Origin: Candidatus Woesearchaeota archaeon
GTDB taxonomy: Archaea; Nanobdellota; Nanobdellia; Woesearchaeales; ARS49
Direction: 5' to 3'
DNA length: 64,000 bases
NCBI GenBank assembly: GCA_016203225.1
Contig: JACQNC010000008.1
Location: 231-64,230 of the forward strand
Shown here: piece after piece, positions 1 through 64,000 of the stretch
How positions within the stretch are numbered: the first letter of the stretch is position 1
Layout: each line of letters opens with the position of its first letter
The notes under the pieces: generated by a model
The model's input: the letters and a program-made list of their open reading frames with translations, nothing else
Told to the model about the DNA's origin: nothing
Database searches by the model: none
Position numbers and translations under genes: made by a program

Positions 1-1
1 G

Positions 2-256
2 CAAACTTTAAAATCTCAATATGGGTTTAGTTCAGGAGAAACCGTTGCTGAGAATATTTGGATGATAAGCGGCGGTCTTGCCAATTCAGATGAAGCATTA
101 ACTTCGTGGTTAGGTAGTCAAGGACATTATGCTAATCTATTCTATAGAGATCATGTCAAAGGAGCCATTGGGTGTTATGGACAATACTGCGTATTTAATG
201 GAGTTCATAATGATGCATATGGATTAGGAGCAGCTCCTTGCTCGATGTATGATTAA
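2..256 (+). CDS. CAP/SCP-domain protein, C-terminal part (starts before the window)
   Basis: Frame is open from base 2: ...GETVAENIWMISGG...EALTSWLGSQGHYANLF. AENI and W-x-x-S-x-G-H-x-x-N are typical CAP motifs. AT-rich. Confidence 0.75.
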   Translation, partial: QTLKSQYGFSSGETVAENIWMISGGLANSDEALTSWLGSQGHYANLFYRDHVKGAIGCYGQYCVFNGVHNDAYGLGAAPCSMYD

Positions 257-710
257 AATGGTAAAAAAAGAAACAACAATAACAGGAGCTACGGTTTTAG
301 GTATATTAATCCTGATCTATTTAATTAATGAAATCTGTAAAACAATTTTTGTGCCTTTACTGATAATTACGATTATATGCTTAATAGTGGCCATTATAAT
401 GAGTTTTCTTCAGACAGATTACATTCTGTACGCTTGGATTGGTGTAGGTATCCTACTTGTATTAACAATTATCTCCTATGGATGTGGCTATGGCTTTTAT
501 AATACGGAAATTGGAAAAACCCTTGTTGATGCAGGCAATACATCTTATGAAGCAGTCAATACCGTGAAAGAAGCTGAGCAAACTGCTGAAGATACAATAA
601 AAAATGTTTCAAAGCAAGTTATAGATGAAACAATTAATGCAACAAATCCAAATGACCCTAATATCAAGAATGTGGGGGACTTATCTAAACAACTCATAGA
701 TCTGAGTTAA
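249..710 (+). CDS. Membrane protein of unknown function (about 3 N-terminal TM segments)
   Basis: 153-aa ORF with hydrophobic N-terminal half. Overlaps the CAP gene stop by 8 nt. AT-rich. Confidence 0.65.
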   Translation: MIKMVKKETTITGATVLGILILIYLINEICKTIFVPLLIITIICLIVAIIMSFLQTDYILYAWIGVGILLVLTIISYGCGYGFYNTEIGKTLVDAGNTSYEAVNTVKEAEQTAEDTIKNVSKQVIDETINATNPNDPNIKNVGDLSKQLIDLS

Positions 711-819
711 TCTTAACTTACTTTATTTTGACAACATTCCCTTACTTTGACATTTCCGCAGATTTCTGAATTTTCCGCTTACTTTCATCCGGGATTTTCA
801 GAAATTCATCCAAATTTAG

Positions 820-842
820 TAACGCTTTTGAGGAAAGCGTTA
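820..842. terminator. Perfect 9-bp hairpin between convergent genes
   Basis: TAACGCTTT-tgagg-AAAGCGTTA. Confidence 0.4.
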
Positions 843-957
843 TTAGACGAGAATGTGTCAAATCCATTCGTAACCAGATTTTATCCATTTTCACGACGTG
901 GTAATAATAAGCACGGATTATAAATCTATCGTCTATTTACCATCAATCAGTGACTAT

Positions 958-3495
958 TTATAGCACAACTCCGTCGTATAGGAACTCTTTCACGTCCTTG
1001 CCGCCCGCGACAAGCCGTTTCACGACGGTGCACAGCTGGCTGTTGAATGGGTGGCCGCACTCGCCGTTCGTGCCACCTGAACACGTGGTCGAACAGCAGG
1101 TCTTCTGCGCTCCGAGATAGGCGTCGCGCGAGCCCGCGATGCGGTGCTGCTGCTTGTAGCTCGCGACCACGAGGTTCGCCAGTCCTTGGATCCTGTGTGT
1201 CCTGTTCTGGAACGCGTCGTATTGCGTGAACTGGATGCGGTCGAACGATTCCGCGTCAGCGTACGTGAAGTGCATCGAGGGCCGGTGGCATTCGCTCTCC
1301 TCGGCGAACCGGCTGCGGTTTCCGAGCCCGAGCAATGCCCCAGTGAACGTCTGGCCCGCGACGCGCTCCATCGCGCGCAGATACAGCATCTCCTGTATGG
1401 TGTAGCTCGGTTTCTCGTTCGGCGAGCGTTTGTAGTCGAAGATCATCGGGATGATCCGGCCGCCGATCACGCGGGCAAGCGCGTCGGCGTGGCCGAACCA
1501 GGTTATCATCGGGAGTTCGCCGTCCTCGGTCTCGGGGTTGGCGACGCTCGCCCACAGTTCGACCTCGGTCGATTTCAGCAACGCGTCATCGAGCGTCCAT
1601 AGCGGCCAGAGCGCGATCTCGTGGCGTTTCGTGCCAGCGATCGCCCATTTGTGGGGGATGATGTCGACAGGCAGTTTCGCTGGATCGATCTTCGCGAGGA
1701 TCCTCGCGACCGGGCATTCTGACGAGAATTCGCTCGGCCGGATCGAATAACGATCAGGCCGCGACGGCGTGACAGGCCACGGCTCGATCCTGCCAAGCGG
1801 TTGTTCTTTCCGGAGCCAGGCCTGCAATTTTGGATCGCCGAGCAGCCGGCGCAACGAGCGCGTCTGATACTCCCCTTTCTCGCCTATCAGCGCGACGGTC
1901 GCGTCCATGCGGTTGAGGAGCCGCATGTCGTCCTCCCATCGCGTGCACGCGTAGCCCTGCATGATGCTGTCCTCGCGCAGGATGTCGCGCTCGTCGGCTT
2001 CGCGCACCTGGCCGTTCTCGTCGCGGTACTGGATGCGTTTCCAGCGCAATTCCTTGAACACCCTCTCGGGGTCGACGAGTGGTTTTCCGTCGTACTTGCG
2101 CATCAGCGCTTTCCGCACGTCAGCGAGCGTGAACCTGTTGTCCGCGATGTCGCAGGCGCAGTGCTCGACACGGGAAACGTATCCGGGCGTCCTGCTGTTC
2201 TGCAGGTCGAGCGCCTTCAGCCCGGCACGCGAGCACTTGATGCGGCCGTTGTTCGGGCACGTCTCGCACGGTTCGTACACGGGCTCAGCAAGGCTCGCGG
2301 CAGGCACGGGCGTGATGAGACGCGGATGCGTCTTGGTGGTCTGAACCTGGGTCCTGTAGAGCGCGCCCATCAGACGTTCGATCGCGCTGCTGTCTGCCTC
2401 CTTGCGGACGGCCATTTTCGAGTTCTTCATGACTCCGTCGCCGAAATCATCGATCGCGACGCCGGTGAGCTTGCTTACGGACTGCATGATATTCATCTCG
2501 GGCGAGGAGCGTGACAGGAAGCATCGCAATGACGTCAGTCCGAGCACGTTCGCCATCGACGCGTACGCGGCAGCGATGACCTCGCGGTTGAACTCGACGT
2601 CCTTTCGCAGGACGCGGTACACTACGCGTTCAGTGACCTGCGCGAGTCTCTCCTCGTTTCCGAACAGCCGCTTGAGTTCGCCCAGTTTCTCCTCGTCCAG
2701 CGGCTCGCCTTCCTGGAACTTGCGCACGAGGTGCACCAAGCGTCTGCCGAACGCGTCCTTTGCCGAGTCGCTGTCTATGAGCGTGTCGCTGAACTGGTAG
2801 ATCGCCTTGCGCCACGCCTCGCTCGTTGGGTCCTTCGTCGTGGTGCCGAACGTGTCATCGATCCGTCCTTCCGTCGCTTTGATGACGTCGTCCAGCGAAT
2901 GCGTCAACGTACCTTCCTGCGTCGCGTGGAACGGGAGCATCACCGGCATGACCTGGACAAAGTGCACGTCGTCGTGCAGATCCCAGCGATACTTCTTCGC
3001 CAGGTCGCGGATGCCGAACAGGATAGCATCGGTCAAAAAGTTGCGCTCGCATGCGTAGTCGACACCGAGATAGCGCGGGTTGGCGTCACCTTGATCGATG
3101 CTGATCCCGGGGATGAAGAAGACCTGCTTGTCTTTCAGCGTCCCGAGTTTTTTCGCGAGTTCTTCGTGATAGGTCCTGTAGCGCTGCACGCCGCGCACGA
3201 TCTCGTCCTTCTTCGCCCATTCTTTCGTGCGTTCGAGGATGTGCTTGTACTTCGTGGACTCCAATCTCGTGTTCACGCGGCTGTTGAGCAAGGGTTCCAG
3301 CTGGAAGTACAATCGCGCGTGCTTGCTCGGGTCCGCGAGCCGCCAGATAGTGGGCGTGAGCCAGGAGACTGCCATTGGAGTGATGCGTGCCTTTAAGAGC
3401 GCGGAGACCTGTGCATACGAAGGCCAGCAAGGTCCGTTGCAAACGATCATGACCTGATGCAACGGACGCAGCGCTCGGTACGCATCACCTGTCAA
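958..3495 (-). CDS. Large protein with C-terminal Cas4-like PD-(D/E)XK nuclease domain; N-terminal ~580 aa unassigned
   Basis: IRPSEFSSECP...GTKRHE...GHADA...IFDYK...IQEMLY...CC-x3-C...C-x8-C. Start uncertain (TTG at 3495 or ATG at 3450). Confidence 0.7.
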   Translation of the reverse strand: MTGDAYRALRPLHQVMIVCNGPCWPSYAQVSALLKARITPMAVSWLTPTIWRLADPSKHARLYFQLEPLLNSRVNTRLESTKYKHILERTKEWAKKDEIVRGVQRYRTYHEELAKKLGTLKDKQVFFIPGISIDQGDANPRYLGVDYACERNFLTDAILFGIRDLAKKYRWDLHDDVHFVQVMPVMLPFHATQEGTLTHSLDDVIKATEGRIDDTFGTTTKDPTSEAWRKAIYQFSDTLIDSDSAKDAFGRRLVHLVRKFQEGEPLDEEKLGELKRLFGNEERLAQVTERVVYRVLRKDVEFNREVIAAAYASMANVLGLTSLRCFLSRSSPEMNIMQSVSKLTGVAIDDFGDGVMKNSKMAVRKEADSSAIERLMGALYRTQVQTTKTHPRLITPVPAASLAEPVYEPCETCPNNGRIKCSRAGLKALDLQNSRTPGYVSRVEHCACDIADNRFTLADVRKALMRKYDGKPLVDPERVFKELRWKRIQYRDENGQVREADERDILREDSIMQGYACTRWEDDMRLLNRMDATVALIGEKGEYQTRSLRRLLGDPKLQAWLRKEQPLGRIEPWPVTPSRPDRYSIRPSEFSSECPVARILAKIDPAKLPVDIIPHKWAIAGTKRHEIALWPLWTLDDALLKSTEVELWASVANPETEDGELPMITWFGHADALARVIGGRIIPMIFDYKRSPNEKPSYTIQEMLYLRAMERVAGQTFTGALLGLGNRSRFAEESECHRPSMHFTYADAESFDRIQFTQYDAFQNRTHRIQGLANLVVASYKQQHRIAGSRDAYLGAQKTCCSTTCSGGTNGECGHPFNSQLCTVVKRLVAGGKDVKEFLYDGVVL

Positions 3496-3501
3496 TACTT
3501 A

Positions 3502-3507
3502 TTTAAA
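3502..3507. promoter_or_regulatory. Palindromic TATA-like box (TTTAAA) in the 43-bp divergent spacer
   Basis: Only AT-rich element between the two divergent start codons; could serve both genes. Confidence 0.45.
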
Positions 3508-3538
3508 GCTTCTGACGTGTCCCTACTCTCGGATAGTT

Positions 3539-6358
3539 ATGGAATTATGGTTGGCGGGTGTGGACCAGGCGGCGCGGAACAACCAGCAGTTCATGCAGGT
3601 CTATGGCCGCACGCCGGAAGGCGTGGGCTACGGTCCTGTTCGTGTCCTCGCGGGCACGAGTTGGGTCAGCAAGGACGCCAAGGCGTACGAGGACGCGAAG
3701 CGCATCAAGGATGCGGTCGCCGAAGCGGTCACGGGTTCATTATGCGGCGCGAAGCCGTATGGAACGACAGCAAACCGCCGCTGGGTGGTGTGGGTGATGA
3801 CGTTCGATGACGCGCAGCGCACGCTGCTCTCGGACAAGTGGGGCCCGCAGTTCGAATCACTATCCTTATCCGACCGTGTCTACACGCGTCTCCACCTGCC
3901 AGAGCAACGCCTGGCGGTGAGGAAGGATCTCGAAGCGGCATTACGGGATCAACGCGAACTCCACGACACGCTCGCGACGGTCCACAGTGACTACCTGTTG
4001 CCGTTGCTCGCGGAGGGAGTCTGGCTCGAGGACGCGTTGCGCTGGCTGCACCAACCCGACAAGGACGCAGACAAGCTGTTGGGCCGGATCAGGACTGAGA
4101 AGAGAGCGAGGTTGGAGGCGTTTTATCGCGTGAACGCTGCCGCGTTGAGCAGAGACACGGCACCTGTCCTCGAGGACATGAATCGTCGCGCAGACGATCT
4201 CGAGGCGAAGCTGAAAGGGATCGCGCCCGAGAACTTCCTCGAGCGCTGCTGGACCGACATCGACGATCCGAACCCGATGCGCAGCATCATCTATCTCGCG
4301 AACAAGGACGGCATGCACATCATCCCGACTCCGAACAAGGACCGTCCCGAGATCGAGGTCAGATCGAGCGATCACTTGCTCCAGCGCAGGATATCATACG
4401 ACGAAGAGACCTCCTTGTGGTGGGAGGGCAGGACGCTGATCCATAGCCTCGCAGCCGGAGGCCCGCAAGGCTATGTGGTGTACACGATCTTCCCGACGAA
4501 AGCGACGAGACTTGAAGCAGGCGGAGTCACCGCAGAGGTGCGGAGCTTCAACAACGGTGAGCGCGACTGGGACGACTTGCGTCCGGTGAGCAGGCGCATG
4601 ATGTTCGAGGCCGCGAAAGTCATCAGGGCAGCAGAGCTGCGCATCACGCAGAATGGGCTCGGCTACGACAACCCGATGGCGAACAAGCCCGGTCTGTTCC
4701 CGGTCTGTTCGGACAACTCGGGTTGCCAGACGATCCCGTTCAGGCGCGGTATCATCGACACGTACGGCCGCCAGGGCAGCGCTGACGCTGTCGATTTCGA
4801 CCTGATGTGGATGGTGCGCGCCAACCTGATGGCGTTCCAGACCGACGCCAAGATCGAGACGACCTCTGCGTTCTCGCGCCTGTTCTTCGACCTAGGGCCG
4901 AAGTACGTCAAGCTCCATACTTACCAAGACCAGATCAAGCTGGCCGAGCGCGCCCGGAACGGCGATGAGGTTGCGACACTCGAGGACGCGCGCTACAACG
5001 TGGAGGACACTCGCGAGACGGAGCTCATCGCGGCCGCGTACGCGCCGATCCGGCTGAACATCGCGAGAGTCTGCAAGGTGCCGTACTTCGATGCGTTCAA
5101 CGAGAGCCCCAAGAGCATCGCGCTGTCTTACACGGACCGCGTCCACATGAGCGCCGTGCACGCGCCGCGCGACCGCCAGATGTACGCGGACTTCGATGAG
5201 GATAAGGCGATGGCGCGACTGTCTGACAAAGCGTTGGGCTGGAAGCACCGGCCGGGCCTGCACCAGGGCGTCCTCGTCGCGTATTACCCGTTCTCCGAGC
5301 ATCTCGCGCCGGTGCTGAGGAACGACCCGGCGATGGCCGCGATGCTTGATCTCGCGCAGAACGCCAAGAACCCTGTAGAGGCGTACATGTATCATCTCGT
5401 GTGCGAGGGCTGGGCTGGTGAGGTCCTGTGCGATATCGACCGCGTCAGGGAGTATCCTGGCTATGATAAGGTCATCTGGAGCAAGTACGGCAGGACCGCC
5501 GCGGATATCGAACGGGTGATGAACGAACGCATATCAGGGCTACCGCTACGGTTCGCGCACGCGAACGTCGTCAACCGCTACCAGAACCTGTTCTTCCTGC
5601 AGAACCTCGCTCCTGAAGAGGCGCGCTCGCGCGGCTTCGTCGTGTTCGGCGAGGCCGACGCGTTGAGCATCGCCAAGGAGTCGCTCACGTACAGGTTGGG
5701 CGGCGAGATCTGCAGTTCAGGCATCTCCATCCCGAGCGCGAAACGTCGTGTCGAGGCGCCCGGGACGAATCCTCGCTGCGCTTTCGAGATCGCCGCCGTG
5801 CGGGATGTCGTCGAGCGGTGCTTCGAGGATCCCGTCGACGCGATGCGGCGCGCGTTCGATTACGCGCACCGGCTCGCGTCAGGCGAGGCGGACCTCTCAT
5901 TGCTCGTCATGAAGGCCACGATGCACGAGGCACCACAGCATTCTACGCCGCAGCAGCAGCGCGCCCGTCGCGGGCGCGTCCTCGCGTCGTTCCCTGAGCT
6001 GAAGCCCGGCGATTCCGTGAATTATTACGTGGCTGACGTGAACGGCCGGGAGGCGTTCATGCGGTACAACCTCGCCGAGCGCTGCCCTGAGTTCTCTATT
6101 GATCCGTGGCTTGGCTGGTACCAGGACCGCATCTTCGGCATCACGGAGAACGTCAAGGAGTATGAGGACGGCACCGAAACGACCGCCAAGTCTCCATCGA
6201 CCGCGTACACGATAGCGAAGGCGCTCGTGCTCGGAAACGGCAGAAGCAAACAGGACGCGGAACGGCTACAGAAATTCCTTGCCGGCGAAGGGACTCCTGA
6301 GGAGTTCACCGCGTTCGTGAGATGCAGCATGAAGAACCGCGAACCGCGGCTGTTCTGA
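3539..6358 (+). CDS. Family-B DNA polymerase homologue, predicted catalytically inactive
   Basis: Colinear PolB landmarks: VYGRTPEG (N-terminal), NGLGYDNP (ExoII), YNVED (ExoIII), PGLHQGVLV (before motif A), RGFVVFGEADAL (in place of GF-x-V-x-YGDTDS), and thumb LKPGDSVNYYV. Motif A Asp, motif B KxxxNSxYG and ExoI DxE are not recognisable. Confidence 0.8.
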   Translation: MELWLAGVDQAARNNQQFMQVYGRTPEGVGYGPVRVLAGTSWVSKDAKAYEDAKRIKDAVAEAVTGSLCGAKPYGTTANRRWVVWVMTFDDAQRTLLSDKWGPQFESLSLSDRVYTRLHLPEQRLAVRKDLEAALRDQRELHDTLATVHSDYLLPLLAEGVWLEDALRWLHQPDKDADKLLGRIRTEKRARLEAFYRVNAAALSRDTAPVLEDMNRRADDLEAKLKGIAPENFLERCWTDIDDPNPMRSIIYLANKDGMHIIPTPNKDRPEIEVRSSDHLLQRRISYDEETSLWWEGRTLIHSLAAGGPQGYVVYTIFPTKATRLEAGGVTAEVRSFNNGERDWDDLRPVSRRMMFEAAKVIRAAELRITQNGLGYDNPMANKPGLFPVCSDNSGCQTIPFRRGIIDTYGRQGSADAVDFDLMWMVRANLMAFQTDAKIETTSAFSRLFFDLGPKYVKLHTYQDQIKLAERARNGDEVATLEDARYNVEDTRETELIAAAYAPIRLNIARVCKVPYFDAFNESPKSIALSYTDRVHMSAVHAPRDRQMYADFDEDKAMARLSDKALGWKHRPGLHQGVLVAYYPFSEHLAPVLRNDPAMAAMLDLAQNAKNPVEAYMYHLVCEGWAGEVLCDIDRVREYPGYDKVIWSKYGRTAADIERVMNERISGLPLRFAHANVVNRYQNLFFLQNLAPEEARSRGFVVFGEADALSIAKESLTYRLGGEICSSGISIPSAKRRVEAPGTNPRCAFEIAAVRDVVERCFEDPVDAMRRAFDYAHRLASGEADLSLLVMKATMHEAPQHSTPQQQRARRGRVLASFPELKPGDSVNYYVADVNGREAFMRYNLAERCPEFSIDPWLGWYQDRIFGITENVKEYEDGTETTAKSPSTAYTIAKALVLGNGRSKQDAERLQKFLAGEGTPEEFTAFVRCSMKNREPRLF

Positions 6359-6365
6359 GCCCAAG

Positions 6366-6457
6366 CGTTCCCAGGGATCCCACCCAAGCAGATTGGTAGT
6401 GGCATCATTGGTATTGATTCGATTGCCGTAACACTACGTCAATCGTGCCGGGGGAGA
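6366..6457 (+). repeat. Dispersed palindromic repeat, copy 1
   Basis: GCGTTCCCAGG...CCCAAGCAGATTGGTAGTG...CACTACGTCAATCGTGCCGGGGGAGA. Positions 6383-6455 align without gaps to the reverse complement of the 41.1-kb copy (53/73 identical by my count). Confidence 0.85.
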
Positions 6458-6485
6458 GAAGAGGGGGCTGCAACGATGCGAGAAC

Positions 6486-6866
6486 TCAAATCAATATCGC
6501 GTTGACTTGGCCTTCCTGACCGGGGCGGTTAGTGACCTTTGCCTTGCCTTTGTCGGTCTCGATGACGGTTCCTTTCGTGAGGATGTTCCGTCGCACGTAG
6601 TGGCGGTTGGCGGGGTTGCCCGTGACGATCTTGATCGCGGCCTTGGTGAACTTCTTGGCCTTGGGGTCGTAGAGGTTGCACACGTCGGTGGCGACCTGGT
6701 GGACCTTGATGCCGCCGCCCTTGGTGCGCATGCTTTCGAGTCTGCGTGGCTCGACGCGCGGCAGCGTCGGGTGGTTTCCCATCTCGTACAGCTTCTTGCC
6801 GCGGTGCTCTTTCTTGCGGCCGCCGGAAGGCGTGCTGTCCTTGATGGCGCGTTGGATTACGACCAT
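6486..6866 (-). CDS. rps8e: 30S ribosomal protein S8e
   Basis: GGRKKEHRGKKLYEMG...RTKGG...NRHYVRRNILTKGTVIET...VTNRPGQEGQVNAIL. Confidence 0.97.
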   Translation of the reverse strand: MVVIQRAIKDSTPSGGRKKEHRGKKLYEMGNHPTLPRVEPRRLESMRTKGGGIKVHQVATDVCNLYDPKAKKFTKAAIKIVTGNPANRHYVRRNILTKGTVIETDKGKAKVTNRPGQEGQVNAILI

Positions 6867-6890
6867 ATCCTCGAAGCGCTGTTGGGTGAT

Positions 6891-6898
6891 TTATAAAG
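6891..6898 (-). promoter_or_regulatory. Archaeal TATA box for rps8e (likely leaderless transcript)
   Basis: CTTTATAA on the minus strand, about 25 nt before the ATG. Confidence 0.6.
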
Positions 6899-7035
6899 GT
6901 TTCTCTCACGCTCGTGCTCTTCCGTGGTTCTTCCGGTCCGCACCGGAAGAACAGAGTGTCGCACCGGAAGCCTTCCGGTTTTTTCTCCGCAATCCATGTA
7001 AAAAGCAGACGCCCGTATGAGGTTGAGGTGTAACA

Positions 7036-7278
7036 ATGGGATTATGCAAATTCGTGAAACGGATGGTGCTGTACGGCGGGATCACTGTCGCGGGATTGTA
7101 CGCGATGGCGAGCTGCCAGCACAAGCCAGAAGCGCAGCCGAGCCGACTAGAGCGCGTCGCGGATGAGGGACTAAAGCAGGTCCAGACAGGCATCGGCGCC
7201 GGCCACAAAGGACTGGACTATCTTGACAAGCGAGTCAATGACGCGAGAGAGTACTTGAACGTGGAGGAACGGAAATGA
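7036..7278 (+). CDS. Small membrane-anchored hypothetical protein
   Basis: 80 aa, N-terminal hydrophobic stretch ending in ...AMASC. ATGA overlap with the next ORF. Confidence 0.55.
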   Translation: MGLCKFVKRMVLYGGITVAGLYAMASCQHKPEAQPSRLERVADEGLKQVQTGIGAGHKGLDYLDKRVNDAREYLNVEERK

Positions 7279-8444
7279 TAGCTACACAAGCGCCGGGAGA
7301 GAGCGAGCATCCTGCTCAGGCGAACGACCAGGAAGAGCGATTGCGCGGCGAGTTCGTGCAGTTCGTGCTGGCCACGGGCCAGATGCACAGCAGGTACACG
7401 GCGGAAGCTCTGTGGGAGAGCACATCGCCCGACGAACGGATGATGTATATCGACCATGTCAGGGTCAAGTGCGACGACCGCAAGCCCGCGGAGGCGCCGC
7501 GGCCGTCCGTGCTGGACACGCTCACGGAACGCATCGGCAAGCTAACCGTCAACAACGGCATCGACACGCTACTCACGAAGAACGAGAAGGTCGCGTGTCT
7601 GTCCTTCGGAGAGCGGGTCTGGTATCACGCCCTGCAGGCGACGGACAGCATGCGGCTCGGCAAGAAAGGGGGCAAAGCCGAGAAGTACGTCGCGAAGATG
7701 GAGCCCGAGATATCGTTCCGTTATACGATGGACACGATAGGGCTCTACCAGCGTTCGAACGAGGAGGTCGGAAGGGATCTCGAGACCTCGCACGCGCAGC
7801 AGGGCGCCGCGCGTCTCCGGCGGAACGAGATCACCAAGCGCATCATCGACCAGAAGGAGGAGTATGATTCGCTGGAGAGGTTCTGCCAGACATCCGAGAT
7901 CAGCAAGCGCAGGGAGATCGCGAAGCATGCGGATGGCGTGTTCGACTACGCTTTCCTGCGCGAGCTGAACGACGGCAAGGTGGACGATGTCGAGCCTGCC
8001 CAGCAGAAGATGGAGGGCTTGCTCGATGAGATCAACGCGGACTGGCTGCTCTTCCAGCTCGAGGACCAGACGTACCGGAGTTGGAAGTGCACTGTGCAGG
8101 CGTACGAGCGGGTGTCGCGCAGGCTCAAGGTGGACCAGCGCTATCTCGAGGCGTTCTGCAAGCGCACCAAGACCGAGGCGAACGTCGACGTGCTCAAACG
8201 AGCTCTCGATTTCCTGCAGAAGTACGAAGGCTTCGTGGCAGGGATCAGCAGGCTCAGCAGGACGTACGATTCGTTCAACGTGTCGGTGGGCCAGTCAGGG
8301 CTGAATCCGGGCTATCTCACGGGGATCGCGAGCCAGGTGCATGGCAAGGACGTGGCCGACCGCCTGAAATCGCTGTACGGCCAGAACCGGCGCTCAGCGA
8401 CGGACATAATGCAGATGGTAAAGAAGAGGATATGCGAGGACTGA
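7275..8444 (+). CDS. Hypothetical, largely helical protein
   Basis: 389-aa ORF with genome-typical codon use, coupled to the upstream ORF. No motif recognised. Confidence 0.65.
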   Translation: MIATQAPGESEHPAQANDQEERLRGEFVQFVLATGQMHSRYTAEALWESTSPDERMMYIDHVRVKCDDRKPAEAPRPSVLDTLTERIGKLTVNNGIDTLLTKNEKVACLSFGERVWYHALQATDSMRLGKKGGKAEKYVAKMEPEISFRYTMDTIGLYQRSNEEVGRDLETSHAQQGAARLRRNEITKRIIDQKEEYDSLERFCQTSEISKRREIAKHADGVFDYAFLRELNDGKVDDVEPAQQKMEGLLDEINADWLLFQLEDQTYRSWKCTVQAYERVSRRLKVDQRYLEAFCKRTKTEANVDVLKRALDFLQKYEGFVAGISRLSRTYDSFNVSVGQSGLNPGYLTGIASQVHGKDVADRLKSLYGQNRRSATDIMQMVKKRICED

Positions 8445-8458
8445 CCGGGAGAGCTTTT

Positions 8459-10366
8459 TTATTTCTTCTCTGATATCTCCCTCAGAAGCGCGTCGATGAA
8501 CTTCGTGACCTCGATGGCTCCGTGGACCTTGTTGTCGCGCGTGCGGACGTTGACCGTCTTCTCTTTCTGTTCTTTCTCGCCAACGACGAGGATGTATGGG
8601 ATGAGGTCGAGTTGCGCGTTGCGGACCTTCTTGTTCAGCGTCTCGACAGAGTCGTCGATCTCGATGCGGATGTTGTGCCGTCTCAGGTGCAATCCGACTT
8701 CGCCGGCGTACGCGTTGAACTTGTCCGACAGAGGCAGGATGCGGCACTGCACCGGCGCGAGCCAGACAGGGAACTTGCCCTCGTAGTGTTCGATTAGCAC
8801 ACCCATGAAGCGCTCCAACGAGCCCAGGATGGCGCGGTGGATCATGACGGGACGCTTGTGAGTGTTGTCCTTGTCGGTGTATTCGAGCTTGAAGCGTTCC
8901 GGCATCTGGAAGTCGAGCTGGATCGTGGCGAGCTGCCATTCGCGGCCGATGGCGTCCTTTACCTGGAAGTCGATCTTCGGGCCGTAGAACGCGCCCTCGC
9001 CCGCCTTGATGTTGTACTTCATCTTGGCCGCGTCCAGCGCGGCGGCGAGCGATTCTTCAGCCGCGCGCCACGTCTCCGCGTCTCCGATGGCCTTCTCTGG
9101 CTTCGTGCTGAGGTTGGCGACGTACTCCATCTTGAACACGTCGGTGTAGACGTACTTGACGAACGCGAGCAGGTCCTTTATCTCGGACGGGATCTGGTCC
9201 GAGGTGCAGAATATGTGGCTGTCGTCCTGCGAGAACTTCCTCGCGCGGGTCAGGCCGCCGAGCACGCCCCTGAGCTCGTTGCGGTGGAGATAGCAGAAGT
9301 CTGCCACGCGCCACGGCAGGTCGCGGTAGGAATGCGCGTGCGCCTGGTAGATGAGGCAGTGCGACGGGCAGTTCATCGGCTTGAGCGAGAACTCCTCATC
9401 GTCCACGGTGAGGCAGAACATGTTCTCCTTGTAGAAGCCCCAGTGGCCTGACTGTTCCCACAACGCCTTGTTGAAAAGTTGCGGCGTGATGACCTCGACG
9501 TAGCCGCGCTTGACGTATTCCTCACGGATGAACCTCTGGAGTTCGTTATATAATACCGCTCCGCGCGGGAGCAGGAACGGGCTTCCCGGCGACCATTCGT
9601 GGAACATGAACAGGCCGAGTTCCTTGCCGATCTTCCGGTGGTCGCGCTTTGCGACCTCTTCCTGCAGTTTCACCCACGCGTCGAGATCCTTCTGCGACGG
9701 GAAACCGATGCCGTAGACGCGCGTGAGCTGCTTGTTCTTCTGGTCGCCTTTCCAGTAAGCTGAAGAGAGTTTGAGCAGTTTGAACGCCTTGATCAGTCCG
9801 GTGCGAGGAATGTGCGGGCCTTCGCACAAGTCGATGAATTCGCCATCCTTGTATGCCGTGAGGCGAAGCCCTTGCTGGACGAATTCCTCCGCGAGCTGGT
9901 GCTTGTACGGGTTGGCGCTCTGGTGCTTCTTGACGTCGCCGAGCGTCCAGTCCTTTTTCTCGAACGCGAAGTCCGCCTCGACAATCTTCTTCATCTCCGC
10001 CTCGATCTTCGCGAAGTCTTCCGGCGTGATCTTCAGGTCATCGAAGTCGTAGAAGAATCCCTCTTCGATCGGCGGACCGATCGTGTTCTTCGCCTGCGGA
10101 TATATGCGAGAGATGGCATGCGCCAACAGGTGTGCTGTGGAGTGCCAGAACGTCATCTTGCCGTCTGCGTCGGTCCACGTGTTGATCTTGATCTTGGCGT
10201 CCTCTTCTATGGGCAGGAAGAGCGCCCGGACCTTCCCGTTCACACTGATGGATAACGCATCGCTCGCGAGACGCTTGCCGATGCTCTCGGCTATCTGCAT
10301 CCCGGTGACGCCCTTCTCATACTCCTTTTTGCTGCCGTCCGGCAACGTCAGCGTGACCTTTGGCAT
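8459..10366 (-). CDS. thrS: Threonyl-tRNA synthetase (bacterial/eukaryotic type with TGS and editing domains)
   Basis: HSTAHLLAHA and DLCEGPH (editing site), RDHRKIGKEL, LKPMNCPSH, AFYGPKID, HRAILGSLERF. Confidence 0.97.
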   Translation of the reverse strand: MPKVTLTLPDGSKKEYEKGVTGMQIAESIGKRLASDALSISVNGKVRALFLPIEEDAKIKINTWTDADGKMTFWHSTAHLLAHAISRIYPQAKNTIGPPIEEGFFYDFDDLKITPEDFAKIEAEMKKIVEADFAFEKKDWTLGDVKKHQSANPYKHQLAEEFVQQGLRLTAYKDGEFIDLCEGPHIPRTGLIKAFKLLKLSSAYWKGDQKNKQLTRVYGIGFPSQKDLDAWVKLQEEVAKRDHRKIGKELGLFMFHEWSPGSPFLLPRGAVLYNELQRFIREEYVKRGYVEVITPQLFNKALWEQSGHWGFYKENMFCLTVDDEEFSLKPMNCPSHCLIYQAHAHSYRDLPWRVADFCYLHRNELRGVLGGLTRARKFSQDDSHIFCTSDQIPSEIKDLLAFVKYVYTDVFKMEYVANLSTKPEKAIGDAETWRAAEESLAAALDAAKMKYNIKAGEGAFYGPKIDFQVKDAIGREWQLATIQLDFQMPERFKLEYTDKDNTHKRPVMIHRAILGSLERFMGVLIEHYEGKFPVWLAPVQCRILPLSDKFNAYAGEVGLHLRRHNIRIEIDDSVETLNKKVRNAQLDLIPYILVVGEKEQKEKTVNVRTRDNKVHGAIEVTKFIDALLREISEKK

Positions 10367-10422
10367 GACGAGAGGACGGAAGAATGTTGTTTAAAAGTGT
10401 TGCGGTAATGTATTAATAGTCG

Positions 10423-11202
10423 ATGCGCACGGCAACGGATATGGGCGTGGAAGAGACATCTGGAAGGTTGTGTTTGGCGCAGACATTGGTCGAGCGCGTC
10501 TCTGATTGCATCGAGGGGGCGATAGTCGGAGGTTCTGTCGGGTACGGCAACGCGAATGCGGGGTCTGACATCGATCTGCCGGTTCTCGCGATCCCTGAAC
10601 GGGCGTGGGAAGCAATCCGGAGACTCGGGTTCGTGGCGCCGTCCGAAGCGCAGGTGCTGTTCCGCACGCGCGAGATTGACTGTCTCTATCTCTCGGATGT
10701 GTTGGGTGGCATCGAGGTGAACTGCTTCATCTACGATCCCGATGCGTATTCAAACTTTGTTTCAGCAGCGACGCAGGACGGATTGCGCATCTTCCGCTCA
10801 AAAAAACCGCGCGATATGATCAGGAACCCCGGGTTCGACGGCGTGCCTCTTGAGATCCACCGCGAGGTTCAAGAGGTATCCGGAGGTTACGTTTACCGGA
10901 TGCCGACGCTCGCCGGTGGGAACTGGTACATGGCCGCTGTCCGTCAGGATTATTTCTGCTCAGGAAAGATCCTCTTCCAGCGCGACGGTCGCCTGGCCGC
11001 GCTCGAGCAAGCCGTGTGGACGTCTGCCATTGCGCATCTCGTCAAGGAGCACGGGCGCGACGTCGATCTGGGACGCTTCAACATCCTCAACGCTCATTGG
11101 ACGCACCACAACAAACCGGGCAGACTTCCTGAATCCGTCGCGCGCGGGATCGTGGAACGAACCAAGAAGGAGCTCGAGAAGTATCTCCGCAGCCAACAGT
11201 AA
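10423..11202 (+). CDS. Putative nucleotidyltransferase (Pol-beta superfamily)
   Basis: GGSVGYGNANAGSDIDL matches GS-x-x-x-G...SD-x-D. Confidence 0.6.
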   Translation: MRTATDMGVEETSGRLCLAQTLVERVSDCIEGAIVGGSVGYGNANAGSDIDLPVLAIPERAWEAIRRLGFVAPSEAQVLFRTREIDCLYLSDVLGGIEVNCFIYDPDAYSNFVSAATQDGLRIFRSKKPRDMIRNPGFDGVPLEIHREVQEVSGGYVYRMPTLAGGNWYMAAVRQDYFCSGKILFQRDGRLAALEQAVWTSAIAHLVKEHGRDVDLGRFNILNAHWTHHNKPGRLPESVARGIVERTKKELEKYLRSQQ

Positions 11203-11204
11203 CC

Positions 11205-11212
11205 TTTAAATA
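11205..11212 (+). promoter_or_regulatory. TATA box for the rps19e-rpl39e-rpl31e operon
   Basis: TTTAAATA, 82 nt upstream of the rps19e ATG. Confidence 0.5.
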
Positions 11213-11294
11213 CCACCATTCTGGCATTCCGTGTATCTGGGTGTTCTGCAACGACACTCACTGTCGCGCGCAAGCGCAGAATCAGAGGAAAACA

Positions 11295-11906
11295 ATGGGT
11301 TACTATGACGTTCCGGCAGACAAGCTCATCGCATCAGTAGTCGCAGAGCTGAAGAAGGTCGCTCCCGAGGTCAAGCCTCCGAGCTGGGCTCAGTTCGTCA
11401 AGACAGGCATGAGCAAGGAGCGCGCGCCGACGCAGAAGGACTGGTGGCACATCCGCGCGGCTTCGATGCTGCGCAAGATCGGCATGAACGGCCCGATAGG
11501 CACGAGCAAACTCTCGGTGCAGTACGGCAGCAGGAAGAACATGGGCATGGCGCCCGAGCGCTTCAGGCCGGGCAGCACCAACATCATCCGCAAGATCCTG
11601 CAACAGCTCGAAAAAGCGGGTTTGATCAAGCAAGGCGCGAAGGGTGTGCACAAGGGACGCATGATCACGCCGAAGGGCCACAGTCTGCTGGACAAGTCTT
11701 CTGATCACATAATGAAGGAGCTGAAGATAGTCATCCCGAAGACTCCTCCGCCGCCCACGGCAGAGGAGCTGGCAGCGCAGCGCGAAGCCAAGAAGCAGGC
11801 CGTCGCCGCGACGAAGAAGCCGAGAAAAGCGGCGCAAGCAGCCCCTGCACAAGCTCCCCAGGCTACAACCCCAAGTACGATTGATGAGAGTCAAACTAAA
11901 GAGTAA
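11295..11906 (+). CDS. rps19e: 30S ribosomal protein S19e with C-terminal K/A/P-rich extension
   Basis: YDVPADKLI...PSWAQFVKTG...DWWHIRAASMLRK...ILQQLEKAG...KGRMIT. Start reassigned to the ATG at 11295. Confidence 0.96.
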   Translation: MGYYDVPADKLIASVVAELKKVAPEVKPPSWAQFVKTGMSKERAPTQKDWWHIRAASMLRKIGMNGPIGTSKLSVQYGSRKNMGMAPERFRPGSTNIIRKILQQLEKAGLIKQGAKGVHKGRMITPKGHSLLDKSSDHIMKELKIVIPKTPPPPTAEELAAQREAKKQAVAATKKPRKAAQAAPAQAPQATTPSTIDESQTKE

Positions 11907-11910
11907 TCCT

Positions 11911-12084
11911 ATGGCACGAGTCAAGCATCCGTCACGGAAACAACGATTGGTAAAGAAGGGCCGGCAGACGCGCTGGGCGCCGTTCTGGACCGTTCCGAAG
12001 ATCTACGGAAAAGGGCGCCGTGTCCATCCTGGCAGGCATACGCACGTGAAGCGCAATTGGCGCCGTATCAAGACAAAGGCATAA
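11911..12084 (+). CDS. rpl39e: 50S ribosomal protein L39e
   Basis: KQRLVKKGRQTRWAPFW...RHTHVKRNWRRIK, in the canonical S19e-L39e-L31e context. Confidence 0.88.
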   Translation: MARVKHPSRKQRLVKKGRQTRWAPFWTVPKIYGKGRRVHPGRHTHVKRNWRRIKTKA

Positions 12085-12088
12085 TCCG

Positions 12089-12634
12089 ATGGCAACGCTC
12101 GAACGCACCTACATAATCCCTTTGCGGAAAGAATTCCAGAAGGTCCCGACATATAAGAAATCCAAGAAGGCCATGAAGGCAGTCAAGGAATTCATGGCGC
12201 GCCACATGAGGACCGACATGGAGAACGTCAAGGTCATGCGCGAGCTCAACCTCGCGATCTGGAAGCACGGCATCCGTAACCCGCCGCACAAGGTCAAGGT
12301 TCAGTGCACGAAGGACGACAAGGGCGTCGTCCTTGTCCAATTGTTCGGCAAGCCTTTCCCGCAAGCGCCGAAGGCGCCCGAGAAGAAGGGCATCGCCGCG
12401 AAGGTCGCAGAGAGGATCACGGGCAAGAAGGAAGAAGCCAAGAAAGAGACGACGCCTCCAACCAAGCCTGAGGCGAGCAACGAGGGTCACGCGCACGCGA
12501 AGCCTGAAGAGAAGAAAGAAACTCCCAAGCCAGCGCCCAAACCCGCCGCTCCGAAGCCCGCAGCACCCAAAGCTCCTGCTCCTGCCCAGAAACCGGCTCC
12601 GACCCACCGTCAGACTCCGCAACAGGGCCATTGA
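12089..12634 (+). CDS. rpl31e: 50S ribosomal protein L31e with long K/P/A/E-rich tail
   Basis: ERTYIIPLR...KKAMKAVKEFMARHM...LNLAIWKHGIRNPPHKVKV. Confidence 0.95.
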   Translation: MATLERTYIIPLRKEFQKVPTYKKSKKAMKAVKEFMARHMRTDMENVKVMRELNLAIWKHGIRNPPHKVKVQCTKDDKGVVLVQLFGKPFPQAPKAPEKKGIAAKVAERITGKKEEAKKETTPPTKPEASNEGHAHAKPEEKKETPKPAPKPAAPKPAAPKAPAPAQKPAPTHRQTPQQGH

Positions 12635-12695
12635 TTTCTTAGAAAGGTTTTTATTCTCTGTGAGTATCTTGGTGGATACCAAATGAGGTGATTAT

Positions 12696-13436
12696 ATGAG
12701 GACATCCATTCTCGGACTCGCTATCCTGGCAGTCCTAGTGGCTGCATGCGCTCCGGCGCAACAGTCGACCACCGGAAGGGCAGTGTTCGCGTTGACGGAC
12801 GCTGCTGCTGACATGGGCGCGGTTTCGAGCGTCAAAGTGACGGTCGACAGCGTACGCGTCCATAACGACGCGCAAGGCTGGGTCACAGTTACATCGACGC
12901 CCCAGACGTATGACTTGCTCGCGTTGAAGGCGAGCGGCGACACCGTGCTGCTCGCGGACCTGCAGCTCTCGGAAGGGAGCTACCAGCAGATCCGGCTGGA
13001 CATCTCGAGCGTCGTGGTCGTCGATGAGAACGGCACGCACGATGCTAAGCTGCCCTCGGGCGAGCTGAAGATCGTGGGCGGCCTGGACGTTGAAGCGAAC
13101 ACGACCTCCGCGGTCACGTTCGACTTCATCGCGGACGAATCCTTGCACGTGACGGGCAACGGCCAGTACATCATGGCTCCTGTCGTGAAGCTCGAGACCC
13201 GCACCGATGCTGACGTCGAAGTCAGCTCCGACAAGCGCGTCGAGGTCAGCGGCGGTCGCGTCAAGACCGACATCAAGGTCGGTATGGACGTCGCGGGCAA
13301 CGTAGGCGTGGGCCTGTCCATCGCGAAGGACGCGCCTCTCTCTGTCGAGGGCGGCAAGGTCAAGCTCGGGATCGGCGTCGGCGAAGAACGGAAGGCCAAC
13401 GCATCGATGAAGAGCGAAGTGGACGTTACTGCATAA
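12696..13436 (+). CDS. DUF4382-like lipoprotein
   Basis: Lipobox-like LVAAC; FALTDA, YDLLAL, GSYQQIRL, KLPSGELK, FDFIADES. Confidence 0.75.
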   Translation: MRTSILGLAILAVLVAACAPAQQSTTGRAVFALTDAAADMGAVSSVKVTVDSVRVHNDAQGWVTVTSTPQTYDLLALKASGDTVLLADLQLSEGSYQQIRLDISSVVVVDENGTHDAKLPSGELKIVGGLDVEANTTSAVTFDFIADESLHVTGNGQYIMAPVVKLETRTDADVEVSSDKRVEVSGGRVKTDIKVGMDVAGNVGVGLSIAKDAPLSVEGGKVKLGIGVGEERKANASMKSEVDVTA

Positions 13437-13438
13437 AT

Positions 13439-13463
13439 TCTTTTTTCCTTTTCTTTCTTTTTT
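13439..13463 (+). terminator. Oligo-T tract, archaeal-type terminator
   Basis: TCTTTTTTCCTTTTCTTTCTTTTTT directly after the stop at 13436. Confidence 0.6.
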
Positions 13464-13471
13464 CCACCATC

Positions 13472-13479
13472 TTTAAATA
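13472..13479 (+). promoter_or_regulatory. TATA box for cbf5
   Basis: TTTAAATA about 22 nt before the ATG. Confidence 0.6.
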
Positions 13480-13501
13480 GCGTGCGCTGCAAGTTCTCGT
13501 C

Positions 13502-14494
13502 ATGCCCGCGCTCCCGTTCGAACTCCGGAATCCTGAGATCATCGTCAAGAAGAAGGCGAAGACGGACGCGAAGTTCGGTCACGAGCCAGACAAAAGGCCG
13601 ATCGACCAGATACTCACGTACGGCATAGTCAACCTGAACAAGCCTGCCGGACCGTCAAGCCACCAGGTCTCGGCGTACCTGCAGAGCATCCTTAAGCTCG
13701 AGAAGGCAGGGCATTCTGGAACTTTGGACCCGATGGTGACGGGCGTTCTCCCGACAGCGTTGGGCAGAGCGACAAGGATCGTCCAAGCCCTTCTCACGGC
13801 GGGAAAGGAATACGTCGCGCTGATGCACATCCATGATGACGTGCCGCAAGGCAAGATCTACAGCGTCATCAAGGAGTTCACCGGCAAGATAAAGCAGCTC
13901 CCGCCCGTCAGAAGCGCAGTCAAGCGACAGCTCAGGGAACGCGAGATATACTACATCGACGTGATAGAAGTCGACGGCCGTGACGTGCTGTTCAAGATGG
14001 GCTGCCAAGCAGGCACGTACGTGCGGAAGTGGTGTCATGACGTAGGCGAGAAGCTCGGCGTAGGCGCTCACATGGCCGAGCTCGTGCGCACAAAAGCAGG
14101 CCCTTTCCAGTTCAATACGATGGTGACACTCCAGGACATCGAAGACGCGTTGCACTATTATCATGCTGACAAGAACGAGAAGCTCCTCAGGCACTGCATC
14201 CAGCCGGTCGAGAACGGCATCAGGCACCTGTCGAAGATCTGGGTCACGGACTCGGCTGTCGAAAGCCTGTGCCACGGTGCTTTGCTGCACGTGCCCGGCA
14301 TCGTCAAGTTTGAATCGGATCTAGAAGCGGATGAAACTGTCGCTTTGCTTTCCCTGAAAGGCGAACTCATCGCGCTCGGAGTCTCCCGCATCGGAGCTGA
14401 AGAGCTGAGACTCAAGGAGAAAGGCGTCGCAGCGAAGGTCATCGCGGTCTTCATGCAGCCCGGGACGTATCCGAGGATGCAGAGGGAGACTTAG
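13502..14494 (+). CDS. cbf5: H/ACA RNA-guided pseudouridine synthase Cbf5
   Basis: NLNKPAGPSSHQV, GHSGTLDPMVTGVLP, GTYVRK, C-terminal PUA domain. Confidence 0.96.
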   Translation: MPALPFELRNPEIIVKKKAKTDAKFGHEPDKRPIDQILTYGIVNLNKPAGPSSHQVSAYLQSILKLEKAGHSGTLDPMVTGVLPTALGRATRIVQALLTAGKEYVALMHIHDDVPQGKIYSVIKEFTGKIKQLPPVRSAVKRQLREREIYYIDVIEVDGRDVLFKMGCQAGTYVRKWCHDVGEKLGVGAHMAELVRTKAGPFQFNTMVTLQDIEDALHYYHADKNEKLLRHCIQPVENGIRHLSKIWVTDSAVESLCHGALLHVPGIVKFESDLEADETVALLSLKGELIALGVSRIGAEELRLKEKGVAAKVIAVFMQPGTYPRMQRET

Positions 14495-14542
14495 TCTCCC
14501 GCGCACACGAGAACGCTCAGCGTTCGAGGAATGCGGCAGGGA

Positions 14543-15097
14543 TCATGATGCCCGCACCAGTATCCCGGTGAGTCCTCTTGCTAGGAACTCAGCCCCTTCG
14601 GCGAGGTAGAGCGTCTGCTGCTTAACAGGATATCTGCCAAAATTGTCTCGTCCGGCTAACACGACCGCGCGATCGTATTCTGCGCGTGAAACGATGTGCG
14701 CGTCGAACCCTGAGTTCAACATGCGGTCAAGCTCCACACCGAACGCGCTCCGCGTGGTAGTGAAGAGCGTGCCGGCTTCATCTGCGCATAAGAACGTGTG
14801 TATTGCGCGCTCCGCTTCAAATCCCTTGAGGGTGTTCTCGATGTCGCCCTCGCATCTTACTGCGACGATGTCTGCGCTGTAATCGCGTGTTTCCTTGGAT
14901 GGTTTTCCGGTCATGAGCAGCCATCGCGCAGCAGGGAGCATCAGCATCGATGCGCGGCCATACCTCATATGTCCAGAATCTATCGCGCTTCCCGCCGGAG
15001 TCGCGAGCTTCTCATGAGGTTGTTTAGTTATTGTTAGATCATAAGTGCGTTCGAACAAATCACCGGCTGTTATCGTCTCTGTTGTCATCAAAATCAC
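14543..15097 (-). CDS. Hypothetical protein
   Basis: 184-aa ORF filling the gap, with an AT-rich promoter-like region upstream. No motif recognised. Confidence 0.5.
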   Translation of the reverse strand: MILMTTETITAGDLFERTYDLTITKQPHEKLATPAGSAIDSGHMRYGRASMLMLPAARWLLMTGKPSKETRDYSADIVAVRCEGDIENTLKGFEAERAIHTFLCADEAGTLFTTTRSAFGVELDRMLNSGFDAHIVSRAEYDRAVVLAGRDNFGRYPVKQQTLYLAEGAEFLARGLTGILVRAS

Positions 15098-15271
15098 CCT
15101 TTTATTGGCAGAAGCTTTGTCTTCAAAAGCGTTTCGACATTGTCTTTAGTAACCTTTATATAACATCAACCAGTATACGTTTCTCTATATTGAAAAATCG
15201 CAGAGCAACGCTCTGCGGATTGGAGAAGCGCACAATATGCATGAACTTGCGCTTCGACATATTGGTGAGCG

Positions 15272-17095
15272 ATGGTCCTGAACCTCGGCTTTGTTAGTAT
15301 CCAGAATCCTTCGCAGCTCTACTGGCTGCTCTTGGCCATCCCTTTGATCATCTTCTACCTGATCAGGCCCAAGCCGAAGGAGAAGGAGATCCCTTCGTTG
15401 ATGTTCTTCATGAGGGCGACAGGGCGCAACAAGCTACTGAGTTTCTTCCGCATCTTCGTGCGCGACTTCATGATGCTCGTGCAACTCCTCATCATCCTCG
15501 CGTTGGCAGCTACGCCGAGCCAGCCGAGCAGCAAGGTCGAGCATGACATCGCCGCGGCGAACACGGTCATCGTCCTCGACGGATCTGCGAGCATGCAGAC
15601 GATCGAGGACGGCGACACGCGCTTCGAGCTCGCCATCGACGCAGCGAAGGACTCGTTGAGCACGCACAACACGATCATCGTCGCATCGGAACGCGCAGTC
15701 CTCGGAGCGCAGGACGTGAACGACCGCGACGCGACAGGATACCTCAACTTGCTGAAACCGGGTGACTCGGGATCGCGGATCGGTGACTCCATAATCCTCG
15801 CAGGAGAGATATTGCGCGGCAAGGAAGGCCGTGTCGTCGTCATCAGCGACTTCATCTCAACCGCAGGCGTAGAGCCAGAGCTCGCGATGGCGGTCCTGCG
15901 CTCTCGGGGGCTTGTCGTGAACGCCATCAACGTCGCGGAAGGCGACAAGAGAAATGTAGGTTTCGTCGACCTCTTGGTCGAAGACGACGTAACTACAGCT
16001 TATGTCAAGAACTTCAACGACGAGGAAGCCACGGTCACGATGCGCATCGCAGAGCAGGACAAGCAGCTAACTATCTCTGCGAAAGGCGTCGAGCCTTATG
16101 TATTCCAGACCTTGCCTGGCATCAACGAGCTCAAGATCGTGGACGATGACGATTTCCCTGTCGACAACGTCGTCCGCACGAGCGCTCCGGAACGACGGAC
16201 CGTCAAGGTGCTCCTGATCTCGAACAAACCGAGCGTGTTCCTCCAGAACGCGCTTCAGGCGTCGCCGAGCGTCGAGCTCACCATCACGCAACCGCCTGTG
16301 ATCACGAAGGGCGATTACGATGTCTACGTCGTCCATGACGTCGACAAGGCAGAGGTGCTCGCAGGCACGTACGAGGACCTGTTGGATAAGGCCGAGGACG
16401 GCAAGACAGTCATCGTAGCCGCTCAAGACAGCACGTTAGACATCGATTACAAGGGTCTGGTGCCGTTCTATTTCATGGGTTTGGGCGAGAACGGCTTCAG
16501 CGCTGTCGACACGCCGACCAGGTTCACCAAGAACATCGAGTTCGGCAAGCTGCCCACGTACTTCACGACAAACCTGCAGCAGGGCGTCGTTCCGGTAGTC
16601 ACCGCCGGCAACGGCTCGGGCATCATCACGGCCGCGACCGTTCCAGGTGGCGGCAAGCTGATCTGGTACGGCATCCTCGAGAAAGGCAGCGATTTCAAGT
16701 TCTCGCCTTACTACCCGATATTCTGGCACGAACTCCTAAAGTTCGCGACAGACCAGAAGGACATCCGCGGCATGAACGACCGCACCGGCAACACGTACCT
16801 GCTCGACAAGACCCTTGACGTGAGCACGCCTTCGGGACCTCAGACCACCAACCGGTTGAGTTTCGACAAGGCAGGATTGTACAGATTGCCCGACCGCACG
16901 ATCGCGGTCAACCTTCTCAGCGAGAAGGAATCCGACGTCAACCCGCGCGTCGACATCGGTGAGAGCGCCGGCGAGATCGAGCTCAGGCCCGTGCGCGAGA
17001 CGCGCACCATGGCGTGGGAAGTCTGGCTCATCGCGGCGTCATTCGTAATACTCTTCGTCGAACTGCTCTACGTGAAGCTGCGGGGTGACGTGTGA
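15272..17095 (+). CDS. BatA-like N-terminus plus vWA-domain membrane protein
   Basis: N-terminal TM with LIRPKPKEKEIPSLMF; MIDAS LDGSASM and VISDF; C-terminal TM. Confidence 0.85.
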   Translation: MVLNLGFVSIQNPSQLYWLLLAIPLIIFYLIRPKPKEKEIPSLMFFMRATGRNKLLSFFRIFVRDFMMLVQLLIILALAATPSQPSSKVEHDIAAANTVIVLDGSASMQTIEDGDTRFELAIDAAKDSLSTHNTIIVASERAVLGAQDVNDRDATGYLNLLKPGDSGSRIGDSIILAGEILRGKEGRVVVISDFISTAGVEPELAMAVLRSRGLVVNAINVAEGDKRNVGFVDLLVEDDVTTAYVKNFNDEEATVTMRIAEQDKQLTISAKGVEPYVFQTLPGINELKIVDDDDFPVDNVVRTSAPERRTVKVLLISNKPSVFLQNALQASPSVELTITQPPVITKGDYDVYVVHDVDKAEVLAGTYEDLLDKAEDGKTVIVAAQDSTLDIDYKGLVPFYFMGLGENGFSAVDTPTRFTKNIEFGKLPTYFTTNLQQGVVPVVTAGNGSGIITAATVPGGGKLIWYGILEKGSDFKFSPYYPIFWHELLKFATDQKDIRGMNDRTGNTYLLDKTLDVSTPSGPQTTNRLSFDKAGLYRLPDRTIAVNLLSEKESDVNPRVDIGESAGEIELRPVRETRTMAWEVWLIAASFVILFVELLYVKLRGDV

Positions 17096-19524
17096 CGGTA
17101 ACCCAGCAGCTCATCGACGGCTGGACGTTCTTCCTAAGCCACGTCGAACACCCGAAGTACATATGGGCGATCCCGTTCCTGATCATCGCCATCTTCTTCC
17201 TGCTGCGGCGCGATTTCGTCAAGCTCGCCGAGGACATGGTCGCCCGACGCGCACGGAGACTGCAGCAATGGGTGATGCTTTTCACGCGCTCGCTAATCCT
17301 CGCGGCATTGGTGCTCGCGCTGGCCTCGCCGTTCATGGAGCGCACCAAGGTCGTCGAAGGCGATCCGTTCCTCAAGATTCTGGTCGACCATTCGCAGTCG
17401 ATGGACATCTATTCCGACGACATAGCTGAGACGCTGAAGGCGAAGCTCGAGCAGGTGATCAACGTCGAACTGCACAGCATCGCATCCGGGCCGACATCGA
17501 CCATAGGTGAGGGCATCCTGAACAGCGTGAAGGACGGCGACAATGTCGTGCTCGTCACCGACGGACAGGTCACCGGCGGCGCTTCTCTCGGAGACGTGGC
17601 GTTGTTCGCGGCGAGCCACAACATCACGTTCAATGCCATCGAGCTCCAGCCAACGGGCGACGACGCATGGGTGCTCGTCTCCGGCCCGGAGAAGACCGTC
17701 GCGAACGTCGACAACACGTTCACGGTCTCGACCGGCTGGGCGTCGGGCGGGAAGAAGGACGTCCACGTCACAGTCAAGGTCGACGGCAAGATCGTCCTAG
17801 ACGTGACAAGCCCTGAACGCACGCAACTGATCACGCAGAAGTTCGAGGAGGGTTACCACCAGATCGAGGCGCGCGTGCAGGACGGGGACTTCATCGCGGA
17901 CAACAACGTCTTCTACAAGACGGTCAAGGTCGTGCCGAAGCCGAAGGTCGTGTTGTGGACGCCTGCGCCGGATTCTCCGATGGAGACATTGTTGCGCCAG
18001 GTCTACGACGTCACGACGACGGCTTCCTTGCCAGCTGACCTCTCGCCTTACTATTCGGTCGTCACGAACGATCTTTCGGGCTCGTCAATCTCTGACGATG
18101 ACACGGCGCGCTTGAGCGAGTTCATCGAGGACGGCAACGGCCTGTTCGTCATCGGCGGCAAGGGCTCGTACAACAACGGCGGCTACCGCAACAGCTACTT
18201 CGAGACATTGCTCCCGGTCGTGGTGGGCACGCCGGGCAAGGAGCCGGGCGATGTCAACATCGTCATCCTGGTCGATGCCTCTCAATCTGTGGGCTCTGAA
18301 CAGGGCGGAGGCATAGTGATCGCGAAGAAGCTCACGCTCGACATCATCGGCCAGATGAGCCCCAACGTCAAGGTCGGAGTGACCGCGTTCAGGAACATCG
18401 CGTACATCGTGGCCCCATTGGGCTACAAGTACGAGCACGTGGGCTTGGAGGACAAGGTCACGCAGATCTACGGTGCGTACAGCAGCAAGATGCATCTCGG
18501 CATCCTGCAGAGCATAGACCTTCTGAAGGGCGCGCAGGGCAGCAAGAACATAATCATCATCAGCGACGGCATGCTGTTCCCGAACGACCAGACTGCGGCG
18601 CGCGACGCGACGCTGCTGGCGCGCAAGGACGGCATCAAGGTCTACACAGTGAGTGCGGCTGTCGGTGACGACGCGTTCGTCGCCGACCGCACCGATGAGG
18701 ATCTCCTGAAGAGCGTCGCGCTCGCCGGCGGCGGCATCTACTTCAAGGCGCGCGACACGAGCAAGTTCAACCTGCTCTTCGGCGACGTCAAGCCGCCGGA
18801 TCCAAAAGCGGTCCTAGACTGGGGCGTCTCGGTGCTGGACGCCAACCACTTCATCACGCAGGACCTGAACGTCACGGCGACGATTTACGGCTACAACGAG
18901 GTTGCGCCAAAGACGACCGGCAGGATGCTCGTCGTCACGTCGACCGGCGAGCCGCTCGTCACGATCTGGCATCTCGGGCTCGGTCGCGTCGTCTCGTACA
19001 GCACTGACGACGGTTCTGCGTGGGCGGGCCAACTGCTCGGGCCGGGCAACAGTCGGCTCGTCATCCGCAGCATGAACTGGGCCAACGGCGACCCCGACAG
19101 GAAGCGTTCCGACCTCGTCGACATAAGGGACACGCGCGTGAACGAGGCGACGACGCTCACGATCAAGAGCGCGAAGCAGCCGACAGCGCAGGGATTGGCG
19201 TTCTTCAAGGTCAAGCAGGACACGTACGAAGCGAGCATCACGCCTACGGAGACCGGCTTCCACTCGATCCTCGGCGCGACGTATGCGGCGAACCATCCTG
19301 CGGAGCTTTCGCCTCTGGGGCTGAGCAGGGAGCTCGATCTCTTGGTCGGCAGCACCGGCGGGGACTATTTCAGCGCAGACGACGCGGACAAACTGGTCGA
19401 GTTCGCCCAGACGCACGCCGTGAAGACCATCCGTGGCAAGGACTACTTCAGATGGCACCTGGCCGTCCTTGCCGCGATACTGTTCCTTTTGGAGATACTA
19501 TTGAGGAGGATGATGAGAAGATGA
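17092..19524 (+). CDS. vWA-domain membrane protein with glutamine-amidotransferase-like domain
   Basis: LVDHSQSM, VTDGQ, GGKGSY...LLPV, LVDASQSV, ISDG, GLGRVV; terminal TM segments. Confidence 0.85.
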   Translation: MTVTQQLIDGWTFFLSHVEHPKYIWAIPFLIIAIFFLLRRDFVKLAEDMVARRARRLQQWVMLFTRSLILAALVLALASPFMERTKVVEGDPFLKILVDHSQSMDIYSDDIAETLKAKLEQVINVELHSIASGPTSTIGEGILNSVKDGDNVVLVTDGQVTGGASLGDVALFAASHNITFNAIELQPTGDDAWVLVSGPEKTVANVDNTFTVSTGWASGGKKDVHVTVKVDGKIVLDVTSPERTQLITQKFEEGYHQIEARVQDGDFIADNNVFYKTVKVVPKPKVVLWTPAPDSPMETLLRQVYDVTTTASLPADLSPYYSVVTNDLSGSSISDDDTARLSEFIEDGNGLFVIGGKGSYNNGGYRNSYFETLLPVVVGTPGKEPGDVNIVILVDASQSVGSEQGGGIVIAKKLTLDIIGQMSPNVKVGVTAFRNIAYIVAPLGYKYEHVGLEDKVTQIYGAYSSKMHLGILQSIDLLKGAQGSKNIIIISDGMLFPNDQTAARDATLLARKDGIKVYTVSAAVGDDAFVADRTDEDLLKSVALAGGGIYFKARDTSKFNLLFGDVKPPDPKAVLDWGVSVLDANHFITQDLNVTATIYGYNEVAPKTTGRMLVVTSTGEPLVTIWHLGLGRVVSYSTDDGSAWAGQLLGPGNSRLVIRSMNWANGDPDRKRSDLVDIRDTRVNEATTLTIKSAKQPTAQGLAFFKVKQDTYEASITPTETGFHSILGATYAANHPAELSPLGLSRELDLLVGSTGGDYFSADDADKLVEFAQTHAVKTIRGKDYFRWHLAVLAAILFLLEILLRRMMRR

Positions 19525-19533
19525 AAATCCACA

Positions 19534-19637
19534 CCCGTTCCCCACAATTGCCGTCCTTGCCACTATTGTCGTCGCGTTATCGATGGAAGCGACAACGCCT
19601 CAATCGTGCCGGGGGAGACGGCGCAGGGGAACGCCAA
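19534..19637 (+). repeat. Dispersed palindromic repeat, copy 2 (divergent)
   Basis: TCAATCGTGCCGGGGGAGA (19600-19618) is identical to 6439-6457. The copy follows the stop at 19524. Confidence 0.7.
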
Positions 19638-19654
19638 GAACGTCGGAGGACACC

Positions 19655-20137
19655 ATGAGCTACATCACACGAAACGCCAACCTGATACTGTTGTTCCTGA
19701 TCATCATCATCTCAGGCTCATTGGTGGGTGCGACGGTCTACTTCCAGGACCGGTTCACGGACGTCAACGAGGAGTACGACCAGAAGCTCGCAGAGCTCAA
19801 GAACGTCACTGAACAGGTCGAGACATATCGTGACGTGCTCCAGAAGGCCCAGCTAGAGCTCGAGCTGAAGCAGAGCCGCGAGGAGCAGTTCACCGAGAAG
19901 TACACGGAGACGAAGGCGACTGCGGAGGAACTCGCGCAGACGAAGGCCGAGCTCGAAAAGGACGTGCGGGATCTGACTACGCAGGTGAATTCGTTGACCT
20001 TGCAGGTCACGGGCCTTCAGTCGTCGCTCAACATCGAGAAGGCGAAAGTGGCCAACCTTCAGGACGATAATGCCGACCTCCAGGACAAGGTGGACTGCCT
20101 GGAGAGCACAGCTGACAGTTCGGAGAGCAACTGTTGA
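19655..20137 (+). CDS. Membrane-anchored coiled-coil protein
   Basis: GGAGG RBS, N-terminal TM, then E/K/Q-rich heptads. Confidence 0.75.
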   Translation: MSYITRNANLILLFLIIIISGSLVGATVYFQDRFTDVNEEYDQKLAELKNVTEQVETYRDVLQKAQLELELKQSREEQFTEKYTETKATAEELAQTKAELEKDVRDLTTQVNSLTLQVTGLQSSLNIEKAKVANLQDDNADLQDKVDCLESTADSSESNC

Positions 20138-20961
20138 TGAAACCGATCGGTAAGGCGTTACTGGAATTGAGGACGACGCTGTTCAGCATCGGGCTGTTCA
20201 ACAGCCTGCTCGACAGCTTCCTCGTGCTCCTGTTCACCTTGCTCGGGCTCATACTGCTGAAGCTGCCTTGGGAACTGGCATTCATACCGTTCGCGGTCTA
20301 TTTCGTCTGGCACACGCGCACCATCCTGCGCGCGCTGGGTTACAATGACGTCGAGGCGCGCGTGCCGCAACTGCGCGAAGCCCTGCGCACTGCAGCCGAC
20401 AGCCTCGAGACCGAGAACGAGGTCGTCCGAGGGCTGCACCAGGAGGTGTTGGACAAGATGAGATTGATCCAGACCTCCGTGTTCGTGGGCTTCAGCAAGG
20501 TCACGCGACAGCTGCTCGTGCTGGCGCTGTTGAGCTTCATAATAATCTCGGTTTCCGCGTTGAACATCAGCTTCCTGGACGCCCAGACGCTGCTGCAGAA
20601 GACCGGCGTCATTGGGATCGGAGGAGTGTTCGGCGACGACGACACCCCGTTCTTCGCGCGCTTGTCGAAACGGGACGACGGCAACAAGCTGTTCGGCAAG
20701 GAGGTCACGCTCCTTGATGAGACGAGCCTGTACGGCAACGCGACGGTGATCGAGCTCGGCACGGAGGAGCTTAACCTCGAACTGAATCCCGAAGGTTCGG
20801 GCATCAAGATGGGCGAGGTCAAGGATCCCGAGAGCAAGAAGTTCACGGACCAACCATCGCCTTCAGACATCCAGGCGACAGCCGACAGCGCGTACGCCGA
20901 GGACATCCCGAAGGAATACCAGAGCATCGTGCGGAACTACTTCAAGGGCATTCCGAAGTGA
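20134..20961 (+). CDS. Membrane protein of the MoxR/vWA operon
   Basis: Three hydrophobic segments; C-terminal ...EDIPKEYQSIVRNYF. Confidence 0.7.
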   Translation: MMKPIGKALLELRTTLFSIGLFNSLLDSFLVLLFTLLGLILLKLPWELAFIPFAVYFVWHTRTILRALGYNDVEARVPQLREALRTAADSLETENEVVRGLHQEVLDKMRLIQTSVFVGFSKVTRQLLVLALLSFIIISVSALNISFLDAQTLLQKTGVIGIGGVFGDDDTPFFARLSKRDDGNKLFGKEVTLLDETSLYGNATVIELGTEELNLELNPEGSGIKMGEVKDPESKKFTDQPSPSDIQATADSAYAEDIPKEYQSIVRNYFKGIPK

Positions 20962-21014
20962 AGCAAACGTTTATAAATCAACAACCGCTCAAAAACCGGA
21001 AAAGCAGGTGACGT

Positions 21015-21953
21015 ATGAAAAGCGTTGAGGAAGTAAAGAAGACGTTCGAGTACCTCTTCACCGAAATCGAGAAGGTCATTGTCGGCCAGAAGGAACTCCT
21101 GAACCAGATGGTCATCGGGCTGTTCTGCGACGCCCACGTGCTTCTCGAGGGTTATCCGGGTCTCGCGAAGACGCTCTCAGTCAAGACGCTAGCGCAATTG
21201 ATCGATCTGAAGTTCTCGCGCGTGCAGAGCACGCCTGACCTATTGCCGTCGGACATCACGGGCACGTACATCATCGAAGAGACCACCCAAGGCAAGCGCA
21301 CGTTCAAGTTCCAGCCCGGTCCGGTGTTCGCGAATGTCGTGCTCGCGGACGAGATCAACCGCGCCACTCCGAAGACCCAATCCGCGCTCCTCGAAGCCAT
21401 GCAGGAGAAGCAGGTGACTGTCGGCAACAACACGTTCAAGCTCGACGAGCCGTTCTTCGTCATCGCGACGCAGAACCCGATCGAGCAGGAAGGGACGTAT
21501 CCCTTGCCCGAAGCCCAGTCCGACCGGTTCCTGTTGAAAGTAAGGGCGACGTATCCCACGTTTGACGAGGAGCTCGAAATCGTGGACCGCTTCACGGAGA
21601 TACAGAAGAAGGCGCAATTGAAACCCATCCTCAACAAGGAGACGTTGCTCTATCTACAATCGCTCACGCGCCAGGTGCCGATCGCGAACGACCTCAAGCA
21701 GTACGCGGTCAAGCTCGTGACCACCACGCGCCAGAAAAAGGACTTGATTGAGTATGGCGCGTCCCCTCGAGCCAGTATCGGTCTCGTGCTCGCGGCCAAA
21801 GCGCGCGCCCTCCTGGAAGGCCGCAAATACGTCAGCAAGGAGGACATCAACACGCTCGCGTTCCCTGTCCTGCGCCACCGCATCGTGCTCCACTTCGAGG
21901 CCGAGCGCCAAGGGCTTTCTGAGGACGATGTCATCAAGCAATTGCTCAAATGA
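21015..21953 (+). CDS. moxR: MoxR-family AAA+ ATPase
   Basis: [70 protein letters not shown]. Confidence 0.96.
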
Positions 21954-22029
21954 TTGCGAACCGGATGCCCACGCCGCGGTATCGGCCGGTTCGAAATCTC
22001 GAAGAACCGAACTGGCGGGAGGTTCTTCG

Positions 22030-22881
22030 TTGATCGATCTTAGCTTCCTGAAGACGCTGGACCGGTTCGCATTGATCGTCAACAAGCACCTCACGTCCAA
22101 CTACGTCGGCGAGCGCCGCACGAGCTTCTTGGGCCGCGGCCTGGTCTTCCGCGATTACTCGTCCTACGCGCCGGGCGAGGACTACCGCATGATCGACTGG
22201 AAGGTGTACGGCCGCACCGACCGTCTGATGATCAAGAAGCATGAGGAGGAGCGCAACCTTACCGTGCACATCATCGCCGACTTCTCCGCTTCGATGAACT
22301 TCGGCAATCCGAAGAAGTCCGACTATGCGGCGATGCTCGGCATCGGGTTCGCGTACCTCGCGCTGAAGAACAACGAGCGCTTCGTCATGTCGACGTTCGC
22401 AGAGAAGCTCGAATTGTTCAAGCCCAAGAAAGGGCGGAAACAACTGGCTGCCATCGTGGAATACCTGAACGAGAAGCGCGCCAAGGGCGTGACGAACTTT
22501 GAGGAAAGCCTGGGGCGCTACAAGAAGATGATAGGGTCGCGTTCATTGGTCATCATCGTCTCGGATTTCCTGTACGATGTCAACGAGATAAAGTCCGCTT
22601 TGATGCGTTTCAAGAACCACGACGTGCGCCTGATCCAGGTGCTGGACAAGACCGAGAAGGAGCTAGACGTCGAGGGCGAGGTGAAGCTGAAGGACTCCGA
22701 GTCAGGGGGCATCCTCAGGACGTATATCAGCCCGTACCTGAAGAAGAAGTACCTGAACCTGCTCGCCACGCACAACGCGATGGTGAAGCACGCCTGCCTT
22801 GAGACCGGCGCGCGATTCTATTCCTTCTCGACCCAGACGCCGCTGTTCGACGCGTTCTACGAGATCGTGGCGAAGGGCTAA
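22030..22881 (+). CDS. DUF58-family (vWA-like) protein
   Basis: GRGLVFRDYSSYAPGEDYRMIDWKVYGRT, ADFSASM, IVSDF. TTG start placed after GGAGGT. Confidence 0.9.
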   Translation: MIDLSFLKTLDRFALIVNKHLTSNYVGERRTSFLGRGLVFRDYSSYAPGEDYRMIDWKVYGRTDRLMIKKHEEERNLTVHIIADFSASMNFGNPKKSDYAAMLGIGFAYLALKNNERFVMSTFAEKLELFKPKKGRKQLAAIVEYLNEKRAKGVTNFEESLGRYKKMIGSRSLVIIVSDFLYDVNEIKSALMRFKNHDVRLIQVLDKTEKELDVEGEVKLKDSESGGILRTYISPYLKKKYLNLLATHNAMVKHACLETGARFYSFSTQTPLFDAFYEIVAKG

Positions 22882-23423
22882 GAAAAGAGTGATTTCCTAT
22901 CCGAATCATGCTTCTTCGACGTCAGCGTCACTAGAATCTCCTCGAGCAGGCTGATGCCGACGATAGAAGCGGTGATGAAAAACGCCGTTTGGTTCGGCTG
23001 CCAGAGGAATGCGGTTGCGAAGAATACGAAGAGCGCGATGGCTGCCAGTTTGCTGCTCCACAGATGGTAGTGGACCATCAGGTCGTATTTGTAGACGCCC
23101 GCGCTCAGGTCCAGTCCGTACAGGACTGCCAGACAGATTATTATTGTCCTGTTCGCGCTGAAGAATTCAGGGAGGAGCATCCACAGCCAGAACGGCATGC
23201 TCGTATAGATGAGATTGTCAGCGAAGCTGTCGAACCACGCGCCGAACTCCGATACGAGTCCGAGCTTGCGCGCGAAATATCCGTCCAGCGCGTCCGTCAG
23301 TGCGGCCAACGCGAAAAGCCAGCCGAATGGTTGCTGGAGACCGAGCAATGCGAGGGTCCAGAGAATGGGGACAGAGATGACGCGGAACCCGGTGAATGTG
23401 TTGGGCACGTTCACGCGACTCAT
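22878..23423 (-). CDS. CDP-alcohol phosphatidyltransferase family protein
   Basis: PNTFTGFR; LTDALDGYFARKLGLVSEFGAWFDSFAD matches the D-x-x-DG-x-x-AR...G...D-x-x-x-D signature. Confidence 0.9.
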   Translation of the reverse strand: MSRVNVPNTFTGFRVISVPILWTLALLGLQQPFGWLFALAALTDALDGYFARKLGLVSEFGAWFDSFADNLIYTSMPFWLWMLLPEFFSANRTIIICLAVLYGLDLSAGVYKYDLMVHYHLWSSKLAAIALFVFFATAFLWQPNQTAFFITASIVGISLLEEILVTLTSKKHDSDRKSLFS

Positions 23424-24112
23424 CTCTTCAGTTCCATCCGCACGAGTTCAGCGATCTCATCCTCTGATATGGCTGCGCCGTGCAGCTTGACGCCCCAGAG
23501 CAGGCTCTCCAACAGTTCCTTGCGCGCGTTGGGTACGTTCACGAGGAACGAATCCAGGAGTCCTTTCTCGTACGCGATCATGACTAGCTCGACAGAACGG
23601 ATGATCTTGATTCCCTTGACCTGTTGCGAGAAGTCATGTAGCGCATTCTCATCCATGTCGACCTTCTCGTGCAGTCTGCGCTCGTAGAGCTCTCTGAGCT
23701 TGTGCGGCGCCTCGATCAAGGTCCGCGTGATGCGTTCGTCGCACACGACGGCGTCGGCGCCTTGCAGAAGCGCCGCAGAGATGGTCTCCATCTCGCCCAA
23801 CTGTACTATCTGCAACGGTTGCTTGCGCACGCGGAATATCCTGTTGGCGGTGTCGAGCAGGCTTTTCGCGCGCGAAAGTGTTTTAGGGTCCTGTACGACG
23901 GTTAGCACGCGGTCCTGGATGATGCGTTGCACCTGCAACGCCTCGAACTTGAACTTGCGCGTGACCAACGGGTGTTCGACGAGTTCGCGGCGCACGCTCT
24001 CGACGATGGCGAACTCGCCGGCATAGGTGTTCTTCAGCTTCGGGACGAGCCACAGGAGATTGTTCGTTGTGAGACTGATCAACGGTCCTGCGTCGAAGAG
24101 AAGCTGTTTCAT
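23420..24112 (-). CDS. PIN-domain protein (DUF3368-like)
   Basis: LLFDAGPLISL, VRRELVE, LGEMETISAA, VCDERITR. Confidence 0.65.
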   Translation of the reverse strand: MKQLLFDAGPLISLTTNNLLWLVPKLKNTYAGEFAIVESVRRELVEHPLVTRKFKFEALQVQRIIQDRVLTVVQDPKTLSRAKSLLDTANRIFRVRKQPLQIVQLGEMETISAALLQGADAVVCDERITRTLIEAPHKLRELYERRLHEKVDMDENALHDFSQQVKGIKIIRSVELVMIAYEKGLLDSFLVNVPNARKELLESLLWGVKLHGAAISEDEIAELVRMELKR

Positions 24113-24657
24113 GGGAAGAAGCTCCTTGCCAGCTGCAATCGTTTTGTTGCGCTGAGCTGGGTCTCGACGCCTTCACCGATAGTGGTGCGCCCGAGATAGT
24201 TGTAGAGCTCCCATTGCGAGATTCCCAACATGTCCGCGATGCGCGCGACAGAGAGCCCGTGTTCGGCGAGTTTGGAGCCTTTCTTGATGCGTGCCTTGTC
24301 CAGCACTTCCTCTACGTACATCTTCAGGCCTGCGTCGTGCTTGCTGATGAGGTCGAACGCTTCCGAGAACGCGGCATGGAAGAGCCCATCCTTGTCGCGC
24401 AGCAACGCTTCTTGCGCTCGGACGAGCATCGGCGTGACCTCGGGAACAGGGCAGGACTGGAGCGTGCAACGCTGCACGACCTTCGCGAGAGCGTACATCA
24501 GGATGGCGGTCGACGTCGAGTCCTCATCCTGGTAGATGCTCGCGTCGTGGATGGTGTGGTTGGAGAGCTCCTCCAGCGTGTTGAAATTGCCGGTCTTGAT
24601 CGCGCCCACTGCCTGCTGCAGAACGGTCAGTATGTCCTCTTTTATCCGCGGGTCCAT
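24109..24657 (-). CDS. Helical protein with C-terminal HTH (antitoxin/regulator-like)
   Basis: HGLSVARIADMLGISQWELYNYLG; ATGA-coupled to the PIN gene. Confidence 0.55.
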   Translation of the reverse strand: MDPRIKEDILTVLQQAVGAIKTGNFNTLEELSNHTIHDASIYQDEDSTSTAILMYALAKVVQRCTLQSCPVPEVTPMLVRAQEALLRDKDGLFHAAFSEAFDLISKHDAGLKMYVEEVLDKARIKKGSKLAEHGLSVARIADMLGISQWELYNYLGRTTIGEGVETQLSATKRLQLARSFFP

Positions 24658-24693
24658 CTGAGGATTTGAGAAGAAGGCGTTATTTAAAGGTTG

Positions 24694-24984
24694 TTAGTCG
24701 ACCGTGAACAGTTCAGAATCATGCCCGACATCGAAAAGCCCCAACCGTGCGCCCGCGTCGAGCCATCCGTGCGCGTAGTTCAGCGCCGCGAACGCGGTGA
24801 CGACGTCGCCCTTCTCAGAGAAATGCTTGGCGTCGTCGAAATACCGCTTCGCCATGTCGAGAAAGTCCTCGGCAGAATGTTTCCAATCGATCTTCGCTTC
24901 TTTCCCGAGCTTCACTTTCTTCAGCGCGCGTGAAGTGACGTCGAAGTACTTCTCGAGTTTTTCCTTGGTGATCGTGGATGTCAA
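24694..24984 (-). CDS. DUF357-domain protein
   Basis: FLDMAKRYFDDAKHF...AFAALNYAHGWLDAGARLG. TTG start inferred from a GAGG upstream. Confidence 0.85.
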   Translation of the reverse strand: MTSTITKEKLEKYFDVTSRALKKVKLGKEAKIDWKHSAEDFLDMAKRYFDDAKHFSEKGDVVTAFAALNYAHGWLDAGARLGLFDVGHDSELFTVD

Positions 24985-25032
24985 GAGTGCCTCTGGCAGC
25001 GCCCGTGCTCTCGCGTCATTCATGCTCGTCCG

Positions 25033-25101
25033 AGGCAGGTTTGTCCGCCCGTTTTCGGCTCGTATTCCGACGACGAAGCGTCTAATCTGCCGGGGACGCG
25101 G
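25033..25101. repeat. Dispersed palindromic repeat, copy 3
   Basis: AGGCAGGTTTGTC...AATCTGCCGGGGACGCGG; both arms match the reverse complement of the 47.6-kb copy. Lies just downstream of the rpoK stop. Confidence 0.75.
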
Positions 25102-25119
25102 TGAAGCGACGCTGAGCAA

Positions 25120-25359
25120 TCACGCAACTTTGGCTTCGACCTTCTTGCCCATGGGGCCGCGCATCTTGGGCAGCGGCCGCTTGATCGCCAACGGAAGCAC
25201 GCCTGCTTCGAGCTCCTTCTCCGCGATGCGGATGGGGTTGAAGCCGAGCTTCTCGAGGTCCTCCTCGGACAATTTGACGAGGAACGGCGCGCCCATCGCG
25301 ATCTGCAATGCGCGTGAACCTATCATGCGTGCTATCTCGTACTTTGTGTAGCGTTCCAT
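25120..25359 (-). CDS. rpoK: RNA polymerase subunit K (Rpo6)
   Basis: YTKYEIARMIGSRALQIAMGAP...PIRIAEKEL...LPLAIKRPLP. Confidence 0.95.
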   Translation of the reverse strand: MERYTKYEIARMIGSRALQIAMGAPFLVKLSEEDLEKLGFNPIRIAEKELEAGVLPLAIKRPLPKMRGPMGKKVEAKVA

Positions 25360-25361
25360 GA

Positions 25362-26141
25362 TTACCTCCCGAGCTTCTCTCGGAGCCAGGCGCTCCTCTC
25401 GAGCGCGATGCCGACCATGTGATCGATCTCGTCGATCGTCAATGAGCCTTCTCCGCCCTTCTGCAGCGCTGCCAGCGAGCCGTCGTCCTTGCACGCTACG
25501 GTCAACCTGGCGTCGAAGTTCTCTTCCTCGTCGGACAGCGGGTCCACTAGGAAAGTGGCGCCGATCTTGAACACCGTGATCGGCACGGGTCTCGTCTTCA
25601 ACGGCAGCTTCTCGTCGGTGCGCTTGTCGTAGTCTGCCTTGTTGAACTCGTTCTTGCCCGGCATGCGGGCGTCAAGAAGCGCGGCTAGCGCAGCCAGACC
25701 GGCAGCGTCAAAGAGGTTGCCTTCGTCGTTCACGGCCACGATGTCGATGGAGACGCTCCACACGAGCTCGCCCTCCTTGATCACGAGGTCGTGCACGTCG
25801 ATGCATTCGCTCTCTCGGATTCCTCGGTCGACGACGCGCGCCAACTCGATGCCTTGGTCGGACGGCGGTCCTGACTCGAACTTCGGGCTCGCCATCGGCC
25901 GCAGCTCGGCGTTGACCATGAGGTTGCCCTTGTCCGGCGTGTCCGGGTAGGGCTTCTCGATGGAGATCTTGACGCCGGCGATGACCTCTGTGCCGCCGAT
26001 CCTGACTCTTGCCGAGCCTTCGGCTGACTTCGAGATGCCGTACTCGACCGTCACGTCGCGGTAGTCGAGCGGCTTCCTGCCGTCGAACCTGATGTTCTTC
26101 GCGAGATACTTCAGCACGTGCTGTTTCTGTTCACTCATCAT
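25362..26141 (-). CDS. rrp42: Exosome subunit Rrp42
   Basis: RFDGRKPLDYR, SAEGSARVRIGGT, ELARVVDRGIRES, DEGNLFDAA. Confidence 0.95.
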   Translation of the reverse strand: MMSEQKQHVLKYLAKNIRFDGRKPLDYRDVTVEYGISKSAEGSARVRIGGTEVIAGVKISIEKPYPDTPDKGNLMVNAELRPMASPKFESGPPSDQGIELARVVDRGIRESECIDVHDLVIKEGELVWSVSIDIVAVNDEGNLFDAAGLAALAALLDARMPGKNEFNKADYDKRTDEKLPLKTRPVPITVFKIGATFLVDPLSDEEENFDARLTVACKDDGSLAALQKGGEGSLTIDEIDHMVGIALERSAWLREKLGR

Positions 26142-26862
26142 CGGAACCACCTGCATACTTCGCCCGCAGCGCAGCCTTCTGGATGTCGACTATGCGCTTG
26201 CAGACCTCCTTTCCGAGGGTCAAGGCCTTCTTGAGGTCCTCGCGCGTGACTTCTCCGTCCATCTGGAGCAGGGTCAGCTTGCCTGACAACGGCATGAACG
26301 CGACAGGGATGTCGGCCACGCCCTCTTCAGGTGTCTTGTTCTGCTCCTCGTCGTACGTGAGGTCCGCCAAAACATGGTCCTGGACCTTCCCGACGGCGAC
26401 GGCAGCGACCATGTCCTTCATCTCGAAGCCGGCGTCGGCCAAAGCCATTGCAGCAGCAGTGATGCCTGCGCATCGCGTGCCCGCGTCTGTCTGGGGCAGG
26501 TCGATGTAGACGTCCACGACCGAGTTCGGGTATTCGCGCAGGTCAAGCACGGGCAGCAACGCGTTCTCTGTCACCATGCCGATCTCTCTCGCGCGGCGTC
26601 CGCCTCCGGGACGCACTCGTTCGCCGTGGCCTGAGAATGGCAGCATGTTGTATTCGCAGCGCAAGACGCCGGTGTTCGGGTTCTGCATCCACTTCGGGTG
26701 CAGTGTCCTGGGACCGTACACGGCCGCGTACGCGGTCGTCTTGCCGATCTGGAACATCGCGCTTCCGTCGGCGCGGGGGATGATCCCAACTTTCGCGACG
26801 ATGGGTCGCGTCTCGTCCGACTTGCGTCCGTCGAACCGTTTTGGATATGGCATCTTACTCAC
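26131..26862 (-). CDS. rrp41: Exosome subunit Rrp41
   Basis: RFDGRKSDETRP, ADGSA, AAVYGPR, DAGTRCAGITAA. Confidence 0.95.
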   Translation of the reverse strand: MSKMPYPKRFDGRKSDETRPIVAKVGIIPRADGSAMFQIGKTTAYAAVYGPRTLHPKWMQNPNTGVLRCEYNMLPFSGHGERVRPGGGRRAREIGMVTENALLPVLDLREYPNSVVDVYIDLPQTDAGTRCAGITAAAMALADAGFEMKDMVAAVAVGKVQDHVLADLTYDEEQNKTPEEGVADIPVAFMPLSGKLTLLQMDGEVTREDLKKALTLGKEVCKRIVDIQKAALRAKYAGGSDDE

Positions 26863-27577
26863 CTTCCTGCATGGCGCGTGGCTCGACTTTCTTGCCGGTC
26901 TTCTGTTCGAGGAAGTCCTTGATCCTGTTCGTCAGGCCCCCGAGGTGCGCCTCGTCCTGGATCTTCTGGATGGTCTCGGCGGCGACGACCTCGCCTTCAG
27001 GCGTGCCGTCGATCCACACCATGCCGTTCATTCCGACCACGATGTTGATGCCGGTCGCCTGCTTGATCATGCTGACCATCGTCCCGTCCTTGCCGATGAT
27101 CCTCGGGACTTTCGCCGCGTTGACCTTGATCAGGCGGCCGCCCTTGAGCTGCCGCAATCCCGGTCCCCGGAGCGAGACGTCGATGAGTTTCTGGCTCGTG
27201 ACGTTGATGAGCTTGCACACGACGATGTCGCCGAGGCCGAAGATCTCCGCGAGGTTCGCGCCCCTACCGATGAACTCGTTCGTGGCGTCCTTTACGCCGA
27301 GCACGGCGCTGTACGGCCCGAAGAGGTCCACGCGCCAGCCCGAGAAGAGCACGTCGTTGACCTGTCCGATGACGCGGTCGCCGATCTTGGGCGCATAGCC
27401 GCCTGTGAGCGGCACGACCTTCAGTACCTTACCTTCGACGCTCAAGAGACCGACGCGGTCAGCGATTACCTTGTCGCTTTCGCGGTACGTGCCTTTGCTG
27501 GGCAGGAAGCCCATGCCTGTGGCGACGATGTCGCCGGGCACTACCACATCCCTGTCTTTCATGTGTAATGATTCCAT
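26855..27577 (-). CDS. rrp4: Exosome RNA-binding subunit Rrp4
   Basis: VVPGD, YAPKIGDRVIG (S1), KVPRIIGKDGTM...VGMNGMVWI (KH). Confidence 0.95.
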   Translation of the reverse strand: MESLHMKDRDVVVPGDIVATGMGFLPSKGTYRESDKVIADRVGLLSVEGKVLKVVPLTGGYAPKIGDRVIGQVNDVLFSGWRVDLFGPYSAVLGVKDATNEFIGRGANLAEIFGLGDIVVCKLINVTSQKLIDVSLRGPGLRQLKGGRLIKVNAAKVPRIIGKDGTMVSMIKQATGINIVVGMNGMVWIDGTPEGEVVAAETIQKIQDEAHLGGLTNRIKDFLEQKTGKKVEPRAMQEGE

Positions 27578-27594
27578 TTCTTCACCTGTGTGTT

Positions 27595-27712
27595 TGTTTG
27601 ACTATGCTTCTTTGATTCGCGTGACTTTCGCACTCTTACCGACCTGCTTGGGCACGAGCGGCCTGGGACGCGTCATGCGCCCAGCATTTCCCCCGGCAGG
27701 TTTGTCGTAGTC
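27595..27712 (-). repeat. Dispersed palindromic repeat, copy 4 (a 3' arm followed by a further degenerate copy)
   Basis: Minus strand reads CTACGACAAACCTGCCGGGGGAA...CGCGTCCCAGG...CCCAAGCAGGTCGGTA...GAAGCATAGTCAAAC. Confidence 0.8.
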
Positions 27713-28412
27713 ATTCGATTGTCCTCAATACTTTCGCCGAAACCTCTCCATGCGCGATCTTGTTCAATCGATCATAGAGATCCTGTTCCATCCCACCAGG
27801 GACCTCGAGCACGCCGCGCCACGAGCCGTCGTTGTTCCACGACTCATGGAGGAGCTTGCCGAACTGCTTCACAACAGGATACGCCTTCGCGGCGGCTGCA
27901 GCGGGCAAGGACACCTCTATCTCCTTGACCACGAACTTGATCGGCAGGATGGGTCGTAGCATCTTGAGCACGTCCTGGACCTGCATCTCGGCGGGCCTGA
28001 ACGCGTCGATGTGCGCTTTGGCCTCCTTCATCGCGGCTTCGATGCGCGTGATCGGGTGCGGCAGTTTCGTCTTGGGATCCACGCCGCTGCGGTGGATGAG
28101 CTCGATGACGCGTCGCGTCTTCTGCTCCTGCAGCTGGTGTTTGTATTCTGCTGTGAGGTTGACGTCTCCCTTCGTGACGATGTGTGTCGCCACTTCGAGC
28201 GCATCGCTCGTGCCGAACACGGCCCGCATCCGGGTCTCGGACGCAAGCATGCCCTTCCGTGCGTCCGAAAACACTTTCGGATACACGACCACGTCGTTGA
28301 TCGGTGGTGATTGCGACTTGCGGAACTGCAACGCCAGCTCCGGATGGATGACGACCTCGAAGGTCTCCGAATCTTTCTTCAGCCGTGCGACGTTGATTGC
28401 GCCGTCGCTCAT
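27711..28412 (-). CDS. sdo1: Ribosome maturation factor SBDS/Sdo1
   Basis: VARLKKDSETFEVVI, VFSDARKG, VFGTSD, DPKTKLPHPITRIEAAM. Confidence 0.95.
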   Translation of the reverse strand: MSDGAINVARLKKDSETFEVVIHPELALQFRKSQSPPINDVVVYPKVFSDARKGMLASETRMRAVFGTSDALEVATHIVTKGDVNLTAEYKHQLQEQKTRRVIELIHRSGVDPKTKLPHPITRIEAAMKEAKAHIDAFRPAEMQVQDVLKMLRPILPIKFVVKEIEVSLPAAAAAKAYPVVKQFGKLLHESWNNDGSWRGVLEVPGGMEQDLYDRLNKIAHGEVSAKVLRTIE

Positions 28413-28470
28413 GGTGCCGCCCGGGCTGTGCTTCCCCGGCTTGTCTTGTTGAGCGTTCGCATGATGCTGA

Positions 28471-29211
28471 TTACTTCTTCTTCAACGCCTTCTCGAGGTC
28501 GGAACGCTTCACTTTCGTGAATTTGTGGTCCTTGCTCGTTATGAATGCCGCGTCGACTCGTTCGACGCTGAAGTTCTTGTCGAGCACCTTGCTCAGCGCG
28601 CCCATCGCCAGGATCAACCCGTCCTGGATGGTCAAGCGGTCGCTGTACTCCTTCGCGAGGATCTCGTCGATCTCTGGCTCGCCCTCGCCGATGACCGTCG
28701 CCTTGAACTGGAAAAAGATTCCCGTGGGGTCGGTCTCGAACAGTTTCGGGCCGTCCGCGTCTATTCCTGCGATGATCAGGCTGACTCCGAACGGTCGCAG
28801 TCCGCCGCTTTGCGTGCATATCTGGCACAACGATGCCACGTCCTTGACGACTGTGTTCGTGTCGATCGACGTGTCGTAAGTGACGCGGTGCTGTTGCGCG
28901 CGCACCTGCGCGCGTTCGATCAGCACGCGGGCGTCGGACAATATTCCTGACGCTGTCGCGCCGATGTGGTCGTCAATCTGGAAGATCTTCTCGACCGATT
29001 CGGGGATTATCAATTTGTCCACGATGCGCTTGTCGGCCACGAGAAGGACGCCGTCAGTGCACACGAGGCCGATGGCTGTCGAGCCCTGTCGTACGGTCTT
29101 CTTCGCGTACTCGACCTGCAACAGTCGCCCGTCGGGGCTGAACATGGTGATCGCGCGGTCATAGCCCATCATCTGGTGCTGCATGGGCTGCATGTTCTCT
29201 TCCTTTGCCAT
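28471..29211 (-). CDS. psmA: Proteasome alpha subunit
   Basis: GYDRAITMFSPDGRLLQVEYA, RPFGVSL. Confidence 0.97.
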   Translation of the reverse strand: MAKEENMQPMQHQMMGYDRAITMFSPDGRLLQVEYAKKTVRQGSTAIGLVCTDGVLLVADKRIVDKLIIPESVEKIFQIDDHIGATASGILSDARVLIERAQVRAQQHRVTYDTSIDTNTVVKDVASLCQICTQSGGLRPFGVSLIIAGIDADGPKLFETDPTGIFFQFKATVIGEGEPEIDEILAKEYSDRLTIQDGLILAMGALSKVLDKNFSVERVDAAFITSKDHKFTKVKRSDLEKALKKK

Positions 29212-29223
29212 TGTGTGTCCTCC

Positions 29224-29424
29224 CTAATTGGCGCCGACGCTCTGCGGTTCCGGCTTCGGGCTCGGTTTGACGCGGATCTCGAGCGCATCTTGCGTCGGCG
29301 CGATCGTCGATGCCCGTTCGTACGCTGTCATCCAGCGCGCATATCGCTCCCCATCGCGGGTCAGCTTGCCTCCTGCGTACAGCAGGCGGCCTGAATTGTT
29401 TCCTTTGTACGTATCCATCTTCAC
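29224..29424 (-). CDS. Small hypothetical protein within the operon
   Basis: 66 aa, preceded by an AAGGAGTGA RBS-like sequence; fills the pop5-psmA gap. Confidence 0.5.
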   Translation of the reverse strand: MKMDTYKGNNSGRLLYAGGKLTRDGERYARWMTAYERASTIAPTQDALEIRVKPSPKPEPQSVGAN

Positions 29425-29458
29425 TCACTCCTTGACGTTTATCGCTTGTGTCGTGTGA

Positions 29459-29812
29459 CTAGGAAATGGCGTCTTTCGCCTTCGTGATGTTGCCGCTCGT
29501 CGCGAGGCTGCGCACGGTCGCGGGCTTTCCTTCGATGTCCGTGATGAACGCGAGGCTCGCCTTGAACGCGTCCACGCCCGTGTGGCTGACGCGCGCGATC
29601 CCTCTCTGTTTCGCGTTGTACAAGTCGGTGAGCACGATCAGTCCCATGGATGCGGCGCCGAGTTCGCCGACCAAACCCAGAACCGAGTGCCAAAGCGCTT
29701 TGGCCACAGAGTCTGCCTGCACACGCGTGCTCGACAACACTTCAAATGCCACGTAGCGTTTGCGTTCCCGCAAGCTGGGCATGACCGGTTTCAGCTTCTG
29801 CATAAACCCCAT
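29459..29812 (-). CDS. rnp2: RNase P protein component 2 (Pop5/Rpp14)
   Basis: PSLRERKRYVAFEV...GIARVSH...VRSLATSGNI. Confidence 0.92.
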   Translation of the reverse strand: MGFMQKLKPVMPSLRERKRYVAFEVLSSTRVQADSVAKALWHSVLGLVGELGAASMGLIVLTDLYNAKQRGIARVSHTGVDAFKASLAFITDIEGKPATVRSLATSGNITKAKDAIS

Positions 29813-29933
29813 CCAACCCTGGATGAGAAGGGAGCATATCGCGTCCTTTCTCTTGTTCGTGACTAAATATAAGGGGGCCCTTTAAAAATCTTTGGGGAAA
29901 AGGCATTTAAATGGTGCGGGAACCCCCGGAGTC

Positions 29934-30239
29934 ATGACTGACAAGCATCCGGATTTGGACCGGCGACGTGCGCGCGCCATCTCTGATGTCGTGAGCGAAT
30001 GCGGTCCTCTGGCTATGGTGGTTCGTGACCTCGGACCCGCATTCTGCGTCACGACTCTCCGGTTTGGCGGTGCATTTATGCAGAAGACCCGTGAGAACAG
30101 GAGTTTGGATGTCGGCGACGTATTCCTTTTCAGGGATTATTGCACGCATAGATTCAACCAGCAGACGGTCAGGTATGTGCGCGATGCGACCGACTCAGAA
30201 CGGGAGCAGTATTTCGGGCTCAAGAACCTAAAGCGTTGA
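29934..30239 (+). CDS. Hypothetical protein
   Basis: About 101-aa ORF with TATA-like elements upstream. No motif recognised. Confidence 0.45.
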   Translation: MTDKHPDLDRRRARAISDVVSECGPLAMVVRDLGPAFCVTTLRFGGAFMQKTRENRSLDVGDVFLFRDYCTHRFNQQTVRYVRDATDSEREQYFGLKNLKR

Positions 30240-31520
30240 TCAGTATTCGTCAAGCCCTTTCTGGGTCTTCTTCGGAGATTCCTGTGGACAGCTCTCATCC
30301 TGCTCGATCCTCAGCGCGCGGTCGCCGATGATGGGGATGCCGTACACGCCGTCATAGCCTGGCTTGACCTGGATCTGCTGGTGGCGGTTCTTCAGGATGA
30401 CGTCAGCCAGAGATGCGTCTACGACTTCCTTCAGTTGTTCCTGCGTCGCGTCCAGCAGCACCGCGAACTCCGTGCCGAACTTCTTGATGAGTGCGTGGTA
30501 TACAGTCCATGTCTTCTTTGTCGCGAGCCCGACGCCGAGCACGCCAGAGATGAGTTCGGACAACGGGATGAGGTCAGTGTGCTTTTTGGCGTGCTTGGGC
30601 TTGAAACCTTCGGGGCGGTCCGCCAATTCCTCGACCCGTGCGGCGACGCCGACTGTCACGGGTTTGCCGCACTTCTCGCAGATTCCTTTCCGACGTTTCG
30701 ATTCCTCGGGCGAATACGAGATTCCGCAGTCGCGGTGGCCGTCGAAATGATAGATGCCGTAGCCAGGATCGGTCTCGATCGTTCCCGCCAGACCTTCCCC
30801 CGTCCTTATCGCTTTCAGGATCGCCGCGTACGTTGGCTGCTTGAGCTCGAAGATGGTTGACTCGCGACCCATGCGCCACGGCCAGTACGAGTGGCTGTCT
30901 GATGACGATATGAGATTGATGCCGTCGAGCTGTGACAATCGCCAGTTCATTGGCGGGTCCGAGCTCAGTCCCGTCTCGATCGCGTGGACGTGTTTCGTCT
31001 GGTCGAGGAAGCAGTCCTTCAACGAGTCGAATCCCGACTTGCTGCCGAACACGCCGAACCAGGGCGTCCAAGCGTGAGCAGGGATGACCTCGATGTCGGG
31101 GCTGATGCGCTGCATCATGTCGACGAAATCCGCGCAGGACATGCCGAATATCGGCCGTCCATCGTAATCGATCCGTCCGCGCGCGAGCAACGCTTCCTGG
31201 ATGTGGTCGACGACCTCGAGGCTGGGCGCAAGGATGACGAGGTGCACGCGGCGCCCTTTGCCTGCCTGCGTGAAAACGAGCGAGATCTCGCTCTGCAGGA
31301 CGAACTTCTGGCCGCCGAAGGTCTGGTAGATGCCTGTGCCGTCGATCTCTGTCAACGATTCCTTGAGGTGCCTGTTCCATTGCGGGTGCTGGAAGTCTCC
31401 CGTCCCCAGGATGTCGACGCCTTTGATGCGGCCGTACTTCTCCAGCATCGGGAGAGTGAGGTCCTTGCTCGTGGCGCGCGCGTACTTGCCGTGCAGGTGC
31501 AGGTCGGTTATGAACTTCAT
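30240..31520 (-). CDS. Endonuclease Q family (PHP-domain) protein
   Basis: DLHLHGKYARATS, GTGDFQHP, IPAHAWTPW, IETGLSSD, SSSDSHS, CEKCG zinc knuckle. Start at MKFITD (31520). Confidence 0.9.
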   Translation of the reverse strand: MKFITDLHLHGKYARATSKDLTLPMLEKYGRIKGVDILGTGDFQHPQWNRHLKESLTEIDGTGIYQTFGGQKFVLQSEISLVFTQAGKGRRVHLVILAPSLEVVDHIQEALLARGRIDYDGRPIFGMSCADFVDMMQRISPDIEVIPAHAWTPWFGVFGSKSGFDSLKDCFLDQTKHVHAIETGLSSDPPMNWRLSQLDGINLISSSDSHSYWPWRMGRESTIFELKQPTYAAILKAIRTGEGLAGTIETDPGYGIYHFDGHRDCGISYSPEESKRRKGICEKCGKPVTVGVAARVEELADRPEGFKPKHAKKHTDLIPLSELISGVLGVGLATKKTWTVYHALIKKFGTEFAVLLDATQEQLKEVVDASLADVILKNRHQQIQVKPGYDGVYGIPIIGDRALRIEQDESCPQESPKKTQKGLDEY

Positions 31521-32467
31521 GTGAAGAATTCCTTGACGTTCAGCTCGATGACGAGGAAAAGCACATAGAACAGGATGAGCACGATGCCTTCCTCCCACGA
31601 GAGACCGCGTCCGCGCGAAGCCATCACGGCGAAAAGCACGACGAGGAAGATCAGGAACGCCGCGCTCGTGAAGAACAGCAGCAGGTTCGCAGTTATTGGT
31701 GTGATGACCGCGGTCACGCCGAGCACGAGCAGCGAGTTGACGATCACCGCCCCGACAAGGTCTCCGATCGCGAGCTGTGGATGCTTGAGGATGGTCGACC
31801 GCGTTCCGATGACCAGTTCTGGCAGTGACGTGCCGAGCGCGACGAAGATCAGCCCGATTAGGATGTGGGGAAGTTCCAGCTCGATCGCGATCATGCTGCC
31901 GTACTTGACCACCGCGTCGGCTGAGTAGTACAGCGCGAACGCGCCTGCGACGAAAAGCAGCACGTCCGCAACGACTTCCCAGCGCCCGACGTGGTTCTCC
32001 ATCATCTGGTCGTCCCTCCGTTCGAGGTAGAGCCAGGTCAGGTAGCCAGCATAGCACGCGAGAAGGATCACGCCGTCGAAGCGCGACAGTCCGTCGCCGA
32101 GGACCATCAGTACTAGCGGGATGACTGCGATGAGCACCATCATCCAGGCATCCCTGCGCAGGAGTTTCTCTGTGATCTTGACGCCGCGCGCGAGGATGAT
32201 GACGATGCCGCCTATCAAGGCGAGGTCCGCGATGTTGCTTCCGATCACGTTGCCCAGGGAGAGAGAAGGCTCGCCTGCGAGCGCGGACTGGATTCCCACA
32301 AAAAGTTCAGGCAGGGACGTGGCGATCGCCAGCACGAGGAACGCGACCACGAACTCGCTCAGGCGCAGGAATTGCGCGATGCGCAGGATGGACCGCACGA
32401 GCAACGCTCCGAAGAGCACCAGTCCGGCTGAGGCGAGCAGGAAGAATCCTATGTCGGTCAACACCAT
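31517..32467 (-). CDS. Ca2+/Na+ antiporter (CaCA, YrbG-like)
   Basis: ATSLPELFVG...GNVIGSN and GTSLPELVIG...GDLVGA alpha repeats. Confidence 0.92.
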   Translation of the reverse strand: MVLTDIGFFLLASAGLVLFGALLVRSILRIAQFLRLSEFVVAFLVLAIATSLPELFVGIQSALAGEPSLSLGNVIGSNIADLALIGGIVIILARGVKITEKLLRRDAWMMVLIAVIPLVLMVLGDGLSRFDGVILLACYAGYLTWLYLERRDDQMMENHVGRWEVVADVLLFVAGAFALYYSADAVVKYGSMIAIELELPHILIGLIFVALGTSLPELVIGTRSTILKHPQLAIGDLVGAVIVNSLLVLGVTAVITPITANLLLFFTSAAFLIFLVVLFAVMASRGRGLSWEEGIVLILFYVLFLVIELNVKEFFT

Positions 32468-32519
32468 ACCTTATCATAGAAAGACAATCTTTTTAAATGT
32501 TGATGCTTGCCAGGCATGC

Positions 32520-32993
32520 GTGAAAAAGACGGTGCTGAGATTCCATTCCTTCATCCGCGACCTGCTCGCGGGCTGGGTGCTGAGCATCCTCTACGTGACC
32601 GGCCTGACCCTGCTTTTCCCCTTCCTCTACTTCCTGGCGTTGCCCGGCGCGACGTCCCCTATCCTGCTCGTCACCGCGGTCGTGCTGGTCGTCCTCAGCT
32701 TCTTCGGCTTTGTCTGGAACGAAGGGAGCATAAACAAGGCATTGAAGACTCTGAGCAGGATCACGCTGATCCCGGGGATGATCGGTGTGCTGTTCTCGGT
32801 CTTCGGGCGGGACGTCATCCTGGGGTACATCCAGTCGAAGTTCGTCGCTACGCCGTCCATCTTCACGTTCGTGATATCCAACCTCGAGACCGCAGTGCCG
32901 AAGATCAGGGTCCTGACTGTGGTCTACATCCTGCTCGGCATATTCTTGTGGTTCATTGGCGACAGGTTCGAGGGCAAGAAAGGGATCATCTAG
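32520..32993 (+). CDS. Membrane protein (about 4 TM)
   Basis: Hydrophobic segments; GTG start inferred after an AT-rich promoter at ~32490. Confidence 0.6.
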   Translation: MKKTVLRFHSFIRDLLAGWVLSILYVTGLTLLFPFLYFLALPGATSPILLVTAVVLVVLSFFGFVWNEGSINKALKTLSRITLIPGMIGVLFSVFGRDVILGYIQSKFVATPSIFTFVISNLETAVPKIRVLTVVYILLGIFLWFIGDRFEGKKGII

Positions 32994-33499
32994 GCACGTG
33001 CGTGGACCGGAAGCCCCGATTCCTTCGCGACCTTCTCCGCGAGTAGCGCGCCTTCTTTGCTGTATCCCCAATAGAAAAGCGCAGGCTTCTTTGTGCCCGT
33101 GACGTTCCGGATCTGTTTGACGAATCCGCGCAATGCGAGGCCTTTCCTCCTGAACTCGGGGAGGATGACCGAAGCGCAAAGATAGATCGCCGTGAATGTC
33201 CGCTTGGTGACTTGCTTGCTGAGCGTGAATATGTCCTCCTCGCTTATCTTGCCTGATAGGAAGTCCCTCATTATGCGCGTGTTAGTCAGCACGATGAACG
33301 TGAATCCGATCACCTTCCCGTCCATCTTGATCACGTTGTCTGTCTCGGGACGGTGCAGGAAGATCCAGCGGGTCTTCTCATCTGCGACGCGCATCTGGGC
33401 GGCGTCATGCGCGGTCTTGAACGTCCGTTCCGAGAGCCGGCTCGTCTCCTGGACATCCTCGAAGGTCAGTCCGGTATCGCTCGAGAAGGTGACGTTCAT
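32990..33499 (-). CDS. GNAT-like protein
   Basis: VILPEFRRKGLA resembles acetyl-CoA-binding motif A. Confidence 0.5.
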   Translation of the reverse strand: MNVTFSSDTGLTFEDVQETSRLSERTFKTAHDAAQMRVADEKTRWIFLHRPETDNVIKMDGKVIGFTFIVLTNTRIMRDFLSGKISEEDIFTLSKQVTKRTFTAIYLCASVILPEFRRKGLALRGFVKQIRNVTGTKKPALFYWGYSKEGALLAEKVAKESGLPVHARA

Positions 33500-34485
33500 T
33501 TCAACGCTTTCCCGATCGCGCTCACGATGTGGTCGATGTTCTTCTCTTCCTCAGCCGAGGCGATGACCGCGTTCTGCATGTTCTGCGCCGCGAGCTCCAT
33601 CTGTTCGCGCGACGCGAGGTCGGACTTGTTGAGCACGATGATCACGGGCACGTCCATCGCGCGCGAGACCTCCTTCATCAGGTGTTTCTGGTCCTGGATG
33701 GAGTATCCGCACGATTCCGTGGGGTCGAGCACGAACAGCACGGCATCAGCGAGGTGCTGTAACGCCAGGATGGCCTGCTTCTCGATCGGGTTTCGCTCGT
33801 GCAACGGCCGGTCCAGCAGGCCGGGCGTGTCGATGAACTGCCAGCGTTCCTTGCCGTGGTTGCGGTAGCCGAGCATCATCTGTTTGGTCGTGAAAGGGTA
33901 TGGCGCGATCTCTGGTGCGCTGCCCGTGAGCGCGCGGAGCAGCGTGCTCTTGCCGACGTTCGGGAATCCCGCGATCACTACCGTCGGCACGGATGTCTTG
34001 ATCGAGGGGAGTTCTGTGAGCGTCCTGCGCGCTTCTTCAAGGAACGCGAAATCGCTTTTGAGCTTCTTGATGACTGAGGAGATCCTGCCGAAGAACGCTC
34101 GCTTGTGCGCGAGCAGCGCGTTCTCGTCGCGGCTGCCGCGGAACTTGTCGTTGAACTCGCGGAAGATCGCCTCGACGCGATGCGCGCCCCAGTTCACGCC
34201 GCCGAGGCTCTGCTTCACCTGCGCCGCGTCTACGACGCAACGCACGAGTTCGCGGTAGAATGGGTCGAGCTGGTCGAGTTTCGGGAACCCTTCGAGGATG
34301 AGCGTGAGGTGCTTCGTGAGCACGCGGGCGACTGTGGCTATCGCGTCGAGCTCCCTGCGCTGGATGCGCTGGAACTGCGTTCCCACGACCTTCGCTTCCT
34401 TGGCGTGGAGCTTCGCCTGGCGGAACGCTATGTCTAGGTACTCGTCCGCGGTTTCCACGTGGCCTAGGTTGCCGAAGTTCATCAT
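33496..34485 (-). CDS. NOG1/GTPBP4-family GTPase
   Basis: AGFPNVGKST, APYPFTT, DTPGLLDRPLHERN, NKSD. Start at MMNFG. Confidence 0.93.
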   Translation of the reverse strand: MMNFGNLGHVETADEYLDIAFRQAKLHAKEAKVVGTQFQRIQRRELDAIATVARVLTKHLTLILEGFPKLDQLDPFYRELVRCVVDAAQVKQSLGGVNWGAHRVEAIFREFNDKFRGSRDENALLAHKRAFFGRISSVIKKLKSDFAFLEEARRTLTELPSIKTSVPTVVIAGFPNVGKSTLLRALTGSAPEIAPYPFTTKQMMLGYRNHGKERWQFIDTPGLLDRPLHERNPIEKQAILALQHLADAVLFVLDPTESCGYSIQDQKHLMKEVSRAMDVPVIIVLNKSDLASREQMELAAQNMQNAVIASAEEEKNIDHIVSAIGKALK

Positions 34486-34551
34486 CACTCTATACCACCA
34501 TAATGCTTTTAAAGCTTCGTAGTGCGCCCGAGTCTGAAAGCAGGTGAGTAA

Positions 34552-35532
34552 TTGCCATCGAAGTATAGCACATCCCTTGACGTGAGTGAGGAATTGCAGC
34601 GCAAGCGCAAGCCCTTGATAGACGATTCTCCGGATGAGATGGAGCACTCGCTCGAGGACGACTTCAACGAACTCATCCGTCGCGAGCTCGCGGACGACGC
34701 TCCGAAGGAGATCAAGGTGGAGCCCGCGAAAGAGGTTCCGAAGGTGGAGATCTCGGATGAGAAGCGTGACGCTCCGAAGCAGGAGCCCAAGCGCGTTCCT
34801 AAGGATGTTCCTAAGCCCGAGCCAAAGCGTGCTCCTGTCGCGCGCGCTCCTCCGAAGAAAGTCGCAGAGCGCGTGCAGCCGAAGAAGGTGGAGAGCAAGC
34901 CCGAGCCCAAGAAGGTCGAGCGCAATGAGCCAAAGAGGGACCCTCGCGCGCATCCGAAGCGTCACGTCGAGCCGGCCAAGAAGGAGACGCCTCCTCAGGC
35001 CCCTGCTCCGGTCAATGGTCCTCGCACAGGTCGCTGGTTTTCGCTCATGGTACTCCTACTCATCGCGGTCGGCGCGGTGTATGCCGTGAGCGCGTTGCGC
35101 AACAGCAAGGACGCCGGAGCGCTCGGCTGCGCCGCGGCGTACGTGCAAGACCATAGCGGCGTCAGCCTTTTGTGGGCGGACGCGAACGCGGTCGAGCGTT
35201 ACTGGCTAAGGCAGGCGTTCGAGACGAGTTCCGGGCAGGAAGCAGCGGTCATCTTCCACATGCTCGCGTGCGACGAGGCATTCCTGAGCACGCTCTCGGA
35301 TCCTGCTGCGTACGTGGATTGCGTGACGCCGCCCGTCTACGTGGTGGTCGACAGCGCGACGCTCAGCGAGAATCCGGTCGCCGCTCTCGGTGCAGAGACG
35401 GTGCTCGCGCAGCTCGTCGCAGGCAAGTCCTTGAGGCAGTTCAAGTTAGCGTACGCGCTTGAAGAGCCGGGCGTCAGCGCGTGGGAAGTGACGGTCGACG
35501 CGCCGCCTAAGGCGCCCGCCAAGAAAGCTTAA
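34552..35532 (+). CDS. Type II membrane protein with K/P/E-rich N-terminal low-complexity region
   Basis: Repeated (K/P)EPK(R/K) motifs, one TM (WFSLMVLLLIAVGAVYAV), then a globular C-terminal domain. Confidence 0.7.
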   Translation: MPSKYSTSLDVSEELQRKRKPLIDDSPDEMEHSLEDDFNELIRRELADDAPKEIKVEPAKEVPKVEISDEKRDAPKQEPKRVPKDVPKPEPKRAPVARAPPKKVAERVQPKKVESKPEPKKVERNEPKRDPRAHPKRHVEPAKKETPPQAPAPVNGPRTGRWFSLMVLLLIAVGAVYAVSALRNSKDAGALGCAAAYVQDHSGVSLLWADANAVERYWLRQAFETSSGQEAAVIFHMLACDEAFLSTLSDPAAYVDCVTPPVYVVVDSATLSENPVAALGAETVLAQLVAGKSLRQFKLAYALEEPGVSAWEVTVDAPPKAPAKKA

Positions 35533-35558
35533 TATAATGTCTTCCTTCTGCGAAACGC

Positions 35559-35909
35559 ATGGCTGATTTCAAGCAAGTGATCCTCGTTCGGCAGGACCTG
35601 CAGTTGAGCAAAGGGAAGATGTCAGCGCAGGTCGCGCATGCCTCTGTCGATTGCGTCATGCTGTCGGACGCCGAGGACGTGACGCGTTGGCGCGAGCAGG
35701 GCATGAAGAAGTCCGTCCTGAAGGTCGCTGACCTCGCTGAGCTGATGCAGTACGAGCAGAAGGCGAAGAAGGCCGGACTCGTCGTGGCCGTCATCACGGA
35801 CGCGGGCCACACGCACGTCGACCCCGGCACGATAACCTGCATCGGCATCGGACCGCACGACGAGAAAAGGATAGATGCGGTGACGGGAAGCTTGAAGTTG
35901 ATGAATTAG
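35559..35909 (+). CDS. pth2: Peptidyl-tRNA hydrolase Pth2
   Basis: KQVILVRQDL...KGKMSAQVAHA...KVADL...ITDAGHT...T-x-x-GIGP. Confidence 0.96.
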   Translation: MADFKQVILVRQDLQLSKGKMSAQVAHASVDCVMLSDAEDVTRWREQGMKKSVLKVADLAELMQYEQKAKKAGLVVAVITDAGHTHVDPGTITCIGIGPHDEKRIDAVTGSLKLMN

Positions 35910-35978
35910 CGAAGTCACGGGCTGTTGTAGTGGCGTTTTTAAAAGGCTTTAAATAACGGGTTTTGTGTTCCTAGGCAA

Positions 35979-37184
35979 ATGTTAAACGAGGGCGTTCCGC
36001 GTGGCGTTCGTTTGTTGTCGTGGGCGACCGCTGTTCGGTGGTTTGGTTGGGGCCTGTTTGAGTCGCTGCTGCCCATCTTTTTGTTCTCCTTCGCGCAGTC
36101 CTATGCAGAAACGGGCATTTTGCAGTCGGTCTACCATGTCGTGTTTATTCTTGCCCTGCCTGTTGTCGGTTTGCTCGCGGATAAAGTTTCGAGCAGGACT
36201 GTCATCCTGCTTGGTTTGCTCATATATCCTTTCTTGAGTTTGAGCTATTTCTTTGCGGGAGTGACGGGGATTGCGCTGTTCATCGTCGTTGCGCGGGTGT
36301 TGAACGGAATCGGCTACGCGTTCGATGGGATTGGAAGAGATACATATTTGCGCGCGCACACTTCCGGGCGCCGCATTTCGGCAGCGTTCGGCTATGTAAC
36401 GACGGTCACGCATTTTGGCTGGATTCTTGCGGTCGTTGCGAGCCTGTTCATCATCCCTTTCGTAAGGATGCATTGGTTATTCTTGGCGATCATTCCCACG
36501 ACGTTCGTGACGATGGCAATCGTGGCGACGCTTGCTCCCGATCATCGGGAGAAACTCAAGGATGGCTTCCGTAAAGCATTGCGTGCGGGTTTCTATTCCT
36601 CGATGTTCCAGGAGTGCAAACGGTGGAGTCCGGGAATGCGCTCACTGGCGGCACTGACGTTTTTCCTCGGGATCATTGTGACCGTGGGCGAGTTCTTCCT
36701 GCCCATTTATGCGTACACGCGGGGCGCGAGTCTGCAGCAAGTGATCCTCATCAGCATCGTGCTCAATCTCCCCGAACTCTTCGGCGCGCCATTGGGCAGG
36801 CTTGCGGATAAAGGGAGGACCACAAGCATTTTTGCGGGACTGGGCATGATCGTCCTTTTGCTCACCGTCTTGGCGATAACGGAGAGTTACGTTTGGCAGC
36901 TCGCGGTCGCACTCGGCATGGGCATTGCCTTGCAACTCTTGGAGGTTGCGGGCGATGGGATAACGACGCACCTCACGAAACGTGGGCATTACGGAAGACT
37001 CAGCAGCGCCATGGAGGGTCTCAATGACCTCGGAAACATCGCAGGACCCATCGCCCTGGGGGTCCTTATCGACGCGATAGGCGCACCGCGCAGTTTCCTC
37101 CTTGCCGCGATCATCACGCTGCTCTTGATCTGGTTCCTATTCATGAAAAGAACGCACTTCTCGCACAAGATGCCCGTGCGATAA
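35979..37184 (+). CDS. MFS transporter
   Basis: About 12 TM; GLLADKVSSR and GRLADKGR motif-A-like loops. Confidence 0.88.
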   Translation: MLNEGVPRGVRLLSWATAVRWFGWGLFESLLPIFLFSFAQSYAETGILQSVYHVVFILALPVVGLLADKVSSRTVILLGLLIYPFLSLSYFFAGVTGIALFIVVARVLNGIGYAFDGIGRDTYLRAHTSGRRISAAFGYVTTVTHFGWILAVVASLFIIPFVRMHWLFLAIIPTTFVTMAIVATLAPDHREKLKDGFRKALRAGFYSSMFQECKRWSPGMRSLAALTFFLGIIVTVGEFFLPIYAYTRGASLQQVILISIVLNLPELFGAPLGRLADKGRTTSIFAGLGMIVLLLTVLAITESYVWQLAVALGMGIALQLLEVAGDGITTHLTKRGHYGRLSSAMEGLNDLGNIAGPIALGVLIDAIGAPRSFLLAAIITLLLIWFLFMKRTHFSHKMPVR

Positions 37185-37302
37185 ACCCGCCGTTCCTCGT
37201 AATTCGCAAATTGAGTCTTGTTGTGCGCGATAGCTTAAGACCGGTTGCGGCTGTCCTGTTCCATCGGAATCTTTAAAAGAACCATCCCTACCTACGCGTC
37301 TC

Positions 37303-37698
37303 ATGGATGCAGACGTTATTACGCGTAATCTGGAGAAGATGCTGGATGCGAACGTGAAGGGTGCGATGATCCCTGTGGTTAATTCCGAGAGCCTTGGCGG
37401 CAATGCCGGACGCTTCCTGTTGAACGGCATCAAGTACCAGTGCGTTGGCGCGAATTTCTTCTATGATGCGCAAACAGGAGAGATCCTCTCGTTCAGCCTG
37501 ACGAGTAATCCGCCGTTTCCAGGTGCTGCCCGTGGAGTTTTCAAGATCGCGTGCGAGACCGAAAGCGGCACCTACAAGTATTCTGCGTTCAGGATCATCG
37601 AATGGGTGCCGGATAAACACGCCTCTCCGCACGCAAACAAGATCATCGAGCAGACGAAGAATGTCTACAACAAGGTAGCGGATGAGCACGCGCCTTGA
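37303..37698 (+). CDS. Hypothetical protein
   Basis: 131-aa ORF with CTTTAAAA about 25 nt upstream. Confidence 0.55.
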   Translation: MDADVITRNLEKMLDANVKGAMIPVVNSESLGGNAGRFLLNGIKYQCVGANFFYDAQTGEILSFSLTSNPPFPGAARGVFKIACETESGTYKYSAFRIIEWVPDKHASPHANKIIEQTKNVYNKVADEHAP

Positions 37699-37705
37699 CT
37701 TTTGA

Positions 37706-38116
37706 TTACTTCTTCTCTTCCTTGGCTTCGGGTTTCGCTTCGCCTTCCGCTTTCGGCGGAGCGAGCGGTGTCGAACCTTCCTTCACGACTTTCAGGTTCA
37801 ATTGCGCGATCTTAGGATGGATGGTGTTGCCGCAGACCGTCTTGCGGTGCTTGATGCCCTTCGCGGTCATCTTGAGGCCGACGCCCTTCACGGCGAGGAT
37901 CTGCTTGCGCTGGAAGCCAGGCACGTCCCATCGCATCGGGAAGCCGCAGTAATCGCTTCCGCCGGAAATCTCGAATTCGTAGCCCGGATACCCGAACGCG
38001 TCCCCTTTGACGTGGTCATTGACCTTCTTGCCGAGGAAGAATTTGAATTCGGCGTCAGGCAGCTCTTTCTGCACGCTGGTGCCGTTCTTCAGTCCGAAAA
38101 CCAATTTTGCTGGCAT
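37706..38116 (-). CDS. rps6e: 30S ribosomal protein S6e
   Basis: FLGKKV...YEFEISGGSDYCGFPMRWDV...RKTVCGNTI...IAQLNLKVV. Confidence 0.95.
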   Translation of the reverse strand: MPAKLVFGLKNGTSVQKELPDAEFKFFLGKKVNDHVKGDAFGYPGYEFEISGGSDYCGFPMRWDVPGFQRKQILAVKGVGLKMTAKGIKHRKTVCGNTIHPKIAQLNLKVVKEGSTPLAPPKAEGEAKPEAKEEKK

Positions 38117-38181
38117 GTTGTGTCCCCCGAGCCCGATTGTTGCACGGGCTCAGCATAGAATGTATAGAGAGGCATTCAGGT

Positions 38182-38193
38182 CCTTTATAAAGG
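38182..38193. promoter_or_regulatory. Perfectly palindromic TATA element between divergent rps6e and surface-protein genes
   Basis: CCTTTATAAAGG. Confidence 0.5.
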
Positions 38194-38252
38194 TATCGTT
38201 GGATCACAAGAGCAAGCTTTTTAATGGCAAAGGCAACTATGTCCAGGAAAAG

Positions 38253-41030
38253 ATGGTGAACCGCGCCAAAGTCGTAGAAAGCATTCTTGTCGCGCTAGTC
38301 CTCGTCATCGTCTCAGGAGTATTGCTTTCTTTGCGCCAGCCGGTCGAGGAGACTCCTGGTCAGGTGCCGATCCTTGACATCGGCGACGGGCAGTTCGTGG
38401 ACGTCGAAAGCGGGACGCGCTATCAGGGACTCTCTGACGCGCCCCTGCTCCTGCTGGGCAAGAAGGATGAGGACACTTGGTGGGGACTGACGCGCAACGG
38501 CCTCTATTACGGCAGCGGCGGCAAGGTCAAGAAGGTCGCGACGCCCGAGAGCATGGGCGTGACGCCGACAGGAGGCACGTTCTCGATCCCGCCCGGCGAG
38601 GATCCTGAGATCATAGTCGAAGGCACCGACCCATCAGGTGATCCTGTCGAGGTCCCGATCGATCTCGATCCGGATACAGGCGAAGCCACTCCTGGCGAGC
38701 CGACGCCGGTTCCCGACACGACCGCGCCGATGATCACGATTCTCGGCGATAATCCTGACACGATAACCGCGGGCACGTATTATGATGCGGGCGCGACGGC
38801 AACGGACGATGTCGATGGTGACCTCACGAGCGCGATCGTCGTCACAAGCACGATCGAGATCACTCCGTCCGGCACGGTCTCCGCCACACCGGTTGAGCCC
38901 GGCACGTACACTGTCACGTACACGGTCTCCGACGCGGCCGGCAACACCGCTGTCGCGGTGCGAACGGTGATCGTGGGGACGCCTGTGCCTCCGCCCGTAC
39001 CTGTCGACACGGCCGCTCCCGTGATCACGATCCTGGGTTCTGATCCGGTCACCATCACCGCAGGCACAATCTATGCTGACTCGGGCGCCACCGCAACGGA
39101 CGATGTCGATGGTGATATCACTGCTTCGATCATAGTAACTAGCACCGTCGATGACTCGACTCCTGGAACTTACACTGTGACTTACACCGTGACTGACGCG
39201 GCGGGCAACACGGCCGTCGCGGTGCGCACGGTCATCGTCGAGGCGCCTGCGCCTCCGCCAGCGCCGGCCGACACGACCGCTCCGGTCATCACCATCTTAG
39301 GAAGCGATCCTGTGACTATCATCGCGGGCACGACATATGTCGACGCGGGTGCGACAGCGACTGATGATATCGATGGCGATCTCACTGCTTCGATCATCGT
39401 GACTAGCACCGTCGATGACTCGACTCCTGGAACGTACACGGTAACATATGCGGTCAGCGACGCAGCAGGCAACACCGCTGTCGCGGTCAGGACAGTCATA
39501 GTCGAGGCGCCTCCTGCTCCTGCGCCGGCCCCGGTTCCTGCACCAAGCCCTGGCTTTGTCTACCTTCCCGGATCATGCATCGTCGCCACGCCGTGCTGCG
39601 GGTATCCGCCCACGGTCGCGTGCGCCGCAGCCACCTCGGTGGACTTGTGCGCGTTCACGCTCTCTCCGTCAGGGACTCCGACAAGCACAGGGATCATCCC
39701 TGCAGCGACGCTAACCACGGTCGTGGTCGCAACCGCCGAGGAACTCGCCGCTGCCGCCGACGCGCTCGCCGCTGATGAGTCCGCAGCATCCAGCACCACT
39801 GAGGGCTACACGGTCACCGCGTACTTGACCAGCGATCCGACGATCGTGGATGTCGTCATCACCGGTCCTCCGGGGCCAGTCCTGTTGAAATGGTGGAGCC
39901 TTGACCCCCCGATCCTGCCTGAAGCCACGGTCATAACGCTGACACCGACCGGCTCGACTGTGGTAGAGATCCCGTCGCCGATCATATTGAGCGAGCCGGG
40001 AACGACGCTCGTGAGCATACCTTACGATCCCGCTAAAGTCCTTTATCTCCAAGCCAGCGCGGTCGACACGCCGCTCTATCCGGACCTGCCGGGCTGCGGT
40101 GGGACCTTCGAGGAGCCGATCGCGGAGCCGATCGATCCTGGAGATGTCGGTTTCGCGGTCGCTGACCACTTCACGTGCTATCCTGTCACTGGAACCTCTC
40201 CCAATCAAGGCGTTTTCGTGTGGGACCAGTTCGGCTGGCGCGGATTGCAGGTCCAGCAGACGAAGAAGCTCTGCACTCCCGCCGTAAAGGAAGTGGGCAA
40301 GACCAACATGAGCATACTGCCGGGCTATCCTGACAAGCATTTCGTGTGCTACAAGGCCCAGTCTGGCTGGATAGGCGCGATATCGTGGGTGCTCGACCAG
40401 TTCGGCCAGCGCATCGTGCTCGCGGAATACCAGGATGAGTTGTGCGTCCCTGCCGAGAAGACGGTGACTGTCGGCACTCCCGATCCCGCGCCGAAGGGCA
40501 ACACTAGCATCGACCATTGGGACTGCTTCCCCATCATCCCTGAGCAGATCAACCAGGTCGTCACGATCAGGGACCAGTTCGGCCAGAGGGAGATAATGGT
40601 GGACGAACTGAGGCGGTTGTGCGCGCCCGCTGACAAGCTGTGGAACCAGGACGAGTTGCGGCCGCCGCAGACCAATGAGCACTTCCTTTGCTACAACGTG
40701 ACGCCGCTCCAGTCCATCCCGGGATTCGCCGTGACGACCGTCGACCAGTTCAACACCCAGGATCTCGTGATCCCCGATGTCGAGGAACTGTGCGTTCCTG
40801 CCCAGAAGCAATTCCAGAGGTTCTTCAGCGCGCCGCCCGGCGGCGAGGACGGACGCGGCGGCACGTGCGGCGTAGTCGAGGGGACGCGGTTCTGCTCTCC
40901 GGACTATACTGACATCTCTGGTGCGCCCTGTTATTCATACTACACCGGTCCCGGTCCGACGACCGCGAAGGTCTGCGGAACGAAGTACTCATGCGGCGCA
41001 GGTCCGTTGTATCCCGTGATGGAATGCTGA
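38253..41030 (+). CDS. Large surface protein: N-terminal anchor, 3 Ig-like (DUF5011-like) repeats, 3 DH(F/W)xC...DQF repeats, Cys-rich tip
   Basis: DT(T/A)AP(M/V)ITILG...DAGATATDD(V/I)DGD...PGTYTVTY x3; DHFTCY/KHFVCY/DHWDCF/EHFLCY with DQFG motifs. Confidence 0.8.
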   Translation: MVNRAKVVESILVALVLVIVSGVLLSLRQPVEETPGQVPILDIGDGQFVDVESGTRYQGLSDAPLLLLGKKDEDTWWGLTRNGLYYGSGGKVKKVATPESMGVTPTGGTFSIPPGEDPEIIVEGTDPSGDPVEVPIDLDPDTGEATPGEPTPVPDTTAPMITILGDNPDTITAGTYYDAGATATDDVDGDLTSAIVVTSTIEITPSGTVSATPVEPGTYTVTYTVSDAAGNTAVAVRTVIVGTPVPPPVPVDTAAPVITILGSDPVTITAGTIYADSGATATDDVDGDITASIIVTSTVDDSTPGTYTVTYTVTDAAGNTAVAVRTVIVEAPAPPPAPADTTAPVITILGSDPVTIIAGTTYVDAGATATDDIDGDLTASIIVTSTVDDSTPGTYTVTYAVSDAAGNTAVAVRTVIVEAPPAPAPAPVPAPSPGFVYLPGSCIVATPCCGYPPTVACAAATSVDLCAFTLSPSGTPTSTGIIPAATLTTVVVATAEELAAAADALAADESAASSTTEGYTVTAYLTSDPTIVDVVITGPPGPVLLKWWSLDPPILPEATVITLTPTGSTVVEIPSPIILSEPGTTLVSIPYDPAKVLYLQASAVDTPLYPDLPGCGGTFEEPIAEPIDPGDVGFAVADHFTCYPVTGTSPNQGVFVWDQFGWRGLQVQQTKKLCTPAVKEVGKTNMSILPGYPDKHFVCYKAQSGWIGAISWVLDQFGQRIVLAEYQDELCVPAEKTVTVGTPDPAPKGNTSIDHWDCFPIIPEQINQVVTIRDQFGQREIMVDELRRLCAPADKLWNQDELRPPQTNEHFLCYNVTPLQSIPGFAVTTVDQFNTQDLVIPDVEELCVPAQKQFQRFFSAPPGGEDGRGGTCGVVEGTRFCSPDYTDISGAPCYSYYTGPGPTTAKVCGTKYSCGAGPLYPVMEC

Positions 41031-41057
41031 GTGCGTGACGTCCCGGACCGTTCTAAA

Positions 41058-41157
41058 CGTGATCTTCCCCCGGCAGTTTGGTAGTAGCTCTATCGCAATC
41101 GCATCGACAGCCGTAATGCGACTACCAACCTGCTTGGGTAGCGATGCCTGGGCGCGG
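41058..41157. repeat. Dispersed palindromic repeat, copy 5
   Basis: CGTGATCTTCCCCCGGCAGTTTGGTAGTAGC...GCGACTACCAACCTGCTTGGG...CCTGGGCGCGG. Confidence 0.9.
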
Positions 41158-41220
41158 CGGGTTGGGGCGGAGCGAGGAGAACATTTTTAAAGCGGTCCGT
41201 GCTCAGAACCAAAGAAAAAG

Positions 41221-41880
41221 GTGAGCTTGTTGAGTGACGAACAACTGATCCCCGCATTTGTCCAAGCATACTACGCTGCGCAGGCCGCGTTGAACAGCGG
41301 CGACCGCCAGGCAGCCATGAAGGCGTACCAGGACGTGCTCGCCGCCTACAAGCAGCTCGCCGCCAGCGCGTTGGAGAAGCCGCACAAGGAACTCGCGCAC
41401 CAGCAGGTCAAGACGATCTATGACGGCCTCTCCGCGATGCCGTCCATCACGACCCCAACGCCAGCCCAATCCTCACCGCCCGAGGCGCGTGGGCCTGGTT
41501 TCGGCGCGCGGGACTATCTCACGATAGGTTTCTTCGCGGTGCTCATCGTCATGGTGCTCTTCTTCAAGCCAGAATACATCGGGCTGGCGTTCGCGGACAT
41601 CCCCGGAGGCAGCCCGCCGCAGTGGCGCGGCGGACAGACCGAGTTCACGCTGCCCGCAGGCACGGATCTCGCGTACGATTTCTCTTCGGCTTTCCGCGAT
41701 CCTGACGGCGACCGCCTGGTCTTCCTCGCGACCGAGAGCCCCGGGCTCCGCGTGAGCGTGTCCGGATCAGTTGTCACGATCGAGGCATTGCCTGGAGCGT
41801 TCGGCGACCATCAGGTAACGGTCATGGCGAGCGATCTCGCGAGCGTCACCAAGGTGCCGATTACGATCCACGTCGTCTGA
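41221..41880 (+). CDS. Single-TM protein with C-terminal Ig/cadherin-like domain
   Basis: Helical N-terminus, TM GFFAVLIVMVLFF, then FRDPDGDRLVF. Confidence 0.65.
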   Translation: MSLLSDEQLIPAFVQAYYAAQAALNSGDRQAAMKAYQDVLAAYKQLAASALEKPHKELAHQQVKTIYDGLSAMPSITTPTPAQSSPPEARGPGFGARDYLTIGFFAVLIVMVLFFKPEYIGLAFADIPGGSPPQWRGGQTEFTLPAGTDLAYDFSSAFRDPDGDRLVFLATESPGLRVSVSGSVVTIEALPGAFGDHQVTVMASDLASVTKVPITIHVV

Positions 41881-41886
41881 GGCCCG

Positions 41887-44800
41887 ATGGCCCGCCTCTT
41901 ATCACTCGTTTTCGCGTTGGCATTGGTGCTGCTCATCAGCGCGTCAGCCCAGTCCCGCTCAGCGTACGTGGATCCCGCGATCGACGACGCGCTCGCGTCC
42001 GGCGGCAAGGTGAAAGTCCTCGTCGTCCTCAAGACGGAGCCGGTCACGGCCGTCGCGGGCATCGCAGACACTCTTGCACAGGACGCCCCTGACGCGAAGA
42101 AGGAACGCATCCGCGCCAAACAGGAGAAGCTCCTGCAACGCCTGCAGCGCCGCGCCCGCCTGGGCGTCGCAGAAAGCACGGATGGCGCTGTCCTGCGCCA
42201 GCTCGAGAACACTCCGGCGATCACGGCGCGCGTGAACAGGAGACTGCTCGACCTTCTCGCGTCCAGCCCTGACGTGCAGGGCATCTATCTATCCAAACAG
42301 CTCAAGCTCGCGCTCTCGACTACGGTGGGGGTCATCAACGCCGATGAGGTCTGGGGCGAGAAATTCAACGGCACGAACATCACGGGCGCGGGCGTGAGCG
42401 TCTGCGTGCTCGACACCGGCGTCGATGGCACGCACGAGAGCCTCGCGGGCAAGGTCGTGAACGAGAAATGCTACTGTTCCGTGGGAGGCGGCTGCTGCCA
42501 GGGTCTGAACGAGAGCTCGAACGCGACGGACGACAACGGCCACGGCACCCATGTCGCGAGCACGGTCGCGGCCAACGGGAACCTCACGGGCGTCGCGAAG
42601 GGTTCCAGCATCGTCGCGGTTAAGGTGTGCAACTCTGCAGGGTCGTGCGACCTCGCCGATATCGCGCTCGCGTTCGATTACTGCGTGAACCAGTCCTCGA
42701 CGTACAACATAAGCGTCATCACGATGAGCATCAGCGACGGCTCAGCATACGCGACAGCTGCGAGCTGCCCCACGAGCCTCGACGTGTCGATCTCGGAAGC
42801 GGTCGGCTCGGGGATGCTCGTCACGATATCGTCGGGCAACGAGGGCAGCACGACGGGCGTCGGTTATCCTGCGTGCTCTCCGAACGCCACCAGCGTCGGC
42901 GCCACCGTCCACGACGGGACGTCTATGGCGTCGTACGGAAACCGCGGTCCGTTGCTGGACGTGGTGGCGCCCGGCTCGAGTGTGGTCGCGGCGAAGGCTT
43001 CGGTCGCATGTCCTGGATCGTGCTCTTGCTCGGGCACCACGGCTACCTGCTCGGGGACGAGCATGGCCGCGCCGCACGTCGCGGGCATCGGCGCGCTGCT
43101 CGCGCACAACGCGCGCCTGCGCAACATGACTTTCGACCCGCGACTGGTCGAGACATTCCTCGAGGAGACTTCAATAGGCGTCGGCGGGTTCCGCATGGCG
43201 AACGCGATCGCGGCATTGGTCAGGCAGAACGTAAATTACACGTTCAACGCGACGAACAACTCTCTAAGCAATCCGGGCGCTGGCGCGGTGCACTTCCGTT
43301 CGACGGTGAACGTGAGCAGGCTGGGCGAATGCTTCAATATCTCGTCCAACAACGTGACGCTCGCGGACACGGACGCGAACTGCACGCAGTACAACGCGAG
43401 CGCGACGGTGCGGTTGTTCAACCTCGGGTTCCACGACGCCAAGCCTTTCCTGAACGGTCAGCCGTGTTCCGCGTCCGAATGCCAGAACAGGAGCTACGGC
43501 GACGGCGTGATGAGGTTCGACGTGACGCACTTCTCTAGCTTCACGGCGGGCAGCGCAGTCAACCTGACAATAAGCGACGACACCGACAACGAGAGCAGGT
43601 TCATCAACGACCAGGTGTCATTCCTGGCGAACTTCTCCAACACGACCGGGCCGGTGAACACGTCGATCGGCGCGTGCCGGATCGCGTTCAACACCACAGG
43701 CAGCTACGGGTCGCTGGAGAACATGACTTTCAGCTCGACGCGGCAGAAGTACGCGTTCAACCGGTCGTTCGACGACGACCTCGACGGCACGTACAACGTC
43801 ACTTGCTCGAGCTTCAACGAGACCTTGACGACAACGGACGCGTTCTCGATCCAGAACGAGACCATCGCGCCGATCATCGCGCTCATAGCGCCTACGAACG
43901 GCAGCACGAGCAACACGAGCGTGCTCGTCGTCTACACATTCAACGTGACGGACAACAGCACGATCGCGGACTGTTCGCTCAGCATCAACGGCACTATCAA
44001 CGCCACGGACACGACCGTCGGCAGGAACGTCAACCAGACGTTCAACGTCACGATGCCGATGGGAACCGTCTCGTGGAACGTCACGTGCGCCGACGCGGGC
44101 GGCACAAGCGCGACCAGCGGTACTTTCACGCATTCTGTCACCGCGGTCAACGTCGCTCCATCCGTGATCGCGAACATCTCAAACCAGTCCTGGACAGAGG
44201 ACACCAACCAGACGGTCAACCTCACGCCCGTCTTCTCTGACGCGAACGGCGATCCATTGACGTACACTGCGCTCGCCAGCGCCAACATGAGCGTCCATAC
44301 GGACAACTCGACAGGCATCGCGACGCTCATCCCCGCGGCGAACTTCACCGGCGCAGGCACGGTCGTGTTCATCGCGCACGATGTCGCTGGCGCGACGAAC
44401 CAGTCCAACAACGTCACGCTCAACGTCACGCCCCTCAACGACGCACCGTCGCTCACCGGGACGATTCCGAACCAGTCCTGGAGCAAAGGCAACTCCAACA
44501 ACAACGCGTTCGATCTCGATTCGTATTTCACCGACGCCGACAACGCGACGCTGATCTACGCCAGCACCGGAACGAGCAGCATCACTGTTAGCATCGACTC
44601 CTCGACGCATCTCGTGAGCTTCAGCCAAGGAAGCTCGTTCACGGGCAACGAGACAGTCACGTTCAATGCGAGCGACGGCCAGAACAGCGCTCTCAGCAAC
44701 GCCGTGCGATTGCAGGTCACGTCCTCATCTAGCACGAGTTCCAGCGGCGGTGGCGCGACGTGCACCAACGATTGTGATGTCGAGGGATTCATGACCTGTT

Positions 44801-45291
44801 CGAGCCTGGGCGAGGTGCGCTGCGGCAACTATGATGACGATTCCTGCCTGGACGCGTCCGTCGTGCCGTGCCTGTCCGGCTACGCCTGCGCGGCCGATTC
44901 CGGCGGTTGCGTGAGGTCAGACTGCACGGAACAATGGCTGTGCGACGACTGGGCAGCGTGCGAGGACGGCCAGCAAGCGCGAGTCTGCGAGGACGCGAAC
45001 CTCTGCGGCACCGGACTGTCCAAGCCTCCGACTGTTCAGGCGTGCATCGTGGAGCCGCAGACGCTGACGACCGCGGCCGAGCCCGCTTCGGCACCGGTGG
45101 CGATCGAGACGGTCACCCCGGTTATAGGCGCGAACGAGACGTGCGGCATCGCGTGCAAGGGTATTGAGGTCTGCGGTTCATTCTGCGCAGAGAATTCCTT
45201 GCGTAGAGCGATTGCGTTCGTGCTTTTGGTGGCGATGACCGTCTACGTCTTGCAGCGTAGAAGGTCTTTTCTGGGCAAAAACTCTCCGTGA
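41887..45291 (+). CDS. Membrane-anchored subtilisin-like serine protease (S8) with Ig-like and Cys-rich domains
   Basis: Signal peptide; catalytic triad motifs VLDTGVD, HGTHVA, GTSMAAPHV; D-x-DGD-x-LTY Ig repeats; Ser-rich linker; C-terminal TM followed by RRR. Confidence 0.93.
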   Translation: MARLLSLVFALALVLLISASAQSRSAYVDPAIDDALASGGKVKVLVVLKTEPVTAVAGIADTLAQDAPDAKKERIRAKQEKLLQRLQRRARLGVAESTDGAVLRQLENTPAITARVNRRLLDLLASSPDVQGIYLSKQLKLALSTTVGVINADEVWGEKFNGTNITGAGVSVCVLDTGVDGTHESLAGKVVNEKCYCSVGGGCCQGLNESSNATDDNGHGTHVASTVAANGNLTGVAKGSSIVAVKVCNSAGSCDLADIALAFDYCVNQSSTYNISVITMSISDGSAYATAASCPTSLDVSISEAVGSGMLVTISSGNEGSTTGVGYPACSPNATSVGATVHDGTSMASYGNRGPLLDVVAPGSSVVAAKASVACPGSCSCSGTTATCSGTSMAAPHVAGIGALLAHNARLRNMTFDPRLVETFLEETSIGVGGFRMANAIAALVRQNVNYTFNATNNSLSNPGAGAVHFRSTVNVSRLGECFNISSNNVTLADTDANCTQYNASATVRLFNLGFHDAKPFLNGQPCSASECQNRSYGDGVMRFDVTHFSSFTAGSAVNLTISDDTDNESRFINDQVSFLANFSNTTGPVNTSIGACRIAFNTTGSYGSLENMTFSSTRQKYAFNRSFDDDLDGTYNVTCSSFNETLTTTDAFSIQNETIAPIIALIAPTNGSTSNTSVLVVYTFNVTDNSTIADCSLSINGTINATDTTVGRNVNQTFNVTMPMGTVSWNVTCADAGGTSATSGTFTHSVTAVNVAPSVIANISNQSWTEDTNQTVNLTPVFSDANGDPLTYTALASANMSVHTDNSTGIATLIPAANFTGAGTVVFIAHDVAGATNQSNNVTLNVTPLNDAPSLTGTIPNQSWSKGNSNNNAFDLDSYFTDADNATLIYASTGTSSITVSIDSSTHLVSFSQGSSFTGNETVTFNASDGQNSALSNAVRLQVTSSSSTSSSGGGATCTNDCDVEGFMTCSSLGEVRCGNYDDDSCLDASVVPCLSGYACAADSGGCVRSDCTEQWLCDDWAACEDGQQARVCEDANLCGTGLSKPPTVQACIVEPQTLTTAAEPASAPVAIETVTPVIGANETCGIACKGIEVCGSFCAENSLRRAIAFVLLVAMTVYVLQRRRSFLGKNSP

Positions 45292-45316
45292 CGCCCTATA
45301 GATACTCTTAGCAACA

Positions 45317-45324
45317 TTTAAATA
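45317..45324 (+). promoter_or_regulatory. TATA box for surface module A
   Basis: TTTAAATA upstream of 45363. Confidence 0.5.
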
Positions 45325-45362
45325 TGGCCGCGCGGTTGTTCTGACAGCAAAAGAGGGCTTGC

Positions 45363-47543
45363 ATGCATCGTAAAGGCCAAATTACGCTATTCATCATAAT
45401 CGGGCTTCTCATCGTCCTCACAGTCGGCTCCATCATTTACCTGAACGCCCAGCGCGCGCGGCCCTTCGTGGGCTTGCCTCAGACTGAGGAGGTCGCGGAG
45501 GCTGTCCAGCCGTTGCAGAGCTACATCTCGGAATGTGTCGAGACAGTCTCGGCCGAGGGATTGAAGCTCCTCGGCGACCACGGGGGCTATCTCTCTCCGC
45601 AGTCCGTGCGTAACGCGAAGCTGAACGCCGTCGAGCCTACAGAGAGCGATCTTTTGATGTTCGCGCCAGACAGCCAGTACGGTGTCGCGTACTGGTGGTA
45701 TATGAGTAGCAAGAACACGTGCAGCGCGTGCGTGTTCGACAGCAAACGGCCCGCGTTGTACAAGAGTGAGGAGCGCCAGGGATTGCCGAGCATCGAGGGC
45801 CAGCTCGAGACATATGTCGAGAGTAACCTGCCCTCGTGCCTGAAGGATTTCGAGGGTTTCAAGGAGCAGGGTTTCACGGTCGTCGCGGACACCGACGTGG
45901 ACGCGCAGGCGTTTGTCACGGCGACCGGCGTCGTCGTCGGGTTGACGCAGGAGTTCACCGCGACACGCGGCGACGAGCGCCACGTGCTCCAACAGTTCGC
46001 GGTCACGCTCCCGGTGCGCGTGAAGGACATGTATGATCTCGCGACCAACATCACCTCGCTCGAGAGCGAGAACGCATTCCTGGCCAAACACGCCAAGGAA
46101 TTGATCGCGGCCACGGCACGCACCGACCCGAACGCATTGCCGCCGTTGAGCACGCTCGAGTTCGAACTCGGGCCAGGAGTCACATGGGTCAAGTTCTCGG
46201 TCGCGCAGCGTGTCCAGCAGTTGCTCACGAGCTACGTGCCCTTGCTGCAGGTGTTCGGAACGAACAACTACCGTCCTGTCGAGACGCCGGACAACGTCGA
46301 GAATCCCGACATCATAGGGAACGTGCTGAACAGGAACGCAGTCATCCCGCAACTGCGGCCGTGGCCAGGCATCGAGGCGCGGCTGACGTACCTCCCTACG
46401 TGGAAGCCTTACTTCGACCTCAACTGCAAGGGCCAGATATGCCAACCAGAGAGCTTCATGAACGATGTCATCTTCATATTCGGGTTCCAGCGCTACCAGT
46501 TCGCGTACGACCTGAGCTACCCTGTCCTGGTGGAGCTCCGCGAGCCGGCCGCGTTCTTCGGCGACGGCTACACGTTCCGGTTCGCGCTCGAGGGCAACCT
46601 GCGCAACAACGAGCCCGTGACCGCAGATTGGCGGCCTGCGGAGGCGGCACCGCCTGACGAGACGACGAGCATGCTCTGCAACCGCAACCAGTGGACGTCA
46701 GGCCAGGTCAACATCACGGTGCGCGAGTCGATAAACAAGCGGCCGCTCGATGCTGCCATCACGTACGATTGCGGCATCGAGGAATGCATCATAGGCAAGA
46801 CCGCGGGAGGATTGCTGGACACGCCGTTGCCGCGCTGCGCCGGCGGAGTCCTGAAGGCGGCCGTGACCGACCACGTGCCGGGAACGCTCGACCTGAACTC
46901 GAACACGGACGACGCTCAGCGTGCGGACTTCGAACTTCACCCCATCGTCAGCGTGAACGTCAGCATACTCAAGTACCGCCTGAAGAAGGACCTGATATCG
47001 CGCAACTGGATCCTCGACACCGAGCCGGTCCCGTTCGGCCAGCATGACCAGGCGTTCATCTCCATCGCGCGTAGCGAGGGCGAGGAGTTCAACGCGTACA
47101 CGAACATCTGCGGCAACAAGTTCACCAAAGGCACGGAGTTCAACAAGGACGTCCGCGTCACGGCAGGAAACTACACGGTCACCATCACATCGCTCTATCA
47201 CGGCGACATCATCATCCCGCCGGACAAGCGCTGCTACAAGACAGGCTCGTTCCCGAACAAGAAGAAGAAATGCTATGACATCCCCGAGACCGCGATAGAG
47301 TTCGGCAAGCCGACAGCCAATCCGTGCACGTCCGAAAAGCCGTTCCCGTCGGGTACGATACAGTTCCCTTGGGAGATCACGCCTTCGATGCTGCGCGACA
47401 TCAAGGGCATCACTTTCAAGACGATAGTCATGGCCGCCGAGATCCCCGGCACGCCGCTCGTCGTGGAGGACCTGGAACAGATAACCTCTGGACAGGGTTA
47501 TGTCGATGCCGACCCTTCGCTAGTCAAGCCGGTGATAACATGA
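45363..47543 (+). CDS. Large secreted protein with class III (pilin-type) signal peptide; paralog of 53676
   Basis: MHRKG/QITLFIIIGLLIVL; shared blocks with the 53676 protein. Confidence 0.75.
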   Translation: MHRKGQITLFIIIGLLIVLTVGSIIYLNAQRARPFVGLPQTEEVAEAVQPLQSYISECVETVSAEGLKLLGDHGGYLSPQSVRNAKLNAVEPTESDLLMFAPDSQYGVAYWWYMSSKNTCSACVFDSKRPALYKSEERQGLPSIEGQLETYVESNLPSCLKDFEGFKEQGFTVVADTDVDAQAFVTATGVVVGLTQEFTATRGDERHVLQQFAVTLPVRVKDMYDLATNITSLESENAFLAKHAKELIAATARTDPNALPPLSTLEFELGPGVTWVKFSVAQRVQQLLTSYVPLLQVFGTNNYRPVETPDNVENPDIIGNVLNRNAVIPQLRPWPGIEARLTYLPTWKPYFDLNCKGQICQPESFMNDVIFIFGFQRYQFAYDLSYPVLVELREPAAFFGDGYTFRFALEGNLRNNEPVTADWRPAEAAPPDETTSMLCNRNQWTSGQVNITVRESINKRPLDAAITYDCGIEECIIGKTAGGLLDTPLPRCAGGVLKAAVTDHVPGTLDLNSNTDDAQRADFELHPIVSVNVSILKYRLKKDLISRNWILDTEPVPFGQHDQAFISIARSEGEEFNAYTNICGNKFTKGTEFNKDVRVTAGNYTVTITSLYHGDIIIPPDKRCYKTGSFPNKKKKCYDIPETAIEFGKPTANPCTSEKPFPSGTIQFPWEITPSMLRDIKGITFKTIVMAAEIPGTPLVVEDLEQITSGQGYVDADPSLVKPVIT

Positions 47544-47566
47544 TTGCGTTCGTGCGTCTTCCCCGG

Positions 47567-47632
47567 CGTGATCTTCCCGGGCAGATTTGTGGCGTCGTTT
47601 CAATCGGTAACGCCACGACAAACCTGCCTGCG
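47567..47632. repeat. Dispersed palindromic repeat, copy 6
   Basis: CGTGATCTTCCCGGGCAGATTTGTGGCGT...ACGCCACGACAAACCTGCC. Confidence 0.8.
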
Positions 47633-47673
47633 TCCGCCAACCAGCAGGGGACTGCTTACTGTGGGTGTGCCGT

Positions 47674-50600
47674 ATGAAGCGCTTCCTCGCTGTGTTCATG
47701 GCGGTCCTCGTGCTCACGCTGCCTGTCGTGTTCGCGCAGACCTTGAGCATACAGCAGTTCTCTGGCCAGGATAACGTGCCCAACGTCGCGCGGCCGACCG
47801 ACACGCTCACCATCAAGGCATTGGTCAACATCCCCACCGATCCCGAGATCACTAACGACCAGGTGCGGTTGATAACGAGCGAAGGGGTCACGTATCTCTT
47901 CGAGTCGTGCGCGCCAGGCACCGGCACCGGGTTCTTCCTCTGCACGATGACGTACGATCTCATAGGCGAAGGCGGCAGCGACGAGTACTCGATCGGTTTG
48001 TACGATGACTCGGGTGTCGAGCTCAAGAGCGTCATCGAGACGCTCACGAACGACTTCATCAATCCCGCGGTCGTGACGCTCGTGGCCGATCCGATGACAC
48101 TAGGAGCCAGCCCGACGACTCTAACTTACGAGGCGCAGGACTACGCTTTCTCGCCCGGCGACACCGGTTCATGTGCCGGTGTGGGCAGCATAAAGCTCTA
48201 CGAGAACGGACTCACGGGGACTCCCACTGCGACGATCCCCGGAGGCGCCGCGTGCACGCTTTCAGGCCAGACGGACTACCTGCCGAAGGCGTCGGGCAAC
48301 GTGTCATTGTGCGCCATCGCGACCGACCGTCTCGGCAAGACGAGCCCATCGAAATGCACGACGCTGACTGTGGATCGCGGCGCGCCGCAGTTCACGCAGT
48401 CCAAGATTCTCACGAGCGACGGCACGCAGGTCTACGCGATACCCCCTCAAGGCATCACCGCGGACGTGTTCGTCACGATCAACGAGGGCTCGCTCGCCGT
48501 GAACAGCGTGCGCGCCGACCTCGGAAGCCTGGCTGACAATTCCGCGTTCAACGAACTCGCGCCGACAGAGCTCGGCGAATTGCATGGCTCGTCGCGCGTC
48601 GCGGTCTGGCGCAACATCCCGATAAAGAAGGTCTCGCCGTGCAGTTTCGCGGTGCGCGCCTCGGACGTGCTCGGCAACAGCGACAGCCACACGTTCACGT
48701 GCTCGATAGTCTCGGACACTTCACCGCCCGAGCCGCTCGGCATAACGACCGGCTACACGTCGGCCGATGGCACGGTGTTGCTCGGCTCGCAGGCCAACCT
48801 GTTCGTCCGCTTCCGGGAGGCGGGCATGGCTCGCGCCAACGCGTTCCTGGACGCGAGCAGCCTCGGGGCAGGCGCGAGCGTGAAGGCGGATTCGTGCGAA
48901 AAGGTCGGCGACGAATGGCATTGTTCGTGGAAGTTCGGGACATCTGCGCCCGAAAAACGATACACGATCACTCTCCTCGCCAGCACCAGGGACGATCTTG
49001 ACAATCCGCTGGCGAACACCGCGCAATACCAGATAGATTATGACAGCACGCCGCCAGTGATCGTCTCGGGCCCAGAGATCGATGTCGTGCACGCGACAGC
49101 AGAGTACGGCGACCAGGTCGTGAAAGGGGACCTCCTCCAGCTCTCGTATGTCGTGACTGGCGCATCCACCGTGGTCGCTGACTTCAGCGCGGTCGGCGGC
49201 GGCAACAAGACAGAGGGTGTCTGCGGCGACATCGACGGCCAGAATGTGTGCACGTTCCAGCAGGAGATCATCCTCAGCGGTTCGTACCATGCCAATGTCC
49301 CGATAAAGTTCCTCGACAATGCCGGCAACCTCGCTCAGACGGCGTACGAGTTCGACGTGTTCGGGGTGCTCTCCGAGCCAAACCCGAACTACTGGACTAG
49401 CGCTGTCGAGTGCGCGCCCGAGACGGTCGACAGGACGTCGACAGCGTTGGTGAGCCACCAGGTGTATTGCCGCATAAAGCTCAGCAGCCAGAACCCCTCC
49501 GCGAGCGTCGTGGCGACCGCGTTGAGCGTCGACGAATGCCAAGGCGAACTCGAGTCGAGCGTGGTCGATCTCACGCTCATCAACAACGGGTTCGGCAGCA
49601 AGGATCCGTATCTCAGGATGCTGCTCGCGACGCGCGAATTCCCCGAGGCCAAGCTCAACATCTCGTGTCCTGTGCTGATCCTGACGAAGCTCGGTCAGAA
49701 CTTCACGCAGAACGCCGAAAGAGAGATGGTGGATATGACCGTGCGGTTCGGCGAGAGCCCTCTGGGGACGTTGGCGGGGAACGTGGATGACAAGATCGAA
49801 AAGGCCGAGAAGGACGTCGATAGCCTCAACAAGTGGCTCAAGACTGCCGTCACGGTCCTCGCGTGGGGAGATAAGCTATGCCAGATCCGCATGATCATCT
49901 GGGATGTGGTGGGTGCGCTGACCGCCATCGTGGGCGTGCTTGGCGTGGCCGAGCTCATCCCTATATTCGGGAATGCCGTGACTCCGGGCAAGGAGGCGTT
50001 GTGCCAGTCGACCGACCAGCTCACGAAGGTGCTCGGCGATGACGTGGCGGGCATCGATAACGTCCTCAAGGATTTCTGTTCATTCCTCAACTGCAAGGGC
50101 GGCGACATAGTCGGTGGTGACATCCTTGGCGACATCGGCAGGTACGCCGGCGGCGGAAAGGGTGTTAACACGCCCGGCGAGGGTATCGAGACCGCGCCGC
50201 AGCAAGGCACAGGCATCTCGGGATTGGAGTCCATCAATGTGCAGGACAGTCTCGTCTGGAGCGCTTTGACGCTCTGCCTGCCGGGAGTGATAAAGAATGT
50301 CGACAAGTACCGTCAGATCCAGTGCAGGTACGCGGTCTGCCTGAAGCGGGACGTGAAGGAAGGCGGGATTCCCCTGTCTGTATGTGATGACGAGAAATCG
50401 TACCTGACTTGCGTGCTCATCTGGGCGCAGATCTTCGCGGCCATCCCGTTCATGAACATCATCAACTACTATCTCAACATAGTGCAGGAATGGTTCGCCA
50501 ACCCGGCCGCGGCGGTCGCGGCGCTGGTAGGATTGCTGTGCGGACAGAACTTCTGCACCACTACCGGGCCGGCATATACTGTCTGCGCGGCGTTCAAACT

Positions 50601-50706
50601 CGCGTCCCTCATCGGCAACGTGATCAACGACTACAACGCGATCAAGAAGCCCGGATTCTTCTCCGTCGGCCAAGGCCCATGTCAAGAATACGAGGAGTTG
50701 GACTGA
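47674..50706 (+). CDS. Secreted Ig-like repeat protein with C-terminal Cys-rich, helical and hydrophobic domain
   Basis: Signal peptide MKRFLAVFMAVLVLTLPVVFA; D-x-x-(P/A)P repeats; LCLPGV...YRQIQCRYAVC...VC...YLTC. Confidence 0.75.
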   Translation: MKRFLAVFMAVLVLTLPVVFAQTLSIQQFSGQDNVPNVARPTDTLTIKALVNIPTDPEITNDQVRLITSEGVTYLFESCAPGTGTGFFLCTMTYDLIGEGGSDEYSIGLYDDSGVELKSVIETLTNDFINPAVVTLVADPMTLGASPTTLTYEAQDYAFSPGDTGSCAGVGSIKLYENGLTGTPTATIPGGAACTLSGQTDYLPKASGNVSLCAIATDRLGKTSPSKCTTLTVDRGAPQFTQSKILTSDGTQVYAIPPQGITADVFVTINEGSLAVNSVRADLGSLADNSAFNELAPTELGELHGSSRVAVWRNIPIKKVSPCSFAVRASDVLGNSDSHTFTCSIVSDTSPPEPLGITTGYTSADGTVLLGSQANLFVRFREAGMARANAFLDASSLGAGASVKADSCEKVGDEWHCSWKFGTSAPEKRYTITLLASTRDDLDNPLANTAQYQIDYDSTPPVIVSGPEIDVVHATAEYGDQVVKGDLLQLSYVVTGASTVVADFSAVGGGNKTEGVCGDIDGQNVCTFQQEIILSGSYHANVPIKFLDNAGNLAQTAYEFDVFGVLSEPNPNYWTSAVECAPETVDRTSTALVSHQVYCRIKLSSQNPSASVVATALSVDECQGELESSVVDLTLINNGFGSKDPYLRMLLATREFPEAKLNISCPVLILTKLGQNFTQNAEREMVDMTVRFGESPLGTLAGNVDDKIEKAEKDVDSLNKWLKTAVTVLAWGDKLCQIRMIIWDVVGALTAIVGVLGVAELIPIFGNAVTPGKEALCQSTDQLTKVLGDDVAGIDNVLKDFCSFLNCKGGDIVGGDILGDIGRYAGGGKGVNTPGEGIETAPQQGTGISGLESINVQDSLVWSALTLCLPGVIKNVDKYRQIQCRYAVCLKRDVKEGGIPLSVCDDEKSYLTCVLIWAQIFAAIPFMNIINYYLNIVQEWFANPAAAVAALVGLLCGQNFCTTTGPAYTVCAAFKLASLIGNVINDYNAIKKPGFFSVGQGPCQEYEELD

Positions 50707-52719
50707 ATGAGACGCGCTCTCTCGATGGTCATGCTGGCGTTGCTGGTGCTCAGCAGCGTCCCTGTCATTGCGCAGGACTACGCTCCGGCCGGAACGCCGA
50801 CGCCCACGCCGACGGAAACCCCGAAGCAGGATACGACCTCAGTTTACTACGCGTATCAGCTTTCGGACAAGAAACAAGGCGTGTGGAAAGCGACGAAGGA
50901 CGAAAAACCAGCAGACGTTCTCACGAAAATCCAAACGCAGTATAAGGATCAGTCAGCGAGCATCCTGTACGGCAACCAGCCAATCTATCAGACTCTCGCT
51001 GATTTCAAGAAACAGTATCCGGGAGCAACGTTCACTACGGCTACTTTCCAAAACCAAGAAGTCAACGTAATAGAGTATGGCAGCATTCGGGTTAGTAGCT
51101 ACGCTGGCGCAGAAACCCAAATTAAGATCGGCGACACGTGGGTGAATTACCGGGGCCCACTCAGCAGCCTCGATGTCCAGACCGCTAAGGATGGGACAAC
51201 GACTCTCTTTTTCAATAAAGAACCAGTGCGCGTCGTCTTAGAGGCGGGTAAGACTTATTTAGTCGTCCTTGATGATGCAGGCAAAGATACTGACAAAATC
51301 TATGCGCCTATAAAGAATGGTGTTATTCGCCAGACTAAGGATCAATATCAGGTGTTGGATGCCGAAGGCAATGTGCTGGGAACGTTTGACATAAAAGAAT
51401 GGGAGCAGTTCCGTGGCAATGAAAACGATCTCGTCGCGGTTTCCGCGCAGTTGAGAAACACGGGGCTTTCGCTGAACGATGTGACCCCGTACAAACAGAC
51501 GGTCGATGGCGAGGAAACGACTGTCTTCATCTATGAAGCTGATTTCGGCGATGACGTGCGCGTCTATACCACCTCCGACGGCAAGCAGGTCCGCGAAGAA
51601 GGCGACTATACCGGAACCACGTGGACTTCCGAAGAGAAGAACGTCTACAACAAGGACGGCACGCTCTACGAAAGAACCGTGTACGAGAAAAATGGAAAGA
51701 CAATCGAATCGCAGTACACCTATGGTCAGGACACGCTTACGATACAGGTGCAGGATGACAAAGGAACCTTGTTGCAGCCTGAGACGTTCACTATCGCACG
51801 CGACAGCCAGGGCAAAGTCGTCGGTTACGAGATCGGGACGTATGATAGCAAGAAAAAAGTCTATTACGATCCTATCTCGGGCGATTACAAGTACGCGGAT
51901 GGCGCCGAAATCTCCGACGAGGACGAGAAGGCGGTCAAAGCAGACAAGAATGCCGAAAAGAAGGTAGACAAGATCGACGACGCCGAGGCCGCGCGCAGAG
52001 ACGCGGAACCCGGACGCTGGGAGCTCGCGTGGCGTCAGGGCGGTTTGTGGGGTTTGGTGAAGGAGTTCTTCGCGGGCTACGAGGCGTTCCGAGGGCTCGG
52101 AGCGTATGGTGCGTTGTTCTGGGACGAGGAGGAGTTGTACGAACGCAGGCTCGAGGTGAAGAAACAGTTCTGCAAGACGGTCGTCCTTGGCGGCGTCGAC
52201 TGCTGGACGAGCAAGCTCTGCGAGCGCTACACCGACCAGAATACGGGCAGCAACACTCTCGTCACGGTCGTTCCGGGCCAGGCTGTCCGAGCTGCGGCGC
52301 ACATCGAGGCCGAGCGCACTGAAACCACGGAATTCGCGAACGAGTCAGGCACGTTCGGATTGTATCTCTACCGCGTCACGTTCTTCGCATCGAGCCCGAG
52401 GGAGGACAACAGCGTCCAATTGAGATTCTATTATGACGGCGGCACGTATGACTGGTTCCCCGAGCCGCAGCAGATCGACGCAGGCGGCGTCGTGAGCGCG
52501 TCAGGCGCCGCAGCCATAGTCTCGTACGGTCGGCGTGACTACTCGCGCGTCTGCCTGATGCTCTCAGAGGGCATCGAAGTCGGCACTGGCTCGAGCGTTA
52601 GCGAGATCTGCGCGCCCATCGTGGACAGCGGGCTGTCGCCGTCTGGTGTCGAGAGCGTGCCGGGAGCGACTGAAGCGGAAACGCCGCCCGCGGCGGGCCA
52701 GCCAGGAGCCGGATTCTAG
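50707..52719 (+). CDS. Secreted protein with a low-GC, T/K/Y/D-rich central region
   Basis: Signal peptide; Cys-containing C-terminal domain (QFCK...DCWTSKLC); abuts both neighbours. Confidence 0.75.
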   Translation: MRRALSMVMLALLVLSSVPVIAQDYAPAGTPTPTPTETPKQDTTSVYYAYQLSDKKQGVWKATKDEKPADVLTKIQTQYKDQSASILYGNQPIYQTLADFKKQYPGATFTTATFQNQEVNVIEYGSIRVSSYAGAETQIKIGDTWVNYRGPLSSLDVQTAKDGTTTLFFNKEPVRVVLEAGKTYLVVLDDAGKDTDKIYAPIKNGVIRQTKDQYQVLDAEGNVLGTFDIKEWEQFRGNENDLVAVSAQLRNTGLSLNDVTPYKQTVDGEETTVFIYEADFGDDVRVYTTSDGKQVREEGDYTGTTWTSEEKNVYNKDGTLYERTVYEKNGKTIESQYTYGQDTLTIQVQDDKGTLLQPETFTIARDSQGKVVGYEIGTYDSKKKVYYDPISGDYKYADGAEISDEDEKAVKADKNAEKKVDKIDDAEAARRDAEPGRWELAWRQGGLWGLVKEFFAGYEAFRGLGAYGALFWDEEELYERRLEVKKQFCKTVVLGGVDCWTSKLCERYTDQNTGSNTLVTVVPGQAVRAAAHIEAERTETTEFANESGTFGLYLYRVTFFASSPREDNSVQLRFYYDGGTYDWFPEPQQIDAGGVVSASGAAAIVSYGRRDYSRVCLMLSEGIEVGTGSSVSEICAPIVDSGLSPSGVESVPGATEAETPPAAGQPGAGF

Positions 52720-53463
52720 ATGAAGTATCTCGCAAGCGTCTGGAAGGTCTTCATCGGCACGTTCAAGTTGAAGATGAGCTTCATGCTCGTGCTCGCGTAC
52801 GAGGTCCTGTTCTTCCTCGCGGTCGCGGGATTCAGCATGCTGTTGAAGAAGTGGCTCATCAGCATCGGCACTAAGTATTCCAGCATCAGCGCGTTCCTTG
52901 TCACGCCCGAGAACGCCGCGATGGTCAAGGGGTTCTTCTTCGACAGCATCGTCGCAGGGCTCGGGTTCGTCGTGCTCTGTTACGTCGCGTACGTCATCCT
53001 GCAGGCGTTCTCCTGGCGTGCGGTCGTCGGTGAAACACCGTCGACAAAGTTCATCCTCCGCTTCGCGGGGTTGAACGTCATCTGGCTCGTCCCCTGGCTT
53101 CTCATCGCGTGGTTCTTCATCGCGGGTCTGAAAGGGAACTATGCTGCCGGCGGACTCACCGCGCTCGTCATCCTGTTCACGCATCTCACGCTGATCATGC
53201 AGCACGCGTCCGCGCACGACAACAAGCGCGTGAAGGAGTCCGTCGTGACCGCGTTCACGGTCGGATTCGGGAGGTTGCACAAGTTCATCGTCCCGTACCT
53301 GTTCGCGACCATCCTGTTCATTGTCTGGTCGCAGCTTTGGCGCCTGATCCCGCAGGTCACCACGATGGGCTTCGCTGCCGTGTTGCTGTTGTGCGCCATC
53401 TTCGCGCCGTTCACCGCGTGGCTGAAGTTCTACATCCATAAGCTGTTGCCTGTTGTCGCGTAA
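52720..53463 (+). CDS. Polytopic membrane protein (about 6 TM); probable paralog of 62001
   Basis: Hydrophobicity pattern and position at the end of module A. Confidence 0.7.
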   Translation: MKYLASVWKVFIGTFKLKMSFMLVLAYEVLFFLAVAGFSMLLKKWLISIGTKYSSISAFLVTPENAAMVKGFFFDSIVAGLGFVVLCYVAYVILQAFSWRAVVGETPSTKFILRFAGLNVIWLVPWLLIAWFFIAGLKGNYAAGGLTALVILFTHLTLIMQHASAHDNKRVKESVVTAFTVGFGRLHKFIVPYLFATILFIVWSQLWRLIPQVTTMGFAAVLLLCAIFAPFTAWLKFYIHKLLPVVA

Positions 53464-53469
53464 CGTCTG

Positions 53470-53569
53470 CGTGATCTCCCCAAGCAGGTTGGTGGTCGCA
53501 TCACGGCTATCGATTCGATTCCGATGAAGCCAAGTCAAACTTGCGTGGGGTGCGCGGCTTGGGACGCGG
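53470..53569. repeat. Dispersed palindromic repeat, copy 7
   Basis: CGTGATCTCCCCAAGCAGGTTGGTGGTCGCATCACGGCTATCGATTCGATTCCGATG...CTTGGGACGCGG. Positions 53479-53526 match the reverse complement of copy 5 at 42/48. Confidence 0.9.
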
Positions 53570-53647
53570 TCACGGAATTTCTCCATTTTTCCATAAAGAA
53601 AAGAAAGAATGCGTTTCTATATTGTCCCTCCAAATCGCTCCTAAACA

Positions 53648-53655
53648 TTTATAAA
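53648..53655 (+). promoter_or_regulatory. TATA box for surface module B
   Basis: TTTATAAA about 20 nt before 53676. Confidence 0.55.
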
Positions 53656-53675
53656 GCATAATGAATGTCTCATGA

Positions 53676-55637
53676 ATGAAAAAGATGGTGGGATTGCGAG
53701 CGAACCGTGGCCAGATTACGGTATTCATCATCCTAGGGCTCATCCTCTTGTTCGCGGTCGGTTTCGTCATCTATTACACGACACAGCAGGTCGCGTACCG
53801 CGACGGACAATTCATAGATCGCGAAGCGCAGCCCGTGTACGACTTCGTCGCGTCATGCGCGTCAACCATCGCGGAGGAGGGGATCCGCCTCCAGGGCGCG
53901 CAAGGCGGCTACCTCACGATACCGCGCGACATCGAGCGCACGCCTTCCTCATACGTCCCGATCGATGAGCAAGGCCTGATCAAGGTGCCGTTGTGGCACT
54001 ACGAGGACCAGAGCAGGATCCCAAGCCTCGATCTGATGGAGCGCGACCTCAACGCGTACATCCAGGAATTCCTGCCGAGCTGCATCGACGGCTTCAGCGC
54101 GTTCGCGGAACAATACCCCGTAATCGAACACGACACGCCGAGAGTCACGACCACGATCGGCGACGCGGCCGTCACGATCCGCATCGCGTATCCCGTCACG
54201 ATCCAGCATCCCGACAAGCAGGTCGATGTGCGCGAGTTCGTCGCGCAACCGAGGGTCGACCTCAAGCGGGCCTACGAGCTCGCAGTCAAGGTGATGGAGA
54301 CCGAGAACAGGGACGCGTGGTTCGAGAACCTCACCGTCGATCTCATGACTGCGGATCCCGCGATACCGTTCGACGGGCTCGAGTTTGACTGTTCGCCGAA
54401 GCAGTGGCGTCTCACAGACATCAAGTCCGAGGCGCAGGAACTGATGCGCGTAAACCTGCCTGCCGTGCGTATCGAGAACACCGAGTACGCGCCGTTCCAG
54501 GAGAGCGAGCGCGACTACGCGAACGTGCGCAGGTTCAAGCTCGACGACTTCTTCCTCGGCAGGTTCCCCGCATCATCGCCAGAGGACGCGTACGAGCACA
54601 ACCGCATGCTGCTCGATGTCGGCGTCCCGCAAAGTCAGTTGGCTGCCGCGTTCACCTACGACCCTCGTTGGGGCCTGGACCTCAACGGCCAGCCGAACCG
54701 CGGCGGCGTGCTTTCGAGCAAGCTCACGAAAGGCGCGTCGAGATACCTGAGCTTCCTGTGCACCAACTTCTACCATTTCACGTACGACGTGATCTATCCC
54801 GTGATGCTGACGATCCGCGACCCTGACGCGTTCCTCGGCAAGGGCTTCACGTTCCAGGCCGCGTTCCCCGTCATCATCCACGACAACGAAGGCGCCAGGA
54901 AGAGCTTCGGCTTCCGCGAATTCCGCGGCTTCGAACAAGCGACAGGATTCTGCGAGAACCGCGGTGACCAGGTCGTGGAAGTCCGCGTCTCAGGTCTCGA
55001 GCCCGAGATCGGCGTCGTCGAGCTCGACGGCGCGACAGTTGATTACGAGTGCGTCAACAACCTGTGCACGCTCGGCCAGACTCTCGCGGACAGCGGGTTC
55101 TACAGGCTCGTCACGACCTTGCCGGCCGGCTGCAGCACGCCGTTCATCGTCGCGCACAAGGACGGCTACCTGCCCGTGCGCAAGGCCGTGACAAGCGACA
55201 TCGTAGAGGTCACGCTGCCGCGCCTGCGCGAGATGAACGTCCAGATCGTCAAGCACCCGTATGACTTGAACTCGAAGACGTTCCTGCCGCCGCAACCGCT
55301 CTCGCCGGACAACAACGTCACCGTGTTCCTCAGCCTCGTGAACGGCTCGTACGACCAGTTCGCGAGCTTCCCCGGAGGGAACAACACGCTCGACCTCATA
55401 GACGGCACGGCGACGTATTCGTTGAATGCCGTGCTGACGCTGTTCGACGACCTTGTCGGCGGCTACCAGAACGACAACCTGCGCATCACTGGCAGGGAAT
55501 TGGCGGGCACGGACACGCTCGCGCTGCACGTCGTCGAGGTAGTTCCCGTGCTGCAGACGCAGCAGTATGCGCGCGACGTCTCTTCGTACATCAACACCGG
55601 TGATTACAAGACCTCCCTGAGGCCTGACTTCACATGA
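53676..55637 (+). CDS. Large secreted protein with class III (pilin-type) signal peptide; paralog of 45363
   Basis: ANRG/QITVFIILGLILL; FVASCASTIAEEGIRLQGAQGGYL; FTYDVIYPV. Confidence 0.75.
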   Translation: MKKMVGLRANRGQITVFIILGLILLFAVGFVIYYTTQQVAYRDGQFIDREAQPVYDFVASCASTIAEEGIRLQGAQGGYLTIPRDIERTPSSYVPIDEQGLIKVPLWHYEDQSRIPSLDLMERDLNAYIQEFLPSCIDGFSAFAEQYPVIEHDTPRVTTTIGDAAVTIRIAYPVTIQHPDKQVDVREFVAQPRVDLKRAYELAVKVMETENRDAWFENLTVDLMTADPAIPFDGLEFDCSPKQWRLTDIKSEAQELMRVNLPAVRIENTEYAPFQESERDYANVRRFKLDDFFLGRFPASSPEDAYEHNRMLLDVGVPQSQLAAAFTYDPRWGLDLNGQPNRGGVLSSKLTKGASRYLSFLCTNFYHFTYDVIYPVMLTIRDPDAFLGKGFTFQAAFPVIIHDNEGARKSFGFREFRGFEQATGFCENRGDQVVEVRVSGLEPEIGVVELDGATVDYECVNNLCTLGQTLADSGFYRLVTTLPAGCSTPFIVAHKDGYLPVRKAVTSDIVEVTLPRLREMNVQIVKHPYDLNSKTFLPPQPLSPDNNVTVFLSLVNGSYDQFASFPGGNNTLDLIDGTATYSLNAVLTLFDDLVGGYQNDNLRITGRELAGTDTLALHVVEVVPVLQTQQYARDVSSYINTGDYKTSLRPDFT

Positions 55638-58600
55638 CAAGATCCCAGCACGTACAAACCCAGGCACGATTGACGTCGCTCCAAGACTGCACTGCCCATG
55701 CAGGTTTGAGTAGTCGCTTACGATGTCCGAAATCGCACGACAAACCTGCCTGGGGAGCCAAGCTTTTACTCATCACGCTTGTAGCTGCACTTTTGCTCGT
55801 CACTACTGTCCATGCGCTCTCCATCAGCATCTCGGGGAATCCTGCGAAATCGATCAACACTACCGGTGTGAGGATCGAGTGGAACACGGACGTGGACGCC
55901 ACGACGCGCGTCGATTACGGAACGACCACACAGCTCGGCTCTGTCAAGGAAGACCTCGCGTTCACGAAGTTCCATCGCGTCCAGCTCGACGGACTGCTGC
56001 CCAACACGAAATACTATTTCCAGCTGGTCAGCATCGACCAGTCGGGCGAGTTCAAGATCGCGAACAACAACGGCAACTATTATTTCTTCACGACGAGCCC
56101 TGGTGCCGACGCCAACGCTCCCACGTTCATCGACGTGCGCGCGACGAGCTTCAGCGACACGAGCACGACGTTCAAGTGGAGCACGAACGAGCCCGCGTCG
56201 ACCATCGTGTCGTTCGGCGAGGGCACGCCGACGCAACAGACCGTCGACCAATCGCTCGTGGTCGAGCACGTCGCCACCATCCCTACGCAGGCAGGCAAGC
56301 TCTACGCGTTTGTCGTGGGCGGCTGCGACCAGTTCGAGAACTGCGGCAACGCCTCGGGGATAGAGTTCCTGGCAGGCACGCAGCAAGGCGCGCCGCCGTT
56401 GACCGCCGACGTGCCCGCGAAGGTGCGCCAGAACAAGATCGACATCAAGGGCACGACGCGACCGTTCGCGAAGATCGAGGTCAGCGTCAACAACCTCCTT
56501 CAGAAGACTGATTACGCGGAAGGCAACGGCGCGTTCGAGATCAAGAATCTCATCCTCACGCAGCCCGTGAACAACACGCTCAAGATCGTCGTCACTGACG
56601 CGGCCGGCCAGACGGTCGAGCAGACTTATCCTATAACGATCGACAACACGCCTCCGAACGTGAAAATCCGCGGCATCCCCGCGATCGCGAGCACGACGCC
56701 AATCACCATCTCGGGAAGCACGAACGAGCACGTAACGATAACGCACGAGGTAAAACAGGCGTTCGACACCAACGCGCCGAGCCGCGTCGCGGGTCTCAAG
56801 GGCGAGAAAGTCACGTCCGGCACCGTCGAGCTCGTGTGGACGGAGAACGATGAGGCGGACATCCACGAATACGCGGTCTACCGCAACAGCATCCGCGTCG
56901 CCACGACGCAGCAACCCACCTACACGGACACCGTCGGAGGCGGCACGACCTACCAGTACCGCATCTCGGCGGTCGACACGAGTTGCAACGAAGGGGCACA
57001 GAGTGAGCCGGCGTTCGTGCAGACACCCGCCGGCGAGAAGCGTGGCGAGCCGACCGGTGTCGAGCTCACGTGCAAGCCGCAGAAGCAGACGCTCGAGGCA
57101 TCCGGGGACTTCTCGTTCGCGGTCGACCTGCTCGACGGCAACAACCAGATCCGCATAACCGCGAAGGACGACGCCGGCAACATGGTCGTGTTCCAGAACT
57201 CGACGCGCCTTGACAACCAGGCGCCGCAGTTCCTCGAGGACAACCTCAACAGGCTCTCTCCGACGTACATCCCAGAGGTCACGGTCAAGGGTAAGGTCAG
57301 CGAGAAATCGACGGTGTTCGTGTACGTCAACGACGACTCGAAACCGCAGGCGTTCGAAGTGACCGGTGACGACGGCAGCTTCTCGATAAAGGTCAAGCTC
57401 TCGCGCAGTGCGACGGTGAGCGGCAACGCATCGAAGACGCCCACCGGCGCGGTCGTTGTCGAGACAGGCATCGGCGGCTTCAAGAACAAAATCCGCATCG
57501 AGGCCGTCGACCTCGCGGGACTGAAGACGAGCAAAGGCCCTGTAGACGTGCTGTACACTCTCTGCGGTGAGGGCAGCTGGTTCAAGGTCGACATCGGTGA
57601 AATCTCGCCGTCTGTCGTAACGCCGCGCCTAGTCATCGAGGGCGTGCAGCAGCTCGGGCTCCCGCTCAACATCTCGTACCGCGGCGCGCACAAGGCGGTC
57701 ATCCAGCGCGTCACGGTCAGCCATCTCCTGTTGAGCCCCGAGGAACAGGACAAGTATGACGCTGACTGGGTGCAGCTCAACCCGATGTTCTCGCGCAAGA
57801 ACTGGGGCGCGGGCTACCTGCAGATAGCGTTCAACGCGCAACCTCCTGCCGAGGGCCAGACGACCGCCGACAAGGAAGACGAGATAGCCGAACACCGCAA
57901 GGGCGAGGAGTGCAAGACTCCGGGAGTCGGATGCGCGAGGTTCCTGTTGCAGGTCGAGATCCAGGCGCAGGAGGAGATCCCCAAGCGCTTCTCCGACATC
58001 CGCACCGACACGACCACGGGCAACGTGACCATCGAGCCGATAAGGCAGAAGGTCTGCGTGCCGGTTGAGGTCATGATGGACGTTCCCATCCACCTGAGTG
58101 AGAAGATCCCCAAGAAACTGCTCGAGAGCGCAAGCGCATTCCTGACGTCCACCATCGACGTAATCGATGCCATCCTGAAACCGTTGACCACCATCGGGAC
58201 GTACACGCTATACACTTGTTTCGCCATGACCGCGTGGAACTTCGTCCAGTTCCTTCAGGAGGACATCGCGTGTGGTGGGTCGGTCGTGACGGGATTGCTA
58301 TCCGGTGGTTCGTCGACGTTCGATGTCCGCGTGGCAGAGATCGGTTCGTGCGACAAGGTCTATCCTAAGGACCAGGACTCGTCGAAGAACGACGCGTGCA
58401 ACAAGTGCCAGAAAGCCATCGACAGCCGCGTGAGCTTCGAGGGCACGCTCAGGAAAGTGTGCGACCGAGTCGCCTGTCCGAGCGCGCCGACGTTGCAGAC
58501 GTACATCAACGAGAAACCTTCGCCCGAATTCGTCGCAGGACTGCCCGACAACACCAAGCTCTACAAAGGCAACAGTTGCGGGTTCAAGGGAACCGAAGTC

Positions 58601-61600
58601 ACTGGGTCGGCAGGCGGCGTCAACACGACCGCGACCAAGCTCGGCGGCGATTACACCACGATCAAGCAGACCTACTTCGACTTCTTGACCCACAAGGACG
58701 ATGCGAACAAGAAGAAACAGACAGGCACTCCTCAAGGCACGGCAGCTACGGTGAACTGCGCAGGACTGCATCCCGCTAATTCCCAATGTTGCGGCTTCGA
58801 ATACTATGACGAGTGGGGATCCGCGTGCGGCATCCCTGGCCTTGTTGAGACGTTCGACGAGATCGAGCAGAGCGCGTGCCTCGCAGCTCAAGGCGCCAAC
58901 TCAATCCCTACGTTCGAGAAGGAGGCCAGCACCAAGAAGAAAGGCGCGCCTGTCAAGTGCAATTCTCTGTTCAACTCGTTGGCCGGCTTCTGCGAGAAGG
59001 ACGGCGCGCCTGTCGGCGACACGATCGCGACAGGTATCCATTATGGCGCAGGGGTGGTGCCTCAGAGCAGTTACAGCAACGAGATGTATGTGCGCATAGA
59101 CCCGATACCTGCGAACGATCCGAAACAATACCGCATCACGCGCGGATACGTGCGGCGCACGCTCGTCGAGCGCAAGGCGACCATTGATCAAAAGGACAAG
59201 AACACGGAAGGCCGTTACCTGAACGAGAACCTCGAGTTCACGCAGGATAGCGGTCCCAATTCTGACCTGACAGCCATATTCTCTGATCCGAAGAAAACGC
59301 GTGAGGCTGGTGTTCGCGAGCTTGACGCCGCGCTATGCTCGTGGAATGTCGCGGATGCGCCGACGTGCCACAGCAATGTCGGCGGCCGTTATGACTCGAT
59401 CAAGGGCAAGATAGGCATCACGGACAAGGCGTATATCGTCCGTCCTGACCAGGAAGGCATCCTGCGCAGCGTGCAGTGCGTCTGCCTGCCTGCCGTGACT
59501 TCGTATTTGAGCTTCTGGCGCACGGTGTTGTCGAACGTCAAGACTTGCGTCGACCACATCAGGCTCACGGGTGAAGGGAGTTCGGGCGTGTGCCAGGCCG
59601 TGCTGAGCACGTACGTCTGCGACTTGCTCTACGATCTCCTGCGCTGCTTTGTCCAGAAGTTCGGCGATTCAGGCGAAGGCACGCGCATCGGCTCGAAGGG
59701 TATCGGTGACGTGCTCGGCAGCCTGACGCGCGCAGGCGGCAGGATGCAGCAGAGCGTACAAGGCAGGTATGGCCAGACCGCGTTGTGGAAGACCATGTTC
59801 AACGATCGCAAGATCGTGCATAGCATCTGCGCGTTCGCGTTCACCGGCACGTGGGACCTTAATGTCCAGGGCATCTTCGAGCAGACCGTGCAGGACATCC
59901 CGATCCAGAGCCAAGGCGTGGTCTATCCCGCGGACAGGAGGTATGTCGCGTACAACCCGTTGAGCACGCCGAAGGGACTCGTGACTTGGGTGTACCATTT
60001 CGGCGTCGGCCTCGTGGCCGGCGCGGACCTGCAGTACACGCTCTCGTTGAAGTGCTCGAACAGCCTCCGATGCGAGGAACGTGACGGTTTCAAGGACGGC
60101 AAGTGTGACTGCCTCGGCAGATCGGAGATCGTCACCCCGATCAATCCAGCAGAGCTCGGGACGGGCGATCTGTCAAAGAACGACGTGTTGAACACGGAGA
60201 TCTTCTTCCCAGTCCAGGCAGGCGAACCCGGCTCGGAGATCAGGTACGACACGGCGATACTGGAGTGGGAGTACAAGGACAACAACGGCCAGCTCCAGAA
60301 GGGCAAGGCGGAACAGAAGATCCATCTCACGGGCGGGGACGCGCCGAACTTCTGCAAGCTGCAACTGCTTGACCGGCAATTGTTCCTGTGCCAGTTCGGC
60401 GTCGGCGACTACGCAGGCGTCTCGTTCACCAAGGATCCTGCGCTGAAGAACCCGCCCATACTGCTCGGCAAGCCCATCGATTTCACGCTCGGGCTGAACC
60501 TGTTCGGCAGCTCCGACCCGCGCGCGCAGGGCGGCGCCACGACCGGCATAAACACGAAGTTCCTCATCTACGAATTGAGGAACGGGCTCGGCACGATAAT
60601 CAAGACTAACCGCGATCCGCAAGGCACCAGCGCGCCCATCCCCATCGAGACCGAAGGCGAACACGAGAAGACGGTCACGATAACTCCGGTGACTGACAAG
60701 GACTTCGGTGTCACCAGCCAGCAACAGACGTTGATTGATCGCGTGTCGTTGGAGGACAAGGATCTGAAATCAAACGATCCTCGTCTGTACGCGAAAACAT
60801 TCCTTAATCCCACAACAACGCAGTTTGTCGTGAGGCCGGTTCCGGGCGGGAAGATCGATCTTCTCTTTGTCTTTGTCGGAGGAAACAAGGTCGAAGTGTA
60901 CAAAACCACAAACCAACCGGTTCAGAACGCTCCTCAGAAAGACGCTCAAAATGCCCTGACCGGGGAGTGGGGATACCGCAAAAAAATCGATGGAGATGAC
61001 AACACTGCGAACGGCGTGACCCCATTGAAGACGGTCGATCTGGTAAACAACGTGCTTACGTACACCGACGATAAGGGCGCGTTCATGAGCAATGCCCAAT
61101 TCAAACTCGCATTCACTAAGTTACCTGCGCAGAACGGAGAGATGCGCCTCGACTACACAGAACCCTCGGGCGAAGGAACGCCATGCTCGCACTTCTTGAC
61201 CGCGCCGGACACGTGGAAAGCCACGTTCACGCTGTATGACAGCAAGAAGCCGCAGTACGGCGGCTTCTACGAGCCGAACTTCGACCAGGTCGCGACCGAC
61301 AGCTCTGGAGTCCGGCAGGAACGCACTGTCAGCGTCCAGGCCGTGTGCAACACACAGTATGCGGGACCCGTGAACGTTACGACGGGCGCTCCGGGACTTG
61401 CGCAATTGCGGTTCTGTGATCCGAATCCTGCGCTCAGCCAGCCGAACGCGTGCTATTGCGGCACGTACGCGAACGCGCTAAGAGACCTGCAGCTCGGAAT
61501 CATGAAACACAATTGCGGACCCGCGAACGAGGTGAACCCGGGGAAGAACTATTGCACATATTCGCTAAACAATTTCGAAACGCCGGACGAGTTCGAAGCG

Positions 61601-61999
61601 GCGAATGATCGGGTGTGCTCTTCTGAGAGCCAGAATGTCCCATACGTGAAATCAACAGAGTTCGTAAGGATGATCGATAATGCGTTCACCGCTGACGTCC
61701 TTTCCGTGCCTTACGGCGGGACGATCACGTTGCGCGCGAACCAGACGTACGGCTGGAGGGCAAAACTGGTTTCGTCGACCGCGGTGCGCGTGAAGTCCGG
61801 ATTGCAAGGCGTCCTTTCCCTGGATGAGCAAACTATCGATGCAGGAGAGAAAGATGTCACGTTTGTCGGGCCTGGTGCTTCTGTTCTTACGATATCATTC
61901 CCGGACACGCAACCGCGCAATTACGGTATTTGGGTCGCAGAAGCAAGCGCTCTATCACGAGGTAGCGCATATCCGTTCACAATCAACGTCGTACCCTAA
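55634..61999 (+). CDS. Giant (2121 aa) secreted protein: Fn3/Ig-like repeats plus Cys-rich region
   Basis: Hydrophobic signal KLLLITLVAALLLVTTVHA; W-x-T-x-x...H-x-V-x-L-x-GL-x-PNTKYYF Fn3-like units; many Cys; VCLPAV...WRTV...TCV...VC...YVC. Exact start uncertain. Confidence 0.8.
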   Translation: MTRSQHVQTQARLTSLQDCTAHAGLSSRLRCPKSHDKPAWGAKLLLITLVAALLLVTTVHALSISISGNPAKSINTTGVRIEWNTDVDATTRVDYGTTTQLGSVKEDLAFTKFHRVQLDGLLPNTKYYFQLVSIDQSGEFKIANNNGNYYFFTTSPGADANAPTFIDVRATSFSDTSTTFKWSTNEPASTIVSFGEGTPTQQTVDQSLVVEHVATIPTQAGKLYAFVVGGCDQFENCGNASGIEFLAGTQQGAPPLTADVPAKVRQNKIDIKGTTRPFAKIEVSVNNLLQKTDYAEGNGAFEIKNLILTQPVNNTLKIVVTDAAGQTVEQTYPITIDNTPPNVKIRGIPAIASTTPITISGSTNEHVTITHEVKQAFDTNAPSRVAGLKGEKVTSGTVELVWTENDEADIHEYAVYRNSIRVATTQQPTYTDTVGGGTTYQYRISAVDTSCNEGAQSEPAFVQTPAGEKRGEPTGVELTCKPQKQTLEASGDFSFAVDLLDGNNQIRITAKDDAGNMVVFQNSTRLDNQAPQFLEDNLNRLSPTYIPEVTVKGKVSEKSTVFVYVNDDSKPQAFEVTGDDGSFSIKVKLSRSATVSGNASKTPTGAVVVETGIGGFKNKIRIEAVDLAGLKTSKGPVDVLYTLCGEGSWFKVDIGEISPSVVTPRLVIEGVQQLGLPLNISYRGAHKAVIQRVTVSHLLLSPEEQDKYDADWVQLNPMFSRKNWGAGYLQIAFNAQPPAEGQTTADKEDEIAEHRKGEECKTPGVGCARFLLQVEIQAQEEIPKRFSDIRTDTTTGNVTIEPIRQKVCVPVEVMMDVPIHLSEKIPKKLLESASAFLTSTIDVIDAILKPLTTIGTYTLYTCFAMTAWNFVQFLQEDIACGGSVVTGLLSGGSSTFDVRVAEIGSCDKVYPKDQDSSKNDACNKCQKAIDSRVSFEGTLRKVCDRVACPSAPTLQTYINEKPSPEFVAGLPDNTKLYKGNSCGFKGTEVTGSAGGVNTTATKLGGDYTTIKQTYFDFLTHKDDANKKKQTGTPQGTAATVNCAGLHPANSQCCGFEYYDEWGSACGIPGLVETFDEIEQSACLAAQGANSIPTFEKEASTKKKGAPVKCNSLFNSLAGFCEKDGAPVGDTIATGIHYGAGVVPQSSYSNEMYVRIDPIPANDPKQYRITRGYVRRTLVERKATIDQKDKNTEGRYLNENLEFTQDSGPNSDLTAIFSDPKKTREAGVRELDAALCSWNVADAPTCHSNVGGRYDSIKGKIGITDKAYIVRPDQEGILRSVQCVCLPAVTSYLSFWRTVLSNVKTCVDHIRLTGEGSSGVCQAVLSTYVCDLLYDLLRCFVQKFGDSGEGTRIGSKGIGDVLGSLTRAGGRMQQSVQGRYGQTALWKTMFNDRKIVHSICAFAFTGTWDLNVQGIFEQTVQDIPIQSQGVVYPADRRYVAYNPLSTPKGLVTWVYHFGVGLVAGADLQYTLSLKCSNSLRCEERDGFKDGKCDCLGRSEIVTPINPAELGTGDLSKNDVLNTEIFFPVQAGEPGSEIRYDTAILEWEYKDNNGQLQKGKAEQKIHLTGGDAPNFCKLQLLDRQLFLCQFGVGDYAGVSFTKDPALKNPPILLGKPIDFTLGLNLFGSSDPRAQGGATTGINTKFLIYELRNGLGTIIKTNRDPQGTSAPIPIETEGEHEKTVTITPVTDKDFGVTSQQQTLIDRVSLEDKDLKSNDPRLYAKTFLNPTTTQFVVRPVPGGKIDLLFVFVGGNKVEVYKTTNQPVQNAPQKDAQNALTGEWGYRKKIDGDDNTANGVTPLKTVDLVNNVLTYTDDKGAFMSNAQFKLAFTKLPAQNGEMRLDYTEPSGEGTPCSHFLTAPDTWKATFTLYDSKKPQYGGFYEPNFDQVATDSSGVRQERTVSVQAVCNTQYAGPVNVTTGAPGLAQLRFCDPNPALSQPNACYCGTYANALRDLQLGIMKHNCGPANEVNPGKNYCTYSLNNFETPDEFEAANDRVCSSESQNVPYVKSTEFVRMIDNAFTADVLSVPYGGTITLRANQTYGWRAKLVSSTAVRVKSGLQGVLSLDEQTIDAGEKDVTFVGPGASVLTISFPDTQPRNYGIWVAEASALSRGSAYPFTINVVP

Positions 62000-62000
62000 C

Positions 62001-62792
62001 ATGAAGCAGGCTTTCTTCCGGACGCTTGAAACGATCAAGATGCACTGGTACCTCATCCTTCTCATCGTCGCTCTCGACATCGCGTTCTTGTACGCGTTCG
62101 GCAAGGTATATGCATCCATTTTCCAAACGACTGCGGCGCATCTCGACACGATTAATCAACTCCTGCAGGGCAGCATCGGGCAGTTCACGACGACAAGCGA
62201 TCCAGGCGCACTGAACATCGGGATCGAGCAGTTCAATCAGGAGGTCGCGTTCGTGAAGTTGGGGATCGCGTACATCCTCGGGTATCTCCTACTGTTCTGG
62301 CTGGCGTTCCAAGGCCCGGCGTGGTACATCATCCACAGAATTACGGGCAAACCACGTCTACCGCGGTTCGCGTTGCGCTTTGTGCTCACAACAATAATAG
62401 GATTCGCGGCGTTCGTAGGCATCCTCATCGGAATCGTCGCGTTGTCGTTCAAGACGTTCTCGTCACCGCTGCCATTGATAGGACAGGGCGGGATCAACAC
62501 GCTGGCGGCCATCGCGGTGCTTGCGCTGGCGTATCTCGTGTTCGTCGCGTACGCGTTGCCGGACAATGTTCAGTTCTGGAGGTCGTTCGTCAGGACCGCG
62601 TTCAGGAGGATAACGACGACAGGGCTCGCCTATGTCCTAGTATTGATAGTGCTCGCAGTGCTTTATGCGATAATGATATGGGTGCTTAAACAGAACGTCT
62701 TGGCGGGCTTCGCGTTCGGCGCGATAATCCTGTTGCCTATCTTCGCAGCGCTCCGCGTGTTCTTCGTTGAAAGTATAAAAGAAAAGGATTAA
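62001..62792 (+). CDS. Polytopic membrane protein (about 6 TM); probable paralog of 52720
   Basis: ATG one base after the upstream stop; hydrophobicity pattern. Confidence 0.7.
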   Translation: MKQAFFRTLETIKMHWYLILLIVALDIAFLYAFGKVYASIFQTTAAHLDTINQLLQGSIGQFTTTSDPGALNIGIEQFNQEVAFVKLGIAYILGYLLLFWLAFQGPAWYIIHRITGKPRLPRFALRFVLTTIIGFAAFVGILIGIVALSFKTFSSPLPLIGQGGINTLAAIAVLALAYLVFVAYALPDNVQFWRSFVRTAFRRITTTGLAYVLVLIVLAVLYAIMIWVLKQNVLAGFAFGAIILLPIFAALRVFFVESIKEKD

Positions 62793-63571
62793 GCAGCCGA
62801 ACTATAGACATCCATGATGTCGTCAGGCACCATGGCGATCTTCTTGGGCTTGGGCTTCTTGAGCTCTTCGTCCTTGGCGAGCAGGTCCTTCGGCGTGTAC
62901 CACGTCGGGAGCGCGCCTGCGATGGACATGAACAGCGGCAGGTCCGCATTCGGGTTGGCCATCTCCTGCAGGATCACGCCCTTCTTGGCGAGCTCATGCA
63001 TGACTTTCTTGACGCCCGGCTCGGTCTTGTTGTCCTTGACGACATCCTTGAGGTAGCTGTTGAGTTGCTTCCACTTGTCGGCGTCCGTTCCGAGGTAGGT
63101 CTGGACTTCCTTCTGCGTCTTCTTGAGGTTGCGGTCGCGGAAGCCGTCGACGAAGTCGCCGATGTAGTTCTTGATCATGCCGACACGGAGCGTGCCGTTG
63201 GCTTTCGCGTCCTCGATGAATTCGTCCTTCTTGATGCCGTACATCTGTTCGACCGCGTTCTCGACGAGTTCCTTGCCGTCCTTGGTGGAGAGCAATTCCT
63301 CGAGTTGGCTCGGGTCGGCGTTCTTGAAGAGTGTCTTGCTCGCGAGCGTGCCCTTGACGAGCGTCCAGTAGATGTCTTCGCCCCACTTGTCGCCCTTGTC
63401 CTTGAAGTCGATGCGCTTCGTTTTCGCGTCGCCCTGCTTGTCGATCATGCCATACAGCGATTTGCCGAGCTCGAACTCGAGACGCGAGCCTGCTTCGTCC
63501 TCGATCCGGGCGATCTTGGCCGCCTTCTCGGTGAATTCATGCAATTTCTTGTACGGATGGTCGTCTGCCAT
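62789..63571 (-). CDS. Hypothetical charged helical protein
   Basis: 260-aa ORF with genome-typical codon use and a TATA-like element (~63625) upstream. Confidence 0.7.
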   Translation of the reverse strand: MADDHPYKKLHEFTEKAAKIARIEDEAGSRLEFELGKSLYGMIDKQGDAKTKRIDFKDKGDKWGEDIYWTLVKGTLASKTLFKNADPSQLEELLSTKDGKELVENAVEQMYGIKKDEFIEDAKANGTLRVGMIKNYIGDFVDGFRDRNLKKTQKEVQTYLGTDADKWKQLNSYLKDVVKDNKTEPGVKKVMHELAKKGVILQEMANPNADLPLFMSIAGALPTWYTPKDLLAKDEELKKPKPKKIAMVPDDIMDVYSSAA

Positions 63572-63769
63572 AGTGTGTCTCTTTTATCAGCGTTCGCTGA
63601 TGCCTTATCATAGGCATCGCTTCTATATAAACTTTTCGTTTTTGTTGTCATCGTTAAGTGACAAAATAATCGTCACCAAATGAGGACGTTTCCGTCGAGA
63701 GCGAGTGTGACATAAAAATCACACAAAACCGCCATATTTAAATACTATGAGCGCTTTGTCTCACTTAGA

Positions 63770-64000
63770 ATGGTTACGCAAACCCTCGAAAAAAGCATCG
63801 AAGAGAAGGTCAAACCTATCGTAGATGACGCCATGCAGAAGTTCCTCGGCGTGAAAGTGGCCGAGATCGAGAAGGACATCTCCACCAAGATCCAGCGCTC
63901 GCCCCTGATGGACTATGACGTCGATGTCACGTTGGGTTTCAAGAAAGCCAAGCTCGCGTTCAAGAAATGGTATCTCACTCGCCTTTTGCAGGCGAACATG
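63770..64000 (+). CDS. Truncated ORF, possibly a Fis-type HTH protein
   Basis: MVTQTLEKSIEEKVKPIVDDAMQKFLG...FKKAKLAFKKWYLTRLLQAN runs off the window; TTTAAATA upstream at ~63737. Confidence 0.5.
   Translation, partial: MVTQTLEKSIEEKVKPIVDDAMQKFLGVKVAEIEKDISTKIQRSPLMDYDVDVTLGFKKAKLAFKKWYLTRLLQANM

What the first reader, a model, noticed from the sequence alone, without database searches (positions are those of the whole stretch)
3539..6358. Full-length PolB with all polymerase motifs and ExoI degenerate, but an intact reading frame
Seen: motif C reads FGEADA (only the second Asp kept). The motif A position reads GVLVAYYPFSEH (no Asp, no SLYP). No KxxxNSxYG is present. ExoI reads YVVYTIF, while ExoII (NGLGYDNP, ~4652) and ExoIII (YNVED, ~4994) remain. 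The thumb aligns well by eye with archaeal PolB. The N-terminal part is longer than in a typical PolB3 and includes a helical insert (approx. aa 115-240). A 939-codon open frame with genome-typical codon use argues for a maintained non-catalytic role rather than a pseudogene (inference).
Basis: partly seen in the sequence, partly recalled or inferred. Interest (0 to 1): 0.65.

Follow-up and report, generated by a model that had tools for sequence, protein, structure and literature searches.

The report
Polymerase-dead PolB exonuclease with nuclease partner
This archaeal gene encodes a full-length family B DNA polymerase look-alike that has lost its DNA-copying site but kept an intact proofreading exonuclease site, and it always sits next to a Cas4-like nuclease gene, which suggests an undescribed DNA-trimming module in DPANN archaea.

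Summary
No Pfam, NCBIfam or PDB sequence search recognises the protein. An exhaustive HMMER search found 41 relatives. Their profile hits archaeal PolB (E 7e-26), and an AlphaFold model (pLDDT 92.7) matches full-length PolB structures (Pyrococcus abyssi PolB, E 1e-15). So PolB ancestry and loss of the polymerase motifs are confirmed: the motif A Asp is Tyr582 and the motif B Lys/Asn are gone.

ExoI is not degenerate: the true ExoI is SYDEET (D288/E290), 24 residues upstream of 'YVVYTIF'. All five DEDDy residues are conserved across the family. 'FGEADA' is probably not motif C. The motif C hairpin is more likely NVVNRYQNLFF (Y681/N683).

The exonuclease domain is the most constrained part (dN/dS 0.06; whole gene 0.15). 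In all 17 loci with upstream DNA, the gene is divergently paired with an unannotated ~800-aa protein, or its two halves. The C-terminal half of that protein is a PD-(D/E)xK Cas4-like nuclease. The family occurs in Woesearchaeota-type genomes.

Best reading: a polymerase-dead, exonuclease-competent PolB that works with the partner nuclease on DNA ends. This is a new variant of the known 'inactivated PolB' theme.

The parts
3539..6358 (+). PolB-like gene, 939 aa: N-terminal domain, DEDDy exonuclease, degenerate palm and fingers, thumb, C-terminal helical tail
   Evidence: ORF. 41 relatives. Family profile against PDB archaeal PolB, E 7e-26. AlphaFold model with pLDDT 92.7 and pTM 0.92. Foldseek top hits are all PolBs.
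3539..4318 (+). N-terminal module (aa 1-260): beta-rich domain with a helical insert (helices aa 129-228, nt 3923-4222). It is a separate ~265-aa gene in some relatives.
   Evidence: Secondary structure of the model. Stand-alone homologues P0008, P0012, P0013 and P0015. L002:4761-5558 is 39% identical over aa 1-259. Split forms occur in L002, L015 and L019.
4394..4411 (+). True ExoI motif SYDEET (D288, E290), intact
   Evidence: Nearly invariant D and E across 27 relatives, invariant among the 12 close ones. Aligned to the DIE of reference PolBs by hhalign and HMMER. Translation checked.
4472..4492 (+). It is actually beta strand 3 of the exonuclease fold and is not a catalytic motif.
   Evidence: Model strand E311-316, downstream of the ExoI strand E284-292. 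Alignment.
4652..4675 (+). ExoII NGLGYDNP (N372, Y376, D377), intact
   Evidence: D377 is nearly invariant. Aligned to the NxxxFD of PolBs.
4994..5008 (+). ExoIII YNVED (Y486, D490), intact
   Evidence: Y486 and D490 are invariant in all 27 aligned relatives. Aligned to the YxxxD of PolBs.
5255..5305 (+). Motif A remnant GLHQGVLVAYYPFSEHL: strand then helix. The catalytic Asp position is Y582 and SLYPS is lost.
   Evidence: hhalign pairs PGLHQGVLVAYYP with KGLHCNTVVEDYKSLYP of a reference PolB. The column is never acidic in the family. Model strand E573-582 followed by helix 585-593.
5327..5533 (+). Shortened fingers-like helical region. The motif B Lys and Asn are absent. Only K649-Y650-G651 (nt 5483-5491) may survive as the 'YG' of motif B. 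Conserved acidic residues E628 and D632 sit on the long helix.
   Evidence: Helices 597-665 in the model. Y650 is invariant among the 12 close members and nearly invariant across the 27; D632 is nearly invariant across the 27. No KxxxNSxYG is present. Equating KYG with motif B is an inference.
5564..5602 (+). Probable motif C remnant: hairpin NVVNRY-QN-LFFLQ, with Y681 and N683 in place of the two Asp of DTD
   Evidence: This is the only strand-turn-strand hairpin in the palm (E676-681 / E684-688). It fits the order strand(A)-helix-fingers-hairpin-helix-strand. Distant relatives carry YDGDLVAV, TGDLVFV, TGDFIYL and TGDYVFI here. N679 and F686 are invariant in the close clade. The placement is an inference: sequence scoring cannot decide it.
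5645..5662 (+). More likely the strand after motif C that carries conserved palm carboxylates in PolBs. hhalign does pair it with YGDTDS, so this stays an open alternative.
   Evidence: It lies in the middle of the long strand E701-712 in the model. Reference PolBs show (D/E)x(D/E)(A/G/T) on the strand before KKRYA, for example RB69 MDREAIA. hhalign pairs it with motif C, but with no significance for this sub-region.
5681..5749 (+). SLTYRL..SSGISIPSAKRR: counterpart of the PolB KKRYA strand (Y718) and the KGLE motif (G728)
   Evidence: G728 is invariant and Y718 is aromatic in most relatives. The relative P0036 aligns NGKIISPGIDI with Pfu 600 EEGKVITRGLEI.
5771..6178 (+). Thumb domain (aa 745-880)
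   Evidence: HMMER second stretch: family profile against Pfu residues 622-732 and KOD residues 623-732.
6179..6358 (+). C-terminal three-helix tail ending in ...EPRLF. It is the least constrained part.
   Evidence: dN/dS 0.45. Helices 888-932. Several relatives end in Q-x-x-L-F.
3376..3538 (.). Divergent intergenic region. It holds a TTATTTAAAG box about 35 nt upstream of the PolB-like ATG.
   Evidence: Sequence read directly. Promoter function is an inference.
958..3375 (-). Conserved partner gene (805 aa from the ATG at 3375; the listed TTG ORF reaches 3495). It has an N-terminal half of unknown fold, a Cys-rich linker and a C-terminal PD-(D/E)xK nuclease.
   Evidence: It lies directly upstream and divergent in all 17 loci that have upstream DNA. 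dN/dS 0.154. The window protein has no Pfam or PDB hit.
958..2070 (-). Partner C-terminal half: Cas4/RecB-like PD-(D/E)xK nuclease. Motifs: Cys at 1714-1716, GHAD 1483-1494, DYK 1429-1437, QEMLY 1381-1395, Cys cluster 1030-1083.
   Evidence: Invariant C, E, G..D, D.K, Y, C and C plus nearly invariant Q in 12 sequences. Split homologues hit Pfam PDDEXK_1 at E 2e-6, 7e-4, 0.012 and 0.014 and PADLOC Cas4 at 5e-4. Coordinates checked.

Best explanation
The gene encodes a derived family B DNA polymerase. It keeps the whole PolB architecture (N-terminal domain, DnaQ-type exonuclease, palm, fingers, thumb) but has lost the polymerase active site.

Lost polymerase features:
- The motif A Asp is Tyr582.
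- The motif B Lys and Asn are gone.
- The motif C Asp-x-Asp is most likely Tyr681-Gln-Asn683.

The complete DEDDy 3'-5' exonuclease site is kept: D288, E290, D377, Y486, D490.

Proposed mechanism: the dead palm and thumb still clamp duplex DNA, in effect in a permanent 'editing mode'. They feed the 3' end into the exonuclease site, so the protein acts as a DNA-end-binding 3'-5' exonuclease rather than a polymerase.

It works as a unit with the divergently transcribed partner. The partner's C-terminal half is a Cas4/RecB-type PD-(D/E)xK nuclease with conserved cysteines, which could bind an Fe-S cluster. Together they would give a two-nuclease DNA-end processing module, for repair, recombination or flap trimming, that is chromosomally encoded in Woesearchaeota-type (DPANN) archaea.

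Shown here: PolB homology and fold; loss of the polymerase motifs; conservation of the exonuclease pentad; purifying selection; strict gene pairing; the PD-(D/E)xK nature of the partner.

Inferred: exonuclease activity; physical complex formation; nuclease polarities; the cellular role.
For: - PolB ancestry. The family profile hits Pfu, KOD, Tgo and related PolBs over the exonuclease domain and thumb: E 7e-26 with 27 sequences and 3.6e-12 with the 12 close ones. hhalign against six annotated PolBs gives probability 97.7%, E 1.9e-12, 470 columns. The AlphaFold model has pLDDT 92.7. The top Foldseek hits are all PolBs, with the best hits being the P. abyssi PolB editing-mode complexes (4flt and related entries) at E 1e-15 and TM 0.62. 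Viral PolBs are hit too.
- Exonuclease intact. D288/E290, D377 and Y486/D490 are conserved and align to ExoI-III. The exonuclease domain has the lowest dN/dS, 0.057, against 0.145 for the whole gene.
- Polymerase dead. No acidic residue occupies the motif A position in any of the 27 relatives, and motif B is absent.
- Selection. dN/dS is 0.13-0.22 in three further pairs.
- Partner. It is present, divergent and adjacent in 17 of 17 loci, either fused or split into two genes. PDDEXK_1 and Cas4 hits and invariant catalytic residues support the nuclease assignment.
- Native gene. Codon use is typical of the genome. The family is not found in IMG/VR viral contigs.
Against: - No biochemical or expression data exist. 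No RNA run holds the locus.
- The model's coordinates could not be inspected, so active-site geometry rests on secondary structure and alignments, not on superposition.
- The placement of motif C is unresolved. hhalign pairs FGEADA with YGDTDS. If that is right, one catalytic Asp (D707) survives.
- The partner's N-terminal half has no recognisable fold, so the module may do something other than end processing.
- The window partner itself does not reach any Pfam threshold. Its nuclease assignment is transitive, through homologues.
- Physical interaction is inferred only from gene order.
Confidence: 0.55

Rival explanations
1. Purely non-catalytic scaffold. The protein binds DNA or replisome partners, as the dead C-terminal half of Pol epsilon or archaeal PolB2 were proposed to do, and neither active site is used.
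For: The polymerase motifs are lost. The whole protein, including the dead palm and the thumb, is under purifying selection (dN/dS 0.12-0.20). Precedents exist: PolB2 and Pol epsilon C-terminal half (PMC4104785, PMC2669801).
Against: All five DEDDy residues are conserved across relatives that share as little as 16-20% identity. The exonuclease domain is the most constrained part (0.057). In known dead PolBs (PolB2) the exonuclease residues are also replaced (PMC4104785).
Confidence: 0.15
2. Same two-nuclease chemistry but a different role. The module degrades DNA wholesale, either as a defence against invading DNA or to salvage nucleotides in a host-dependent DPANN cell, rather than repairing the cell's own DNA.
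For: The partner resembles Cas4-type nucleases found in defence contexts (PADLOC Cas4 hits at 5e-4). Its hosts are Woesearchaeota-type MAGs and groundwater metagenomes. DPANN dependence on external nucleotides is background knowledge, not tested here. The genomic neighbourhood varies between loci.
Against: No PADLOC defence model matches the PolB-like protein or the window partner convincingly. No defence-island neighbours were seen. The neighbours are housekeeping or DNA-metabolism genes: S8e, ThrRS, PCNA, RNR, UDG, MutS. There is one copy per locus, with native codon use.
Confidence: 0.2
3. It is still a DNA polymerase that uses a non-canonical active site. For example, D707/E705 of FGEADA plus another carboxylate could replace the motif A Asp, much as primer-independent PolBs tolerate loss of the first motif C Asp.
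For: hhalign pairs FGEADA with YGDTDS. D707 is present in most relatives. B2 and piPolB groups with a single motif C Asp can be active (PMC7544198).
Against: The motif A Asp position is Tyr, His or Phe in nearly all relatives and is never acidic. The motif B Lys and Asn that bind the dNTP are absent, and the finger helix carries conserved acidic residues E628 and D632 instead. The hhalign pairing has no statistical support on its own (E 0.32). FGEADA lies mid-strand, not at a hairpin tip.
Confidence: 0.05
4. Remnant of a mobile element or virus replication module (casposon-like or viral PolB plus Cas4-like nuclease) that has been domesticated or is decaying.
For: PolB together with Cas4-like nucleases occurs in archaeal viruses and casposons (PMC4046053). 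The neighbourhood of the pair differs between distant loci.
Against: No relatives were found in 2.9 million viral contigs. No Cas1, integrase or capsid genes appear among the called neighbours. No terminal inverted repeats flank the pair. GC and codon use are native. Purifying selection is strong.
Confidence: 0.05

Closest known systems
Archaeal replicative family B DNA polymerase, PolB3 type (Pyrococcus/Thermococcus Pol: Pfu, KOD, Tgo, 9N, P. abyssi)
   Same: The domain order and fold are the same over the whole length (Foldseek E 1e-15, TM 0.62). The exonuclease domain and thumb are detectably homologous by sequence profile. The DEDDy ExoI-III motifs are identical in kind.
   Different: - Motifs A, B and C are lost.
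- The fingers are shortened and carry acidic rather than basic conserved residues.
- There is a ~100-residue helical insert in the N-terminal domain.
- An extra C-terminal helical tail is present.
- In some genomes the N-terminal domain is a separate gene.
- Pfam PolB models do not recognise it.
PolB2 / Dpo2 group of 'inactivated' archaeal PolBs (Rogozin 2008; Makarova 2014, PMC4104785)
   Same: It is an archaeal PolB paralogue with replaced polymerase catalytic residues, kept under selection, and probably linked to DNA repair through a conserved gene neighbourhood.
   Different: In PolB2 the exonuclease centre is disrupted too, and the conserved partners are an inactivated RadA and arCOG07300. 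Here the exonuclease centre is intact and the partner is a Cas4-like PD-(D/E)xK nuclease protein. No RadA-like gene is adjacent.
C-terminal inactivated polymerase-exonuclease module of eukaryotic Pol epsilon (PMC2669801), and poxvirus F12 (PMC4304020)
   Same: These are precedents for PolB folds kept after loss of polymerase chemistry.
   Different: Both have lost exonuclease chemistry as well and serve as scaffolds. They have no nuclease partner.
Cas4 / AddB / Dna2-type PD-(D/E)xK nucleases with a Cys cluster (comparison for the partner's C-terminal half)
   Same: The motif order is the same: N-terminal Cys, E, GxxD, (D/E)xK, QxxxY, C-terminal cysteines. There are PDDEXK_1 and Cas4 profile hits through homologues.
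   Different: It is fused to, or adjacent to, a ~320-440-aa domain of unknown fold. It is not next to CRISPR-cas genes or a helicase. The fourth Cys is not invariant. The window protein is too divergent to hit any model directly.

Membership tests
Family B DNA polymerase (structural superfamily) | Overall architecture: N-terminal domain, 3'-5' exonuclease, palm, fingers, thumb | tested here: met
   AlphaFold model with pLDDT 92.7. The Foldseek top 50 are all PolBs, best 4flt_A at E 9.7e-16 and TM 0.62 on the target. hhalign gives probability 97.7% over 470 columns.
Family B DNA polymerase (active enzyme) | Motif A DxxSLYPS with the catalytic Asp | tested here: not met
   The Asp position aligns to Y582. 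The column is Y, H, F or another non-acidic residue in all 27 relatives.
Family B DNA polymerase (active enzyme) | Motif B KxxxNSxYG on the fingers (dNTP binding) | tested here: not met
   No such motif is present. Only K649-Y650-G651 may correspond to the YG. The Lys and Asn positions are not conserved.
Family B DNA polymerase (active enzyme) | Motif C (Y)GDTDS hairpin with the catalytic Asp | tested here: inconclusive
   The structural hairpin at 676-688 reads RYQN, with no Asp. hhalign instead pairs FGEADA with GDTDS, which would keep D707. Sequence scoring cannot decide.
Family B DNA polymerase (Pfam DNA_pol_B / DNA_pol_B_exo1) | Score above the Pfam gathering threshold | tested here: not met
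   There are 0 Pfam hits at E<=1 for the window protein. Only 2 of 27 relatives reach DNA_pol_B_exo1; one is P0036 at 8.9e-12.
Family B DNA polymerase (active enzyme) | Template-directed dNTP incorporation | not testable with these tools
   This needs a primer-extension assay.
DnaQ-like DEDDy 3'-5' exonuclease | ExoI DxE, ExoII NxxxFD, ExoIII YxxxD, all present and in order on the DnaQ fold | tested here: met
   D288/E290, N372/D377 and Y486/D490 are invariant or nearly so. They align to PolB ExoI-III. The strand and helix order fits.
DnaQ-like DEDDy 3'-5' exonuclease | Metal-dependent 3'-5' exonuclease activity | not testable with these tools
   This needs an enzyme assay with a D288A/E290A control.
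PolB2 / Dpo2 inactivated archaeal PolB | [quoted passage not shown] | tested here: not met
   The exonuclease pentad is intact. The family definition is taken from PMC4104785.
PolB2 / Dpo2 inactivated archaeal PolB | Operon with an inactivated RadA-family gene and arCOG07300 (~90-aa helical protein) | tested here: not met
   The neighbours are the Cas4-like partner, S8e and an orphan. No RadA Pfam family appears among the called genes of the related loci.
Cas4 / PD-(D/E)xK nuclease (partner protein) | Catalytic motifs E, GxxD, (D/E)xK and QxxxY | tested here: met
   E169, G193/D196, D212/K214 and Y230 are invariant and Q226 is nearly invariant in a 12-sequence alignment. In window coordinates these include GHAD, DYK and QEMLY.
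Cas4 / PD-(D/E)xK nuclease (partner protein) | Profile match above threshold | tested here: inconclusive
   The window partner has no hit. The homologue L014:5710-6828 scores 28.4 bits against a cut-off of 22 for PDDEXK_1. Others score 7e-4 to 0.014. PADLOC Cas4 scores 5e-4 for the L007 homologue.
Cas4 / PD-(D/E)xK nuclease (partner protein) | Four-Cys Fe-S cluster | tested here: inconclusive
   Three Cys are invariant (C119, C330, C347 in A8 numbering). The fourth is variable. Cluster binding cannot be tested here.
Casposon / self-synthesising element | Cas1 integrase and terminal inverted repeats around a PolB | tested here: not met
   No Cas1 or integrase family appears among the neighbours in 10 annotated loci. 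There are no flanking inverted repeats. There are no viral-contig relatives.

The most novel reading that the evidence does not exclude
A DPANN-specific DNA-end processing machine with three components: a polymerase-dead but exonuclease-active PolB that clamps a DNA end in permanent editing mode, a Cas4/Dna2-like Fe-S nuclease for the opposite strand, and a protein of unknown fold. The C-terminal Q-x-x-L-F peptide may tether it to PCNA. It would substitute for canonical resection or flap-processing systems in reduced archaeal genomes, and would be the first natural 'exonuclease-only' PolB.
Probability: 0.25. Interest if true: 0.75.

Novelty: new variant of a known kind. Interest (0 to 1): 0.6.

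Why it matters
Inactivated PolB paralogues are known (PolB2, the Pol epsilon C-terminal half, poxvirus F12). In those cases both active sites are degraded and the proteins are thought to be scaffolds.

Here the polymerase site is erased, while the proofreading exonuclease is preserved and is the most constrained part of the gene. The gene is also locked to a Cas4-like nuclease gene across a family so divergent that no curated model recognises it.

If the exonuclease is active, this would be a natural example of a replicative polymerase turned into a dedicated nuclease. It would add a new DNA-metabolism module to poorly understood DPANN archaea. It would also annotate three families of 'hypothetical proteins'. 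Finally, it shows how a misplaced motif can reverse a functional inference.

Tried and rejected
- Direct searches with the window protein found nothing usable: Pfam, NCBIfam and PDB phmmer gave no hit, and PHROGs gave only phrog_403 'DNA polymerase exonuclease subunit' at E 0.15.
- The word-indexed homologue search returned only one 84%-identical protein, both with the single sequence and with the 42-sequence alignment. The exhaustive HMMER search was needed.
- AlphaFold with the 2-sequence alignment failed (pLDDT 29.7). The 42-sequence alignment worked.
- A palm-only family profile against the PDB gave no hits.
- hhalign of the palm sub-region alone was not significant (E 0.32).
- My own anchored profile-profile dynamic programming, meant to choose between the two motif C placements, gave negative scores for both and only a small difference. 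It is not decisive.
- The partner, whole and as its N-terminal half, gave nothing against the PDB or Pfam.
- Pseudogene: rejected on dN/dS.
- Mobile element or virus: no viral-contig relatives, no flanking repeats, native composition.
- Defence system: no convincing PADLOC match for the window proteins.
- Expression: no RNA runs hold the locus.
- tRNA and Rfam scans of the window found nothing.


Full report
**1. The observation**

The ORF 3539-6358 (+) exists as described: ATG start, 939 codons, TGA stop.

The window is an archaeal chromosome fragment. It carries ribosomal proteins S8e and S19e, ThrRS, Cbf5, proteasome alpha and a NOG1-type GTPase. GC is about 0.59. It comes from groundwater metagenomes.

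The gene's GC3 (0.815) and codon usage (r = 0.91 against 12 other genes of the window) are typical of the genome.

**2. Is it a PolB?**

Not by any direct search. Pfam and NCBIfam give no hit at E<=1. PDB phmmer gives only noise. PHROGs gives a faint 'DNA polymerase exonuclease subunit' match at E 0.15. The word-indexed protein search found a single 84%-identical homologue, P0001.

An exhaustive HMMER scan of 1.84 billion representatives found 41 relatives.
- A profile of 27 long relatives hits Pfu PolB at E 7.4e-26. KOD, Tgo, 9N, Deep Vent and P. abyssi PolBs follow at E 1e-16 to 1e-24. The match falls in two collinear stretches: the exonuclease domain (Pfu 135-399) and the thumb (Pfu 622-732). 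Pol delta follows at about 1e-9.
- The 12 closest relatives alone still give E 3.6e-12, so the link does not depend on contamination by distant members.
- hhalign against an alignment of six annotated PolBs gives probability 97.7% and E 1.9e-12 over 470 columns. The six are a Methanomethylovorans plasmid PolB, a Deinococcus PolB, two Salinibacter phage PolBs, E. coli Pol II and RB69 gp43.

AlphaFold failed with two sequences (pLDDT 29.7). With the 42-sequence alignment it gave pLDDT 92.7 and pTM 0.92. Foldseek then returned only PolBs, from both the PDB and the viral library. The best hit is P. abyssi PolB bound to DNA in editing mode (4flt_A: E 9.7e-16, TM 0.62 on the target, 12% identity).

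PolB ancestry and a full-length PolB fold are therefore established.

**3. The motifs**

*Exonuclease.* The family alignment shows a nearly invariant D-x-E at D288/E290 (SYDEET). It lies on the first strand of the exonuclease domain (model strand 284-292) and aligns to the DIE of real PolBs. ExoII (N372...Y376-D377) and ExoIII (Y486...D490) were placed correctly, and Y486 and D490 are invariant in the alignment of 27 long relatives. The DEDDy pentad is therefore complete, contrary to the finding.

*Motif A.* hhalign pairs PGLHQGVLVAYYP with KGLHCNTVVEDYKSLYP. This puts the catalytic Asp at Y582. The column is never acidic in any relative. The model shows the expected strand (573-582) followed by a helix (585-593).

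*Motif B.* There is no KxxxNSxYG. Only K649-Y650-G651, at the end of a helix, may be the surviving 'YG'; Y650 is invariant among the 12 close relatives and nearly invariant across the 27. The long finger-like helix carries conserved acidic residues (E628, D632), not the basic ones that bind dNTP.

*Motif C.* Two placements are possible.
That sub-region has no significance on its own (E 0.32). My anchored profile scoring gave negative scores for both options.
- The model favours another site. The only strand-turn-strand hairpin of the palm is 676-681/684-688 (NVVNRY-QN-LFFLQ). This gives the canonical palm order: strand(A), helix, fingers, hairpin(C), helix, strand. FGEADA lies in the middle of the next long strand (701-712).
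- Distant relatives carry YDGDLVAV, TGDLVFV, TGDFIYL and TGDYVFI at the hairpin tip. These are remnants of DTD.
- FGEADA fits the (D/E)x(D/E)(A/G/T) strand that precedes KKRYA in the reference PolBs, for example RB69 MDREAIA.
- Downstream anchors agree. P0036 aligns NGKIISPGIDI with Pfu EEGKVITRGLEI. That equates the invariant G728 with the Gly of KGLE, and Y718 with the Tyr of KKRYA.

I put about 70% on Y681/N683 being the motif C positions. Under either placement the motif A Asp and motif B are missing, so a canonical polymerase site cannot form.

**4. Selection**

Against the 84%-identical orthologue (L001), dS is 0.72 and dN/dS is 0.145.

| Region | dN/dS |
|---|---|
| Exonuclease domain | 0.057 |
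| Thumb | 0.124 |
| N-terminal module | 0.155 |
| Palm/fingers | 0.195 |
| C-terminal tail | 0.45 |
| S8e (neighbouring gene, for comparison) | 0.060 |

Three further orthologue pairs give 0.13-0.22. The gene is not a pseudogene, and the exonuclease is the most constrained part.

**5. Architecture and relatives**

In some genomes they are encoded as a separate ~265-aa gene directly upstream of a ~630-670-aa core (L002, L015, L019). The window protein is therefore the fused form.

Short relatives lack the insert, and one of them, P0036 (693 aa), still reaches Pfam DNA_pol_B_exo1.

Relatives come from Woesearchaeota MAGs, one MAG labelled Methanosarcinales, and metagenomes. None was found in 2.9 million viral contigs.

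**6. The partner**

A gene of 800-870 aa lies immediately upstream on the opposite strand (window 958-3375). It is 47% identical in L002 and 85% in L001, with dN/dS 0.154.

HMM searches on all fetched loci show this gene, or two genes that correspond to its N- and C-terminal halves, directly upstream and divergent in all 17 loci that include upstream DNA. This includes the most distant branches (L007, L014, L021, L022, L024).

The C-terminal half has the Cas4/RecB-type PD-(D/E)xK signature, conserved in 12 sequences: Cys, E, GHAD, DYK, QxxxY and C-terminal cysteines. Split homologues hit Pfam PDDEXK_1 (E 2e-6, above the gathering score; also 7e-4, 0.012 and 0.014) and PADLOC Cas4 models (5e-4).

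The N-terminal half has no detectable relatives in Pfam or the PDB.

**7. Interpretation**

The best-supported reading is a polymerase-dead, exonuclease-competent PolB that acts together with a Cas4-like nuclease.

The retained thumb and palm would hold duplex DNA and present the 3' end to the DEDDy site. The model's best structural matches are PolB complexes in editing mode, which is suggestive only. The partner would act on the other strand or on flaps.

Weak contextual hints point to DNA metabolism:
- PCNA and ribonucleotide reductase lie next to the module in L022.
- A DHHA1 (RecJ/GAN-like) gene and UDG lie nearby in L021.
- MutS and a methyltransferase-type DNA-binding gene lie nearby in L007.
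- A Q-x-x-L-F peptide recurs at the extreme C-terminus. It could be a clamp-binding motif.

Activity, complex formation and cellular role are inferred, not shown.

**8. Comparison with known systems**

The closest structural relatives are the PolB3-type replicative polymerases.

The closest concept is the 'inactivated PolB' of archaea (PolB2/Dpo2). That group has both centres disrupted and is linked to an inactivated RadA and arCOG07300 (PMC4104785). Neither feature holds here.

The survey of PolB diversity (PMC7544198) and full-text searches turned up no description of an exonuclease-intact, polymerase-dead PolB paired with a Cas4-like nuclease.

I therefore classify it as a new variant of a known kind.

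**9. Verdict**

Corrections to the finding:
- ExoI is intact.
- Motif C was probably misplaced.
- The likely role is catalytic (an exonuclease), not non-catalytic.
- The unit of function is a conserved two- or three-gene module.

Interest is 0.6.

Noticed in passing
window 1-900 (ORF 249-710, +): There is a sharp compositional break. GC is 0.34 here against about 0.6 in the rest of the window. The 153-aa membrane-like ORF has GC3 0.26 and codon usage unrelated to the other genes (r = -0.14). This could be foreign DNA or an assembly join.
   Followed up: no
window 6340-6355 (C-terminus ...EPRLF); relatives P0005, P0011, P0033, P0035, P0036; stand-alone N-modules P0008, P0012, P0013, P0015: Many family members end in Q-x-x-L-F (QKTLF, QMSLF, QLSLF, QLKLF). 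The separate N-terminal-module proteins end in G(I/F)(A/S)RLF(E/G/A). This could be a short clamp- or partner-binding peptide. A PCNA gene lies next to the module in L022:3023-3766.
   Followed up: partly
L002:4761-7533; L015:6001-8680; L019:2-2241: In these loci the PolB-like protein is split into two genes, at the boundary between the N-terminal domain and the exonuclease domain. The partner is likewise fused in the close clade and split into two genes in distant clades (L007, L014, L021, L022, L024).
   Followed up: yes
window 2146-2259 (-), partner aa ~373-410: There is a Cys-rich linker (C373, C381, C406 invariant among the six fused partners of alignment A5) between the two halves of the partner. 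It is missing where the partner is split into two genes. It may be a small metal-binding element.
   Followed up: no
window 7275-8444 (+): This is a 389-aa orphan ORF downstream of S8e. It has no family hits, is conserved next to S8e in L001 (376 aa) and is under purifying selection (dN/dS 0.20).
   Followed up: partly
window 15272-22881 (+): This is a MoxR AAA+ ATPase / DUF58 / BatA-VWA gene cluster (Bat-like aerotolerance-type operon) in an archaeal genome.
   Followed up: no
window 38007-61999 (+): There is a run of very large predicted surface proteins: Ig-like/PKD/HYR repeats, an S8 subtilase of 1134 aa, and a 2121-aa protein with fn3/Ig-like domains. Several 650-1000-aa ORFs without any Pfam hit are interspersed.
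   Followed up: no
window 10423-11202 (+): This is a 259-aa ORF with a weak nucleotidyltransferase (Pol beta-type NTP_transf_2) signature, below the Pfam threshold.
   Followed up: no

Follow-up and report, generated by a model that had tools for sequence, protein, structure and literature searches.

The window, the whole 64-kb stretch of DNA analysed here, is occupied to 92.5% by called genes, and all eight loci of a dispersed family of imperfect palindromes lie outside them, seven with co-directional neighbours and one where the flanking genes converge (Table 1). Copies occur in both orientations. The sequence-only reading of this DNA had proposed such a family from seven copies, and it is real, being recovered by arm pattern, by repeat search and by model search alike. 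Six stretches of the 64-kb window match the arm pattern CCCAAGCAGRTTGGTRGT at three mismatches or fewer, against 0.03 expected. A repeat search of the window returned the long inverted matches already noticed between the first and fifth listed copies (6382–6455 against 41066–41139, 74 nt, 73%) and between the seventh and fifth (41067–41141 against 53476–53550, 75 nt, 77%), and found no tandem arrays of the ~130-nt unit; the 19-mer TCAATCGTGCCGGGGGAGA described for the first two copies stands exactly at 6439–6457 and 19600–19618. The two flank motifs are likewise where they had been placed, CGTGATCT(T)CCC at 41058, 47567 and 53470, and TGGGACGCG at 27664 and 53560.

A covariance model with 20 copies as input, searched against the window without filters, yielded seven full copies, each at E ≤ 9e-10, with the next match at E = 0.47. 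Six of these had been listed earlier; the remaining entry of that list, at 27595, is a decayed copy of which a single arm (27635–27654) is well preserved, and the copy at 55693–55760 had been missed. Besides the full copies, the window holds this decayed copy and two solo arms, giving a density of 7–8 copies per 64 kb, and at least 13 further copies were found in relatives. An Rfam match, named in advance as grounds for abandoning the proposal, appeared on no copy, whether at gathering thresholds or at E ≤ 5, and the three Rfam matches at E ≤ 5 are miRNA models, all lying away from the copies.

Table 1. Members of the palindrome family in the window and their surroundings
Copy	Span	Strand	Core or arm	Model score (bits)	Description
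c1	6359–6485	+	6380–6458	43.8 (E = 8.7e-10)	Full; fills the whole 127-nt spacer between convergent genes for a 932-aa protein (+) and a ribosomal protein S8e-like protein (−)
c2	19525–19654	+	19547–19620	48.6	Full; 130-nt insert; 5' arm degenerate; between a VWA-domain gene (stop 19522–19524) and the next gene (ATG 19655)
c3	24985–25119	−	25028–25102	56.4	Full; 135-nt insert; between the RpoK stop (25120–25122) and the ancestral DUF357 start (TTG 24984)
c4	27590–27654	−	27635–27652, arm CCCAAGCAGGTCGGTAAG (−)		Decayed; partner arm degenerate; in the 148-nt SBDS–Rrp4 spacer
c9	27686–27710	+	CCCCGGCAGGTTTGTCGTAG		Solo arm; adjoins the SBDS stop codon, opposite c4
c5	41031–41165	+	41065–41144	52.3	Full; ends two-layered; between the stop of an Ig-like surface protein gene (41030) and the next gene's TATA-like box, AACATTTTTAAAGC (~41180)
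c6	47544–47673	+	47573–47634	59.1	Full; 130-nt insert; between genes of 726 aa and 1010 aa
c7	53464–53575	+	53476–53554	50.5	Full; after the TAA stop of a 247-aa gene, 5' of the next gene's conserved promoter box, AACATTTATAAAGC
c8 with solo arm c10	55638–55762	+	55693–55760; c10 55658–55683	62.2 (best match)	Full copy plus solo arm; directly 3' of an ATGA stop/start overlap (55634–55637)

Anatomy and folding

The full unit of ~130 nt consists of a conserved hairpin core of 62–80 nt and two-layered inverted ends of ~20–30 nt, in which outer partial arms surround the core. The palindrome begins and ends as (T)TCCCC...GGGGA(A), and copies occur both with L/L and with L/R ends. Taken singly, the arms lack self-complementarity; each copy instead forms one long hairpin, with a mean z of −2.7 against dinucleotide shuffles. 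Thus the earlier claim that the stems keep pairing holds insofar as all copies fold, but sequence conservation, not covariation, marks the outer stem, the covariation signal is weak overall, and the inner stem shifts its register from copy to copy. The well-preserved arm of the decayed copy and the solo arm opposite it are predicted to pair at −33.4 kcal/mol, in a spacer where the SBDS stop is followed by two short ATGA-linked mini-ORFs (13 and 24 codons). No folding bias separates the sense from the antisense strand of the copies (sense minus antisense −0.5 kcal/mol, p = 0.47), and no AT-rich promoter box is present within or directly 5' of them. The family has no ORF of its own, and the consensus of its young copies carries stops in all six frames.

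Occupied and empty sites in relatives

The relatives in which orthologous loci were compared are Woesearchaeota, in keeping with the DPANN host called from the letters alone, and at these loci the element is present in some genomes and absent from others. Where c2 stands in the window, the two genes overlap by ATGA in L004 and L005; the c3 spacer measures merely 9–14 nt in L003, L004 and L005; the c6 site is empty in L150 and L152, with a GTGA overlap in its place; and the c7 site is a short spacer without an element in L150. The site of c8, by contrast, is also occupied in L149, L150 and L152. In one relative genome (GCA_035476335.1 / Ga0307473), three of the four L146 copies have empty counterparts in the syntenic L144 of its own relative, whose 21.5 kb gave no covariance-model match. 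The family is young and near-identical in that lineage, whose copies are 90–97% identical, and old and decayed in the window genome, where pairwise identity averages ~50%. Solo and partial ends adjoin full copies in the window and in relatives.

Insert size is discrete, at 131–136 nt: the distance from ATG to ATG is 134 nt at both c2 and c6, and L146 site 1 has an insert of 135 nt, just as c3 has. TGA/ATGA direct repeats stand on either side of c2, c6 and c3, although these could be a survivorship effect, because stop and start must both be retained; at L146 sites 1, 2 and 4, all with empty counterparts, no target duplication is visible. No gene of a transposase or recombinase family, and no RAYT or IS200/IS605 Y1 gene, was recognized in the 64-kb window or ~200 kb of related loci, nor was a tyrosine recombinase in the window. 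Among the metagenome matches listed there was no longer element or parent IS with matching ends, and viral contigs returned nothing.

Open frames at tight operon junctions

The earlier statement that copies lie just after stop codons is accurate for seven loci, where 0–34 nt separate the upstream stop from the core, and the core at 55693 begins 55 nt past its stop, or 20 nt if the solo arm is included. It is incomplete in that the copies at 55693 and 25028 lie within an ORF that runs on into the next gene. At the four tight junctions (c2, c3, c6 and c8) the upstream stop sets a frame that is open in every case, against a background of 21% for open 135-nt frames centred on copies. At c2 this frame is a 45-codon mini-ORF (19521–19658) with ATGA at both ends (19521–19524 and 19655–19658), and c6 repeats the arrangement with 45 codons at 47540–47677 (ATGA at 47540–47543 and 47674–47677). 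The other two are in-frame N-terminal extensions: from TTG 25119 the c3 frame stays open through into DUF357, adding 45 codons, and the c8 frame leads into the signal peptide of a surface protein of ~2100 aa (ORF 2121 aa). The latter frame is open in four genomes, and the remaining two frames carry 1–4 stops. Extensions are only N-terminal, and no copy lies inside a conserved domain.

Mini-ORFs and extensions at these junctions are apparently translated, judging by their open frames. At L146 site 1 the coupling is broken, and this site, together with the stops in all six frames of the young consensus, indicates that the open frames reflect a host-side filter and not a design of the element. 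That copies in tight operons are kept as ORFs gives the family the look of a miniature mobile element rather than of a new regulatory RNA.

Comparison with known repeat families

By its properties the family resembles miniature inverted-repeat elements (MITEs): it is shorter than 300 bp, non-coding, multi-copy and bounded by terminal inverted repeats, and its insertions are polymorphic between related genomes. Like Correia elements of Neisseria, enterobacterial ERIC/IRU and archaeal MITEs (PMC11602168), its units are ~100–150 nt long with imperfect inverted ends and a hairpin spanning the whole unit, they are intergenic in either orientation and predicted from their position to be co-transcribed with flanking genes, their presence varies by lineage, they have no transposase coding capacity, and variants mix end types. 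In a 2024 census (PMC11602168) one Woesearchaeal genome reached 105 MITEs per Mb, a figure close to the 7–8 copies per 64 kb found here. The family departs from typical MITEs in that no parent IS was found among the matches listed and that a target duplication is supported at three sites only, where selection could mimic it.

Two further bacterial systems bear on the open frames. Start codons are the insertion points of mycobacterial MIRUs, whose ORF is coupled at a spacing of −4 nt (PMC12548453), and archaeal ATGA overlaps couple translation (PMC6728339). At c2 and c6, indeed, a small ORF starts on the upstream stop and stops on the downstream start, both as ATGA, whereas L146 site 1 has no coupled ORF and c3 and c8 show in-frame extensions instead. 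MIRUs are moreover direct, often tandem repeats of ~50–100 bp; the present family consists of single imperfect palindromes with no open frame in its consensus, no sequence similarity to MIRUs, and an archaeal host. Protein-coding genes can harbour Rickettsia palindromic elements (RPEs), of ~100–150 nt, in frame. Copies c8 and c3 recall them, since their open frames run on without a break into the downstream protein, but RPEs (mentioned as palindromic repeats in PMC3733652) are unrelated in sequence, and the present extensions are only N-terminal, with most copies intergenic.

Nature of the family

The evidence fits best with MITE-like, non-autonomous mobile elements, ~130-nt imperfect palindromes that have probably spread through a clade of Woesearchaeota-like archaea within the DPANN. 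Of the options put forward by the sequence-only reading, the mobile element is the one favoured, on the strength of empty orthologous sites, near-identical young copies, solo and partial ends and a discrete insert size. A transposase encoded elsewhere would recognise the two-layered inverted ends and insert the unit with a short (3–4 bp) target duplication, and selection would then retain the copies that do little harm, just past stops, before the next promoter, or where a stop and a start overlap. As the host belongs to the DPANN, with a very compact genome, copies are squeezed against stops and into stop/start overlaps. A copy at a tight junction would survive only if ribosomes can still pass, along the frame that begins with the upstream stop (as ATGA or TGA-TTG), which is stop-free at these copies in the window; at c2 and c6 this frame ends in a second ATGA on the next gene's start, and at c3 and c8 it enters the next gene. 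Termination–reinitiation coupling would thus be preserved, and translation would melt the hairpin. Both transposition itself and translation of the mini-ORFs we infer from sequence.

A more specific version of the mobile-element reading is possible but doubtful, namely that a compact-genome archaeal element targets stops or stop/start overlaps (TGA/ATGA) and is kept as a translated coupling 'bridge', with an ancient copy recruited as the N-terminal region of the clade-conserved surface protein of ~2100 aa. Such an element would be more than DNA that the host puts up with, namely a palindromic archaeal counterpart of MIRUs and RPEs, moved by a transposase.

The placement of the copies would also suit functional RNA hairpins in the 3' parts of cistrons, spread or retained because they protect from the 3'–5' exosome or aid processing or termination. 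Of about 19 copies, 16 follow a stop codon, and among 16 co-directional contexts 15 place the element nearer the upstream stop (median ~19 nt) than the downstream start (median ~76 nt); c5 and c7 occupy the stretch from a stop codon to the next promoter box, the organism has exosome genes (Rrp4/41/42), and the single long hairpin formed by each copy is symmetric and could work in both orientations. The sense strand, however, has no folding advantage, which together with the weak covariation leaves an RNA-level function unsupported, and the conserved sequence of the outer stem and the changing register of the inner stem point the same way. Sites are not conserved in relatives sharing the operons, two or three copies sit in divergent promoter spacers, and copies at tight junctions lie in open, apparently translated frames. 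A role in RNA stability or processing, or as a small RNA, as entertained earlier, accordingly finds no support, and we regard this explanation as unlikely.

Membership in the true REP/BIME class, as single-stranded hairpins mobilised without target duplication by a RAYT or IS200/IS605 Y1 transposase, is more improbable still, and the label 'REP-like' is not upheld in that sense. The likeness is one of habit: extragenic palindromes downstream of genes, partial copies clustered as in REP clusters, and a possible effect on mRNA, to which may be added that three resolved sites show no clear target duplication. In REPs a conserved GTAG (or CGTC) tag terminates the palindrome on one side (PMC3733652), and the inner stem here often begins with CGTC or GTAG-like tetranucleotides, but these are internal to the stem, never terminal. 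Size and architecture also rule against membership, since an arm that forms no hairpin by itself cannot make a head-to-head REP dimer, the core of 62–80 nt (~130 nt in full) compares with 20–40 nt for REPs, and the long, two-layered inverted ends resemble the TIRs bound by transposases; nor, as noted, was a Y1 or RAYT gene seen in the window or related loci. Integrons reportedly occur in archaea, including DPANN, and the post-stop position, conserved ends, variable centre and length of 60–130 nt would be compatible with attC sites of an integron-like system. The ends nevertheless read GTTCCC...GGGAAC and not RYYYAAC...GTTRRRY, and the copies stand in housekeeping operons (exosome, ribosomal proteins, RpoK) rather than cassette arrays, which rules against attC sites, as do the occurrence of both orientations and the failure to see a tyrosine recombinase in the window. 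Genes for a small RNA family would be expected to show what the copies do not, an AT-rich promoter box in or directly upstream of them, a strand bias or an Rfam match, and either of these last two identities appears extremely unlikely.

Implications

The genomes of DPANN archaea are tiny and densely packed with genes, and to our knowledge little is known of their mobile DNA besides bulk censuses. What is new here is this family; the kind is already known, MITE-dense Woesearchaeal genomes having been published (PMC11602168), which weakens the novelty for DPANN that the sequence-only reading had supposed. The family illustrates how a hairpin element can persist in a compact genome, hard against stops and, in tight operons, readable by ribosomes. 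Its copies mislead gene callers, as at the starts of the 2121-aa ORF and of DUF357 and in the 45-codon phantom ORFs, and can disrupt assemblies and binning; they are also usable as strain- and lineage-level markers in Woesearchaeota. Were the coupling reading true, the mechanism of mycobacterial MIRUs would extend to archaea.

Copy number and anatomy of the family

The arm motif CCCAAGCAGRTTGGTRGT occurs six times in the window with at most three mismatches, against 0.03 occurrences expected, and an unfiltered search with a covariance model built from 20 copies recovered exactly seven full copies (all at E≤9e-10), the next match, at E=0.47, being noise; an nhmmer profile concurs with the model on the window copies. 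The sequence-only reading, which had proposed at least seven copies, was right that the family is real, but its copy at 27595 is decayed and c8 had been overlooked. The long inverted matches that it quoted between copies were recovered by a repeat search of the window (6382–6455 against the reverse complement of 41066–41139, 74 nt, 73%; 41067–41141 against that of 53476–53550, 75 nt, 77%). The exact 19-mer common to copies 1 and 2 was confirmed. Element density in the window is about 110–125 per Mb, and the 8.5 kb past its right end hold no further copy. The known Rfam family against which that reading had hedged was found for no copy at gathering thresholds, and the three matches at E≤5 were all miRNA models lying away from the copies. 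The window holds no tRNA or tmRNA genes.

Element loci in the window (c1–c8), solo arms (c9, c10) and the state of corresponding sites in related loci (L-numbers)
Locus	Position	Basis or state	Same site in relatives
c1 core	6380–6458	covariance model	
c2 core	19547–19620	covariance model; 130-nt insert in window	L004, L005: two genes overlap by ATGA
c3 core	25028–25102	covariance model; 135-nt insert in window	L003–L005: RpoK–DUF357 gap 9–14 nt
c4	27595 (as first reported)	decayed, one good arm kept	
c5 core	41065–41144	covariance model	
c6 core	47573–47634	covariance model; 130-nt insert in window	L150, L152: GTGA overlap
c7 core	53476–53554	covariance model; about 112 nt added in window	L150: short spacer before conserved promoter box
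c8 core	55693–55760	covariance model; absent from the first list	
c9	27686–27710	solo arm facing c4	
c10	55658–55683	solo arm ahead of c8	
L146 sites 1, 2, 4		full copies	L144: empty
L146 site 3		full copy	L144: permuted remnant

Every copy forms a single long, imperfect hairpin (mean z of −2.7 relative to dinucleotide shuffles), and the conserved hairpin makes up only the core of the element. Second, partial copies of the arm ends lie outside the core (CGTGCGTCTTCCCCGG ahead of CGTGATCTTCCCGGGCAG in c6, and CCTGGGACGCG past the 3' arm in c4, c5 and c7), which makes the 'flanks' described earlier the outer layer of inverted ends built in two layers. At full length the element measures about 130 nt, as seen in the inserts at c2 and c6, in c1, which fills a 127-nt spacer, and in c3 and site 1 of L146 (a locus on the Ga0307473/GCA_035476335.1 side), both of 135 nt. 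Insertion of the core into a pre-existing target motif was considered and rejected, no 'empty' joined outer ends having been found.

Host and genomic position

The window is archaeal, with a G+C content of ~59% and genes for RpoK, SBDS, the Rrp4/41/42 exosome, NOG1, ThrRS and the proteasome alpha subunit, and since its relatives are Woesearchaeota MAGs the original DPANN assignment holds. Codon-usage gene calling, in agreement with the calls stored for Logan contigs, places 53 genes on 92.5% of the window. All eight element loci lie outside these genes, seven between co-directional genes and c1 between convergent ones, and none falls in the window's eight divergent spacers of ≥60 nt. Placement within about 30 nt of a preceding stop codon, as first claimed, is borne out at seven loci, where the core lies 0–34 nt past the stop, but not for the c8 core, which lies 55 nt past it, or 20 nt counting c10. 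The occurrence of copies in either orientation was also seen correctly, relative to transcription.

TGA, 52% of stops in the window, precedes the element at seven of eight loci, and TAG, 26% of stops in the relative (Ga0307473 L028, L091, L102), precedes six of eight copies there; this skew could be a target preference or chance. In the Ga0307473 copies, the TGA within the left end (TGAGTGTTGG...) was rejected as the gene's own stop codon, because that end is often gene-distal and the real stops are 0–37 nt away. Two neighboring start codons are ambiguous: that of DUF357 may be 25119 (TTG), 25023 (ATG) or 24984 (TTG, the ancestral position), and the giant protein downstream of c8 begins at 55793 in the codon-usage call, or at the ATGA overlap (from 55634) in a stored 2121-aa call that takes in c8.

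The operon at 15272–22881, inside which c2 is inserted, resembles a BatA/VWA/MoxR AAA ATPase/DUF58 'aerotolerance' set, with Pfam matches for BatA, VWA and DUF7406–7408, and MoxR and DUF58 recognized by eye only. The SBDS gene (27711–28412) has the proteasome alpha gene on one side and Rrp4 on the other, and is followed by the c9/c4 element remnants. It is absent from this position in L003, L004 and L005; either SBDS was lost in the relatives or the c9/c4 elements are the trace of a rearrangement, both being possible readings. Three tandem 264-nt repeats (38700–39520, 73–80% identity) within a 956–1007-aa surface protein correspond to repeated bacterial-surface Ig-like domains.

Occupied and empty sites

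Each insert that could be resolved sits precisely between a stop codon and the start codon or TATA-like box that follows it. L144, the syntenic relative of L146, has the same gene order at 74% protein identity and no model match in 21.5 kb. The c8 site is occupied in the window, by a full, diverged hairpin in L150 and by remnants in L149 and L152; this insertion is older than the split of these lineages. A comparison of orthologous empty sites, proposed at the outset as a search for target duplications, gave a divided answer: direct repeats flank the inserts at c2 and c6 (ATGA...ATGA) and at c3 (TGA...TGA), but no duplication is visible at L146 sites 1, 2 and 4. The repeats fit a 3–4-bp target duplication, and selection could give the same picture, because any insert that survives where a stop and a start overlap has to retain the two codons. 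The linked RAYT, IS200/605 or tyrosine recombinase gene that had been envisaged did not materialize, transposase and recombinase families being absent among the genes of the window and of ~200 kb of related loci.

In the divergent HIT/159-aa spacer (L144 6880–7050 against L146 6800–7030), L144 holds a permuted remnant ordered as core 3' half, outer end and core 5' half, outward-facing as in c4/c9, which suggests that the junctions of two adjacent copies remain after decay.

Distribution among relatives

A metagenome scan with a two-arm pattern gave 120 loci among the matches listed, of which 115 are chance occurrences; the family members among them lie on five contigs, all of Ga0307473, which represent the same organism as GCA_035476335.1 and carry 13 copies. 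Pairwise identity averages 71% and reaches 97% among the Ga0307473 copies, and averages 50% among those of the window; the family is young in Ga0307473 and old in the window genome. In the Ga0307473 copies the left (TGAGTGTTGGTGAGTGCC) and right (GGGGAAGAAGAGC) outer ends differ from each other, and some copies bear left-type ends on both sides. Their inner core is found both ways round with respect to the same outer ends, in six copies one way and in two clearly the other, a pattern that may stem from inversion between the arms or from an exchange of end variants. Diverged copies are present in the more distant relative GCA_964550175.1 (L004, L152), and none in Woesearchaeota at 61–64% protein identity (20 kb each). 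Viral contigs contained 12 single matches to the two-arm pattern, none family-related by nhmmer, and no match to a stricter pattern.

Several related loci (L003–L005, L147, L149) are clearly archaeal, Woesearchaeota-like contigs in public MAGs under clearly wrong names, the deposited names including 'uncultured Methanosarcinales archaeon' (CAYHVU01, CAZJXP01, CAYIEN01) and 'Candidatus Binatia bacterium' (GCA_035476335.1), which points to mislabelling or mis-binning. L091 encodes (7500–9014, minus strand) a protein in whose translation a GGEEF motif, typical of diguanylate cyclases and unusual in archaea, was seen by eye.

Open frames at tight operon junctions

At c2 and c6 an ATG that overlaps the stop of the preceding gene starts a stop-free frame of 45 codons, and the TGA closing this frame overlaps the ATG of the gene that follows. 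The two ATGs are 134 nt apart at both loci. At c3 a TTG directly after the RpoK stop begins a frame of 45 codons running across the element into DUF357, and at c8 the ATG of an ATGA overlap begins a frame that spans c10 and c8 over 42 codons before it enters the signal peptide of the ~2100-aa protein. The c8 frame is stop-free in all four genomes, the other two frames containing 1–4 stops, and in L149 the ATG of the overlap is the sole in-frame start. Stop-free 135-nt frames centred on copies have a background frequency of 21% (23/108), so that open frames at all four tight junctions would arise by chance with a probability of ~0.002, before the phase requirement at c2 and c6 is considered. 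A conserved peptide was rejected, as the arm frames vary among copies and the peptides are unrelated. Together with this variation, the stops in all six frames of young copies and the broken coupling at L146 site 1 make the open frames look like a host-side filter on surviving insertions rather than a design feature of the element.

An eight-gene cluster of large secreted proteins is conserved in the window (41923–62792) and in L149, L150 and L152, with sizes of about 1122, 726, 1010, 664, 247, 653, 2068–2121 and 263 aa. Gene order is the same in the three relatives at 58–65% identity, and adjacent genes mostly overlap by 4 nt. Pfam scans of four members gave no match, and the first protein has subtilase-like motifs by eye. 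In these DPANN archaea the cluster may act at the cell surface or in host attachment.

Hairpin at the RNA or DNA level

If selection acted on the hairpin as RNA, better folding would be expected of the transcribed strand than of its complement, because G–U pairs become A–C mismatches on the other strand. Across 17 copies of known transcription direction the mean difference between sense and antisense folding is −0.5 kcal/mol (p=0.47), which, with the weak covariation, lends no support to the RNA processing or stability signal, or small RNA family, proposed earlier; the small RNA reading was rejected. RNAalifold retains only the outer stem, which is nearly invariant, with an unfavourable covariation term. 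On a hand-drawn 22-pair structure, pairing is kept in 82.5% of cells against 79.4% in shuffles and double changes occur in 16 cells against 8.9 expected, a weak signal that a DNA palindrome would also produce. The view that stems keep pairing despite divergence thus survives as the single hairpin of each copy, but only weakly as covariation. The register of the inner stem varies among copies, and two to three copies in a relative lie in divergent promoter spacers. A dedicated RNA function has no support; incidental effects on mRNA are compatible with these data.

Comparison with known repeat families

The 'REP-like' label does not hold, as the family departs from REP/RAYT elements in unit size, self-folding arms and terminal tags; a REP-dimer reading was likewise rejected, as was an attC site, whose defining features are lacking. 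By analogy, the family appears to work in the manner of MITEs or of long palindromic intergenic repeats of the Correia or ERIC kind, full membership hinging on a fixed target duplication and a parent IS. Its in-frame cases resemble Rickettsia RPEs. At operon junctions its behavior is like that of mycobacterial MIRUs. A recent review describes MIRUs as inserting at start codons and carrying an internal ORF with −4 nt coupling, which the coupled frames of c2 and c6 match (PMC12548453). ATGA overlaps are reported to couple translation in archaea (PMC6728339). In a 2024 census one Woesearchaeal genome, with 105 MITEs per Mb, ranks with the most MITE-dense archaea (PMC11602168), so that as a category MITEs were already known from this group. 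The literature searched offered no description of this palindrome family or of its coupling behavior, and the main points of interest are the coupled mini-ORFs and the ancient copy embedded in the giant surface protein.

What the first reader, a model, noticed from the sequence alone, without database searches (positions are those of the whole stretch)
45363..62792. Tandemly duplicated large surface-apparatus module (4 genes versus 3 genes, one apparently fused)
Seen: module A = 45363 (pilin-type signal), 47674 (Ig plus Cys-rich), 50707 (secreted), 52720 (polytopic TM). Module B = 53676 (pilin-type signal), 55634 (giant Ig plus Cys-rich), 62001 (polytopic TM). Each module has its own TATA and genes abut or overlap. 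The first genes are clear paralogs (YISECVETVSAEGLKLLGDHGGYL vs FVASCASTIAEEGIRLQGAQGGYL; FAYDLSYPVLVELREP vs FTYDVIYPVMLTIRDP). The 2121-aa protein looks like 47674 and the C-terminal part of 50707 joined (weaker evidence). Palindromic repeats lie at 47567 and at the A/B boundary (53470). Inference: an uncharacterised DPANN envelope machine, for example for host attachment, cell-cell bridging or DNA/nutrient transfer.
Basis: partly seen in the sequence, partly recalled or inferred. Interest (0 to 1): 0.72.

Follow-up and report, generated by a model that had tools for sequence, protein, structure and literature searches.

The report
Duplicated surface-protein operon in Woesearchaeota
Two ancient sister gene sets sit side by side in many genomes of tiny DPANN archaea (Woesearchaeota); each encodes a pilin-like anchored protein, a giant cysteine-rich secreted protein and a membrane protein that match no known family, so they are good but untested candidates for a core cell-surface structure.

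Summary
The observation largely holds. The seven ORFs are real and form two transcription units, A1-A4 and B1-B3, each behind its own TATA box. Three gene pairs are paralogous. Gene 1 (A1~B1) gives blastp E 3e-34. The 6-TM membrane protein (A4~B3) gives HMM-HMM E 1e-21 against 0.02 for a reversed control. The giant secreted protein (A2~B2) shares Ig-like N-terminal domains and a ~70-aa Cys motif (E 1e-4 against 0.1 for the control).

The proposed fusion of A3 into the 2121-aa protein is not supported: its score is at control level.

The order A1-A2-A3-A4-B1-B2-B3 recurs across Woesearchaeota/Nanoarchaeia MAGs. 457+ stretches in species-representative genomes encode an A1/B1 relative. In 111 fetched loci, A1 is followed by A2 73 times and B1 by B2 45 times. 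The duplication is therefore ancient and both copies are retained.

Gene 1 carries a conserved class-III (prepilin-like) signal motif, [KR][GA]Q[ILV]T.FIIIG. The conserved cores match no Pfam, NCBIfam, PHROG or PDB family. No pilus ATPase or platform gene lies nearby, and no viral contig carries the genes.

Best reading: a lineage-wide, two-paralogue membrane-anchored envelope complex. Its specific role (adhesion, lattice, host bridge) remains inferred.

The parts
45317..45324 (+). TATA-box-like octamer TTTAAATA, putative promoter of module A (39 nt upstream of the A1 ATG)
   Evidence: one of only two + strand TTTAWAWA sites within the cluster; 22 in the window versus 0.57 expected
45363..47543 (+). 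A1, 726 aa. It has a class-III (prepilin-like) signal/anchor (MHRKG|QITLFIIIG), a variable linker, an orphan alpha/beta domain (~46-420), three beta-sandwich domains (~448-700) and a C-terminal helix.
   Evidence: AF2 mean pLDDT is 88. Foldseek matches only the beta-sandwich (CnaB/transthyretin-like) domains. No Pfam, NCBIfam or PDB sequence family.
47578..47633 (+). Copy of a genome-specific dispersed palindromic element (arms GGCAGATTTG / CAAACCTGCC) in the 130-nt A1/A2 spacer
   Evidence: (MFE -23.1 kcal/mol, z -2.2); absent from all 116 related loci
47674..50706 (+). A2, 1010 aa (alternative GTG start at 47665). It has a Sec signal peptide, Ig-like domains, and a Cys-rich C-terminal domain (~700-1010) carrying the motif S..C.CLPG[IV]...L.K.RQI shared with B2.
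   Evidence: follows A1 in 73 loci
50707..52719 (+). A3, 670 aa. It has a Sec signal peptide, a variable low-complexity N-terminal half and a conserved C-terminal ~240-aa domain with 5 Cys. It is found only in module A.
   Evidence: It is the least conserved gene (28-38% identity to close relatives). No similarity to B2.
52720..53463 (+). A4, 247 aa, membrane protein with about six TM segments; paralogue of B3; orphan family
53478..53550 (+). Degenerate copy of the same palindromic element, just after the A4 stop
   Evidence: both arms match the motif with 3 mismatches
53648..53655 (+). TATA-box-like octamer TTTATAAA, putative promoter of module B (about 21 nt upstream of the B1 ATG)
53676..55637 (+). 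B1, 653 aa, paralogue of A1 with the same class-III-like N-terminus (RANRG|QITVFIILG); the most conserved gene of the cluster
   Evidence: 55-65% identity to close relatives
55692..55757 (+). Third copy of the palindromic element, at the B1/B2 junction inside the 5' end of the long B2 ORF. It shares an identical 17-mer, CACGACAAACCTGCCTG, with the A1/A2 copy.
   Evidence: I3; MFE -27.7 kcal/mol, z -2.7
55634..61999 (+). B2, up to 2121 aa (start uncertain: ATG 55634 or TTG 55706). It has a Sec signal peptide (…LLLITLVAALLLVTTVHA|LS), an fn3/Ig-like array (~60-760), a strongly conserved Cys-rich core (~790-1700) and a variable beta-rich tail.
   Evidence: (499 representative clusters)
62001..62792 (+). 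B3, 263 aa, membrane protein with about six TM segments; paralogue of A4
   Evidence: follows B2 in 16 loci

Best explanation
The region is a pair of ancient paralogous operons conserved across Woesearchaeota (GTDB Nanoarchaeia). Each probably builds a membrane-anchored, multi-protein cell-envelope complex.

Proposed roles within a module:
- Gene 1 (A1/B1) is inserted by its class-III-type N-terminal hydrophobic helix. It is probably trimmed by a prepilin peptidase encoded elsewhere. It presents an orphan alpha/beta domain and a stalk of three beta-sandwich domains.
- Gene 2 (A2/B2) is exported by Sec. It has no membrane anchor of its own in B2. It is held at the surface through its conserved Cys-rich core, presumably disulfide- or metal-stabilised, and displays a lineage-variable array of Ig/fn3 domains outward.
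- The 6-TM protein (A4/B3) is the membrane partner, acting as an assembly or docking platform.
- Module A has an extra secreted subunit, A3.

Shown: the paralogy, the conserved order, the export and anchor signals, the two promoters, and the absence of known catalytic or motor domains.

Inferred: that the products form one complex, the role of each subunit, and that the complex is structural or adhesive.
For: Paralogy:
- A1~B1: E 3.5e-34.
- A4~B3: hhalign probability 99.5%, E 1.5e-21 over 235 columns, against E 0.016-0.03 for the reversed control. Pure-family HMMs cross-hit down to 8e-12.
- A2~B2: Ig-like N-terminal region, E 4e-5. A Cys motif gives E 1e-4 against 0.1 for the control. The A2 HMM hits this same spot in 34 B2-family proteins, with i-E down to 2e-7.

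The trio acts as a unit. A third paralogous trio (gene 2, gene 4, gene 1) lies upstream in 6-7 relatives.

Conserved order. A1 is followed by A2 73 times and B1 by B2 45 times. A1-A2-A3-A4-B1-B2 occurs in 23 loci and B1-B2-B3 in 16 loci, out of 111. The full seven-gene string is in L084. Genes mostly overlap or abut, and the cluster has only two TATA boxes.

Breadth. 457+ stretches in species-representative genomes encode an A1/B1 relative. The B2 core has 499 representative clusters at 50% identity. Flanking genes are housekeeping genes that differ between lineages. No viral contig carries the genes.

Export and anchoring. The class-III-like motif is conserved. The A1 model has mean pLDDT 88, with an N-terminal helix, a low-confidence variable linker, a globular domain and beta-sandwich domains of the kind found in SlaB and Gram-positive pilins.

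Shape of B2 conservation. The B2 core keeps about 80 invariant columns, including more than 20 Cys. Total protein length varies from about 1400 to 3000 aa, and the only recognisable domains are Ig/fn3.
Against: - No direct evidence that the proteins interact, are expressed together or are surface-exposed. TM and signal predictions here are simple hydropathy and motif scans.
- No structural model for A2, A3 or A4/B3. The B2 core model is unreliable (pLDDT 51).
- The very strong conservation of the B2 core is unusual for a purely structural or adhesive surface protein. It could indicate an enzymatic or mechanical function not captured here.
- Low N-glycosylation sequon density: 0.4-0.6 per 100 aa, against 4.7 in the neighbouring subtilase U2.
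- No prepilin peptidase, ATPase or platform gene could be checked outside the 64-kb window.
Confidence: 0.45

Rival explanations
1. Pseudopilus or pilus-tip complex that depends on type-IV-pilus machinery. A1/B1 would be giant minor-pilin-like subunits, processed by PibD/FlaK and assembled by a pilus or archaellum-type ATPase and platform encoded elsewhere. They would present or secrete the giant partner A2/B2. This is analogous, from my own knowledge, to the large type IVb minor pilins CofB/TcpB with their secreted partners.
For: The class-III signal motif is conserved in both paralogues. The Pfam TadE/G-like N-terminus gives a weak hit to B1 (E 0.085). Woesearchaeota express archaellins, so the phylum has class-III processing (PMC11606122). 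Archaeal class-III proteins need not be encoded next to their machinery (PMC4858521: PibD has a broad substrate range that includes substrate-binding proteins).
Against: No ATPase, TadC/PilC-like platform or peptidase lies in the cluster or in its flanks in the window, L001, L003 or L084. A4/B3 is not a Peptidase_A24 or a TadC family member and lacks a GxGD motif. In the A1 model the N-terminal helix is followed by a poorly conserved, low-confidence linker rather than a continuous pilin alpha-1 helix packed on a sheet. No PDB pilin matches the alpha/beta domain.
Confidence: 0.15
2. Two-component S-layer or canopy. Gene 2 would form the outer lattice and gene 1 the membrane-anchored stalk, as SlaA/SlaB do in Sulfolobales. 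The two paralogous sets would give a mixed or alternative lattice.
For: A large secreted Ig-rich protein is encoded next to a smaller membrane-anchored protein with three beta-sandwich domains. Foldseek matches A1 to SlaB (8qox_B, E 3e-5). The cluster is present across the order next to housekeeping genes.
Against: The SlaB match covers only generic beta-sandwiches (TM-score 0.11-0.17). The anchor is N-terminal, not a C-terminal TM after a coiled coil. Sequon density is low. Woesearchaeota MAGs already have other genes annotated and highly expressed as S-layer proteins (PMC11606122). The strong motif conservation in the B2 core is atypical for S-layer proteins. A 6-TM partner has no equivalent in SlaAB.
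Confidence: 0.15
3. Host-contact machine: a cell-cell bridge, pore or fusion device, or a transfer conduit used by the symbiont to reach its host. The conserved Cys-rich core would be the mechanically active part, and the variable Ig/fn3 array would recognise the host.
For: The cluster is restricted to a DPANN lineage thought to depend on hosts. The outer array is variable and the core is highly conserved. The families are orphans, so no mundane function has been assigned.
Against: No similarity to any known fusogen, pore-former, secretion or conjugation component. No energy-coupling protein is present. No data link the genes to contact sites. The same features fit a general envelope protein.
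Confidence: 0.15
4. Not a functional unit: independent secreted and membrane proteins that merely stay adjacent.
For: No interaction data. A3 is poorly conserved. Insertions are tolerated inside the cluster, for example the Bro-N gene in L001 and the palindromic elements here.
Against: The trio was duplicated as a set at least twice. The order is kept across genomes that share only ~30% identity. Start and stop codons overlap in most relatives. Each module has one TATA box.
Confidence: 0.05

Closest known systems
Archaeal class-III-signal (type IV pilin-like) surface proteins, e.g. pilins, archaellins and the PibD-processed substrate-binding proteins of Sulfolobus/Haloferax (PMC4858521; Szabo et al. 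2007, cited from memory)
   Same: An N-terminal [KR][GA]|Q motif followed by about 20 hydrophobic residues at the extreme N-terminus. It is conserved in both paralogues.
   Different: A1/B1 are 650-850 aa, with an orphan alpha/beta domain and three beta-sandwiches. A variable linker follows the helix. No ATPase, platform or peptidase genes are nearby. No Pfam pilin or class-III family hit.
SlaA/SlaB two-component S-layer of Sulfolobus acidocaldarius (PDB 8qox)
   Same: Adjacent genes for a very large secreted protein and a smaller membrane-anchored protein built of beta-sandwich domains. Foldseek E 3e-5 to SlaB.
   Different: Only a generic beta-sandwich resemblance. The anchor is at the opposite end. 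There is an additional 6-TM subunit, a Cys-rich conserved core and low sequon density.
Large type IVb minor pilins with secreted partners (CofB-CofJ, TcpB-TcpF); recalled from memory, not tested
   Same: A pilin-type N-terminus followed by beta-rich domains, encoded next to a secreted protein that it could present.
   Different: Those are bacterial, much smaller, and embedded in a full pilus operon. No structural match appeared among the top Foldseek hits.
Gram-positive sortase pilins and the B. anthracis TIE protein (CnaB/transthyretin-like domains; 6fwv, 3kpt, 5f44)
   Same: The best Foldseek matches to the three C-terminal domains of A1 (E 9e-8 to 1e-3).
   Different: Fold-level similarity of common beta-sandwich modules only (TM-scores 0.1-0.26). 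This is an archaeal protein with an N-terminal anchor.

Membership tests
Archaeal type IV pilus / pilin-like system | Class III signal peptide: a short charged N-region, [KR][GA] at -2/-1, then a hydrophobic stretch of about 20 aa | tested here: met
   strict motif in 93 of 129 and FlaFind-like motif in 110 of 129 A1/B1 relatives; Q+1 invariant in the 39-sequence alignment
Archaeal type IV pilus / pilin-like system | Cleavage by a prepilin peptidase (PibD/FlaK/EppA) | not testable with these tools
   Needs N-terminal sequencing or mass spectrometry, or an in vitro cleavage assay. No peptidase gene was found among the ORFs scanned against Pfam; the scan did not cover every ORF in the window.
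Archaeal type IV pilus / pilin-like system | Assembly ATPase (VirB11/PilB/ArlI family) and polytopic platform (TadC/PilC/ArlJ) in the locus | tested here: not met
   No such Pfam domain in the seven proteins, in the window's other ORFs that were scanned, or in the called genes of L001-L004 and L084. A4/B3 match no platform family.
Archaeal type IV pilus / pilin-like system | Pilin fold: the N-terminal alpha-1 helix packed against a beta-sheet or Ig-like head | tested here: inconclusive
   AF2 model: helix 3-32, low-confidence variable linker 33-45, then an alpha/beta domain. No pilin in the PDB matched that domain.
SlaA/SlaB-type two-component S-layer | Stalk protein with beta-sandwich domains, a coiled coil and a C-terminal TM anchor | tested here: not met
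   A1 has beta-sandwiches (Foldseek E 3e-5 to 8qox_B), but its only strongly hydrophobic segment is N-terminal.
SlaA/SlaB-type two-component S-layer | Forms the abundant paracrystalline outer lattice | not testable with these tools
   Needs cryo-ET and envelope proteomics. Indirect evidence: low sequon density, and other genes are annotated as S-layer in Woesearchaeota transcriptomes.
Prepilin peptidase (Peptidase_A24), considered for A4/B3 | Two catalytic Asp residues, the second in a GxGD motif; Pfam PF01478 | tested here: not met
   Only one semi-conserved acidic residue (in TM1) and no GxGD. No Pfam hit in 36 members.
Phage/virus or mobile-element module | Presence on viral contigs, or matches to viral protein families | tested here: not met
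   No relatives in the IMG/VR scans. PHROGs gave no meaningful hit. Flanks are housekeeping genes.

The most novel reading that the evidence does not exclude
The two modules encode a previously unrecognised kind of DPANN envelope machine. A pilin-signal-anchored stalk and a 6-TM platform would hold a giant protein whose invariant Cys-rich core is the working part of a host-contact device (bridge, pore or fusion). The variable Ig/fn3 array would set host specificity. This would give the first candidate genes for host attachment in Woesearchaeota.
Probability: 0.15. Interest if true: 0.85.

Novelty: new variant of a known kind. Interest (0 to 1): 0.6.

Why it matters
Woesearchaeota are among the most widespread DPANN archaea, are uncultured, and are presumed to depend on other cells. 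The genes that build their surface or mediate contact are unknown.

This cluster covers about 17 kb, roughly 2% of a genome if the 969-kb contig of a relative is near-complete (an assumption). It is retained across the order, was duplicated as a set before the sampled lineages diverged, and consists entirely of exported or membrane proteins from orphan families.

That makes it a concrete, testable target set. It could be followed by metaproteomics, by cryo-ET with subtomogram averaging, and by AF-multimer. The B2 core and the A1/B1 N-terminus are conserved enough to serve as lineage markers or antibody targets. If the complex is involved in host contact, it opens a long-standing question in DPANN biology. 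If it is a structural envelope layer, it defines a new archaeal cell-wall component.

Tried and rejected
- **Fusion of A3 into B2.** The A3 full-length and C-terminal-domain profiles were compared with the B2 core and the B2 tail. The best result was E 0.05-0.13 over 23 columns, equal to reversed-alignment controls. Rejected at sequence level.
- **Known families.** Pfam, NCBIfam, PHROGs and PDB sequence profiles for all seven proteins and for the A1, B2-core and A4/B3 alignments gave only generic fn3/Ig hits.
- **Fold searches.** The A1 model against PDB and BFVD matched only repeated beta-sandwiches.
- **Word-index protein searches with B2.** These were swamped by fn3 words or returned only 3 hits. 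The exhaustive representative search was needed instead.
- **A4/B3 as a prepilin peptidase or archaeosortase-like enzyme.** No GxGD motif and no conserved Cys (B3 has none). Rejected.
- **Domain fusions in the longest B2 homologues as functional hints.** Only Ig/fn3 domains were found.
- **Virus or mobile-element origin.** No viral contigs.
- **Rfam and tRNA scans of the window.** Nothing found.
- **Literature.** Searches for this cluster found nothing on it.
Full report
**What is there.** The window has ~59% G+C and carries archaeal housekeeping genes: ThrRS, S19e, Cbf5/TruB, an exosome-proteasome operon and NOG1. Between 45363 and 62792, seven + strand ORFs fill the region:
- A1, 45363-47543, 726 aa
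- A2, 47674-50706, 1010 aa
- A3, 50707-52719, 670 aa
- A4, 52720-53463, 247 aa
- B1, 53676-55637, 653 aa
- B2, 55634-61999, up to 2121 aa
- B3, 62001-62792, 263 aa

A2/A3 and A3/A4 abut. B1/B2 overlap by ATGA. B2/B3 are 1 nt apart. A1/A2 are 130 nt apart and A4/B1 212 nt apart. TATA-like octamers are strongly over-represented in the window (22 against 0.57 expected). The only two on the + strand within the cluster lie 39 nt upstream of A1 and about 21 nt upstream of B1.

**Protein features.** A1 and B1 begin with MHRKG|QITLFIIIG and ...RANRG|QITVFIILG. Across relatives the motif [KR][GA]Q[ILV]T.FIIIG is strongly conserved: strict form in 93 of 129, FlaFind-like form in 110 of 129, and Q+1 invariant. 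This is the archaeal class-III (prepilin-type) signal pattern.

A2, A3 and B2 have Sec-type N-termini. A4 and B3 each have about six hydrophobic segments.

A2 has 29 Cys and B2 has 48. B2 has fn3/Ig-like Pfam hits only in its first ~520 residues. Nothing else matches Pfam, NCBIfam or PHROGs.

**Are the modules paralogous?**
- A1~B1: blastp E 3.5e-34, 24% identity over ~600 aa.
- A4~B3: undetectable by BLAST. Family profiles were built separately by genomic position (A4 = gene before B1; B3 = gene after B2). They align end to end with hhalign probability 99.5%, E 1.5e-21. A reversed-alignment control gives E 0.016-0.03. The pure HMMs cross-hit members of the other family down to 8e-12.
- A2~B2: the Ig-like N-terminal parts align weakly (E 4e-5). 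A ~60-70-residue Cys motif also aligns: A2 855-913 has consensus KdSLV.S...ClPGIIyNLdK.RQI.C, and B2 1270-1338 has sGllrSvqCvClPai.sYL..Wr.Il.....C. It gives E 1e-4 against 0.1 for the reversed control. The A2 HMM hits this same position in 34 B2-family proteins, with i-E down to 2e-7. A co-linear but non-significant similarity lies further upstream (E 0.08). The A2 C-terminal domain therefore looks like a compact version of the B2 core.
- A3: its conserved part is the C-terminal ~240 aa. It shows no similarity to any part of B2. The best result is E 0.05-0.13 over 23 columns, at control level. The proposed A2+A3 fusion is therefore unsupported for A3.

**Conservation elsewhere.** A1 has more than 100 homologues, all from Woesearchaeota, Nanoarchaeota or Nanoarchaeia MAGs where a sensible name is given. 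A scan of one genome per GTDB species found at least 457 stretches encoding an A1/B1 relative.

In 111 non-redundant fetched loci, ORFs were labelled by sequence alone. An A1-type gene is followed by an A2-type gene 73 times, and a B1-type gene by a B2-type gene 45 times. The string A1-A2-A3-A4-B1-B2 is seen in 23 loci and B1-B2-B3 in 16. Most remaining loci are cut by contig ends or by the 10-kb flank limit. L084 shows the whole seven-gene string: 727-990-678-250-645-2142-269 aa. So does a 969-kb contig, as far as the flank reaches.

Identities to the window fall from ~50-65% in the closest relatives to ~23-38% in distant ones. B1 is the most conserved gene and A3 the least. The A/B duplication therefore predates the divergence of the sampled Woesearchaeota, and both copies are maintained.

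Six or seven lineages carry a third trio directly upstream: an A2-like gene, an A4-like gene and an A1-like gene of ~850 aa. This suggests that the unit that duplicates is gene 1 + gene 2 + the 6-TM gene. A3 is an add-on to module A.

Flanking genes differ between lineages and are housekeeping genes. No viral contig carries A1 or the B2 core.

**The B2 core.** An exhaustive HMMER search with B2 residues 790-1989 found 499 representative clusters at E up to 1e-3. Nearly all of the 150 listed are 1400-3000 aa. Residues ~790-1700 are strikingly conserved. Motifs include CDRVxCPSAPTLQxY, GLHPAxPECCGxEYxxEWGSACG, TGDGSxGxCQAxLSxYxCDLLYD, KLVHSxCxFAFTGTW, GLTTWxYHFGxGLxAGADL and LKCSxGxxC...DGFxxGxCDC. 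About 80 columns are invariant in a 9-sequence alignment at 36-59% identity.

Total protein length varies from about 1400 to 3000 aa, with much of the variation N-terminal to the core, and the longest homologues add only more Ig/fn3 domains. The core matches no PDB sequence or Pfam family. The AF2 model was built with only the 9 sequences I was allowed to use. It is unreliable (pLDDT 51) and its fold-search hits are not meaningful.

**Structure of A1.** The AF2 model from a 39-sequence alignment has mean pLDDT 88. It shows:
- an N-terminal helix, residues 3-32
- a low-confidence, poorly conserved linker, 33-45
- an alpha/beta domain, ~46-420, which is the part conserved between A1 and B1
- three beta-sandwich domains, ~448-700
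- a short C-terminal helix

Foldseek against PDB and BFVD matches only the beta-sandwiches: the B. anthracis TIE protein, SlaB of the Sulfolobus S-layer, Gram-positive CnaB pilins, and phage tail and baseplate proteins. TM-scores are low throughout. No PDB hit better than about E 1e-2 can be assigned to the alpha/beta domain.

**What it most likely is.** The evidence is: export and anchor signals on every product; duplication of a trio as a set; tight and ancient synteny; one promoter per module; no ATPase, motor or recognisable catalytic domain; and a variable distal array on a conserved core.

The best-supported reading is a membrane-anchored multi-protein envelope complex present in two paralogous versions. 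Gene 1 would be the N-terminally anchored, probably prepilin-peptidase-processed stalk. Gene 2 would be the Sec-exported giant subunit, docked through its Cys-rich core. The 6-TM protein would be the membrane partner. I give this 0.45.

More specific variants cannot be separated with these data:
- A pseudopilus or tip complex dependent on type-IV-pilus machinery, 0.15. Against it: no machinery genes in the locus or flanks, a linker after the helix, and no pilin fold match.
- An S-layer-like lattice, 0.15. Against it: the anchor is at the wrong end, sequon density is low, and other genes are annotated and expressed as S-layer in Woesearchaeota.
- A host-contact, bridge or pore machine, 0.15. 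There is no positive evidence beyond lineage restriction and the unusual core conservation.
- No functional unit at all, 0.05.

**Comparison with the known.** The only defining feature of a known system that is met is the class-III signal motif. The locus lacks the ATPase and platform that define archaeal type IV pilus loci. A4/B3 is not a prepilin peptidase. The resemblance to SlaA/SlaB is architectural and fold-generic. I therefore do not file the cluster as a member of any named system.

I rate it a new variant of the broad kind 'archaeal surface assemblies built on class-III-signal proteins', made of orphan protein families. Full-text literature searches found no description of it.

**Side observation: a palindromic element.** The core 10-mer occurs 4 times against 0.12 expected. 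The 17-mer with up to 3 mismatches occurs 6 times against 0.10 expected.

Three copies sit at gene junctions of this cluster: A1/A2, A4/B1 and B1/B2. Two sit in the exosome/Rpo6 operon on the other strand. Three of the four copies folded form stable hairpins (z -2.2 to -2.7). None occurs in the 116 related loci.

In relatives, genes 1 and 2 overlap by ATGA. Here the element separates A1 from A2, and it lies within the 5' end of the long B2 ORF. This is why the B2 start is ambiguous.

Noticed in passing
window 47578-47633 (+), 53478-53550, 55692-55757 (+), 25029-25090 (-), 27690-27750 (-): A genome-specific dispersed palindromic element of about 55-75 nt, with arms GGCAGATTTG / CAAACCTGCC. The 17-mer occurs 6 times against 0.10 expected. 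It always lies at gene junctions inside operons, and 3 of 4 copies tested fold as stable hairpins. It is absent from all 116 related loci. It may be REP/MITE-like or an RNA processing or attenuation site.
   Followed up: partly
window 55634-55800: The B2 start codon is ambiguous. ATG 55634 overlaps the B1 stop, as in relatives, but gives a 43-aa N-region containing the palindromic element. TTG 55706 gives a normal signal peptide. The public gene call (P0106, 2068 aa, start 55793) truncates the hydrophobic core of the signal peptide and is probably wrong. Several orthologues also have long, dissimilar N-terminal extensions.
   Followed up: partly
L016, L022, L024, L026, L027, L074 (and L077), upstream of module A: A third paralogous trio in a different order: an A2-like gene of ~1070 aa, an A4-like gene of ~254 aa and an A1-like gene of ~850 aa. 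It is present in some Woesearchaeota but not in this window.
   Followed up: partly
L001 15601-16446 versus L002: Two otherwise near-identical contigs differ by a Bro-N-domain gene and changed neighbouring ORFs inserted between A2 and A3. A mobile insertion is tolerated inside module A.
   Followed up: no
window 38007-41030 and 41887-45291: Two large surface proteins lie directly upstream. One is an Ig-repeat protein (U1; real start probably near 38220, after the TATA at 38184). The other is a 1134-aa S8 subtilase with cadherin-like domains, a Cys-rich C-terminal region, a C-terminal TM segment and 53 N-glycosylation sequons (4.7 per 100 aa). They are conserved next to the cluster only in the closest relatives (L003, L005, L007).
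   Followed up: partly
window 15272-22881: A BatA/VWA - VWA - DUF7502 - MoxR (AAA_3) - DUF58/VWA gene set, an archaeal MoxR-VWA 'aerotolerance-like' operon. It includes the recent Pfam families DUF7406, DUF7407 and DUF7408.
   Followed up: no
window 24694-29211 (-): The archaeal exosome-proteasome superoperon: proteasome alpha, SBDS, Rrp4, Rrp41, Rrp42 and an Rpo6/RpoK-like gene, identified from their translations. Two copies of the palindromic element sit between its genes.
   Followed up: no
L005, L006, L007, L011 and others (record titles): Contigs carrying this Woesearchaeota-specific cluster are deposited under names such as 'Candidatus Binatia bacterium' and 'uncultured Methanosarcinales archaeon'. 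These are probably taxonomic mislabels of the MAGs.
   Followed up: no
whole window versus loci L001-L116: The window's G+C (58.9%) is at the top of the range for loci carrying the cluster (31-60%, median 43%). Only the closest relatives (L005, L084, L085) are similarly G+C-rich.
   Followed up: partly
window 958-3495 (-), 3539-6358 (+), 7275-8444 (+), 30240-32057 (-): Four further large ORFs (389-939 aa) have no Pfam match at E up to 1e-3. They are not paralogues of the cluster families.
   Followed up: no
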